Part shown: piece after piece, positions 1 to 32,000 of the stretch
Layout of the letters: each line of letters opens with the position of its first letter
Position numbering within the stretch: position 1 is the stretch's first letter
Assembly (NCBI GenBank): GCA_965224465.1
Contig: OZ245049.1
Span: forward strand, 2,550,001 to 2,582,000
Length of the DNA: 32,000 nt
Reading direction: 5' to 3'
Source: Flavobacteriaceae bacterium
GTDB taxonomy: Bacteria > Bacteroidota > Bacteroidia > Flavobacteriales > Flavobacteriaceae
Notes under the pieces: model-generated
What the model saw: the letters and a program-made list of their open reading frames with translations, nothing else
What the model was told of the DNA's origin: nothing
Databases searched by the model: none
Program-made: the position numbers and the translations under genes

Positions 1-692
1 CCAATAGAAAAGCTTTCTGAACATCCAACATGATGCTTATCCCATGGCATAGAATACAAATCCCCCCTACCAAATTCATGTTTTTCAGCATATTCCAACA
101 ATGGTTCAATATTTCTATTATTTGAAAGCCCCTTACCAACTTTACTATATGTTTTTTCATCCCAAACATACATTTGTTTTTTTCCTGGCCCTAAATGGTA
201 ATGTAGTACATTTTCTCCTCTATTATCTCTATGAATCCCAAGAGGGGTCCATCCATAATTACCTATGAAAGTAGTAAGTTCTATTCCCCAAGGAGGTATC
301 CCAATAATATCAAATAATGGTTGTACTGTTTTCAATATATATCCCGCCAAAATTTCCGAATGTTTTTCTCCATAATTAGTTATTATACCAAAATTTTCAC
401 CGAATACTCGTTCACAATATGATTGTATACCTTCATCGCTACTTAATTCATTTTTCTCAATTAATTTAATGATTTCTGAGTCACTCATTTCTATGCCGTC
501 AACATATAACCTAAATCCATTACTTATATCTAGTCTATTTATTCTAGATTTAAGCATTTCAAGAACACCTTCATTTAATACATTCACTAAATCATTCGAC
601 ATGCACCCCTCATAAACTTGTGTCTTTGTAAATGAAAAATTTTTCGCCATAAAAGACTTCCACCAATCGTGATTAAAGTTATTTGTTTTCAT
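1..692 (-). CDS. JmjC/cupin_4-like Fe(II)/2-oxoglutarate oxygenase (N-terminal ~230 aa; 3' end runs off the left edge of the window)
   Basis: Absent from the ORF track because it is open at position 1. My reverse-strand translation from the ATG (complement of 690-692) reads MKTNNFNHDWWKSF...TTFIGNYGWTPLGIHRDNRGENVLHYHLGPGKKQMYVWDE...FGRGDLYSMPWDKHHVGCSESFSI. The H-x-D (GIHRD), then G-x-K...W, then GDLYxxPxxxxH pattern resembles ribosomal-oxygenase/JmjC cupin hydroxylases. An in-frame stop lies upstream at 735-737. Confidence 0.6.
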   Translation of the reverse strand, partial: MKTNNFNHDWWKSFMAKNFSFTKTQVYEGCMSNDLVNVLNEGVLEMLKSRINRLDISNGFRLYVDGIEMSDSEIIKLIEKNELSSDEGIQSYCERVFGENFGIITNYGEKHSEILAGYILKTVQPLFDIIGIPPWGIELTTFIGNYGWTPLGIHRDNRGENVLHYHLGPGKKQMYVWDEKTYSKVGKGLSNNRNIEPLLEYAEKHEFGRGDLYSMPWDKHHVGCSESFSI

Positions 693-1020
693 TATTCCTC
701 TAGTTTTGTTACTATCTCTAATAAAATACTTGTTCTATAAAAAAAATTAAATCTGTAATTTCTAACTGTGTATTTTTTTATTCTTTCTTAAAATCCTAAT
801 TTTGTAATCTACCCAATAAAGTATCATTGTGGTAAGTGGGTAGTTTCATATAAAAAACGTCTATATTACTAACTATTGTTACTAAATCAACAAATCATAT
901 CATTAAAACGTTTCACTAATATGTTTTGAGTGGAACGTGTAAATATTTTGGCTTTCAAATATGCATAAACACTGAATTAAGTAAAATGCTGTTATTTACT
1001 AATCTCTAAAATATTATTTA

Positions 1021-1059
1021 TTGAAAAATGTAAGGATGTTTTACAGAAAACACCCTTAC
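1021..1059 (-). terminator. Rho-independent terminator/attenuator hairpin just downstream of the tandem precursor genes
   Basis: Plus-strand arms GTAAGGATGTTTT (1030-1042) and AAAACACCCTTAC (1047-1059) with loop ACAG form a 13-bp stem with one G-U wobble. On the minus-strand RNA the stem is followed by AUUUUUC. It starts about 20 nt after the stop of the 1080-1208 peptide gene. Confidence 0.6.
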
Positions 1060-1079
1060 GAGTAAATTAGAACATTATT

Positions 1080-1208
1080 CTAGCTTTCTACTTTCACTTC
1101 CTTTTTCTTTTCTTTCTTTGGTCTCTCATGCCCCCCTAATAAGGTTTGACTTTCAAGTGCCGATAATTCCTCAATATCAAGAAATTTTTTTGGATTTAAT
1201 TTTTTCAT
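1080..1208 (-). CDS. Double-glycine-leader RiPP precursor peptide, 42 aa (MKKLNPKKFLDIEELSALESQTLLGG | HERPKKEKKKEVKVES)
   Basis: Too short for the ORF track; translated by hand. The leader fits the double-glycine consensus (hydrophobic at -4, -12 and -15, Glu at -8, GG at -2/-1) and carries an FLD motif resembling the class I lanthipeptide FNLD box. It is a paralog of the neighbouring peptide gene, with many synonymous codon differences over conserved residues. Confidence 0.75.
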   Translation of the reverse strand: MKKLNPKKFLDIEELSALESQTLLGGHERPKKEKKKEVKVES

Positions 1209-1232
1209 AATAAAAATTTTAATTTGTAAATT

Positions 1233-1358
1233 TTACTTTGTTTCAACTTTTTTCTCTTTCTTTTTATCTGGTCTTTCGTGCCCTCCCTTTAAGGTTTGGC
1301 TTTCTAAAGCTGATAATTCTTGAGTATCTAAGAATTTTTCTGGTTTTGAATTTTTCAT
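1233..1358 (-). CDS. Double-glycine-leader RiPP precursor peptide, 41 aa (MKNSKPEKFLDTQELSALESQTLKGG | HERPDKKKEKKVETK)
   Basis: Hand translation. It shares KFLDxxELSALESQTLxGGHERP with the 1080-1208 peptide while using different synonymous codons (TTT/TTC, CTT/TTA, TCG/TCA, GCA/GCT, AGT/AGC, GGG/GGA, CAT/CAC, GAG/GAA). That pattern indicates purifying selection on a real coding sequence. Confidence 0.75.
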   Translation of the reverse strand: MKNSKPEKFLDTQELSALESQTLKGGHERPDKKKEKKVETK

Positions 1359-1612
1359 ATTAAAAATATAATTAAGTTAAACCTACTCATTGCTGGCTTT
1401 TCGGTTTCCGCCAATTTTTACTGCAGTAGTATTGTTTAACAAATAAATAATATTGTTATATAAATTCCAAAAATGTTTTCTTGAAATTTATAAATACAAA
1501 CATGATATTCATAAATTTCAAGAATAACAATAACACTCTAACAACTTGCTTGTTAGCTTATTACATCTTTGAATTAAAACAACTATATTTACGGAGAACA
1601 TTTTATAAAACC

Positions 1613-3847
1613 ATGCGGAAACAACGGAACCCCTATCAATTTTTAAGAACTTATTGCTTAAGAACCCCTCTTTTAGCCCTGAATATCTTAGATGATGTAT
1701 TTGGAAATAGACGGATTGATAAAAAAGCCTTAAGAACCTACTGGAATGATTCAGTAATTAAAGAAGCATTATTTTTAGCCTCTGCGGATTTACACCAACA
1801 ACTAAATCTGCTGTTTTTGGACCGCATAGAAAATACAAAAAAAGAGGAACGGCTGGTGCATAGTTTTTTAAAATACCTCCTTAGAGCTTCCACAAGGTGT
1901 ACTCCTTTTGGATTATTTGCGGGGATATCTATTGGGACCTTTGATACACATACAGCCATTCACATAGCTACCATAAATAACCATCGTAGAATTACGCAAT
2001 TAGATAGTAACTATATCGCGTCACTTTCCAAGCATTTATCTAACAATGCAGTTATAAAAAAACAATTATTATTTTATCCAAACACGTCTTTGTATAGACT
2101 TGGAGAACAATTCCGATATATAGAATATCAATTAACCGATAACAAACGTTCCTATAGCCTTGAAGCTGTGCAAAACAACGATTACCTTTCCCTATTACTT
2201 AGCCTTTCTAAAAATGGAGCGACCATTAATCAATTAGCAAAAAATCTTGTAAATAAGGAGATCTCTTTGGAAGATGCCACAGCTTATATACAACTCTTAA
2301 TAAGCAATCAAATTTTAGTGAGTTCCTTAGAATTGAATGTTACGGGCGATGACATGCTTTCTTGTATACTGAACGTACTTTCCAAGTTACATCACACAGA
2401 AAACATGGTTGCTAGACTCAAACATTTACAAAATCAATTAGAAAATTTAGACAAAAGACTTGGGAACACACCTAAAAATTACAAGAACATTCTCGAAACC
2501 CTAAAAAAAATACATGTCCCTTTTGAATCAAAAAATCTATTTCAAACAGATTTAAAGATATGCGCCCCCACAAACACATTGAACCAAAAACATGGATATA
2601 CACTTCTGAAATTAGTGCCCTTATTAAATAAACTTACTCCTTATATTCCAAATAAGAATTTAGAAAACTTCAAGAAAGCATTCACAAAACGCTATGAGCA
2701 GCAAGAAGTCCCCTTAATGCAACTGCTCGATATAGAATCCGGCATTGGATATATCCAACAAAGTACCATTTCCGACACGACTCCATTTCTGGAAGACATT
2801 CGTCCAAGACATAAAAACGACTTTGAAATAAACACCACCTACACTTATTCTAAATCCGACGAAATAATTAATAATAAACTGATTAAAACCCTAAAGAACA
2901 AGGAATATATCTTGGAGTTAATTGATGCCGATTTTGAGGAACTAGCATCTGACTGGAAATATGGATCAGATACTTTGTCTGCTTTCGTAGAAATAGTATA
3001 CATAAACAATGTAGAAACGTTGAGCGTAAAAGGTATTTATGAAGGAGCAGGGAATTTAATTGCACGCTTTGGTCACCTAGACACGCATTTATTAAAACAC
3101 ATTCAAGACATCACGGACAAAGAGCAACAAATGAATCCAAATTCCTTATTAACTGAAATTGTTCACCTTCCGGAAGACAGAACAGGAAACATCTTAAAAA
3201 GACCACATATAAGGAGTTACGAAATTCCGTATTTAGCAACATCAAACCTTCCAAAATCACAGCAAGTAGATTTAAAGGACATTGTTGTGTCTATAAAAAA
3301 CAATCACGTTGTATTGAGGTCAACGATTTTGAATAAAATAATCACTCCAAAATTAACCAATGCTCATAATTTCACCTCAAACTCGTTACCTGTCTATCAA
3401 TTTTTATGTGATTTACAATCGCAAAACACAAAACAGCAATTAGGATTTAACTGGCATCCATCAGTGAAAAAATATTCATTTTTACCAAGGGTACACTATA
3501 AAAATACAATTTTATCAAAAGCCCGATGGTATATTTCTCTTGAAAACATTCAGTTATTTATGAAATACGCCAAAAATGATCATAAATTACTAGCACAAAT
3601 TAATCGTTGGAAAACATCAAATGGTGCTCCGAAATTACTTGTTTTAATAGAAGGTGACAACACACTATTGATTCATTTAGAAAATTTAGAAAGTATTAAG
3701 TTATTTTTAAATATCATAAAAAGAAAAAAATTCTGTATACTTGAAGAATATTTATTTGAAGACAAAGTTGTTGTTAACAGCAATAACAAACGATTTACAA
3801 ATGAATGTATTATTGCACTTTACAATCAACAAAAACTAAAGCTGTAA
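1613..3847 (+). CDS. Lantibiotic dehydratase, LanB N-terminal (glutamylation) part of a split LanB
   Basis: ORF-track ORF 1481-3847. The likely start is the ATG at 1613 (MRKQRNPYQFLRTYCLRTPLL...), which matches the usual LanB N-terminus. The ~745-aa size, the RASTRCTPFGLFAG motif and the downstream SpaB_C partner fit Lant_dehydr_N-type proteins. Confidence 0.8.
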   Translation: MRKQRNPYQFLRTYCLRTPLLALNILDDVFGNRRIDKKALRTYWNDSVIKEALFLASADLHQQLNLLFLDRIENTKKEERLVHSFLKYLLRASTRCTPFGLFAGISIGTFDTHTAIHIATINNHRRITQLDSNYIASLSKHLSNNAVIKKQLLFYPNTSLYRLGEQFRYIEYQLTDNKRSYSLEAVQNNDYLSLLLSLSKNGATINQLAKNLVNKEISLEDATAYIQLLISNQILVSSLELNVTGDDMLSCILNVLSKLHHTENMVARLKHLQNQLENLDKRLGNTPKNYKNILETLKKIHVPFESKNLFQTDLKICAPTNTLNQKHGYTLLKLVPLLNKLTPYIPNKNLENFKKAFTKRYEQQEVPLMQLLDIESGIGYIQQSTISDTTPFLEDIRPRHKNDFEINTTYTYSKSDEIINNKLIKTLKNKEYILELIDADFEELASDWKYGSDTLSAFVEIVYINNVETLSVKGIYEGAGNLIARFGHLDTHLLKHIQDITDKEQQMNPNSLLTEIVHLPEDRTGNILKRPHIRSYEIPYLATSNLPKSQQVDLKDIVVSIKNNHVVLRSTILNKIITPKLTNAHNFTSNSLPVYQFLCDLQSQNTKQQLGFNWHPSVKKYSFLPRVHYKNTILSKARWYISLENIQLFMKYAKNDHKLLAQINRWKTSNGAPKLLVLIEGDNTLLIHLENLESIKLFLNIIKRKKFCILEEYLFEDKVVVNSNNKRFTNECIIALYNQQKLKL

Positions 3848-3955
3848 ACCAATAATACAACCATTAAAGATTTAGTTCCCCGTTATAAATAATAAAGTGA
3901 TCTGCCTTTACTGAGTATATATAGGTAAGACCCATTAATAAAAAAACGGGGGTAC

Positions 3956-4903
3956 ATGAACCATCTATATAAAGAGCGTCTGACACGCAAGAAAACACCC
4001 CATTGGGATGTTCCGTGTGAACGGAAAAAAAACACAGAACACACACAAAAAAAACGCACATTTATTATAGGGGAAGAGTGGCTTTATTATAAGCTATACT
4101 GCGGGGTAAAAACGGCTGACCTACTATTAACACGTGTAATAAAGCCTTTAACCGAACAATTACTAGAAGAAAAACGTATAGACCAATGGTTTTTTATCCG
4201 TTATTCAGATCCCGAACCTCATCTGAGAATTCGATTTCATTGTAATGATATCGCTGCTATTGGTAATATCATTAACTCCATCAAAGGCAGTATAGAATCT
4301 TATGTAAACAGCGGTATGATATGGAAAGTTCAGATCGACACCTATCAAAGAGAAATAGAGCGCTATGGAACCAACATGATTGTTAAATCAGAGTTTTTAT
4401 TTTATATAGACAGTAAAACTTGCCTCAACGCTTTAAGCCTTATAGATGATGATGAACTGCTTTTTTTATTTGCATTACGTATAATTGATAGTATCCTACA
4501 TATATTCGAATTAAGTGATCAAGAAAAAATAAGATTCACGAAGAACAATTTGAATCAGTTTAAAAAGGAAGTTGGATCTAGTAAAGATTTAAGCAAACAA
4601 CTATACACGAAGCATCAAGGATTAAAAACTAGAATAATAGCATTTATGAGCATGCAAACTCATGAAGAATATGCCTCATTAATTGTTCTTTTTAACGAAT
4701 ATGAAAAGAAACTAGATTATATAAAAGAAGCATGGAAGACGGAAAACATAGCCTTAAATTCATCAATGGAATATTTAATTTCAGATTATATCCACATGAC
4801 TGTAAATAGGATTTTCAGAGATAAACAACGACTTCATGAACTTGTTTGTTATGATAATTTGCATCGTTTTTATAATTATAAATTAGCAACCAATGAAAAA
4901 TAA
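3956..4903 (+). CDS. SpaB_C / thiopeptide-type bacteriocin biosynthesis domain protein (glutamate-elimination part of the split LanB)
   Basis: 315-aa ORF containing WLYYKLYCG...DQWFFIRYSDPEPHLRIRFH, the hallmark of the LanB C-terminal/TIGR03891-type domain. It has an unusual ~35-aa basic N-terminal extension. Confidence 0.75.
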   Translation: MNHLYKERLTRKKTPHWDVPCERKKNTEHTQKKRTFIIGEEWLYYKLYCGVKTADLLLTRVIKPLTEQLLEEKRIDQWFFIRYSDPEPHLRIRFHCNDIAAIGNIINSIKGSIESYVNSGMIWKVQIDTYQREIERYGTNMIVKSEFLFYIDSKTCLNALSLIDDDELLFLFALRIIDSILHIFELSDQEKIRFTKNNLNQFKKEVGSSKDLSKQLYTKHQGLKTRIIAFMSMQTHEEYASLIVLFNEYEKKLDYIKEAWKTENIALNSSMEYLISDYIHMTVNRIFRDKQRLHELVCYDNLHRFYNYKLATNEK

Positions 4904-6590
4904 TTACATGAAATATTATTTTATCTGTGTCTTGTATTTTTGTACAGCATTAATTTACAGTCAAAATAATATAGATTTTTTTTCGAAACCAATCGATAGC
5001 ATTGAGAAAATATTTATAAATCTCGACGAGTCTGAGAAAATAAAACTATCTAGTAACTATTTAAAAAAAGCCAAACATAACAACAACCAACTAAAAATAT
5101 GTAACGGCTACTTTCTAAAATCACTTGCTCATTCGCATACTGAAAAAGCAATACAATTTGCAGACAGTTTAATATATGTAGCCCAAAAGTTAAAAAACAA
5201 CCACATTATAGCAAAAGGGCACTTACAAAAAGGGATACAATTATACTACCAAGCAGAGTATAAACAAGCTTTAGACCAATACCTTTTGGCTAAAAATCAT
5301 TATTCTCAAAACAACGATGCATTTGAAATACTCAGAATAAGGCATTACGTCGCATTATTAAAAAATACCTCAGGTCAAGAAAAAGAAGCATTAAACATAT
5401 TCAAGTTAAATATGTCATTTTTCAAGAAGAACCTTAATAACAGAAAAATATATCCAAATCAATATTTTAAGTCTTTGTTTGCATTAGCAGATTCATACCA
5501 TAGAAACAAATTATTAGACTCCTCACAAATGATGAACCTTAAAGGATTAAACCAAAGCTATGAATTCGACAATAGCTTATACCCTCATTTTTTAATTTCA
5601 TATGGTGCAACAAGAATTTCAAGTAAAGAAGTTAATTTTGGTATTGATAGCCTTTTGAAAGCTGTGAATCTAATTTCAAACAAAAAAAAATCTATTTGTG
5701 GTTTGTATGCTATTATAAATGAAGGTTATGAAATGGCTAATAAGCAAAACTTAGCCATTCTTTACTTAAAAAAAATAGATTCTATATATCAGAAAAATCC
5801 AAACGTTATTTTTCATGCTAAAAATGCTAACAAGAAATTATTCGACCATTATAAATTAAATAACCTACAAAAAGAACAATTAGAAACCATCAATAAAATA
5901 TTAGCCATTGACAGTATTATTCAGATTAAACACTCCATGCTAAGTAAACAAATAGTTGAAAAATATGATATCCCTCAGCTTTTATCAGAAAAAGAGAAAC
6001 TTATTTATTCTCTAAAAAATGAAAATATTTTCAGTAAAAAAATGATTTTCATTTTTATCATTTTAAGTACTTCCCTACTTCTTGCTTTAGGTATTTATAT
6101 AAGACGGAATGTTATATATAAAAAACGATTTAAGAATTTAATGAATCAAACAACAAACAATAACTCCATTGTAAAGATTGATATTATTGATTCTCAGAGA
6201 ATTGCTATTATTGGTGTTTCTAAGAAAATTATCGAGGACGTTCTATATAAATTAGAAATATTTGAAAACTCAAATAGATTTATTAAAAGATACACACTAA
6301 GTTCTCTGGCAAAAGAATTAAAAACAAATAGTTCATATCTATCTAATATAATTAATTCTAAAAAAAATGAAAATTTCTCAAATTATTTAAATAATTTGAG
6401 AATACACTATGCAATTGAAAAATTAAAAAATGATAAAAAATTTAGGTCATACACTATAAAAGCAATTGCAAAAGAAGTGGGGTTTAATACTTCTCAATCA
6501 TTTTCGAACGCATTTTACAAAAACACGGGACTATTCCCTTCTTTTTTCATAAAACAACTATCTAGCTCTTACATAGATGATTACAATTAG
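4893..6590 (+). CDS. Signal peptide + TPR-like repeats + single TM + C-terminal AraC/XylS-type HTH regulator
   Basis: N-terminal hydrophobic signal (MKYYFICVLYFCTALIYSQ; alternative start at 4908). TM segment IFIFIILSTSLLLALGIYI. C-terminal SLAKELKTNSSYLSNIIN...IKAIAKEVGFNTSQSFSNAFYKNTGLFPS is a typical HTH_18/AraC double helix-turn-helix. Its start overlaps the upstream stop. Confidence 0.7.
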   Translation: MKNNYMKYYFICVLYFCTALIYSQNNIDFFSKPIDSIEKIFINLDESEKIKLSSNYLKKAKHNNNQLKICNGYFLKSLAHSHTEKAIQFADSLIYVAQKLKNNHIIAKGHLQKGIQLYYQAEYKQALDQYLLAKNHYSQNNDAFEILRIRHYVALLKNTSGQEKEALNIFKLNMSFFKKNLNNRKIYPNQYFKSLFALADSYHRNKLLDSSQMMNLKGLNQSYEFDNSLYPHFLISYGATRISSKEVNFGIDSLLKAVNLISNKKKSICGLYAIINEGYEMANKQNLAILYLKKIDSIYQKNPNVIFHAKNANKKLFDHYKLNNLQKEQLETINKILAIDSIIQIKHSMLSKQIVEKYDIPQLLSEKEKLIYSLKNENIFSKKMIFIFIILSTSLLLALGIYIRRNVIYKKRFKNLMNQTTNNNSIVKIDIIDSQRIAIIGVSKKIIEDVLYKLEIFENSNRFIKRYTLSSLAKELKTNSSYLSNIINSKKNENFSNYLNNLRIHYAIEKLKNDKKFRSYTIKAIAKEVGFNTSQSFSNAFYKNTGLFPSFFIKQLSSSYIDDYN

Positions 6591-6592
6591 AT

Positions 6593-6626
6593 TTACATGT
6601 TGAAATTTATAAATCTCAACATGTAA
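6593..6626 (+). promoter_or_regulatory. Perfect 11-bp inverted repeat between the regulator gene and the acidic precursor gene (terminator or operator)
   Basis: TTACATGTTGA (6593-6603) and TCAACATGTAA (6616-6626) are separated by 12 nt. The repeat starts 3 nt after the regulator stop codon, has no T-tract after it, and lies 56 nt upstream of the ATG at 6682. Confidence 0.4.
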
Positions 6627-6681
6627 GAAACTAATAACTCTTATTAAAACAGTATATTTTCAAAAATTTAAAAACATAATT

Positions 6682-6834
6682 ATGAAAAAAGAAAATAAAG
6701 ACAACGCATTGAGCTTTGAAAAATTTCAAATTTCAAAAATTAAGAGTCCAAAATATATTATTGGAGGTAATATTGGTCAAGATGATGATGATAATGATGA
6801 TGGCGGCGGCGGCGGTGTAACAGATACCCAATAG
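6682..6834 (+). CDS. Double-glycine-leader precursor peptide, 50 aa (MKKENKDNALSFEKFQISKIKSPKYIIGG | NIGQDDDDNDDGGGGGVTDTQ)
   Basis: Hand translation; not in the ORF track. It has a Bacteroidetes-style leader (MKK...LSFEKFQISKIK...IIGG). It sits between the regulator and the S9 peptidase and is followed directly by a strong hairpin. Confidence 0.6.
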   Translation: MKKENKDNALSFEKFQISKIKSPKYIIGGNIGQDDDDNDDGGGGGVTDTQ

Positions 6835-6849
6835 AATAAAACACTCCTT

Positions 6850-6892
6850 ATAAATCATCAAGATCTATATAATTTTGATGATTTATTTTTAA
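6850..6892 (+). terminator. Rho-independent terminator/attenuator after the acidic precursor gene
   Basis: Perfect 12-bp stem ATAAATCATCAA (6850-6861) / TTGATGATTTAT (6875-6886) with a 13-nt loop, followed by TTTTAAATT. It lies 24 nt upstream of the S9 peptidase start. Confidence 0.6.
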
Positions 6893-6915
6893 ATTCCGTA
6901 ACACCATAACAAAAG

Positions 6916-9090
6916 ATGAGCAGTAAAATTTATTTGTTAATATGTATACTTTTTTTTATGAATTGTAAAAAAAATGATTTCAAAATAGAATATCCTAGAA
7001 TAAACAAAAAAGAGGTTCAAGAATCATTCTTTGGAAAAAAAATTACAGATTCCTATAGAAATATAGAAAACATGGAAGACCCAACTATTGTAGAATGGTT
7101 TAAAAATGAAACAAAACTTTCTGACAGTTTGATGAATTTAATCGCTGGAAAAAAAACTTTTTTAGAAAAACTAACCAACGATCTAGAAAATAATAACTAT
7201 AAAATTTCTAAGCTAAAAATCACAAAAAACAACACTTATGTTTATTTAAAAAAAGCAAAAGGAGATCCGTATTCAAAACTTTATTATCGCAAAGGGTTTT
7301 CTGGAAAAGAGACATTACTCTTCGACCCCACTAGCTATAAATTCACCATTAATTATTTACAACCAAGTTGGGATGCTTCTAAAGTTGCAATTGGAATTAG
7401 TAAGAACGACCAAGAATTTTCAATATTTAGAATCGTTGAATTGGAATCCGAAAAACTACTTGAAGATCAAATTCCTAATGGATACCCTAATGGTTTTGGC
7501 GGTATAGAATGGCTTCCAGACAACTCAGGTTTTATTTATACTTACGTGCCTATAATTGATCCGAAAAAAAAGAATTATATGTTTAATGCTAAATCGATCA
7601 TCTATAAAATAGGTACATCCATAAAAGAAACAGTCACCATTTTTTCAAAAAAAAACAACCCTACTATAAACTTTAAAGAAGAAAGTATTCCGATAATTTA
7701 CCTTAGTGATGACACATCTAAAATTATACTTGGAATTAACATTACAGGAACGTCAAGATATAGAGATACGTATTTTACACGGACTACTAATTTAGAAGCT
7801 ACTTCAGTAAACTGGAATTTTTATTATGGTAAAGAAGAAAAGATTGCTGCATTTAGTTTAAGTAATTCTTTTTTTTACTATCGTACTTCCAAAAACGCCT
7901 CTACTTTTAAAATTTGCAAAACGCCTATATTAAAGCCCGATTTCAAAAACCCAATACTAGTTGTAGACCAAGATTCTACTGCCATTATTTCCGATTTTAC
8001 CGTAACAAACCAAGGCGTTTTTTATGTCAAATCTAAAAATGGTGTAGAGGCAACACTCTACCATTTTAATGAAGAAACAGGAGAACATACCAAAATGAAA
8101 CTCCCTAAGGCATCAGGATACATCAATGTAAAATCCAAAGGCTACCAATTTAATGACTTATGGATTGAAACTAAGGGATGGACAAGTAAAAAAAAACGCT
8201 ATAAGTACAATATTGGAAAATCTATATTTGAAGAAGAAAACTTAAATCCAATAAAAGAAAATCCTATTTTAGAAGATGTAATTGTTGAAGAAATTGAAAT
8301 CCCTTCACATGATGGAATTATGGTTCCGCTATCTATTATCTATAAAAAAGGAATTAAAAAAGACAAGAGCAACCGCTTACTTATCAATGCCTATGGTTCC
8401 TATAAATGGTCTAACGCTCCTTATATGTACCCATACCTAGTCCATTGGGTGAATAAAGGTGGTATTTATGCAATAGCCCACGTGAGAGGAGGCGGTGAAA
8501 AAGGAGATGCGTGGCATAAAGCCGGATTTAAAACAACAAAACCGAATACATGGAAAGATTTAATTGCCTGTACAGAGTATTTTATCGACAATAACTATGT
8601 GAACAAAAATAAAATAGTAGCTTGGGGTGCAAGTGCTGGTGGTGTTTGTATAGGAAGAGCCATTACAGAACGACCTGACTTATTTTCTGCAGCCATCATT
8701 CGTGTCGGTATTTTGAATACCTTAAGGAGAGAATTTGGAGCAAATGGAGCAAATAACACTAGAGAGTATGGCACTATTAAAGATTCTATTGAATTTAAGG
8801 GATTATATGAAATGGATGCCTACCATCATATAAAAAACAAAGTCCGTTACCCTGCTGTATTATTAACCGCAGGATTAAATGATTCAAGAGTTCCTGCATG
8901 GCAACCAGCAAAATTTGCGGCACGATTACAAGAAGCGACCGCCTCAAACAAACCTATATTATTAAATATAGACTTTGATGGAGGGCATGGCTTTGAAGCA
9001 TCTGACAATAAAAAAAATGAAGAACTGGCTAAAATAATGTCTTTCGCCTTTTGGCAAACAGGGCATCCAGAATTCCAATTGAAAGATTAA
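6916..9090 (+). CDS. S9-family prolyl oligopeptidase, predicted lipoprotein
   Basis: Lipoprotein-type signal MSSKIYLLICILFFMNC. Beta-propeller-sized N-terminal region. The C-terminal alpha/beta hydrolase has the nucleophile motif GASAGG, then LNDSRV (Asp) and DGGHGF (His), in the order typical of POP/S9A. Confidence 0.8.
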   Translation: MSSKIYLLICILFFMNCKKNDFKIEYPRINKKEVQESFFGKKITDSYRNIENMEDPTIVEWFKNETKLSDSLMNLIAGKKTFLEKLTNDLENNNYKISKLKITKNNTYVYLKKAKGDPYSKLYYRKGFSGKETLLFDPTSYKFTINYLQPSWDASKVAIGISKNDQEFSIFRIVELESEKLLEDQIPNGYPNGFGGIEWLPDNSGFIYTYVPIIDPKKKNYMFNAKSIIYKIGTSIKETVTIFSKKNNPTINFKEESIPIIYLSDDTSKIILGINITGTSRYRDTYFTRTTNLEATSVNWNFYYGKEEKIAAFSLSNSFFYYRTSKNASTFKICKTPILKPDFKNPILVVDQDSTAIISDFTVTNQGVFYVKSKNGVEATLYHFNEETGEHTKMKLPKASGYINVKSKGYQFNDLWIETKGWTSKKKRYKYNIGKSIFEEENLNPIKENPILEDVIVEEIEIPSHDGIMVPLSIIYKKGIKKDKSNRLLINAYGSYKWSNAPYMYPYLVHWVNKGGIYAIAHVRGGGEKGDAWHKAGFKTTKPNTWKDLIACTEYFIDNNYVNKNKIVAWGASAGGVCIGRAITERPDLFSAAIIRVGILNTLRREFGANGANNTREYGTIKDSIEFKGLYEMDAYHHIKNKVRYPAVLLTAGLNDSRVPAWQPAKFAARLQEATASNKPILLNIDFDGGHGFEASDNKKNEELAKIMSFAFWQTGHPEFQLKD

Positions 9091-9097
9091 AAAAAAT

Positions 9098-10086
9098 ATG
9101 ACGAGATTTCCTTTTTACCATCAAAACGATGCCAAAGATTGCGGTCCTACTTGTTTAAAAATAGTAGCGAAGCATTATAAAAAGGTAATTGCATTACAAG
9201 AACTTCGTGCCTTGAGTGAAACTACCAGGGCAGGAAGTAGCTTGTTAGGATTGAGTGATGCAGCCGAAAAATTAGGGTTTAGAAGTTTAGGTGTTCAGAT
9301 AACACTTGATAAATTAGAAGAGGCACCTTTACCCTGTGTATTGCATTGGAACAAAAATCATTATATTGTTCTCTATAAAATTAAAAAAGGAATCTACTAC
9401 GTGTCAGATCCTGCACACGGAATACTCAATTATTCAAAAAAGGAATTTTTAAGACATTGGATCGGATTAAACGCTACTAATGTTACTGAAGAAGGCGTTG
9501 TTTTACTACTAGAGCCAAGTCCTTCATTTTATCAGAATAAATTTGATAAAGAAAAGAAGAAAGTAGGATTCTCCATGCTTCTCAACTATGTCATCCCCTA
9601 TAAAAAATTTATTTGGCAACTTATAATTGGTTTATTTGCAGCGAGTATATTACAGCTTATTTTTCCTTTTCTTACGCAAAGCGTGGTGGATGTAGGAATT
9701 AAAAATCAAGACATTCATTTTATTTATTTAATTCTGTTTGCACAATTGGCATTATTTGTTGGTAAAACAGCTATTGAAGTGGTGCGTAGTTGGATTTTAT
9801 TGCATTTAAGTACTCGGATTAACATCTCATTAGTCTCTGACTTTTTTATCAAACTAATGAATTTACCCATCGCTTTTTTTGACACTCGAATGACAGGTGA
9901 TATTTTACAACGTATTAATGACCATAAAAGAATTGAACGCATTCTAACTACATCCTCTTTAAGTGTCTTATTTTCTATGATGAACCTTATCGTATTTAGT
10001 ATTGTTTTAGGCTATTATGATATGAGTATTTTCGGAATATTTGTGTTTGGGAGTATCTTTTATTTTCTATGGATACTTTTATTTTT
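9098..10086 (+). pseudogene. Peptidase-C39-domain bacteriocin ABC exporter, 5' part (C39 + start of the TMD), truncated by IS insertion
   Basis: C39 catalytic motifs QNDAKDCGPTCL (Cys) and HWNKNHYIVLY (His), followed by TM helices. From 10087 the reading frame runs into IS sequence (…WILLFL-LNSSHKRNF*). Confidence 0.85.
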
Positions 10087-11211
10087 GCTGAATTCAAGTC
10101 ACAAACGCAACTTTTAGTTAAATAATAATTGTTCCATTACAAATATAGGGTTTTGATATTTATGTCTCTTCCTAGGTCTGTTATTTAATTTTGTTTCTAC
10201 CTCTTTGATTCTTTGATCTGTTAGGTTTGTAAAGTCACTTCCTTTGGCAAAATATTGTCTAATCAAACCATTTAAATTTTCGTTAGATCCTCTTTCCCAA
10301 GAGTGATATGGATGCGCAAAAAAGTAATCAATACATAAATTTTCTGCAACCTGCTCATGGCCTGCAAATTCTTTTCCATTATCAGCTGTTATAGTATGTA
10401 GATAAGGCTTCCAGTCTTCTAATATTTCATTGATAGCTTTAGTGACAACAACTGCTTCTTTAGAGCTTACTTTTTTCATTTTAAGCATTCCAGAAGCTCT
10501 ATCATTTACGGTAAGTATGGCTTGATTATGGTTTTTACCTATGATTAAATCGACCTCTAAATCTCCAAATCGATTTCTTTGTTCAACAACTTCAGGGCGT
10601 TGTTCTATACTAATACGATTCTTTATAACCCCTCTAGAATCCTTTGATGAGCCACGTTTTCTATATCTCCTTCCCTGTCTGCGAAGGTGTGTATGTAAAT
10701 CACCATCATTCCTCTTGTCTTCCCTAATATGCTGATATATACGCTCAATAGACACCGTTTCTTTACCTTGTTTTTTTAGGACACCAACTACTTGCTCAGG
10801 ACTATAATCGTCTCGCAATAACAACTCTATTGCTTGTTGAATATCTTCTGTAAAGCGTTTTCTTTTAGGCTTTTCTTTATGACGTTTAGCATACTTTTTT
10901 TGGGCTAATTCATGCTTGTAAACTCCATTTCTTTTGTCTGAATTACGCTTAATCTCTTTGCTAATAACAGACTTGTCTTTTCCTATAGCAGCTGCTATCT
11001 CAACCTGTTTATAACCTTGTTTTAACATGCAACAAATTGTGTATCTTTGCGCTTGGGTGATGTGTTTCATACAACTTCTTTTTTCGAGATTTGAGACCGT
11101 AAGATACATATCCATCAAGACAAGAAAGGTAGGTTTTCCTACTTTTCTGTTTTGAAAATATAACCATCATAGAATCAAATCGAAAAGTTGCGTTTATTAG
11201 TTGAATTTAAG
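10087..11211 (-). mobile_element. IS30-family insertion sequence, copy 1 (~1125 bp)
   Basis: It holds a transposase ORF identical to the one at 14266-15270. It has imperfect ~30-bp terminal inverted repeats (GCTGAATTCAAGTCACAAACGCAACTTTTAG at 10087; complement of CTTAAATTCAACTAATAAACGCAACTTTTCG ending at 11211). Deleting 10087-11211 rejoins the ABC gene in frame (…WILLFL|LKKRGDLDYKRF…). Confidence 0.85.
10114..11070 (-). CDS. IS30-family DDE transposase
   Basis: N-terminal HTH (MKHITQAQRYTICCMLKQGYKQVEIAAAIGKDKSVISKEIKRN). DDE core: DLEVDLIIG ... TITADNGKEF ... ERGSNENLNGLIRQY. The track ORF extends to 11118, but the MKHITQAQRY start at 11070 is more typical. Confidence 0.85.
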   Translation of the reverse strand: MKHITQAQRYTICCMLKQGYKQVEIAAAIGKDKSVISKEIKRNSDKRNGVYKHELAQKKYAKRHKEKPKRKRFTEDIQQAIELLLRDDYSPEQVVGVLKKQGKETVSIERIYQHIREDKRNDGDLHTHLRRQGRRYRKRGSSKDSRGVIKNRISIEQRPEVVEQRNRFGDLEVDLIIGKNHNQAILTVNDRASGMLKMKKVSSKEAVVVTKAINEILEDWKPYLHTITADNGKEFAGHEQVAENLCIDYFFAHPYHSWERGSNENLNGLIRQYFAKGSDFTNLTDQRIKEVETKLNNRPRKRHKYQNPIFVMEQLLFN

Positions 11212-12415
11212 ATTAAAAAAGAGAGGGGATCTAGACTATAAACGATTTTCTGAGGTAAGTCAAGAACAAAGTAAAGTGATAGAGCTAATTAACGGCATGC
11301 AAGAAATAAAATTACACAATGCAGAAAAACAAAAACGTTGGGGTTGGGAATTTATTCAAGCACGCTTATTTAAAGTTTCCATGGAAGGGCTCGCCTTGGA
11401 GCAATACCAAAATGTAGGTTCCAATTTTATCAATGAAATTAAAAATATTTTAATCACCGTATTGTCTGCAAAACTGGTGATTGATGGAGAAATAACCTTA
11501 GGAATGATGTTAGCTATTAGCTATATAGTAGGGCAATTAAACGCCCCTATCTCACAATTAATAAATTTTGTAAGAGAAGTGCAAGATGCCAAAATATCAC
11601 TGGAAAGGCTCTCGGAAATCCACCTCAAAGAAGACGAGGAATCAATATACCAAGAACGTATCACAACAGTTGAAGACAACAAAGGTCTATACATTTCCAA
11701 CCTGTCATTCCGCTATCTAGGTTCTGAGCAACGAGTACTAAAAAACTTAAACCTACAAATCCCTTCAAATAAAATAACTGCTATTGTTGGCACTAGCGGT
11801 AGTGGAAAAACAACCTTAATGAAACTCTTATTGAAATTTTATGACCCTAACCAGGGAAGTATAAAATTAGGGAATCAAGATTTAAAAAATATTTCACAAA
11901 AAACATGGAGAAACGAATGCGGAGTGGTACTACAAGAAGGATACATTTTTAATGACACTATCGCAAATAACATAGCGCTAGGTGAAGACTTTGTGGACAA
12001 ATTGAAACTAGAACATGCCGTTGATGTAGCCAACATAAAATCATTTATTGAAACACTTCCTTTATCGTACAATACCAAAATAGGAATGGAAGGAGTTGGC
12101 TTAAGTACAGGTCAAAAACAACGTTTACTAATTGCACGTGCCGTATATAAAAATCCAAATTTTTTATTTTTTGATGAAGCAACAAGTGCCTTGGACGCCA
12201 ATAATGAAAAAATAATCATGGAAAAATTGAATCACTTTTTCAAAAATAAAACAGTCATCGTTATTGCCCATAGATTGAGTACTGTAAAAAATGCAGATCA
12301 AATTGTAGTTTTAGATGAAGGAAACATTGTAGAAGTAGGAAATCACACTTCACTTGTTAAGAAAAAGGGGAGCTATTACCATTTAGTTAAGAATCAATTG
12401 GAACTGGGGAGTTAA
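11212..12415 (+). pseudogene. Bacteriocin ABC exporter, 3' part (end of the TMD + nucleotide-binding domain)
   Basis: Continues the 9098 frame after IS removal. Walker A GTSGSGKTT, signature LSTGQKQR, Walker B LFFDEATSALD, H-loop IAHRLS. The first 'MNL' of the track ORF is a TTG codon within IS-end sequence, not a real start. Confidence 0.85.
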
Positions 12416-12651
12416 CATGGATTACGAAAGGATTAATTACGAAGTGTTAAATTACGAATCTGAATGCGTGTTTTAAATGACAGTACTTATATTTTATATA
12501 AAAAATAGCTCAATGTCATAAATTATTACGGTACTGCAGCCTTCAAAAAACATTAACATTTGAAATTCTAAATTAAATAATAACTATATTTAAAAAAAGA
12601 GTTACGGATTTGCTTTATTGATAGTTATCTAATGTAGAAAATTAATTGCCG

Positions 12652-12928
12652 AGAAAAAGGAATTTCTACTGTCCAAACAATTATTGCGTAGTGGAACATC
12701 CATAGGAGCAAATATAGAAGAAGCTATTGGAGCTATAAGCACAAAAGACTTCCTTTTGAAACTTTCTATTTCTTATAAAGAAGCAAGAGAAACCCATTAT
12801 TGGTTACGTCTTTTAAAAGAAAGTAGTTATACCTCCGAAAAAGAAGGATCCTATTAATAACACAGTGTGAAGAATTATTGCGAATTATTGGTCGTCTACA
12901 AAAAACAATGAAATCTCGTAATTCGTAA
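12652..12928 (+). pseudogene. Four-helix-bundle protein (23S rRNA intervening-sequence protein family) remnant, 5'-truncated and frameshifted
   Basis: Hand translation gives LIAEKKEFLLSKQLLRSGTSIGANIEEAIGAISTKDFLLKLSISYKEARETHYWLRLLKESSYTSEKEGSY*. After a frame change it continues ITQCEELLRIIGRLQKTMKSRNS*. The RSGTSIGANI.EA / KEA.ET.YWL motifs are characteristic. There is no start codon, and an in-frame stop lies just upstream at 12640-12642. Confidence 0.6.
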
Positions 12929-12946
12929 TTCCAAATTAAGAAAAAA

Positions 12947-14172
12947 ATGTCAAATCAGCTAGAAAACATAAAACTACGAAGTGAAGAAGTACAAGAAATT
13001 TTAACAAAAGTACCACATTGGATGATACGTTGGGGTAATGTCTTATTTCTATGTATAATTCTATTGCTTTTACTCATTTCTTGGCTTGTAAAATACCCAG
13101 ATATTATAACTTCTAATGCAATTATAACCACCCATATTCCTCCTCAGAAAATACATGCAAAAACAACTGGTAATCTAGAGGTTATACTCGTAGAAGATTT
13201 AGAGTTACTGCTAAAGAATCAACCTATAGCAATTATTGAGAATACAGCAGATTATAAAGATGTATTTATCCTTAAAGCTATTATTGACACTCTTAAAACA
13301 AGCAATAAAACACTTAGATTTCCTTTTGATAATATGCCCGTTTTGTCCTTAGGACCTATTGAATCTTCCTATGCTATCTTTGAAGGAAACTACCTTCAAT
13401 ATTGTTTAAATCAGGAACTACGCCCCTTTACTAACAAGGCTATAGCGAATAACATATCCATTTTAGAACTCAAGAAGCGCTTACAAAATGTTCAAGCACA
13501 AAAAGGAATTCAATTCACTGAACTCGCATTTAAAAAGAAAGACCTGAGCAGAAATAAATTCCTGTATGACAAAGGTATTATATCCACTCATGCATACGAA
13601 TTAAAACAATTAGAATTTGCACAGTTTAATAGAGAATTTCAAAATCATGAGGCTGTATTATCGCAAATAAGAGAAGCGCTTAGCAATGCAAACAGAACAT
13701 CCAAAGGAGTAGAAATTAATCGTATAATGGAAGAAATGGTATTACATAAAAATGTAGTCCAATCGTTAAATCAGTTAAAAAAAGCAATTAAAGACTGGGA
13801 GTATTTATATGTATTACAACCTAATACCGAAGGTTATGTTGCATTTATAGACATCTGGAGTGCGAATCAATCCGTACAGCAGGGAGACTTAATTTTTTCT
13901 GTTATCCCCTGTAAAAACACTACCTATATTGCAAAACTCAAAACACCATCTCTAAATTATGGCAAAATAAAAATAGGTCAATCTGTACATCTTAAACTTG
14001 ACAATTACCCTGATATAGAATTCGGCGTATTGAATGGCATCGTTAAAAAAATAGGTCAAATACCTAATAAAAATGGACGGTACAATATTGACGTACAGCT
14101 GCCAAAAAAATTGATCACTTCCTATAACAAAGAGATTATATTCAAACACGAAATGACCGCCAAAGCAGAAAT
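12947..14172 (+). pseudogene. HlyD-family secretion adaptor, 5' major part, interrupted near its 3' end by an IS
   Basis: N-terminal TM anchor (WGNVLFLCIILLLLLISWLV), coiled-coil middle region and C-terminal barrel region. After …FKHEMTAKAEI the frame enters IS sequence (LNSTNKRNFSI*). Confidence 0.8.
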
Positions 14173-15297
14173 CTTAAATTCAACTAATAAACGCAACTTT
14201 TCGATTTGATTCTATGATGGTTATATTTTCAAAACAGAAAAGTAGGAAAACCTACCTTTCTTGTCTTGATGGATATGTATCTTACGGTCTCAAATCTCGA
14301 AAAAAGAAGTTGTATGAAACACATCACCCAAGCGCAAAGATACACAATTTGTTGCATGTTAAAACAAGGTTATAAACAGGTTGAGATAGCAGCTGCTATA
14401 GGAAAAGACAAGTCTGTTATTAGCAAAGAGATTAAGCGTAATTCAGACAAAAGAAATGGAGTTTACAAGCATGAATTAGCCCAAAAAAAGTATGCTAAAC
14501 GTCATAAAGAAAAGCCTAAAAGAAAACGCTTTACAGAAGATATTCAACAAGCAATAGAGTTGTTATTGCGAGACGATTATAGTCCTGAGCAAGTAGTTGG
14601 TGTCCTAAAAAAACAAGGTAAAGAAACGGTGTCTATTGAGCGTATATATCAGCATATTAGGGAAGACAAGAGGAATGATGGTGATTTACATACACACCTT
14701 CGCAGACAGGGAAGGAGATATAGAAAACGTGGCTCATCAAAGGATTCTAGAGGGGTTATAAAGAATCGTATTAGTATAGAACAACGCCCTGAAGTTGTTG
14801 AACAAAGAAATCGATTTGGAGATTTAGAGGTCGATTTAATCATAGGTAAAAACCATAATCAAGCCATACTTACCGTAAATGATAGAGCTTCTGGAATGCT
14901 TAAAATGAAAAAAGTAAGCTCTAAAGAAGCAGTTGTTGTCACTAAAGCTATCAATGAAATATTAGAAGACTGGAAGCCTTATCTACATACTATAACAGCT
15001 GATAATGGAAAAGAATTTGCAGGCCATGAGCAGGTTGCAGAAAATTTATGTATTGATTACTTTTTTGCGCATCCATATCACTCTTGGGAAAGAGGATCTA
15101 ACGAAAATTTAAATGGTTTGATTAGACAATATTTTGCCAAAGGAAGTGACTTTACAAACCTAACAGATCAAAGAATCAAAGAGGTAGAAACAAAATTAAA
15201 TAACAGACCTAGGAAGAGACATAAATATCAAAACCCTATATTTGTAATGGAACAATTATTATTTAACTAAAAGTTGCGTTTGTGACTTGAATTCAGC
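14173..15297 (+). mobile_element. IS30-family insertion sequence, copy 2 (~1125 bp), inverted relative to copy 1
   Basis: Same ends and an identical transposase protein as copy 1. It is flanked by AAT (14170-14172) and AAT (15298-15300), a candidate 3-bp target duplication. Confidence 0.85.
14314..15270 (+). CDS. IS30-family DDE transposase (identical to the 10114-11070 copy)
   Basis: The 334-aa track ORFs are identical, and the spot-checked nucleotide stretches at both ends are identical. Confidence 0.85.
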   Translation: MKHITQAQRYTICCMLKQGYKQVEIAAAIGKDKSVISKEIKRNSDKRNGVYKHELAQKKYAKRHKEKPKRKRFTEDIQQAIELLLRDDYSPEQVVGVLKKQGKETVSIERIYQHIREDKRNDGDLHTHLRRQGRRYRKRGSSKDSRGVIKNRISIEQRPEVVEQRNRFGDLEVDLIIGKNHNQAILTVNDRASGMLKMKKVSSKEAVVVTKAINEILEDWKPYLHTITADNGKEFAGHEQVAENLCIDYFFAHPYHSWERGSNENLNGLIRQYFAKGSDFTNLTDQRIKEVETKLNNRPRKRHKYQNPIFVMEQLLFN

Positions 15298-15367
15298 AAT
15301 AATTACAGAAGACTTGCGACTTATAGATCGCTTTTTTTATCGATTGAAAAAGAGCCTGCGTAATTGA
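15298..15367 (+). pseudogene. HlyD adaptor 3' remnant displaced by IS copy 2
   Basis: Hand translation from 15299 gives IITEDLRLIDRFFYRLKKSLRN*. This is the typical C-terminal tail of bacteriocin-type HlyD proteins and is in frame with …MTAKAEI once the IS is removed. Confidence 0.7.
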
Positions 15368-15392
15368 TTTTTCAAACAACTGTTTTATAGCA

Positions 15393-15592
15393 ATTACAAT
15401 CCAAAACAATCAATATAGATAAGTTCTTTTACGTTCTAGCCTTGTTAAAAAATAGAACGATACTTCGGCAAAGACTCCGTAAGCAAATTAATGGCTAACC
15501 ATCCATTTTTCGCCTAGCTATCCGCCCAGTCGGAGAACAAACAAAAAACAATTTCATCTCTAAACCATCAATAAAAATGTATTTGGTATAAC
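15393..15592. repeat. Intergenic repeat family, copy R1 (long form; boundaries approximate)
   Basis: TTACAATCCAAAACAATCAATATAGATAAG...TTTTACGTTCTAGCC...AATAGAACGATA...CCATTTTTCGCCTAGCTAT...TTTCATCTCTAAACC...GTATTTGGTATAAC. It shares ordered blocks with the copies at 22889, 23638 and 24668. Confidence 0.6.
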
Positions 15593-15638
15593 AAATAGCA
15601 TCCTCGGCATTCGATTCGCTTTTTATACATTCTCCCTA

Positions 15639-16019
15639 TCAATCTTTAGAGTGTAAACCAATCATATTCCCTTCCGTATCTATAATCATAGAAACAAAAC
15701 CAAATTCACCAATACTAAATTTAGATTGTGTCACAACGCCTCCTGCCAATTCTACACGACTTTCTTCCTCTCCACAATCAATACAATTAAAATAAACGAT
15801 GGTCCCTCCTACTCCTGGTTTCCCGAAATCTGCTTTCACAATAGCACCTGCAGAAAAAGGTGCATTTTCAGTCCTGGGAAAAGCAAACATTTTTAACTGC
15901 TCGTTACTTAAATCAACCCATTGATCGATCTCAAATACATTCTCATAAAATATTTTAGCGCGATCTATATCATCTACATAAATCTCAAACCAACCCACAA
16001 CATTTGCTTTCTTGTCCAT
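15639..16019 (-). CDS. VOC-family (glyoxalase/bleomycin-resistance fold) protein
   Basis: 126 aa. VGWFEIYVDDIDRAKIFYENVF ... IIDTEGNMIGLHS is the typical pattern of small VOC proteins. Confidence 0.65.
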   Translation of the reverse strand: MDKKANVVGWFEIYVDDIDRAKIFYENVFEIDQWVDLSNEQLKMFAFPRTENAPFSAGAIVKADFGKPGVGGTIVYFNCIDCGEEESRVELAGGVVTQSKFSIGEFGFVSMIIDTEGNMIGLHSKD

Positions 16020-16205
16020 AATAAAATTTATTAAATTAGTATTTCTCTAAAGGTAAGAAAAATTGACAAAGCATAGATGAACAAGAGCCGTGTAAATTAA
16101 GACAACACCTAACAAATGAAGCTATTACAAGAGACACCTTATTAGATCAGTATCAAAAAATCAACACACTTTACGTCTGTAATCTTTCCGTTTATAAAGG
16201 CTATT

Positions 16206-17153
16206 TTATGCAGCGAAAATCTTAAGTTCCATCTTTATATCGGCTCTTTTATAGGGCGTATTTGGATTTAGCGGAACTTCTTTAAATCCAAATTTTCGAT
16301 ACAAAGTCAGCGCAGGTATTAAGGTCCTATTAGATTCTAACATGATGGTTTTAAATCCCATTTCTTGAGCACAAGAAATCGCTTTTTCGAGCAGCCTTAC
16401 ACCTATACGTTTCCCTTGATATCCTTCCGTAACCGCCATTTTTGCCAATTCTACCAAATTGTCATCTATTCTTATCAAGGCAACGGTCCCTATTATTATT
16501 TTTCTATCAATGGCTACAATAATCTCTCCCCCTTTATCAATAATATAGGATGTTGGATTGTCTAACATTACTGAATCATGTGCTTCTATTTCAAAATACT
16601 TCTCTAACCACTCATAATTCAACCTTCCAAAATCCAAGGCGTACACTTCCTTAAATGTATCCAAAAAAATATCTTTGCGACAAAGTACATCTAATGTTCT
16701 CTTTTTGAAGGAAGTCTTATCAAAAGCAATTTCTAGGGATTCAAGTTCCTTCAAAAAACAAGCACTATTCTTAATTTCCATAATACCTTTTACCCCTGCC
16801 TCCCAAAGCAATTCTAATTCGGGCAACTCTTCTTTTGCTTTTGGGGTCAATGCTAGTAATTGTTTCCGTAAATCGTCGGGACAAGCCCTAGAAATTAAAT
16901 AACCTGCATGCATCATTTTTTTTACCATCACTACTACAGATGGATGTGAAAAACGAATCATTTTTGCAATTTCCATCACAGAAAGACAGTCGTATTTTTG
17001 TAAAATTTTAAAAATAACAAACCAATTAGGCTCAATATTTAAGTCCAATTCCTTATACATTTGACGACCACTATGTGTCATTTTATCACTCAATCTTTTT
17101 AACCTAGTCGCTATGGCCATATAGCCCATCTCTTGTAAAAAATCGTTTTCCAT
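16206..17153 (-). CDS. MarR-type HTH regulator fused to a GNAT N-acetyltransferase
   Basis: The N-terminal winged helix (LSVMEIAKMIRFSHPSVVVMVKKMMHAGYLI) is MarR-like. The C-terminal half has the acetyl-CoA motif YQGKRIGVRLLEKAISCAQEMG and RKFGF. Confidence 0.7.
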   Translation of the reverse strand: MENDFLQEMGYMAIATRLKRLSDKMTHSGRQMYKELDLNIEPNWFVIFKILQKYDCLSVMEIAKMIRFSHPSVVVMVKKMMHAGYLISRACPDDLRKQLLALTPKAKEELPELELLWEAGVKGIMEIKNSACFLKELESLEIAFDKTSFKKRTLDVLCRKDIFLDTFKEVYALDFGRLNYEWLEKYFEIEAHDSVMLDNPTSYIIDKGGEIIVAIDRKIIIGTVALIRIDDNLVELAKMAVTEGYQGKRIGVRLLEKAISCAQEMGFKTIMLESNRTLIPALTLYRKFGFKEVPLNPNTPYKRADIKMELKIFAA

Positions 17154-17155
17154 AA

Positions 17156-17219
17156 TGTATATTTACGTAGTTAACTACGTAAATATACATTTAATATTCG
17201 TAGTTAGCTACGTAAATAA
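17156..17219. promoter_or_regulatory. Two palindromic operator-like sites upstream of the MarR-GNAT gene
   Basis: A perfect 36-bp palindrome ATGTATATTTACGTAGTT|AACTACGTAAATATACAT sits at ~17156-17191. A second related site, TTCGTAGTTAGCTACGTAAATA, sits at ~17198-17219. The first begins a few nt upstream of the start codon. Coordinates are +/-1. Confidence 0.6.
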
Positions 17220-17237
17220 CAATTACAGCACATATCT

Positions 17238-17729
17238 TTAGGTACGAAATCTTAAAAACCAACAGTAATCATCTCTAAAAAGCTCTTTTTTATAAACTTT
17301 AAAGCCCGTCTTTTCAAGCACTTTAATAGAGGCAATATTTTGAGTATTAACCACTGCCATAAGCGTTAAATCTGCATGCTTCTCTAAGCAATAACGTTTC
17401 ATAAATCCGATCATTTCCGAAACATAACCCTGTCTCCAAAACTCAGGTAAAATAGCATATCCAATTTCTACACCTTCTCCTTTAAAAAGAACTATTTTTG
17501 CAAAACCGATGTAAGTCCCGTCATGCAAACAGACCTTAAAAAAAAGAAACTCATTTTTAAGAGCATTCTTTAAAATAATCGCATCAAATTTTATTCGCGC
17601 CACTTTTAAAGAATCTCCCTGACCTTCAATATACACCATGATTTCATCGTTACAGACCACCTTACAAAAATCATCAAAATCGTCAGCAGTATAAGCTTGG
17701 TAATTTAACCTATTAGACTTCCATTCCAT
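17238..17729 (-). CDS. GNAT-family N-acetyltransferase (RimJ/RimL-like)
   Basis: 163 aa. ILPEFWRQGYVSEMIGFMKRYC ... KVLEKTGFK are GNAT motif A/B-like. Its start codon abuts the stop of the upstream gene (17730). Confidence 0.65.
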   Translation of the reverse strand: MEWKSNRLNYQAYTADDFDDFCKVVCNDEIMVYIEGQGDSLKVARIKFDAIILKNALKNEFLFFKVCLHDGTYIGFAKIVLFKGEGVEIGYAILPEFWRQGYVSEMIGFMKRYCLEKHADLTLMAVVNTQNIASIKVLEKTGFKVYKKELFRDDYCWFLRFRT

Positions 17730-20510
17730 TTACTTAATTTTGAACGCCTGTGATTTTCCCGTAATGCTCGTTCGGATAGCATAGGTTCCTTTTGGCAAAT
17801 AGTACACGTTGTTCTTTGCCTTTTCTATATGTATATCCTTCGCATTGAAATAACGTTTCCCGTATTTTTTATCAAAAGAAACATCATACGTTATATAATT
17901 CAACCCTTTTTCCATTGAAGCATCAAACGTTTGTATTTTAGTTCCATCCTCTGAAAGCACTTCAAAAGTACACTCCCCTTTTTCTTTGCTAAAAAATACA
18001 ATATCTATCGTTGGCAAATTTGGATTAAGCCATTTAGACCAAGACATACCCCAACCCGTAGCATGGCGCTTATCTTTAATTTTAAACAAGGTAAATACAT
18101 TGTTTTTCACCTTATTAACCTGTTGTAAAGCTGCAATATTAGTTTTGTAGATAGAGCGACCGTGGGTAGCAACCAATAAATCTTTAGCCTCGGTTTGTAA
18201 AACCAAATCATGAACAGCAACCTTAGGAAGTCCTCCTTGAAAAATATTCCAATTTAGCCCTTGATCAAAAGATACATGCACCCCTCTATCGTTTCCCACA
18301 TACACTATATTTTCATCGGAATCACCCTCTATAATTACGTTGATTGGTGATGCAGGCAAACCCTCTGAAATAGAAGTCCAAGTAGCTCCAAAATCCTCAC
18401 TTTTATACAACATCGCTTTAAAATCATCATTTCGATACCCGTTCAACGCCACATACAATCGCTTTTGTTGATGTTGCGAAGCGATAACGCGTGACACCCA
18501 AAAACCAGCAGGTAAATCCTCAGAAACTTTAGTCCAAGTAGTTCCTCCATCCAGCGTTACATGAATCAATCCATCATCACTTCCTACAATCAGTTGCCCA
18601 AATTTAAACGGACTTTCACTAATACTTGTCAATGTTCCAAAGGCAACATTTCCTTTTTTTCCTCCAAGTGTTAAATCGCCAGAAATATCCGAAAAATGAT
18701 CCCCTTTATCAAAAGATCGATGCAGTTTATTAGATCCTAAATACAAGATATCCTGATTGTGTTTTGACAATAAAATAGGTGTTTGCCAATTGAAACGAAG
18801 TGCTGTTTCCCCCAAATTATGTTTCGGTTGAATATACTTTTTTTTTCCTGTTTTCAAATTAAAACGATAGTAATTCCCAAACTGAAAACCTGTGTACAAA
18901 ACATCCGAATCCCTACGATCGATTTCTATTTTCATCCCATCACCGCCAATTATAGAAGTATAGGGGTATTTTCCACTTTGATTCCAAGATTTCGATGCTT
19001 TGTAAGTACTGGGACCCTTCCAAACTCCATTATCTTGCAAGCCTCCATAAACATTGTATTTTTTTTCATAATCTACGTTGATCGCATAAAATTGTCCGAC
19101 CGCAGGTTGATTGCATTTAATCCAGCTTTCACCATCGTCATAACTAATGTTTAAGCCTCCATCATTTCCTAAAACTAAATGACGCTTGTTTTTTGGATTT
19201 ATCCACAATGCATGATGATCTACATGCACATTCTCTTTATTTATAGAAACAAAGGTTTTTCCGCCATCTTTTGATTTTAAGATTGGTACTCCTGCCACAT
19301 AAACAGCTTCTGGATCTGTTAGATTTACCGCCACAACAGCAAAATAATATCCATAAGAGAACACCAAATCATCCAAATAATCCACATGAGTTTTAGACCA
19401 AGTAAGCCCTCCATTTATAGATTTGTATAACTCCGCTCCTTTTACGGGCGTGTTAAACAATGCAGCATTGGCATTTTCTAAATACAAGGCAACGTCTTTT
19501 GGTTTAATAGTTCCGTTTTTTACCAAATTTTTGACATTTTGTGAACGGTATTTTTCTTGAAAACCATTGCGTTTTAAAAAGCCATTCAGTTTTTTATCAC
19601 TCAACTTTAAAAATGCGGTTTCCGACATGTTTTTGAAATCACCTTTTTGCAGTCCCTCCGTTTTTTTCTTCTTTTTAGAAGAAACAGATCTGTGTTCTTG
19701 ATTGTCCAATAAAGCATAAATAATAGCATCATTATAAATAGCCAAACCGATACGCCCTACACCATCTCCTGAGGGAAAACCACTTTTATTATGAGTAACA
19801 CGCACCCAAGTATCTCCAAAGTCTACACTTTTATAAATACCCGATTTTGAACCATTCCCAGAAAAACTCCAGGCTTTCCTATTGCGTTCCCATGCGGCGG
19901 CAAATAATATATTTTTATTCTCTGGGCTTTGTACGAGATCAATCACCCCTGTATTTTCATCAATAAACAACGCGTTTTTCCATGTTTTTCCCCCATCCGT
20001 AGTTTTGTAAATACCACGCTCCTTATTCGCAGTGTACAGATGTCCAATAACTCCGACAACTACTTCATCGGGATTTTTATCATTTAAAATAATACGCCCA
20101 ATATGATGCGCATCTGGCAAGCCCATATATTCCCAAGTCTTTCCTTTATCGGTGCTTTTTAACATTCCAATCCCTGCATAAGAAGAGCGAGAGGAATTGT
20201 TTTCTCCTGTTCCTACCCAGATAATATCATTCTTCCAATCTACCGCAATATCTCCAATATTCTGTGTCGGTGCAGTGTCCATAACAGGGCTAAAAGTTGT
20301 CCCATTATTGTCTGAATACCATAATCCACCCGAAGCATACGCCACATACATTTCTGTAGTCTTGGCAGGATTTACGGCAACATCCACAACACGTCCACTC
20401 ATAATAGCAGGCCCAATATTTGTAAATGGAACATTCTTAACAAGGGATTCTTGTCCTTGTAAGCCAATACTTACAACAAGTAATAATAGAGATAAAATGA
20501 GGTTTTTCAT
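17730..20510 (-). CDS. Secreted BNR/Asp-box repeat (sortilin/VPS10-like) protein
   Basis: Signal peptide MKNLILSLLLLVVSIGLQGQ. It has at least 9 S/T-x-D-x-G-x-T-W/F Asp-boxes: STDKGKTW, TTDGGKTW, SVDFGDTW, SINGGLTW, SKDGGKTF, SYDDGESW, TLDGGTTW, SEDFGATW, SFDQGLNW. Confidence 0.75.
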   Translation of the reverse strand: MKNLILSLLLLVVSIGLQGQESLVKNVPFTNIGPAIMSGRVVDVAVNPAKTTEMYVAYASGGLWYSDNNGTTFSPVMDTAPTQNIGDIAVDWKNDIIWVGTGENNSSRSSYAGIGMLKSTDKGKTWEYMGLPDAHHIGRIILNDKNPDEVVVGVIGHLYTANKERGIYKTTDGGKTWKNALFIDENTGVIDLVQSPENKNILFAAAWERNRKAWSFSGNGSKSGIYKSVDFGDTWVRVTHNKSGFPSGDGVGRIGLAIYNDAIIYALLDNQEHRSVSSKKKKKTEGLQKGDFKNMSETAFLKLSDKKLNGFLKRNGFQEKYRSQNVKNLVKNGTIKPKDVALYLENANAALFNTPVKGAELYKSINGGLTWSKTHVDYLDDLVFSYGYYFAVVAVNLTDPEAVYVAGVPILKSKDGGKTFVSINKENVHVDHHALWINPKNKRHLVLGNDGGLNISYDDGESWIKCNQPAVGQFYAINVDYEKKYNVYGGLQDNGVWKGPSTYKASKSWNQSGKYPYTSIIGGDGMKIEIDRRDSDVLYTGFQFGNYYRFNLKTGKKKYIQPKHNLGETALRFNWQTPILLSKHNQDILYLGSNKLHRSFDKGDHFSDISGDLTLGGKKGNVAFGTLTSISESPFKFGQLIVGSDDGLIHVTLDGGTTWTKVSEDLPAGFWVSRVIASQHQQKRLYVALNGYRNDDFKAMLYKSEDFGATWTSISEGLPASPINVIIEGDSDENIVYVGNDRGVHVSFDQGLNWNIFQGGLPKVAVHDLVLQTEAKDLLVATHGRSIYKTNIAALQQVNKVKNNVFTLFKIKDKRHATGWGMSWSKWLNPNLPTIDIVFFSKEKGECTFEVLSEDGTKIQTFDASMEKGLNYITYDVSFDKKYGKRYFNAKDIHIEKAKNNVYYLPKGTYAIRTSITGKSQAFKIK

Positions 20511-20536
20511 AGGGATAGATTTAAGGTGATTTCAAT

Positions 20537-21388
20537 TTAGTAAGTTTTTGTCATGGAAGTAGGCGTTACAATAATTACATCCGCCTTTCCTTTTATTTCT
20601 TTATTAAATTTTTTGACATCCTCTTGTTCTTCTACAGTAATCGTAAGAATTTTCAAGGTCGGATTTCCTTGTTTTAAATACCAATAGATACCTTCATGAT
20701 AATCCGAATGAAAAGAGCCATTGTAATGTACAAAAAGAGATTTTCCTCTGTTTTTTAATATAAAATAAGCCATCGTAGCATCTTTACATGCTTGAGCTTT
20801 CGGTAAATTATCTCCACCGTGCCCGCCCATCATAGCCTTCATTTTTACATATTGAGACAAGGACGCATCGTACTTCAAAGGCAATGGTGGCATCCATGTT
20901 TTCTCTTGATTGGTTAAAGAATCTAAAACTTCAAAACCACCTCGAAATACTTTTTTTGCAAATCTACGGGGGATATTTGTAGCTATAAAAGGAAAATGAT
21001 GCTTTTTTGACAAATCTACCAATGGTTTATAATCCGTAATATAGTTATTCCATAAACGAGCAAGGGTATCTAGTTGTTGCTGATTGGAAGAACCGTCTAA
21101 GTAATTATTCAATTGTTTTTGATTGTCAGCCTCCAACATTTCGGCACCTAAAACTAAGTCTTGCCCCGCGGCAAGATCCTTTGTAAATTCGTACTGCAAC
21201 CAATGTACAATAGGATTGTTATGGTGCTCTCCAAACAACACAACATCTGCCTTTTTCATTTTTTTTAAAACTTTTTTATAAGAAATTTTATGCCCTTTTG
21301 AATTAAAGAGCTTATAAGCAGGCTTATTTTGACCGTGAGAAGAAACACTAAATGTTAAGAGGAGTGTTAATACTATTAATTTATACAT
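20537..21388 (-). CDS. ChaN-family (Tiki/haem-binding uptake-like) lipoprotein
   Basis: The likely start is MYKLIVLTLLLTFSVSSHGQ at 21388. The longer track ORF would overlap the divergent aminopeptidase gene. ADVVLFGEHHNNPIVHWLQ is a ChaN-type motif. Confidence 0.55.
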   Translation of the reverse strand: MYKLIVLTLLLTFSVSSHGQNKPAYKLFNSKGHKISYKKVLKKMKKADVVLFGEHHNNPIVHWLQYEFTKDLAAGQDLVLGAEMLEADNQKQLNNYLDGSSNQQQLDTLARLWNNYITDYKPLVDLSKKHHFPFIATNIPRRFAKKVFRGGFEVLDSLTNQEKTWMPPLPLKYDASLSQYVKMKAMMGGHGGDNLPKAQACKDATMAYFILKNRGKSLFVHYNGSFHSDYHEGIYWYLKQGNPTLKILTITVEEQEDVKKFNKEIKGKADVIIVTPTSMTKTY

Positions 21389-21466
21389 AAATCGTATGAT
21401 TATTATGATTAGAGTTCCCCACAAATTTATAACTTTGTTAGCAAATAATACACTAATATTAGCATT

Positions 21467-22756
21467 ATGAAATACCATCCAATAAACAATTCGCTTTTCA
21501 AAAAAAACAGAGCAAAGTTCATCGCTCAAATGAATCCGAAATCCATTGCTGTTTTTAATTCAAACGATACTTTTACAACAGGTGCAGATAGCACACTTCC
21601 GTTTGAACAAAACAGCGATATTTTTTACTTAACAGGAGCGGATCAAGAAGAAACTATTTTATTATTATTTCCAGATGCCTTAAATCCAAGCCATCGCGAA
21701 ATATTATTTGTTACAGAAACCAACGCTCATATTGCGATTTGGGAAGGTGCCAAATTAGACAAAGAACAAGCGATGGTTACTTCTGGAATTCAGACTATTT
21801 ATTGGCTACAAGAATTTGACAAAGTTTTTAAAGATTTAATGTCGGAATCTGAAACCATCTATTTTAATACAAACGAACATTACCGCCAATCTGTAGTTAT
21901 AGAAACACGTGAAGATCGTTTTATTAAAAAATGTAAACAAGATTTTATGGCACATAAATGGGCCAAGAGTTTCCCTATTATGGAAGCCATAAGAGGCGTA
22001 AAAGAACAAGAGGAATTAGCTATTATGCAAACCGCTTGTGATATTACCAATAAAGGATTCCGTAGAGTATTGCCTTTTATAAAACCTGGGGTAATGGAAT
22101 ACCAGATTGAAGCAGAATTCATGCACGAATTTTTAAGCAATCGTTCTAAAGGGTTTGCTTATACTCCTATTATTGGTTCTGGATACAGTGCCTGTGTATT
22201 GCATTATATAGAAAACAACCAAGAATGTAAGGACGGCGACATGTTATTAATGGATGTTGGAGCAGAATACGCCAACTATTCTAGTGATATGACGCGTACC
22301 ATCCCTGTAAACGGACGTTTTACAGACCGTCAAAAAGCAGTGTACAATGCTGTATTACATGTAAAAAACGAAGCTACAAAATTATTAGTTCCTGGGACTA
22401 TCTGGGCAGAGTACCACAAAGCAGTTGGTTTAATAATGACTGCTGAATTGATCAAATTAGGCTTGATCAGCGAAGAAGATGTAAAAAATGAAGATCCGAA
22501 CTGGCCTGCCTATAAAAAATATTTTATGCACGGAACTTCTCACCACATGGGATTAGACACGCATGATTACGGAGCTTTAAAAACAGCCATGAAAGCAAAT
22601 ATGGTATTTACCGTAGAGCCTGGTATCTATATTCCTGAAGAGAACATGGGAATACGTTTGGAAGACGATGTTGTGATCCAAGCAACAGGAGAACCTATAA
22701 ACTTAATGGGAGATATTCCAATTACTGTGGAGGAAATTGAAGCATTGATGAACTAA
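21467..22756 (+). CDS. pepP: Xaa-Pro aminopeptidase (M24B family)
   Basis: 429 aa. Creatinase/AMP_N-like N-terminus, then the pita-bread metal ligands in order (LMDVGAEY, SDMTRT, HGTSHHMGLDTHD, FTVEPGIY, IRLEDDV). Confidence 0.8.
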   Translation: MKYHPINNSLFKKNRAKFIAQMNPKSIAVFNSNDTFTTGADSTLPFEQNSDIFYLTGADQEETILLLFPDALNPSHREILFVTETNAHIAIWEGAKLDKEQAMVTSGIQTIYWLQEFDKVFKDLMSESETIYFNTNEHYRQSVVIETREDRFIKKCKQDFMAHKWAKSFPIMEAIRGVKEQEELAIMQTACDITNKGFRRVLPFIKPGVMEYQIEAEFMHEFLSNRSKGFAYTPIIGSGYSACVLHYIENNQECKDGDMLLMDVGAEYANYSSDMTRTIPVNGRFTDRQKAVYNAVLHVKNEATKLLVPGTIWAEYHKAVGLIMTAELIKLGLISEEDVKNEDPNWPAYKKYFMHGTSHHMGLDTHDYGALKTAMKANMVFTVEPGIYIPEENMGIRLEDDVVIQATGEPINLMGDIPITVEEIEALMN

Positions 22757-22808
22757 TACCTATAGCTGTTGAACACTCTTATGTTCATCTAGACTTATAA
22801 ACAGTTCT

Positions 22809-22844
22809 AAAGCCTCATCCTAATAATAGGGTGAGGCTTTTTTA
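22809..22844 (+). terminator. Rho-independent terminator of the aminopeptidase gene
   Basis: AAAGCCTCATCC (22809-22820) / GGGTGAGGCTTT (22829-22840) form a 12-bp stem with one G-U pair and an 8-nt loop, followed by a T-run. Confidence 0.7.
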
Positions 22845-22888
22845 AGGCACTGTTTTTTTTAAAAAACAACACCTGTACTGCGTATACT

Positions 22889-22957
22889 ATTACAATCCAA
22901 AATAACCGATATAAATAGTTGTTTACTAAACCGTCACTTGGAAGTGTATTTGGCATC
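22889..22957. repeat. Intergenic repeat family, copy R2 (short form)
   Basis: ATTACAATCCAAAATAACCGATATAAATAGTT...CTAAACCGTCACTTGGAAGTGTATTTGGCATC. Both conserved end blocks are present without the internal segment. Confidence 0.6.
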
Positions 22958-23118
22958 ACTATATCTATTTAAGGTATTAATGATTTTAAAGTCGTTTTAT
23001 TAAATTAAAAACAACTTTTACGCAAGTTCCTTTGATAATTGTATCTTTGATCGTGTAATCACACAATTAAAAACATAATTAACCATTGATTGAAAAAATA
23101 TAAATCGGACAAAATTCT

Positions 23119-23628
23119 ATGAAAAAACGACTCGGCATACTCATACTCATCATCTTTGTAAATTGCACAAGTACTGAAAATAATAAAGATTACCTTATTG
23201 GAATTGTGAACAAAAAAAGTTTTTCAATAGTTCCCTATACAACTTGGTTTACAAAAAACTACACGGATTACACTCCAGATACTTCCGCAATCCATGCATT
23301 AAATAAAGAATTAAAAGCGGTGACCATCAAAGGTTTTATGGGCACTTGGTGTGGTGACAGCAAAGAACAAATACCCGTTTTTTACAAAATATTAGACGCT
23401 GCAAATTTTGAAGAACACAACATTCAAATGACGGCTCTAAACCACAGTAAAAAAACACCTGACAGTTTACAAAAAGGATATCATATTATTAGAGTCCCTA
23501 CTTTTATTTTTTATAAAAAAGGAAAAGAGATAGGGCGTTTTGTAGAATACCCCAAAGAAACAATGGAACTAGATTTCTTAAAAATAGTAAGAGGTATTGA
23601 ATATAGGCATTCTTATGAAGACAACTAA
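23119..23628 (+). CDS. Thioredoxin-fold lipoprotein with a CxxS (WCGDS) active-site variant
   Basis: Lipoprotein signal MKKRLGILILIIFVNC. GFMGTWCGDSKEQIP aligns with the thioredoxin WCxxC position, with Ser replacing the second Cys. A cis-Pro-like RVPTFIF motif lies downstream. Confidence 0.6.
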   Translation: MKKRLGILILIIFVNCTSTENNKDYLIGIVNKKSFSIVPYTTWFTKNYTDYTPDTSAIHALNKELKAVTIKGFMGTWCGDSKEQIPVFYKILDAANFEEHNIQMTALNHSKKTPDSLQKGYHIIRVPTFIFYKKGKEIGRFVEYPKETMELDFLKIVRGIEYRHSYEDN

Positions 23629-23637
23629 CACCAACTA

Positions 23638-23746
23638 GAATCCAAAATGACCGATATAAATAGTTTGTTTTACGTTCTAGCGTTCTTAAAAAACAAAAAA
23701 TAATTCTATTTCTAAACCTTCACTTGGAAAATTAATTGGTATAACA
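23638..23746. repeat. Intergenic repeat family, copy R3 (intermediate form)
   Basis: GAATCCAAAATGACCGATATAAATAGTTTGTTTTACGTTCTAGCGTT...TTCTATTTCTAAACCTTCACTTGGAAAATTAATTGGTATAAC. Confidence 0.6.
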
Positions 23747-23785
23747 CTTAAATACACCGAATCTCAAAACACACAAGTCCATCGC

Positions 23786-24685
23786 ATGAAACCATTATAT
23801 TTAGACAGAAGCAGTCAACAAAATGCATCCTTTTGCATTACCAATAAACGCTATTCTCACTTTATGAAAATATGGCATTATCATAGCGAACTGGAATTGG
23901 TGGTGCTTTTAGAAAGTACTGGAACACGGTTTATAGGAGATCACATTCATCAATTCAACGAAAATGAACTCATACTTATAGGGAAAAACCTCCCTCATAT
24001 GTGGCTGAACGACCGAGCGTATTTTGATGAAAACTCGCGTTTAAAAGCTTCCGCGCTAGTCGTACATTTTAAAGAAGATTTCCTAGGAAAAGATTTTTGG
24101 AATTTACCCGAAATGAGCGCCATTCCCAAATTATTTGAACGCGCCAAAAGAGGCATAAAATTTAATGGTCCCAATAAAAACAAAATCATTAAACACCTCA
24201 AATCATTAGACAAATTACCCGATTTCAAAAAAGTGGTTGCGCTCTTACATATAATCCAAGAATTAGCCTTAGAATCTGACTATGAATTACTGGCAAGAGC
24301 TTCGTTTTTGGATGATTTCAAAAAACCAGAAAAACGAAAACTAGCGCCCGTTTACAACTACATCATGAATAATTTTAAGGAGAACATCTCTCTAGGTGAT
24401 GTTGCTGCATTGGCATGTATGAATCCCTCTTCCTTTAGTCGTTACTTTAAAAGAGTACAACACAAAACATTAAAACGATACATCAATGAATTGCGCATAG
24501 GATTTGCCTGTAAATTACTCTTGGAAAAAAAATATTCCATGACCGATATTTGTTTTGAGAGCGGTTTTAATAATCTTTCAAATTTCAATCGCCAATTTAA
24601 AGCCATCACCTTATTTTCTCCAAGTGAATATCTTTTAAAAAGACATCAATCCCATACAATTACTACCAATTACAATCCAAAATAA
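23786..24685 (+). CDS. AraC-family transcriptional regulator (cupin sensor + HTH_18)
   Basis: N-terminal cupin-like WHYHSELELVVLLESTGTRFIGD. C-terminal LGDVAALACMNPSSFSRYFKR ... ICFESGFNNLSNFNRQFK. The last 5 codons and the stop come from repeat copy R4. Confidence 0.75.
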   Translation: MKPLYLDRSSQQNASFCITNKRYSHFMKIWHYHSELELVVLLESTGTRFIGDHIHQFNENELILIGKNLPHMWLNDRAYFDENSRLKASALVVHFKEDFLGKDFWNLPEMSAIPKLFERAKRGIKFNGPNKNKIIKHLKSLDKLPDFKKVVALLHIIQELALESDYELLARASFLDDFKKPEKRKLAPVYNYIMNNFKENISLGDVAALACMNPSSFSRYFKRVQHKTLKRYINELRIGFACKLLLEKKYSMTDICFESGFNNLSNFNRQFKAITLFSPSEYLLKRHQSHTITTNYNPK

Positions 24686-24810
24686 CCAATATAAATAGTT
24701 TGTTTTACGCTCTAGCGTTGTTGAAAAATAGAACGATAACTAAGCTATCCTTCCATTTTCTGCCTAGCTATAATTCCATTTCTAAACTGCCACTTGGAAG
24801 TGTGTTTTAT
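24668..24810. repeat. Intergenic repeat family, copy R4 (long form)
   Basis: CAATTACAATCCAAAATAACCAATATAAATAGTTTGTTTTACGCTCTAGCGTTGTTGAAAAATAGAACGATAA...CCATTTTCTGCCTAGCTATAATTCCATTTCTAAACTGCCACTTGGAAGTGTGTTTTAT. Confidence 0.6.
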
Positions 24811-25485
24811 AAGTAGTTCTATATCATGTCCACAAAAAACAATCACTATACTGACAGCGACATACCAACATGAGTAGCGTCATAAGACTCCATACAAAGC
24901 ATCAATTATTTTTATGTGTTTTTAGCTATACCCCTTTCTTTATTACACAAGACTAAAGCAACAAAGCTTAGGTTAGGCTATTTTATAGAAATACAAATAC
25001 GCAACAAGCACTATTGATACTACAATCAGTTTTAACAAACGCTATGCTTTAAGCACCAACCTCAACAGCCTTCTTTTTACCGAATAATTGCTCTCTAAAA
25101 AACAACAAATCAAAACAAATAAGTAGTTAATTTGCCTAATCACCCCAAATAACTAAATAATAGACAAAAAAGTATTAGCATAAGAAAAATACCTTCTAGG
25201 GTTGCCTTTACATTGTCTTTACATTTGTGACCACAAGAATTCTAAAATTCAGAATTCATCCCCTTCTTTTTAATAATAAATAATCTGTATAGAAATATAT
25301 ACATATTACCGTATAGACATTTCACCTGTACTGTTATAATGTACAATTAATTAGTGTAAAAAAGCGGCTATAAAAATACAACTCAAAAACAAATTAATAT
25401 AAAACATAAAAGTATTGAAAAACACCTAAAATTCTCGAATATTTTCCAAAACACCTAAACTCAAATTAACTAACATTTTAACAAC

Positions 25486-28400
25486 ATGAAAATAATCTTA
25501 ACGCATTCTATCTATGATAGCATCAAATTTAATTTAAAAACAGAACTGACAGCAGTATTAATTCTACTGGCTCTATTCCAACTAAATGCTAATAATGATC
25601 CCTTATCATTAGAAACAGGAAACACTTCCTGTTATAAAGATCTAGCTATTGAAAAAGAACCTAACACAACAGCGCAACAAAGAGCAATAACAGGAACTAT
25701 TACCGACCAATCAGGAAACGTTTTACCTGGGGCTTCCATAGTTGTAAAAGGCACTTCCATTGGTGTTTCTTCAAATTATAACGGTAAGTATCGTATTAAT
25801 ATCCCTACAAACACAAAGGAAATCGTTGTCTCTTTTATAGGTTATCAAACACAAAAGATCACAATAGGAACCAAGACCAATATTAATGTAGTTTTAAAAG
25901 AAAATTCTAATAATTTAGACGAGGTTCTTGTTGTAGGTTATGGATCGAAAGACAGAAAAACTGTTGCTGGTTCAGTTGCTCAGATTTCAGGAGTCGTTCT
26001 TGAAAACCGCCCAATAACCAATGTTATAGACGGTTTACAAGGAGCACTTCCTGGCCTTACAATAACTAGAAGTAGTGGTCGACCAGGAGGTGAAGGCTAC
26101 AATATAAATATTAGGGGGCAATCGTCCTTAAATGGTGGTAATAGCCCCTTAATATTAATTGATGGTATAGAGGGGAATCTTGAGTTATTAGACCCAAATG
26201 ACATTAAGTCTGTAAGTGTTTTAAAAGATGCTTCAGCGTCTATATATGGTACTAGAGCATCGGGAGGTGTCCTGCTAATTATCACTAAAACAGGGAGAAA
26301 AAATCAAGCACCAAAAATTACGTATTCTACGAATTATTCTACCAATGTAATTGCCAACTTAACAGAAAGAGTTAATTTGAGACAATGGATTGAATTAGAC
26401 TGGGAGGCACAAACAACAGGAGGAGGATCACCTATATTTTCTGCTACCAATGCTACCTTAGAAGAAGCTTTAGCAAAAGTAGATAGAGGTGCAGAACCAG
26501 AAGCATTTGGGAATAAAGAATTTTTATTCTATAAAGAGGAAAATTGGGATAAAGCACTTTTTGATAATGGAGAACAGAAAACGCATAACATCTCTGTTAG
26601 GGGAGGAGGAGAACGTTCAGATTATTCTGTGGCTCTTGGTTATACACGTACAGATGGAATTTTAAGAGATGCTTGGGATTCTAGCGAGCGTACAAACATA
26701 AGATTAAATCATGGTTATGAACTTTCAGACCGTTTACGTTTGGAAACAAAAATTAGTTATAATAAAAAAAGAACCCTTGAAGGAGCTTTTGGAGCTAGAT
26801 CTATATTTACAACTAGAAATAAGATCTTCACATGGCACCCTATATTTACTCAGTCAGGAAAAAGTTACACAACGCAATCAGGATTTTCAAACCCAAGACA
26901 ATTAGCTAACAGAGATCAAGGTAAGAGAGTTACAACGGAAGAAAACTTTAAAGGAAACTTTAAATTAAGCTATAAATTAATCGATGGTTTAAAAATCCAT
27001 ACCCAAGTAGGGATCAATAGGGAGTTCTATAATTACAATATATTTCAAGCAGTTAGTAAACGATGGAACTATGATGATACTCCTGCTGGTCATAATAGAA
27101 CAGAGAATCAGCTTACAATTACTTCAGGAGAAAGCACCTATAAAAACCTTACTGCTTACTTAGATTATCACAAAGTGATTGCTGACAAACATAGTATTGC
27201 AGTAATGTTTGGAGGGAGTCATGAAGAAAAAGATTATAACGCGATTGCGGGGCAAAAAAGGAATTTCGCTCAAACAGAAGTCCTTAGTTTAAACTTAGGA
27301 AATGGAGAAGACTTTGTTGGTTCTTCTTCTAGCCATTGGGCTCTAAAATCTCTCTTTTCAAGATTTACATACATATATGATTCAAAATACATTGCTGAAG
27401 CAATCTTCAGAAGAGATGGTACTTCCGTATTTTCTCCTGAAAAACGATGGGGTAATTTTGGAGGTGTCAGCTTAGCTTGGGTGGCGTCAGAAGAAGAATT
27501 CATAAAGAATTTGAATATTTTTGATCACCTAAAACTAAGAGCTTCGGTGGGTACTACTGGTAATCAAAGCTTTGATAAAAATCAGCTTTATGATTATATT
27601 GCTCTTATAGCTATTCAAAACACAGGATATCATTTTGCAAACAATACAGAAGTAATAGCCGCATATGAAAAAGGAATCGTGTCTCAAAGTAGAACATGGG
27701 AAAATCTAAAAACTACCAATTTTGGAGTTGATTATTCTTTTTTAAACTCAAAACTTTCAGGTTCTTTTGATGTTTATAAAAAAGAAAATAAGAACATGCT
27801 GTTAAACGTAAATACACCCGCAGTTATAGGGGGGTCTACACCTAAAAAAAACATAGGGAGCCTAAAAACTACTGGATTTGAATTTTCTTTAAAATGGGCA
27901 GATCAAGTTTCTAATGATTTCAGTTACAGCATAAGTGCTAATTTAAGTGACAACACCAACTTACTGGTAGATTATAACGGTAGAGATGCAATTAGTGCTA
28001 CTAGAGAAGGTTATGCTTTAAATACCTATTGGGGGCTTTCTTGGGATGGAATTATCCAAAATCAGGAAGAATTAGATGAATATAAAAAGATAGGAAATGT
28101 TCCTTCCAATATTGGTATTGGTGATGCTAGATATAAAGATATAAATGGAGATGGTAAACTTTCTACATTTGATGATGACGGTAACGATGCTGATATTATT
28201 AACCTAGGAAACAATCAGGCAAGATATAGCTATGGTTTTAATTTATCTGCCCAATATAAAGGCTTCGATTTTAGTACCTTTATTCAAGGTGTTGGTAAAA
28301 GAACGGTATTTTATAGCGGTAATTTTGCAACTCCATTTTTAGAACCATGGTGGCAACCACTAAAGCGATTTTACGGTAATACATGGACTCCTGAAAATAC

Positions 28401-28701
28401 AGGTGCTAAATACCCAAAACTCACAACAGCAAGCATTAAACGATGGAACTACACAAGATCAGAAAACACTAGAATTAATGCAGCTTACACGAGGCTTAAG
28501 AATATAACATTTGGTTATTCTCTTTCTAAAAGTGCCTTGCAAAAAACGGGACTTAATTCTGTAAGACTTTATCTAAGTGGTGAAAATTTATTTACGATTT
28601 CAAATACCGATGGAGGATATGACCCTGAAAACACAGATTCGAGAGATGATTTTTATCCATATACTAAAAGATATTCTTTAGGGGCAACATTAACGTTTTA
28701 A
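25486..28701 (+). CDS. SusC/RagA-family TonB-dependent outer-membrane transporter
   Basis: 1071 aa. Carboxypeptidase-regulatory-like domain (ITGTITDQSGNVLPGASIVVKG), TonB box/plug (DEVLVVGYGS...), and a beta-barrel ending in ...LGATLTF with a terminal aromatic residue. It is followed directly by SusD. Confidence 0.85.
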   Translation: MKIILTHSIYDSIKFNLKTELTAVLILLALFQLNANNDPLSLETGNTSCYKDLAIEKEPNTTAQQRAITGTITDQSGNVLPGASIVVKGTSIGVSSNYNGKYRINIPTNTKEIVVSFIGYQTQKITIGTKTNINVVLKENSNNLDEVLVVGYGSKDRKTVAGSVAQISGVVLENRPITNVIDGLQGALPGLTITRSSGRPGGEGYNINIRGQSSLNGGNSPLILIDGIEGNLELLDPNDIKSVSVLKDASASIYGTRASGGVLLIITKTGRKNQAPKITYSTNYSTNVIANLTERVNLRQWIELDWEAQTTGGGSPIFSATNATLEEALAKVDRGAEPEAFGNKEFLFYKEENWDKALFDNGEQKTHNISVRGGGERSDYSVALGYTRTDGILRDAWDSSERTNIRLNHGYELSDRLRLETKISYNKKRTLEGAFGARSIFTTRNKIFTWHPIFTQSGKSYTTQSGFSNPRQLANRDQGKRVTTEENFKGNFKLSYKLIDGLKIHTQVGINREFYNYNIFQAVSKRWNYDDTPAGHNRTENQLTITSGESTYKNLTAYLDYHKVIADKHSIAVMFGGSHEEKDYNAIAGQKRNFAQTEVLSLNLGNGEDFVGSSSSHWALKSLFSRFTYIYDSKYIAEAIFRRDGTSVFSPEKRWGNFGGVSLAWVASEEEFIKNLNIFDHLKLRASVGTTGNQSFDKNQLYDYIALIAIQNTGYHFANNTEVIAAYEKGIVSQSRTWENLKTTNFGVDYSFLNSKLSGSFDVYKKENKNMLLNVNTPAVIGGSTPKKNIGSLKTTGFEFSLKWADQVSNDFSYSISANLSDNTNLLVDYNGRDAISATREGYALNTYWGLSWDGIIQNQEELDEYKKIGNVPSNIGIGDARYKDINGDGKLSTFDDDGNDADIINLGNNQARYSYGFNLSAQYKGFDFSTFIQGVGKRTVFYSGNFATPFLEPWWQPLKRFYGNTWTPENTGAKYPKLTTASIKRWNYTRSENTRINAAYTRLKNITFGYSLSKSALQKTGLNSVRLYLSGENLFTISNTDGGYDPENTDSRDDFYPYTKRYSLGATLTF

Positions 28702-28724
28702 AAGAAAATATAAAAATAACAATT

Positions 28725-30368
28725 ATGAAAAATAACAATATAAAATTTTTAGCAATACTTGCTATTTTTACACTGCTATCAAGCTGTGATAAAAGCCTAG
28801 ATCTGGCTCCTACAGATACGGTTTCTGATGCTTCTTTTTGGAAAACAACTAGTGATTTTGAAAAAGCTGCAAATGCTTTTTATACTGGATTAGATACCCA
28901 TAACAACGGATTACGTGATCAAGATTCAGATATTACTGTTGGATATACTTCTAATACACTAAGTAATGGATCTTTGACTCTTGGAGGTGAATTTGGATGG
29001 GGCAGTTATTATAGAACAATTAGAGCAACAACAAAAATAACAGAAAACTATGAAAAGGCAGTAGATATACAATCAGAAACTGCAAGATATGCAGGTGAAG
29101 CTCGCTTTTTTAGAGCAAGATCATATCATCGTTTAGTAAGTAAATTTGGAGGAGTTCCTCTAATCAAAACAGTTTTAGATTTAGATTCTCCAGAACTAGA
29201 CGCCCCAAGAGCCAAAAGAGTTGATGTGGTTGCTTATATATTGGAAGACCTAGATTGGGCCATTAAAAATTTACCCTATCAGAGTGAATTAACATCAAAT
29301 GAAATAGGAAGAGTGACAAAAGGAGCTGCTCTAGCCATGAAATCAAAAGCGCTACTATTTGCAGGAACTTGGGCAAAATATCATGGAACAGGTGGTGAAT
29401 CAGCTTATTTAACTGCCTCGATTGATGCCTCTCAAACACTAATAAATTCGGGAGAGCATCAAATTTATATGGGAGGATCAACAAGTACAGCTTATAGAAA
29501 ATTATTTTTAGAAGAAGGTCAAGGAAGTAAAGAAACTATTTTAGCTAGACGTTTTCAAGAACCCCACTATCATAATTCAACTAGATGGATAATTTCACAC
29601 CATAACTCACCAACTAAACAATTTGCAGATTTATACGTATGTACCGATGGCTTACCTATCAATAAATCCCCCTTATTTAATGGCTATGCTACTATGGCTT
29701 CCGAATTTCAAGACAGAGACCCACGGATGCAACAGACAATTATTGCTCCTGGTTCAGGATTTATTTATAATAATTCAGTACTAGGACCTCCGACTATTGG
29801 AGGTTCATATGGTAGAACAAAATCAGGGTACAGAACGTCTAAATTTATATCAGATAATATAACAGCTCAACAGGGAAGAGGATATTATGATTATATGGAA
29901 CTTCGATATGCCGAGGTTTTATTAAACCATGCAGAGGCATTGTTTGAAAAGAATGGGAGTATTCCTGACGGTCAACTTAATAATAGTATCAATAAACTAA
30001 GAGCTAGAGTAGGATTGACTTTTTTAACGAATGCCTTAGTAACTGACAATGGTTTGGATATGCTTGAGGAGATTCGTAGAGAAAGAACAATTGAATTAAT
30101 CTATGAAGGGTTTAGATACGACGATTTAAGAAGATGGAAACAAGCAGAAAATATGCTTCCAGTACATTTAAGAGGAGTGAAATTTACAGGTACAGAGTAT
30201 AGCAACAGCCCTCCTAATCAAGGTAAAAACATACCTGTAGATGCTGATGGTTTTGTTATTGCCGATAATAAAGACCACAGGTCTTGGGATCAAAAATTAT
30301 ATTTATTCCCTATACCTACGAGTCAAATTAAATTAAATTCGAACCTTACCCAAAACCCTGGTTGGTAG
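28725..30368 (+). CDS. SusD/RagB-family nutrient-binding outer-membrane lipoprotein
   Basis: Lipoprotein signal ...LLSSCDK. It has RagB/SusD hallmarks (ARFFRARSYHRLVSKFGGVPLI, RYAEVLLNHAEA, RRERTIELIYEGFRYDDLRRW). Confidence 0.85.
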   Translation: MKNNNIKFLAILAIFTLLSSCDKSLDLAPTDTVSDASFWKTTSDFEKAANAFYTGLDTHNNGLRDQDSDITVGYTSNTLSNGSLTLGGEFGWGSYYRTIRATTKITENYEKAVDIQSETARYAGEARFFRARSYHRLVSKFGGVPLIKTVLDLDSPELDAPRAKRVDVVAYILEDLDWAIKNLPYQSELTSNEIGRVTKGAALAMKSKALLFAGTWAKYHGTGGESAYLTASIDASQTLINSGEHQIYMGGSTSTAYRKLFLEEGQGSKETILARRFQEPHYHNSTRWIISHHNSPTKQFADLYVCTDGLPINKSPLFNGYATMASEFQDRDPRMQQTIIAPGSGFIYNNSVLGPPTIGGSYGRTKSGYRTSKFISDNITAQQGRGYYDYMELRYAEVLLNHAEALFEKNGSIPDGQLNNSINKLRARVGLTFLTNALVTDNGLDMLEEIRRERTIELIYEGFRYDDLRRWKQAENMLPVHLRGVKFTGTEYSNSPPNQGKNIPVDADGFVIADNKDHRSWDQKLYLFPIPTSQIKLNSNLTQNPGW

Positions 30369-30520
30369 TATTTATTGGTATTCATGTATGAATCAATACC
30401 GCTTCTTATAATAACGAGGGACGCTTCCAAAGGAACATTTTCTGTTTCTAAGATTAAGTTCCTAGGAATTAAGCATTATAGATATTAAAAAGCCCCCCAA
30501 TAAAAGTGTGAATTTTTAAC

Positions 30521-30562
30521 CCAAGTGATTTATTTAACCTTAAATCACTTGGTTTATTTTTT
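30521..30562 (+). terminator. Rho-independent terminator after susD
   Basis: Perfect 12-bp stem CCAAGTGATTTA (30521-30532) / TAAATCACTTGG (30541-30552) with an 8-nt loop, followed by TTTATTTTTT. Confidence 0.7.
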
Positions 30563-30648
30563 CAATATTAGAATAAATTCCATTAACACAAGAAAACAAC
30601 AAGCAGCGTTAGTCATTCATTATTTCTATACCCTAAAAAATTGATTTC

Positions 30649-31950
30649 ATGCAACAAACATTTATCAAAACAATCGAAGTTAAAGACATCCGATTCCCTA
30701 CAAGTAAAACTCTTGACGGATCAGATGCTATGAACCCAGCCCCTGATTATTCCGCCGCCTATGTAATTATAAAAACCAATCACCCAGACCAGCTAGAAGG
30801 TCATGGACTTACTTTTACTATAGGTAGAGGAAACGAATTATGTGTCGCAGCCATCAAGTCCTTATCCTATTTAATTATAGGAAAAACATTGGAATCCTTT
30901 ACAAAAGATATGGGTGCTTTTTGGAAAATGATTACTGGAGACAGCCAACTTAGATGGTTAGGTCCCGAAAAGGGAATTATTCACTTAGCCACAGGCGCTA
31001 TTGTAAACGCAGTTTGGGACTTATATGCCAAGACAGAAAAGAAACCATTATGGAAACTTCTTGCGGACATGTCACCAGAAGCATTGGTCAAATGCGTTGA
31101 TTTTACATACATTACAGATGTCATTAACCCCAAAGAAGCTATTGAATTGTTAGAAAAACATGCCGATTCGAAACAAGAACGCATCGATAGTTTATTTAAA
31201 AATGGATACCAAGCATATACAACCTCCGCGGGTTGGTTAGGGTATTCTGACGCTAAAATGCGTAGGCTGTGTAAAGAAGCAAAAGAAGCGGGATTTAAAC
31301 ACATGAAAATAAAAGTAGGTTTAGACTTACAAGATGACATGCGAAGAACTGCAATAATCCGTGAAGAAATTGGAGACAAACTAGGTCTAATGATGGATGC
31401 CAATCAAATATGGGACGTAGATGAAGCCATCGAAAATATGGCAGCATTGGCAACATTTAATCCTTTATGGATTGAAGAGCCTACAAGCCCTGACGATATT
31501 TTAGGGCATGCAAAAATAGCCAAAGCCGTAGCCCCTATAAAAGTAGCAACTGGAGAACATTGTCATAATAGAGTCATGTTTAAACAACTAATGCAAGCTG
31601 GATCGATAGAAATTTGTCAGATAGATAGTTGTCGCGTAGGTGGTGTAAATGAAATTTTAGCCATACTTTTAATGGCAGCTAAATTTAAAATCCCCGTATG
31701 CCCTCATGCAGGAGGTGTTGGACTTTGTGAATATGTACAGCATTTATCAATGATTGATTTTATTGCTATTAGTGGATCAACCGAGGGGAGAATAATTGAA
31801 TACGTAGATCATTTACACGATCATTTTATAGACCCTGTAGTGATAAAAAACGGAGCCTATATGCCTCCTACAGCAGCAGGATATAGTATTACAATGAAAG
31901 AAAAATCCTTAAAAGACTATGAATTTCCACATGGAAAGGTCTGGAAATAA
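30649..31950 (+). CDS. fucD: L-fuconate dehydratase (enolase superfamily, mandelate racemase subgroup)
   Basis: 433 aa. The N-terminal IRFPTSKTLDGSDAMNPAPDYSAAYV block is, from memory, characteristic of FucD/ENOSF1-type enzymes. Metal ligands follow in MR-like order (MMDANQ, WIEEPT, ATGEH). Confidence 0.75.
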   Translation: MQQTFIKTIEVKDIRFPTSKTLDGSDAMNPAPDYSAAYVIIKTNHPDQLEGHGLTFTIGRGNELCVAAIKSLSYLIIGKTLESFTKDMGAFWKMITGDSQLRWLGPEKGIIHLATGAIVNAVWDLYAKTEKKPLWKLLADMSPEALVKCVDFTYITDVINPKEAIELLEKHADSKQERIDSLFKNGYQAYTTSAGWLGYSDAKMRRLCKEAKEAGFKHMKIKVGLDLQDDMRRTAIIREEIGDKLGLMMDANQIWDVDEAIENMAALATFNPLWIEEPTSPDDILGHAKIAKAVAPIKVATGEHCHNRVMFKQLMQAGSIEICQIDSCRVGGVNEILAILLMAAKFKIPVCPHAGGVGLCEYVQHLSMIDFIAISGSTEGRIIEYVDHLHDHFIDPVVIKNGAYMPPTAAGYSITMKEKSLKDYEFPHGKVWK

Positions 31951-31957
31951 AATAAAT

Positions 31958-32000
31958 ATGAAAAAAATAATATTAATATTAGCTTTGATTGTTTTTACTC
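31958..32000 (+). CDS. Start of an ORF with a signal-peptide-like N-terminus (MKKIILILALIVFT...), truncated by the window end
   Basis: An ATG at 31958 lies 8 nt after the fucD stop. Only 14 codons are visible. Confidence 0.3.
   Translation, partial: MKKIILILALIVFT

What the first reader, a model, noticed from the sequence alone, without database searches (positions are those of the whole stretch)
1..15367. Cys-free RiPP locus: split LanB, no cyclase, three GG-leader precursors, JmjC-like oxygenase, prolyl oligopeptidase and C39-ABC/HlyD export
Gene content is that of a class-I-lanthipeptide-like cluster. It has the LanB glutamylation protein (1613-3847), the SpaB_C elimination protein (3956-4903) and a C39-peptidase ABC exporter with a HlyD adaptor. 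No ORF in the window has LanC-like features, and none of the three candidate cores contains Cys, so thioether (lanthionine) rings cannot form. Each core has only one or two Ser/Thr, all within the last five residues (…VKVES, …KVETK, …GVTDTQ). A JmjC/cupin-type 2OG oxygenase and an S9 prolyl oligopeptidase complete the locus. I do not recognise this combination as a characterised RiPP class. Plausible chemistries are C-terminal Dha/Dhb formation, lysinoalanine-type Lys-to-Dha crosslinks as in duramycin, or side-chain hydroxylation. All of these are inference.
Basis: partly seen in the sequence, partly recalled or inferred. Interest (0 to 1): 0.9.

Follow-up and report, generated by a model that had tools for sequence, protein, structure and literature searches.

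The report
Two adjacent modified-peptide gene systems
The region holds two separate neighbouring gene sets for small secreted modified peptides, neither with a known product: a dehydratase set, common in flavobacteria, that lacks the ring-forming enzyme but has its own membrane sensor-regulator and a conserved DNA box, and a set that pairs lysine-rich peptides with an oxygenase; the exporter here is broken by two insertion sequences.

Summary
I confirmed split LanB (PF04738 4e-132; PF14028 2e-64), an S9 peptidase, a C39-ABC exporter with HlyD, three Cys-free GG-leader peptides, a JmjC-like gene cut by the window edge, and no LanC. It is not one pathway. Comparison with 100+ related loci separates two units.

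It recurs in 23 of 43 flavobacterial LanB loci. None of the 23 has LanC within about 10 kb. A 22-bp palindrome (GTCGAnATTTATAAATnTCGAC) lies upstream of both lanB and the precursor.

(2) A cassette of K/E-rich GG peptides plus a JmjC-like oxygenase. It was found in 55 metagenome loci. The five long loci examined carry their own C39-ABC and outer-membrane barrel, and most lack LanB. Several K-rich cores have no Ser/Thr, so they are not conserved LanB substrates.

In this window the module's ABC and HlyD genes are each split by a near-identical IS30 copy.

The most likely function is an autoregulated, dehydrated linear peptide, possibly a pheromone that controls the neighbouring cassette. This is inferred. 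No paper describing either unit was found.

The parts
3..692 (-). 5' part (230 codons) of a JmjC-like Fe/2OG oxygenase gene; it runs off the left edge of the window
   Evidence: Translation. 71% identical over 230 aa to the 431-aa enzyme of L057. HxD...H motifs are conserved in the family. Homologues hit PF08007 below the cut-off. An AF2 model of homologue P0003 matches YxbC, YcfD, FIH, TYW5 and JMJD5.
1080..1208 (-). K/E-rich GG-leader peptide A1: MKKLNPKKFLDIEELSALESQTLLGG|HERPKKEKKKEVKVES
   Evidence: Homologous peptide pairs or sets sit directly upstream of JmjC-like genes in L048, L049, L056, L057, L061 and L071; in L099 they lie directly downstream of the gene. Alignment A5.
1233..1358 (-). 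K/E-rich GG-leader peptide A2: MKNSKPEKFLDTQELSALESQTLKGG|HERPDKKKEKKVETK
   Evidence: Same as for A1.
1480..1522 (.). Two inverted copies of the module's operator box (TTGAAATTTATAAAT at 1481-1495 on +, and at 1507-1521 on - with one mismatch), in the divergent intergenic region between peptide A2 and lanB-N
   Evidence: 4 matches with at most 1 mismatch in the window against 0.12 expected; 0 of 100 shuffles reach 4. The box is at the same position in at least 14 other loci.
1613..3847 (+). lanB-N: glutamyl-tRNA-dependent Ser/Thr glutamylation protein of a split LanB
   Evidence: PF04738 4e-132. Matches 9g04 at 2e-42 and MibB 5ehk; the RASTRCTPFGLFAG motif is present.
3956..4903 (+). lanB-C: glutamate-elimination protein (SpaB_C)
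   Evidence: PF14028 2.4e-64 and TIGR03891. Aligns with the elimination domains of NisB and 9g04 with catalytic-region motifs conserved.
4893..6590 (+). Regulator: N-terminal signal/anchor helix, about 7 TPR-like repeats (extracytoplasmic by topology), TM helix, AraC-type HTH. Its start overlaps the lanB-C stop codon.
   Evidence: HTH_18 3.6e-13. Homologues carry TPR_12/TPR_2/TPR_8. AF2 model with pLDDT 88.4. Foldseek matches TPR superhelices, including Rap pheromone receptors. Conserved directly after lanB-C in 23 of 43 loci.
6593..6626 (.). Palindromic operator box upstream of the module precursor: TTACATG-TTGAAATTTATAAATCTCAA-CATGTAA
   Evidence: alignment A4; consensus GTCGAnATTTATAAATnTCGAC with an invariant centre. 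It could also fold as an RNA hairpin, -12.5 kcal/mol with no U-tract.
6682..6834 (+). Module precursor: MKKENKDNALSFEKFQISKIKSPKYIIGG|NIGQDDDDNDDGGGGGVTDTQ (Cys-free; Thr at -4 and -2)
   Evidence: A positional homologue lies between the regulator and the peptidase in 22 loci, with the conserved leader MKK..KLSLEKFKIAELKN..IIGG. The leader fits the Bacteroidetes class I LxLxKx5L/GG motif of PMC7268733.
6916..9090 (+). S9 (prolyl oligopeptidase family) peptidase with a lipoprotein-like signal (…LFFMNC)
   Evidence: PF00326 plus PF02897. GASAGG, NDSRV and GGHGF triad motifs read directly. 47% identical to the module peptidase of L099. Replaced by an S8 subtilase in 8 loci.
9098..10075 (+). C39-peptidase ABC exporter, 5' part (C39 domain with DCG/NHY motifs and the first TM helices)
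   Evidence: Joining it to 11215-12415 restores one 725-aa ORF.
10076..11214 (-). IS30-family insertion sequence, copy A (transposase 10114-11118)
   Evidence: HTH_38 plus rve. 1139-nt inverted match to copy B, about 99.7% identical; the outermost ~10 nt at one end differ.
11215..12415 (+). C39-ABC exporter, 3' part (last TM helices and ATPase)
12947..14169 (+). HlyD-type periplasmic adaptor, 5' part
   Evidence: PF13437 and TIGR01843. Joining it to 15309-15367 restores a 426-aa ORF.
14170..15308 (+). IS30-family insertion sequence, copy B (transposase 14266-15270)
15309..15367 (+). Displaced 3' end of the HlyD gene (…DLRLIDRFFYRLKKSLRN)

Best explanation
The span 1-15367 holds two independently conserved peptide systems placed back to back, plus two recent IS30 insertions.

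System 1, on the + strand at 1480-15367, is a self-contained, cyclase-free LanB module.
- LanB-N glutamylates Thr (or Ser) of the Cys-free precursor 6682-6834, and LanB-C eliminates the glutamate. This leaves Dhb/Dha in a short linear peptide. The enzyme families are shown; the substrate and product are inferred.
- The GG leader is cut and the peptide exported by the C39-ABC/HlyD pair (inferred from family).
- The S9 lipoprotein peptidase trims the acidic/Gly spacer outside the cytoplasm (inferred).
- The module's own regulator has a TPR superhelix outside the membrane and an AraC HTH inside. It binds the conserved palindrome upstream of lanB and of the precursor, so the module is autoregulated. 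Co-conservation is shown; binding is inferred.
- The same box lies in the shared divergent promoter region, so the regulator probably also drives the neighbouring cassette (inferred).

System 2, on the - strand from 1358 to beyond position 1, is a cassette of two Lys/Glu-rich GG-leader peptides and a JmjC-like Fe/2OG oxygenase. The oxygenase most likely hydroxylates side chains (Lys, Asp or Glu) of those peptides (inferred). In relatives the cassette continues with its own C39-ABC and an outer-membrane barrel.

In this genome the module's exporter and adaptor genes are each disrupted by a near-identical IS30 copy. Export by System 1 is therefore probably lost, or depends on another transporter.
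For: Families:
- LanB-N, LanB-C, S9, C39-ABC, HlyD, IS30 and HTH_18.
- No LanC in the window.

Module conservation:
- 23 of 43 loci found with LanB-C have the order lanB-N, lanB-C, regulator.
- A GG precursor follows the regulator in 22 of them. An S9 peptidase (12 loci) or an S8 peptidase (8 loci) follows that.
- None of the 23 has LanC within about 10 kb. LanC is present in 11 other loci, which have Cys-rich cores.
- L013 has the same regulator, peptide and S9 next to LanC, and its core has 2 Cys.

Leader specificity:
- Module precursors share the leader MKK..KLSLEKFKIAELKN..IIGG. The K-rich peptides do not.

The module LanB is separate from any cargo LanB:
- In L107 the module sits beside a complete cassette with its own fused LanB, two LanC genes and a 3-Cys LanA.

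Operator:
- The palindrome is found just upstream of lanB-N and of the precursor in at least 14 loci.
- Its centre is invariant, and the second half-site, which was not selected for, is also conserved.

Regulator:
- AF2 model with pLDDT 88.4: signal helix, TPR solenoid, TM helix, AraC HTH.
- Foldseek matches TPR peptide binders, including Rap receptors.

JmjC cassette:
- 55 metagenome loci.
- K-rich GG peptides lie next to the enzyme in all 8 loci inspected besides the window; L044, with several paralogues, instead carries a Val/Arg-rich GG peptide. OMP_b-brl_3 and C39-ABC are present in the five long loci examined (L056, L057, L061, L071, L099).
- The LanB motif and the operator box are absent from about 50 of these loci.
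- The enzyme fold is JmjC.

Twin architectures:
- The module lies divergent from the JmjC cassette, with boxes in between, in L061 and in L098/L099.

IS30:
-.
Against: - There is no chemistry or expression data. Dehydration of the module peptide and hydroxylation of the K-rich peptides are inferred only from neighbourhood.
- The window's own core has no Pro, Arg or Lys, so an S9 cleavage site cannot be named.
- AraC-family proteins usually bind direct repeats, not palindromes. The box could belong to another factor or be a promoter element.
- Upstream of the precursor the box can also form an RNA hairpin.
- The window regulator itself gives no significant TPR Pfam hit.
- The module and the JmjC cassette are neighbours in at least three independent contigs, so a biochemical link cannot be excluded. 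LanB could act on those K-rich peptides that do carry Ser/Thr.
- S8-type module precursors often have 1-2 Cys without a nearby LanC.
Confidence: 0.6

Rival explanations
1. One hybrid RiPP pathway. All three peptides are substrates of a single assembly line in which LanB dehydrates C-terminal Ser/Thr, the JmjC-like oxygenase hydroxylates, S9 trims and the C39-ABC/HlyD pair exports.
For: The genes are physically adjacent with a shared divergent promoter region that carries the box. The same juxtaposition recurs in L061 and L098/L099. Both window K-rich cores do carry one Ser or Thr near the C-terminus.
Against: About 50 of 55 JmjC cassettes show neither the LanB motif nor the box. The five long JmjC loci examined have their own C39-ABC. 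20 or more LanB modules have no JmjC gene. 4 of 15 K-rich cores have no Ser/Thr, and Ser/Thr positions are not conserved. The K-rich leaders lack the LEKFKI box that co-varies with LanB. Between the window and L061, the JmjC enzyme is 71% identical but LanB-C only 50% and the regulator 35%, so the two units have different histories.
Confidence: 0.12
2. An ordinary class I lanthipeptide system whose LanC and Cys-containing precursors lie elsewhere in the genome. On this view the Cys-free peptide at 6682-6834 is not the true substrate.
For: The window shows only about 15 kb around LanB. Unclustered partner genes are known for lanthipeptides (PMC8960859, listed). S8-type module precursors sometimes contain Cys.
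Against: The Cys-free precursor is positionally conserved in 22 loci, with a leader matching the Bacteroidetes class I motif. Presence of LanC and of Cys co-vary: L013 and L005 have both, and the S9-type module loci have neither. No LanC is seen in 15-20 kb of L061, L099 or any of the 23 module loci. In L107 the neighbouring canonical cassette brings its own LanB and LanC genes.
Confidence: 0.08
3. The module makes a secreted dehydropeptide with a direct effector role (antimicrobial, metal-binding or other). The TPR-AraC protein is merely a pathway regulator that senses something other than the peptide, so there is no pheromone loop.
For: The enzymology is the same as in the best explanation. 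Many RiPP clusters carry dedicated regulators. TPR folds are generic. No binding data exist.
Against: The mature cores would be very short and highly variable, which is atypical for a conserved antimicrobial pharmacophore. No immunity gene is conserved in the module. The sensor domain diverges fastest (35% against 50-71% for neighbouring proteins), as expected if it co-evolves with the peptide. The module accompanies very different cargo cassettes: rSAM, JmjC, LanBC and class-II-like peptides.
Confidence: 0.2

Closest known systems
Class I lanthipeptide clusters of Bacteroidetes with split LanB (pinensin type; PedA peptides of Pedobacter lusitanus)
   Same: Split LanB-N/LanB-C proteins, the LxLxKx5L leader ending in GG, and a C39-ABC exporter (PMC7268733).
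   Different: No LanC and no Cys in the core, so no lanthionine can form. A TPR-TM-AraC regulator and an S9/S8 peptidase are fixed parts of the unit, and a conserved operator is present.
LanB-type dehydration without cyclisation in thiopeptide and goadsporin (linear azole peptide) pathways
   Same: Split glutamylation and elimination proteins whose Dha/Dhb products are kept rather than turned into thioethers. LanB-C hits TIGR03891 'thiopeptide-type bacteriocin biosynthesis'.
   Different: No YcaO/cyclodehydratase, dehydrogenase or [4+2] pyridine synthase in the window. The TbtD/PbtD hit is only 14 bits against a cut-off of 325. The cores are short and acidic with 1-4 Thr.
Autoinducing peptide circuits: agrBDCA, nisin/subtilin autoinduction through NisRK/SpaRK, and RRNPP (Rap/NprR/PlcR) TPR receptors
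   Same: One locus carries precursor, maturation enzymes, exporter/protease and a sensor-regulator, with the regulator's presumed site upstream of the locus's own genes. The TPR solenoid resembles Rap pheromone receptors.
   Different: The sensor is a single-pass membrane protein with an external TPR domain fused to an AraC HTH. It is neither a histidine kinase/response regulator pair nor a cytoplasmic RRNPP protein. The host is a Gram-negative Bacteroidota. No ligand binding has been shown.
JmjC-type Fe/2OG peptide hydroxylases in RiPP pathways: CzlI (curacozole) and BipG (biphenomycin)
   Same: A JmjC/cupin fold whose nearest structure is B. subtilis YxbC (1VRB), as reported for CzlI (PMC11575548). 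The gene is encoded next to its precursor peptides.
   Different: The sequence family has no Pfam assignment. The substrates are GG-leader Lys/Glu/Asp-rich peptides in Bacteroidota. The cassette includes an OMP_b-brl_3 barrel and a C39-ABC. The target residue is unknown.
Two-step leader removal by a second extracytoplasmic protease (LicP/CylA subtilases; prolyl oligopeptidases FlaP/LanPB of class III lanthipeptides)
   Same: GG cleavage by a C39 domain followed by a secreted or lipoprotein S8 or S9 peptidase encoded next to the precursor (PMC7268733).
   Different: It is associated here with class-I-type LanB. The window's core lacks Pro, so prolyl specificity cannot apply as such.

Membership tests
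Class I lanthipeptide biosynthetic cluster | LanB dehydratase: glutamylation domain (PF04738) and elimination domain (PF14028) | tested here: met
   E=4e-132 and 2.4e-64. Alignments to 9g04 and NisB show the catalytic-region motifs.
Class I lanthipeptide biosynthetic cluster | LanC cyclase (PF05147) in the cluster | tested here: not met
   No hit in any window ORF of at least 80 aa. The model does detect LanC in L021, L013 and L107. Absent from the twin loci L061 and L099. The rest of the genome could not be searched.
Class I lanthipeptide biosynthetic cluster | Cys residues in the core peptide for thioether formation | tested here: not met
   The cores NIGQDDDDNDDGGGGGVTDTQ, HERPKKEKKKEVKVES and HERPDKKKEKKVETK have no Cys. 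All 14 S9-type module cores without a nearby LanC are Cys-free.
Class I lanthipeptide biosynthetic cluster | Leader with the Bacteroidetes LxLxKx5L motif ending in GG | tested here: met
   The peptide at 6682-6834 (ALSFEKFQISKI…IIGG) aligns with the KLSLEKFKIAEL…IIGG family. The motif is from PMC7268733. It is not met by the two K-rich peptides.
Thiopeptide / linear azole peptide pathways using split LanB | YcaO cyclodehydratase and, for thiopeptides, a [4+2] pyridine synthase | tested here: not met
   No such Pfam family in the window ORFs. NF045556 scores 14.3 bits against a cut-off of 325.
PEARL (peptide aminoacyl-tRNA ligase, small LanB) | A LanB-N-like protein acting without an elimination domain | tested here: not met
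   A separate, intact elimination protein is encoded immediately downstream.
LanB plus LanJ systems that make D-amino acids | Zn-dependent dehydrogenase (LanJ-like) next to LanB | tested here: not met
   No ADH-family ORF in the window. It is present in other loci such as L025, L026 and L037-L040.
JmjC / cupin_4 Fe(II)/2-oxoglutarate oxygenases | Significant match to a JmjC profile (PF08007/PF02373/PF13621) | tested here: inconclusive
   The window fragment has no hit. Homologues score 19.2 and 16.3 bits against a cut-off of 22. Full-length L056 and L057 have no hit at E<=0.01.
JmjC / cupin_4 Fe(II)/2-oxoglutarate oxygenases | Double-stranded beta-helix fold with an HxD…H metal triad | tested here: met
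   The model of P0003 (50% identical to the window fragment; residues 1-178 at pLDDT about 60-87) matches 1vrb, YcfD, FIH, TYW5, JMJD5 and NO66 with E from 5e-7 to 3e-5. GIHxD and a downstream HVG/HIG are conserved. Enzyme activity was not tested.
Autoinducing peptide (quorum-sensing) circuit | Precursor, maturation genes and sensor-regulator in one conserved unit | tested here: met
   23 of 43 loci, plus L061, L099, L107 and L108.
Autoinducing peptide (quorum-sensing) circuit | A regulator-dependent cis element upstream of the unit's own genes | tested here: inconclusive
   A conserved palindrome lies at both promoters. Binding by the AraC domain has not been shown.
Autoinducing peptide (quorum-sensing) circuit | The mature peptide is the ligand of the sensor and induces the unit | not testable with these tools
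   Needs peptide isolation or synthesis and reporter assays.
IS30-family insertion sequence | DDE transposase (HTH_38 plus rve) flanked by terminal inverted repeats, with insertion splitting a host gene | tested here: met
   HTH_38 1.7e-8; rve at 20 bits is below the cut-off. Imperfect terminal inverted repeats (I2 and I4). Excision in silico restores both host ORFs.

The most novel reading that the evidence does not exclude
The five-gene LanB module is a ribosomal-peptide pheromone circuit of Flavobacteriia. A short dehydrobutyrine-containing peptide is exported and trimmed by the S9/S8 peptidase. The external TPR domain of a single-pass AraC regulator senses it. The regulator then activates, through the conserved palindrome, its own operon and whichever 'cargo' peptide cassette lies divergently next to it. 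That cargo is the JmjC/K-rich peptides here, and rSAM, LanBC or class-II-like bacteriocins elsewhere. This would be a peptide quorum-sensing system in Bacteroidota, built from a lanthipeptide dehydratase that has lost its cyclase.
Probability: 0.3. Interest if true: 0.85.

Novelty: new variant of a known kind. Interest (0 to 1): 0.7.

Why it matters
Genome-mining tools and surveys file these flavobacterial loci as 'class I lanthipeptide' (for example PMC10734526). The conserved unit has neither cyclase nor Cys, so its product cannot be a lanthipeptide.

The regulator and operator give concrete handles for experiments: a 22-bp box, a defined sensor domain and very short predicted peptides. These make it possible to test whether Bacteroidota use modified peptides as signals, and to switch on the silent neighbouring cassettes.

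The second unit defines an unannotated family of JmjC-like enzymes, found in 55 or more environmental loci. They are tied to Lys/Glu-rich exported peptides and are candidates for new peptide side-chain oxidations.

For this particular genome, the practical point is that the module's exporter is knocked out by IS30.

Tried and rejected
- Exact-sequence look-ups of window proteins (LanB-C, S9) found no source contig, so the sequence left of the window could not be read directly. L061 was used as an architectural proxy.
- The first word-index search suggested the JmjC-like protein was nearly unique, with 5 homologues. The metagenome scan corrected this to 55 loci.
- A profile search of PDB by sequence gave only noise-level hits for the JmjC-like family. 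A fold search was needed.
- The broad alignment A1 was too divergent for locus scanning.
- The idea that the TTG at 1481 starts lanB-N was dropped. The ATG at 1613 fits homologues, and 1481-1521 is the operator.
- Lysinoalanine, C-terminal Dha on the K-rich peptides, and a single-pathway reading were rejected for lack of conserved Ser/Thr.
- A terminator reading of the palindrome was considered. It forms a hairpin but has no U-tract, its 'loop' is the invariant part, and it also occurs in the divergent, non-3' position.
- Literature searches found no description of the module. Bothwell 2021 could not be opened.
- The scripting machine was lost. As a result, no LanB phylogeny, no tblastn for LanC pseudogene fragments in the window, and no systematic count of peptides in all 55 JmjC loci could be done.

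Full report
**What is in the window**

ORF listing and Pfam/NCBIfam scans give the following genes.

Minus strand:
- A gene fragment at 692->3 that runs off the window edge.
- Two small ORFs upstream of it, at 1080-1208 and 1233-1358. They have double-glycine leaders and Lys/Glu-rich cores.

Plus strand:
- lanB-N at 1613-3847 (PF04738, 4e-132).
- lanB-C at 3956-4903 (PF14028, 2.4e-64).
- A 565-aa protein at 4893-6590 with a C-terminal AraC HTH.
- A 50-aa GG-leader ORF at 6682-6834.
- An S9 peptidase at 6916-9090.
- A C39-ABC exporter in two pieces (9098-10117 and 11201-12415).
- HlyD at 12947-14209.

No ORF of at least 80 aa anywhere in the 32 kb hits LanC. The rest of the window (15.6-32 kb) holds unrelated genes: GNATs, a BNR/sortilin protein, ChaN, an M24 peptidase, SusC/SusD and an enolase-family protein. 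LanB looks functional: the N part aligns end to end with the solved LanB 9g04, and the C part keeps the NisB-type elimination motifs.

**IS30 damage**

Two ~1.14-kb IS30-family copies lie at 10076-11214 and 14170-15308. They are inverted relative to each other and identical except for a few bases at one extreme end (and my reading). One splits the ABC gene and the other cuts off the last ~19 codons of HlyD. Removing them in silico restores a 725-aa ABC and a 426-aa HlyD whose tail is the small ORF ending at 15367. These are recent insertions and are the only lesions seen.

**The LanB genes belong to a conserved five-gene module**

A genome scan with LanB-C returned 43 loci, the best at 49% identity. 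Gene clustering and peptide listing were checked by Pfam on representatives.
- 23 loci show the order lanB-N, lanB-C, homologue of 4893-6590.
- In 22 of them a GG-leader peptide gene follows.
- An S9 peptidase (12 loci) or an S8 peptidase (8 loci) follows that.
- None of these 23 has LanC within about 10 kb.
- LanC occurs in 11 other loci, whose precursors are Cys-rich.

The module precursors share a strongly conserved leader (MKK..KLSLEKFKIAELKN..IIGG). This leader fits the Bacteroidetes class I LxLxKx5L/GG motif of Walker et al. (PMC7268733). Their cores are short, hypervariable, acidic at the start and Thr-rich. In all S9-type loci without a nearby LanC the cores are Cys-free. L013 has the same regulator, peptide and S9 next to a LanC, and its core has two Cys. 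Presence of LanC and presence of Cys therefore co-vary. This argues that the peptide at 6682-6834 is the real LanB substrate and that the cyclase-free state is genuine.

In L107 the module lies next to a complete canonical cassette with its own fused LanB, two LanC genes and a 3-Cys LanA. The module's LanB is thus not simply the dehydratase for whatever peptides lie nearby.

**The regulator and its operator**

The 565-aa protein has only two hydrophobic segments, at residues about 8-22 and about 393-412. A DNA-binding HTH must be cytoplasmic, so the ~370-residue middle domain must be extracytoplasmic.
- Homologues carry TPR Pfam domains.
- The AF2 model (pLDDT 88.4) shows about 7 TPR-like repeats, a long helix containing the TM segment, and an AraC domain.
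- Foldseek returns peptide-binding TPR superhelices, including Rap pheromone receptors. This is only a generic resemblance.

Reading the intergenic DNA revealed a shared 15-mer. It forms a palindrome three bases after the regulator's stop codon and upstream of the precursor (6593-6626). Two inverted copies lie in the divergent region upstream of lanB-N (1480-1522). The window has four matches with at most one mismatch, against 0.12 expected, and 0 of 100 shuffles reach four.

The same element (consensus GTCGAnATTTATAAATnTCGAC) sits at exactly these two positions in at least 14 other loci, whose LanB proteins are only 35-50% identical to the window's. The half-site I did not select for is also conserved, and the centre is invariant. 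This pattern fits a protein-binding operator better than an RNA hairpin. I infer that it is the site of the module's own regulator, which would make the module autoregulated. Binding has not been tested.

**The two K-rich peptides belong to a different unit**

The truncated minus-strand gene has no Pfam hit. A word-index search found five homologues, and a metagenome scan found 55 loci.
- In eight loci inspected besides the window (L048, L049, L056, L057, L061, L071, L099 and, with a Val/Arg-rich peptide instead, L044), one to seven GG-leader peptide genes lie next to the enzyme gene. Except in L044, their cores are Lys/Glu/Asp-rich (alignment A5).
- The five long loci also carry an OMP_b-brl_3/TonB-receptor-like barrel and their own C39-ABC. 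L057 adds a PF05118 Asp/Asn hydroxylase.
- Four of 15 cores have no Ser/Thr, and the leaders differ from the LanB-type leader.
- A back-translated LanB motif, positive in 33 of 43 LanB loci, and the operator box are both absent from about 50 of these loci.

The enzyme is a JmjC-type oxygenase by fold. The top Foldseek hits are YxbC (1VRB), YcfD, FIH, TYW5, JMJD5 and NO66. There are sub-threshold PF08007 hits and a conserved HxD…H motif. JmjC hydroxylases are already known in RiPP pathways: CzlI, whose nearest structure is also 1VRB, and BipG. Side-chain hydroxylation of the K-rich peptides is therefore the likeliest chemistry (inferred).

**Why the two units are neighbours**

The module lies divergently next to varied GG-peptide cassettes:
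- rSAM plus OMP plus ABC in Flavobacterium.
- Class-II-like peptides plus HlyD/ABC in Tenacibaculum and others.
- LanBC in L107.
- The JmjC cassette in the window, in L061 and in L098/L099.

The box always sits in the shared intergenic region. L061 is an IS-free architectural twin of the window. Between the window and L061, the JmjC enzyme is 71% identical, LanB-C 50% and the regulator 35%. The sensor is thus the fastest-evolving part. This pattern suits a regulatory or pheromone module that controls variable cargo. It is an inference, and I give it a probability of about 0.3. The more conservative reading is an autoregulated dehydropeptide of unknown role.

**Comparison with known systems, and novelty**

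The module fails two defining tests for a class I lanthipeptide cluster, LanC and Cys. It lacks the YcaO/pyridine-synthase genes of thiopeptide or LAP pathways. It is not a PEARL, and it has no LanJ. Its enzymology resembles LanB-only dehydration as in goadsporin and thiopeptides. Its layout resembles agr- or nisin-type autoinduction, but with a single-pass TPR-AraC sensor.

In the searchable literature such loci are only labelled 'class I lanthipeptide' by antiSMASH-based surveys. No product, regulator or operator is described.

I rate this a new variant of a known kind and of clear interest. For this particular genome, the interest is tempered by the IS-disrupted exporter and by the absence of any chemical or expression evidence.

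Noticed in passing
window 12684-12857 (+): A 57-aa remnant of a '23S rRNA intervening sequence protein' four-helix-bundle gene (PF05635, 5.5e-15, profile positions 37-89 of 106) lies between the ABC and HlyD genes. A similar C-terminal fragment lies upstream of the K-rich peptides in L048.
   Followed up: partly
window 693-1079: A 387-nt stretch with no credible ORF lies between peptide A1 and the JmjC-like gene. Relatives L057 and L061 carry two further GG peptides there, with Cys-containing cores. This may be a decayed remnant.
   Followed up: no
window 10076-11214 and 14170-15308: The same IS30 element has inserted twice, in inverted orientation, within about 4 kb of one exporter operon. 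This could reflect local hopping or selection against export. The pair could also invert or mobilise the segment between them.
   Followed up: partly
L037, L038, L040 (Flavobacterium spp.), about 12-20 kb: A fused full-length LanB and a Zn-alcohol-dehydrogenase-like gene (PF08240, possibly LanJ-like) sit next to arrays of 12 to about 30 tandem GG-precursor genes with near-identical hydrophobic cores (…GG|TTPVCVGVIIGLTMSIAIDKALD). No LanC was seen.
   Followed up: no
L025: 4482-7311: A split-LanB module is flanked by an ADH-like gene and five GG peptides with Ser/Thr/Trp-rich repetitive cores (for example …SITITYSISWSWSITYTWSI).
   Followed up: no
L020 about 2600; L029 2840-2880; L030 about 2834: An extra tandem pair of the operator box lies about 4.6 kb upstream of lanB, with no ORF of at least 30 aa beside it. 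It may be a further regulon member or a small unannotated gene.
   Followed up: partly
L044: 411-11301: One contig carries three or four paralogues of the JmjC-like gene (one split), a C39-ABC, a DUF5916 protein, and a GG peptide whose core is almost entirely Val/Arg (DAGRSVVVRVVRVVVVVVVVVVSS).
   Followed up: no
L057: 9132-9770: A PF05118 Asp/Asn beta-hydroxylase gene directly follows the JmjC-like gene in the closest full-length relative of the window's cassette. This suggests two different hydroxylations on the K/D/E-rich peptides.
   Followed up: no
L011, L012, L015, L016, L018, L019, L023, L056, L057, L061, L071, L099, L107: An OMP_b-brl_3/TonB-receptor-like outer-membrane barrel (about 790 aa) is a recurrent first or last gene of GG-peptide cassettes, whatever the tailoring enzyme (rSAM, JmjC-like or LanBC). 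Its role (export, uptake or immunity) is unknown.
   Followed up: partly

Follow-up and report, generated by a model that had tools for sequence, protein, structure and literature searches.

Two copies of an unnamed insertion sequence (IS) of the IS30 family have, in all probability, entered the two export genes of a ribosomal peptide cluster in a marine Flavobacteriaceae genome through simple insertions that took place separately, at sites about 4.1 kb from each other, one antisense in the gene for a C39-ABC exporter (PCAT) and the other in the sense orientation in the gene for its HlyD-type adaptor. In the 32,000-nucleotide stretch of DNA analysed here (the window), the copies do not differ at any base, each is flanked by a target duplication of its own, and taking each out precisely restores a gene that is colinear with intact homologues. 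In our judgement the IS is a previously unnamed, IS4351-like member of its family, 1125 bp long, and the phenomenon is otherwise a known one: the double insertion is ordinary gene inactivation by an insertion sequence.

The insertion sequence and its relatives

The two copies lie in inverted orientation and match at every nucleotide over 1130 bp (10085-11214 versus 14170-15299); the figure of 1139 nt returned by the repeat search includes nine mismatching flank bases, the element proper being 1125 bp. Its ends, 5'-CTTAAATTCAA...TTGAATTCAGC-3', were fixed by more than 10 related copies in other genomes and carry terminal inverted repeats of 29 bp, in which 23 of the 29 positions match. Copy A is antisense to the ABC gene (10087-11211, minus strand), and copy B has the orientation of HlyD (14173-15297, plus strand). 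These limits coincide exactly with the breakpoints given in the preliminary description of this DNA (10086/11212 and 14172/15298), which had also reported that the transposase ORFs are identical at the protein level; alignment extends this identity to the whole 1125 bp at the nucleotide level. The transposase has 318 aa from its ATG in both copies (10114-11070 in copy A, where the longest ORF, from a TTG, runs to 11118; 14314-15270 in copy B).

That the element belongs to the IS30 family had been proposed from the letters alone and is borne out by a full-length match of the transposase to the NCBIfam family model NF033563 (290.8 bits, cut-off 80, profile 1-267/267), together with an N-terminal Pfam HTH_38 domain (34.5 bits, cut-off 27) and an intact DD(33)E triad (D174, D230 and E264, separated by 55 and 33 residues). 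A spacing of about 33 residues from the second D to the E is characteristic of the IS30 family (ISfinder, Mahillon and Chandler). The Pfam rve match stays below its cut-off (20 versus 32.6). The remaining architecture is also that of the family, with a length within 1.0-1.7 kb, a single ORF, inverted repeats in the range of 20-30 bp, and a target duplication of 2-3 bp that reads AAT/AAT at copy B and TTT/ATT at copy A.

Among named elements, the closest found is IS4351 (Bacteroides Tn4351/Tn4400; annotated on Riemerella anatipestifer plasmids), which has in common with the present IS its membership of the IS30 family, a single HTH and DDE transposase, and Bacteroidota hosts. IS4351 generates a 3-bp duplication and can form composite transposons (ISfinder). 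The two are 53.7% identical at the protein level, and the present IS, unlike IS4351, is 1125 bp long and comes from a clade of marine Flavobacteriaceae and Cytophagia; its nearest database relatives are 94% identical, and one frameshifted metagenomic copy is 99% identical. To the same family belong ISApl1 and IS30, the prototypes of copy-out/paste-in transposition (Tn6330, Tn7511 with mcr-1). These elements use targets with AT-rich arms and make short duplications that are at times absent or imperfect, and paired copies can bracket DNA, inverted orientation included (PMC9927407). ISApl1 and IS30 duplicate 2 bp, whereas the clade of the present IS duplicates 3 bp. By analogy, the present IS would have used the copy-out/paste-in route of the family, via a circular or dimer intermediate.

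The interrupted exporter and adaptor genes

The PCAT gene is interrupted at codon 330, at the cytoplasmic end of TM4. Its 5' part (9098-10086, plus strand) encodes the C39 domain with the catalytic Cys15 (DCGPTC at residue 14) and TM1-TM4, matching PF03412 (Peptidase_C39) at residues 4-124 and PF00664 (ABC_membrane) at residues 175-330 (profile 4-162/274); the ORF then runs into the IS for nine foreign codons and stops at 10117 (tail ...WILLFLLNSSHKRNF). The 3' part (11215-12415, plus strand) encodes the cytoplasmic extension of TM4, TM5-6 and the nucleotide-binding domain, and matches PF00664 at profile positions 171-273, followed by PF00005 (ABC_tran). Deletion of 1128 bp (the IS and one 3-bp duplication) gives a single PCAT ORF of 729 aa, which aligns gap-free over the junction to 12 intact Flavobacteriaceae homologues (...WIxxFLKKRxDLDYK...), matches PCAT1 (4RY2, residues 6-722) and ComA (8HF7, residues 8-722) at full length in a single stretch, and retains Walker A, signature, Walker B and H-loop (residues 522, 626, 646 and 680 of the reconstruction). 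Its alignment to TIGR01193 runs from residue 9 to 722 (profile 1-707/708) at a score of 426.8, below the cut-off of 523.85. The C39 Cys, the six-helix exporter and the ATPase motifs that define a PCAT are thus united on the reconstruction only, the genomic polypeptide being split. The gene resembles PCAT1/ComA-type exporters with HlyD adaptors in its C39 Cys, its ATPase motifs and the nearby GG-leader peptides, and differs from them in being interrupted. It belongs to a subfamily that is unusually conserved in Flavobacteriaceae (78-81% identity across genera), around which the neighbouring genes vary.

The HlyD-type adaptor gene is cut near its end. Codons 1-409 of 430 lie at 12947-14172 (plus strand), from where the ORF continues into the IS for 11 foreign codons to a stop at 14209 (tail ...MTAKAEILNSTNKRNFSI), and the last 21 codons with the stop are stranded at 15301-15367 (plus strand; ITEDLRLIDRFFYRLKKSLRN). 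Here, too, deletion of 1128 bp (IS and one duplication) yields a single ORF, of 430 aa, which is gap-free over the junction against two intact homologues (...AEIITEDLRLI...). The C-terminal segment is strongly conserved, T411-E-D-L-R-L-I417 and R419-F-F-Y422 being invariant against these two. The adaptor matches PF13437 (40.2, cut-off 22.2), and the reconstruction aligns to TIGR01843 from 27 to 425 (profile 4-412/422) with a score of 81.8, below the cut-off of 208.65; the orthologues match the AprE-type Pfam families (HH and beta-barrel), and in every case their gene comes after the ABC gene.

Both reconstructions agree with the earlier proposal that the gene halves rejoin in frame, and the PCAT junction peptide proposed with it is right save for one extra Leu, the duplicated target codon. 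The statement that export and leader cleavage are knocked out went further. The exporter gene is indeed split, but the C39 domain itself is uninterrupted and remains in one ORF with TM1-4 (330 native residues), so that a knockout of leader cleavage is too strong a claim. The HlyD gene is cut as described, but that it is knocked out is an inference, as no more than the conserved last 21 residues are replaced, and the shortened protein might retain activity.

Origin and age of the two insertions

Copy B is flanked by AAT at 14170-14172 and by a perfectly matching AAT at 15298-15300. At copy A the left flank is TTT (10084-10086) and the right flank is ATT (11212-11214), one base off (2/3 match); the left one lies in a Phe codon context and is ancestral, as Phe occupies this position, within F-L-K-K-R, in 12 of 12 intact homologues. 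A related element, represented by 43 copies, as a rule duplicates 3 bp, perfectly so in 30 of them. Reading the present element as 1126 bp long, with AA (2 bp) duplicated at each copy, would suit the window just as well, but not the relatives. The mismatch at copy A requires one of two assumptions, a point mutation after the insertion or the 1126-bp variant with its 2-bp duplication.

The earlier description had taken the hits to be independent, and we concur, each copy having its own duplication and the gene halves being collinear. Because both reconstructions align without gaps to intact homologues, we conclude that two simple insertions took place separately. It would be tempting to derive the inverted orientation of the copies from one event, namely the insertion of a whole composite transposon (IS-3 kb-IS) or a replicative or dimer-mediated intramolecular inversion that made the second copy, as composite transposons of the IS30 family do exist, including Tn7511 with differently oriented ISApl1 copies (PMC9927407). 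However, what the outer flanks lack of the two interrupted genes is found in the inner segment, with orientation and frame preserved, while an inversion would leave this segment inverted, and the outer flanks (TTT at 10084-86 and AAT at 15298-300) share no duplication. We regard a single event as extremely improbable, and a composite transposon, which had been raised as a potential property of the pair, did not arrive as a unit. In ISApl1 systems the bracketed DNA is selectable cargo, whereas here it is gene debris; the capacity of the present pair to invert or transpose it is only formal.

Identical 1.1-kb repeats are a classic source of misassembly, and in short-read assemblies the contigs that bear related copies measure 1.1-1.4 kb, which might suggest that a repeat was collapsed or misplaced into one or both genes. 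We give this very little credence, because target duplications would not arise from misplacing a repeat: the two pairs of junctions are precise to the base, with 3 bp duplicated at each, and each removal restores an ORF that is colinear with homologues.

As for the age of the two insertions, no other stop or frameshift is present in the 3.5 kb of interrupted coding sequence, which fits a recent origin, and zero differences over 2 x 1125 bp date the events only loosely. The earlier claim of very recent transposition thus has the identity of the copies and the lack of a second lesion in its favor, but identity does not imply a laboratory timescale.

The surrounding peptide cluster

The upstream cluster genes (1481-9090) are all uninterrupted. 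They comprise a split LanB-type dehydratase (1481-3847 and 3956-4903, plus strand; PF04738 2-648/649, PF14028 1-255/255), a 565-aa protein with a C-terminal AraC-type HTH (4893-6590, plus strand; PF12833) and an S9 prolyl oligopeptidase (6916-9090, plus strand; PF02897 and PF00326). The full-length Pfam matches of the LanB-type and S9 peptidase genes sustain the preliminary view that the biosynthetic genes are intact. In Winogradskyella and Mesoflavibacter, intact ABC-HlyD pairs adjoin LanB, S9 peptidase and AraC-type genes. A GG-leader pattern scan detected two tandem small ORFs of 42 and 41 aa with Gly-Gly leaders at 1080-1358 (minus strand), whose cores are Cys-free and highly charged (HERPKKEKKKEVKVES and HERPDKKKEKKVETK) and which match PF14406 ('Bacteroid_pep') weakly, below cut-off (E = 0.0016). 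They are likely to have served the exporter, now disrupted, as its substrates.

LanB clusters with GG leaders and C39 proteases have been described in Bacteroidetes (Walker et al. 2020, doi 10.1101/2020.03.13.990614). The window shares with the pinensin-type class I lanthipeptide clusters of Bacteroidetes the split LanB glutamylation/elimination pair, the GG-leader precursors and the C39 exporter. However, LANC_like (LanC cyclase) was not found in the scanned window ORFs of at least 90 aa, a set exclusive of three minor overlapping ones (18783-19154, 20197-20529 and 30981-31403). Because of this result and the Cys-free candidate cores, a lanthionine product appears unlikely, and class I lanthipeptide cluster is not established as a label, although LanB is present.

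Consequences for export and the proximity of the two copies

The insertion in the ABC gene is predicted to abolish transport, as it parts TM1-4 from TM5-6 and from the ATPase; a polar effect on HlyD is probable too. The GG-leader precursors would then still be made and modified but no longer exported, and the surviving membrane-anchored C39 fragment could possibly still cleave them. An ORF that starts from a TTG at 11201, inside the IS end, is in frame with the 3' half of the PCAT gene, and for this reason the split ABC might conceivably reassemble.

Why the same operon was hit twice can be answered in several ways. The simplest reason for the tolerance of a second hit in the partner gene is that the operon was already dead, so that the second insertion, whichever it was, would have been neutral. 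Another possibility is that loss of secretion was selected (because of cost, cheating or laboratory culture), with the IS as a mere mutagen and the second hit reinforcing the first. In support of this idea, the two hits fall in functional partner genes within 4.1 kb while six neighbouring cluster genes are intact, and the chance that any pair lies within 4.1 kb is about 2% at 5 genome copies and about 10% at 10. There is also a precedent in Bifidobacterium longum, where, with a hyperactive IS30, the lantibiotic region was lost in 40% of isolates after about 1000 generations in pure culture (PMC2430713). B. longum DJO10A likewise combines an IS30-family element with lost production of a ribosomal antimicrobial-type peptide; there, however, two IS30 copies flanked the cluster and all of it was lost, whereas here the export genes received two point insertions and nothing was deleted. 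On the other hand, one ABC disruption suffices and a second adds no selectable benefit, relaxed selection after the first hit predicts the same pattern, and with 30 copies, 64% of genomes would be expected to contain so close a pair. We therefore consider an adaptive double hit unlikely.

It could also be hypothesized that the IS favors these sequences or re-inserts near its donor. A preference of the IS30 family for imperfect palindromes with AT-rich arms has been described (PMC9927407, citing Kiss et al. 2007). Positions occupied by A or T only flank the duplication in 30 reconstructed targets of the related Ekhidna element, and both window targets are AT-rich and, read in IS orientation, have trinucleotides that are nearly alike (AAT and AAA). 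However, a weight matrix built from the 30 Ekhidna targets places the two insertion sites no higher than the top 20% and the top 47% of all window positions; the matrix is crude and, with a source transposase 68% identical to the present one, a weak test. The target preference suggested earlier thus finds no hotspot signal at either site. Neither was local clustering found among the 47 copies of the related IS in the Ekhidna genome, where the smallest distance between any two copies, 9980 bp, exceeds that in 99% of random placements. Target preference or local hopping appears rather improbable to us.

Beyond inactivation followed by a neutral second hit, we might speculate that selection favored silencing of the exporter and that the modification genes were retained, with peptides made and modified intracellularly and the IS pair serving as a recombination substrate. 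This is a long shot. If true, it would point to a new internal role for GG-leader peptides or to a non-secreting cheater, and the inverted identical pair could flip a 2961-bp NBD/HlyD segment.

The ABC-HlyD spacer within this segment measures 531 bp, compared with 168 bp and 26 bp at two other loci (L001 and L002, respectively). It contains a degenerate four-helix-bundle gene (12417-12930, plus strand; PF05635, '23S rRNA intervening sequence protein') that covers only profile positions 37-89/106, carries an in-frame stop and a frame change, and is bracketed by the inverted repeats AATTACGAAT and ATTCGTAATT. This gene lies between the IS copies and has no part in the IS events.

Two insertions in one export operon

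The gene for the peptidase-containing ABC exporter (PCAT) is present as two pieces, a 5' ORF (9098-10117) matching Peptidase_C39 and positions 4-162 of the ABC_membrane profile, and a 3' ORF (11201-12415) matching positions 171-273 of the same profile together with ABC_tran. Deletion of 10087-11214 yields a single 729-aa ABC ORF, which aligns in one stretch each with PCAT1 (4RY2; residues 6-722) and ComA (residues 8-722), and which retains the C39 Cys as well as the Walker A, signature, Walker B and H-loop motifs. The reconstruction is gap-free at the junction against 12 intact proteins from Winogradskyella, Mesoflavibacter, Corallibacter, Flavivirga, Hanstruepera and Polaribacter (78-81% identity); these hits assign the window to marine Flavobacteriaceae but, with all of them in this one identity range, do not distinguish genera. 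Deletion of 14173-15300 yields a 430-aa HlyD-type protein that is colinear with the ABC-following adaptors of Winogradskyella sp. R77965 and a Mesoflavibacter MAG, with an invariant ...AEI(I/V)TEDLRLI.RFFY... spanning the junction in the homologue alignment. The in-frame rejoining noted in the preliminary description thus restores both genes, except that the ABC junction peptide it gave, …WILLFL/LKKRG…, is one Leu too long, as it retains both copies of the duplicated target codon; the ancestral sequence is WILLFLKKRG.

Judged from the sequence, transport must be lost, unless the two ABC halves reassemble, for which a candidate 3' partner would be the ORF that starts at TTG 11201, inside the IS end, in frame with the 3' ABC half. 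The additional claim that leader cleavage was knocked out is not established, since the C39 domain is not hit and the 330 native residues of the 5' fragment span the peptidase and TM1-TM4. In work on ComA and LahT, the isolated C39 domain of such a transporter was able to cleave GG leaders in vitro. The proposed knock-out of HlyD stands as a lesion, the gene being cut at codon 409 of 430 and its last 21 residues replaced by 11 IS-encoded ones; because the replaced residues are highly conserved, functional loss is likely, though not certain. The main value of these results lies in annotation: what reads as two "truncated ABC" ORFs, a "short HlyD" and two transposases amounts to a single broken export operon, and predictions of peptide secretion from this cluster in this strain would be wrong.

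Ends, target duplications and relatives of the element

A repeat search of the window returned a single long inverted repeat (arms 10076-11214 and 14170-15308), and base-by-base extension from an internal seed gave exact identity over 1130 bp (10085-11214 versus the reverse complement of 14170-15299), beyond which the flanks diverge. The ends were fixed against relatives: L003, a frameshifted copy from an ENA metagenome contig with 99.3% identity; L004, a copy with 92% identity; 43 aligned copies from Ekhidna; and about ten others from Polaribacter, Flavicella, Tenacibaculum and other genomes. All relatives compared start with CT(T/C)A(A/C)ATTCAA and end with TTGAATTCAGC, with unrelated flanks adjoining. 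This places copy A, in the ABC gene, at 10087-11211 (minus strand) and copy B, in the HlyD gene, at 14173-15297 (plus strand), each 1125 bp long, so that the breakpoints first reported are the exact IS ends. The copies, previously described as having identical transposase proteins, agree at every nucleotide and have not diverged. Their terminal inverted repeats are 29 bp long (23 of 29 positions matching), and their G+C content (33.7%) matches that of the window (32.9%).

Copy B is flanked by a perfect AAT/AAT target duplication, and copy A by TTT (10084-86) and ATT (11212-14), with one mismatch. As all 12 intact homologues encode Phe at that codon, TTT is the ancestral state and the change lies in the right-hand copy, unless the insertion of copy A involved a 1126-bp variant and duplicated just 2 bp. 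Under either duplication model 1128 bp have to be removed. For both copies, an element of 1126 bp that duplicates 2 bp (AA) would explain the 1130-bp identity exactly, and would also fit the overrun of inter-copy identity past the left (3 nt) and right (2 nt) IS ends; this model is the second choice because the relatives have conserved CTTAAATTC...CAGC ends and 3-bp duplications. With the 1125-bp element, the overrun reflects nearly the same target trinucleotide at both insertions (AAA/AAT and AAT), which is not significant by itself, since the base composition alone gives a match of at least two of three bases with a probability of about 0.19.

The transposase ORF encodes 318 aa from ATG 14314, or 334 aa from an upstream TTG. 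It covers the whole NCBIfam profile NF033563 (IS30 family transposase) at 290.8 bits (cut-off 80) and has an N-terminal HTH_38 domain and residues D174, D230 and E264; the 33 residues separating the second D and the E are typical of IS30-family enzymes. Its nearest database proteins have 94% identity (99% for the truncated L003 copy), and the closest named element found is IS4351, with 53.7% protein identity. The L003 flanks have no target duplication, and the genes around that copy are uninformative. A long-read Ekhidna sp. MAG (4.55 Mb; contig CBDHDT010000193.1, loci L008-L062) carries at least 47 copies of a related 1128-bp element with 3-bp duplications, whose transposase is 67-71% identical to that in the window. 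That this clade makes 3-bp duplications follows from the perfect 3-bp direct repeats flanking 30 of the 43 aligned Ekhidna copies; the several copies without matching duplications suggest recombination between copies. Ends, target duplication and relatives are now defined for an unnamed IS30-family element whose clade occurs widely among marine Bacteroidota and is capable of expanding to at least 47 copies within a genome. Separately, in the cultured isolate Polaribacter sp. IC066, a related IS with 79% transposase identity makes up a 1133-bp contig (NZ_VORR01000141.1) whose label gives a coverage of 504.8, suggesting that the clade has expanded strongly there too.

Number of insertion events

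Between the copies lie 2961 bp that supply the missing half of each gene, with original orientation and frame preserved, and the outer flanks, TTT and AAT, share no duplication. Arrival as a composite transposon is excluded by this colinear inner segment, the separate duplications and the unshared outer flanks; an inversion-type event producing the second copy is likewise excluded by the orientation and frame of the inner segment and by the separate duplications. Misassembly, which the preliminary description had allowed for, would not yield base-precise junctions with duplications. With these alternatives ruled out, the data leave two simple insertions, as first proposed, each with its own duplication. 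In mechanism this is a common case of insertional inactivation, caused by a presumably active, unnamed IS30-family element of a marine Bacteroidota clade, and the original observation as a whole is correct and well described.

Proximity and age of the insertions

Target preference, one of the explanations offered for the double hit, finds no hotspot signal at either site. The 30 reconstructed Ekhidna targets show A/T-only positions to the left and right of the duplication, with some G/C in between, matching the pattern reported for the IS30 family (PMC9927407). With a weight matrix built from these targets, which derive from a relative with 68% transposase identity, the two sites rank within the top 20% and top 47% of window positions. 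Local hopping finds no support in the Ekhidna genome, where copies are spaced more evenly than random, the closest pair of the 47 being 9980 bp apart, farther than in 99% of random placements. By chance, one or more pairs no farther than 4.1 kb apart would occur in a 3.5-Mb genome with a probability of about 2% with 5 IS copies, 10% with 10, 36% with 20 and 64% with 30.

The simplest account is that the first insertion would kill the operon (a hit in the upstream ABC gene would also be polar), and that a second one, in the partner gene, would then be neutral and not be purged. Positive selection against secretion is possible, and so is loss during culture, for which there is a precedent involving IS30 and the lantibiotic region of Bifidobacterium longum (PMC2430713); however, neither is needed to explain the pattern. 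The ABC and HlyD genes have no further stop or frameshift, which, on sequence grounds, fits the recent inactivation proposed earlier. The zero differences in 2 x 1125 bp between the copies bound their age only loosely and do not point to a laboratory timescale; gene conversion between copies would erase differences. Exact-sequence look-ups of the S9 peptidase, transposase, enolase-like protein and LanB C-domain gave no match, nor did exact scans for the IS left end in species-representative genomes and JGI metagenomes, or, in JGI metagenomes, for 30 nt of ABC-gene sequence immediately preceding the insertion; these searches yielded no IS-free allele, no sister strain and no count of IS copies in the source genome. 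Selected loss of secretion and an active invertible or composite unit, readings that depend on data from beyond the window, are neither supported nor refuted, and the double hit would bear on an open question only if genome-wide or population comparison showed the exporter to be hit above chance.

Cluster context and other features

As first noted, the biosynthetic genes are intact: the upstream split LanB-type dehydratase, 565-aa AraC-type protein and S9 prolyl oligopeptidase are all uninterrupted. Two tandem GG-leader ORFs (1080-1208 and 1233-1358, minus strand; …ELSALESQTL(L/K)GG/HERP…) have very charged, Cys-free cores, both starting HERP(K/D)K, and one weakly matches PF14406 ("ribosomally synthesized peptide in Bacteroidetes"). 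In the Mesoflavibacter locus with an intact ABC-HlyD pair (L002), a GG-leader peptide (4895-5038) adjoins the S9 peptidase and also contains ERPK. The prolyl oligopeptidase encoded in both clusters suggests cleavage after the conserved Pro. The cluster is similar to the GG-leader/C39/split-LanB clusters described from Bacteroidetes by Walker et al. (2020), but production of a lanthipeptide is not established; as no LanC turned up among the window ORFs scanned, a lanthipeptide product is improbable.

The ABC-HlyD pair is conserved across genera far more than its neighbors, and the surroundings differ between genomes. Its spacer measures 531 bp in the window, versus 168 bp in the Winogradskyella locus (L001) and 26 bp in L002, and contains a degenerate gene (12417-12930) of the four-helix-bundle family PF05635 ("23S rRNA intervening sequence protein"), with an in-frame stop and a frame change. 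Bracketed by the inverted repeats AATTACGAAT and ATTCGTAATT, this gene looks like an older small insertion that has since decayed.

An Rfam scan of the whole window gave no match, and a scan for sigma-70 promoters and terminators stayed at chance level; its consensus does not apply to Bacteroidota in any case. A modular intergenic repeat with core ATTACAATCCAAAATAACCRATATAAATAGTTTGTTTTACGTTCTAGCGTTGTTAAAAAA, which matches nothing in Rfam and is absent from all related loci compared, occurs at 15380-15457, 22889-22920, 23621-23698 and 24656-24733, always on the plus strand, at or shortly after the 3' ends of the HlyD, M24 aminopeptidase, thioredoxin-like and AraC-type regulator genes. Two copies overlap the last codons of their genes, and three fit a 29-nt pattern, with none expected by chance. 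Finally, an ORF at 3-692 (minus strand; no Pfam match), which starts at 692 and runs off the left window end, lies on the same strand as, and downstream of, the two precursor-like ORFs, and possibly belongs to the peptide cluster as well.
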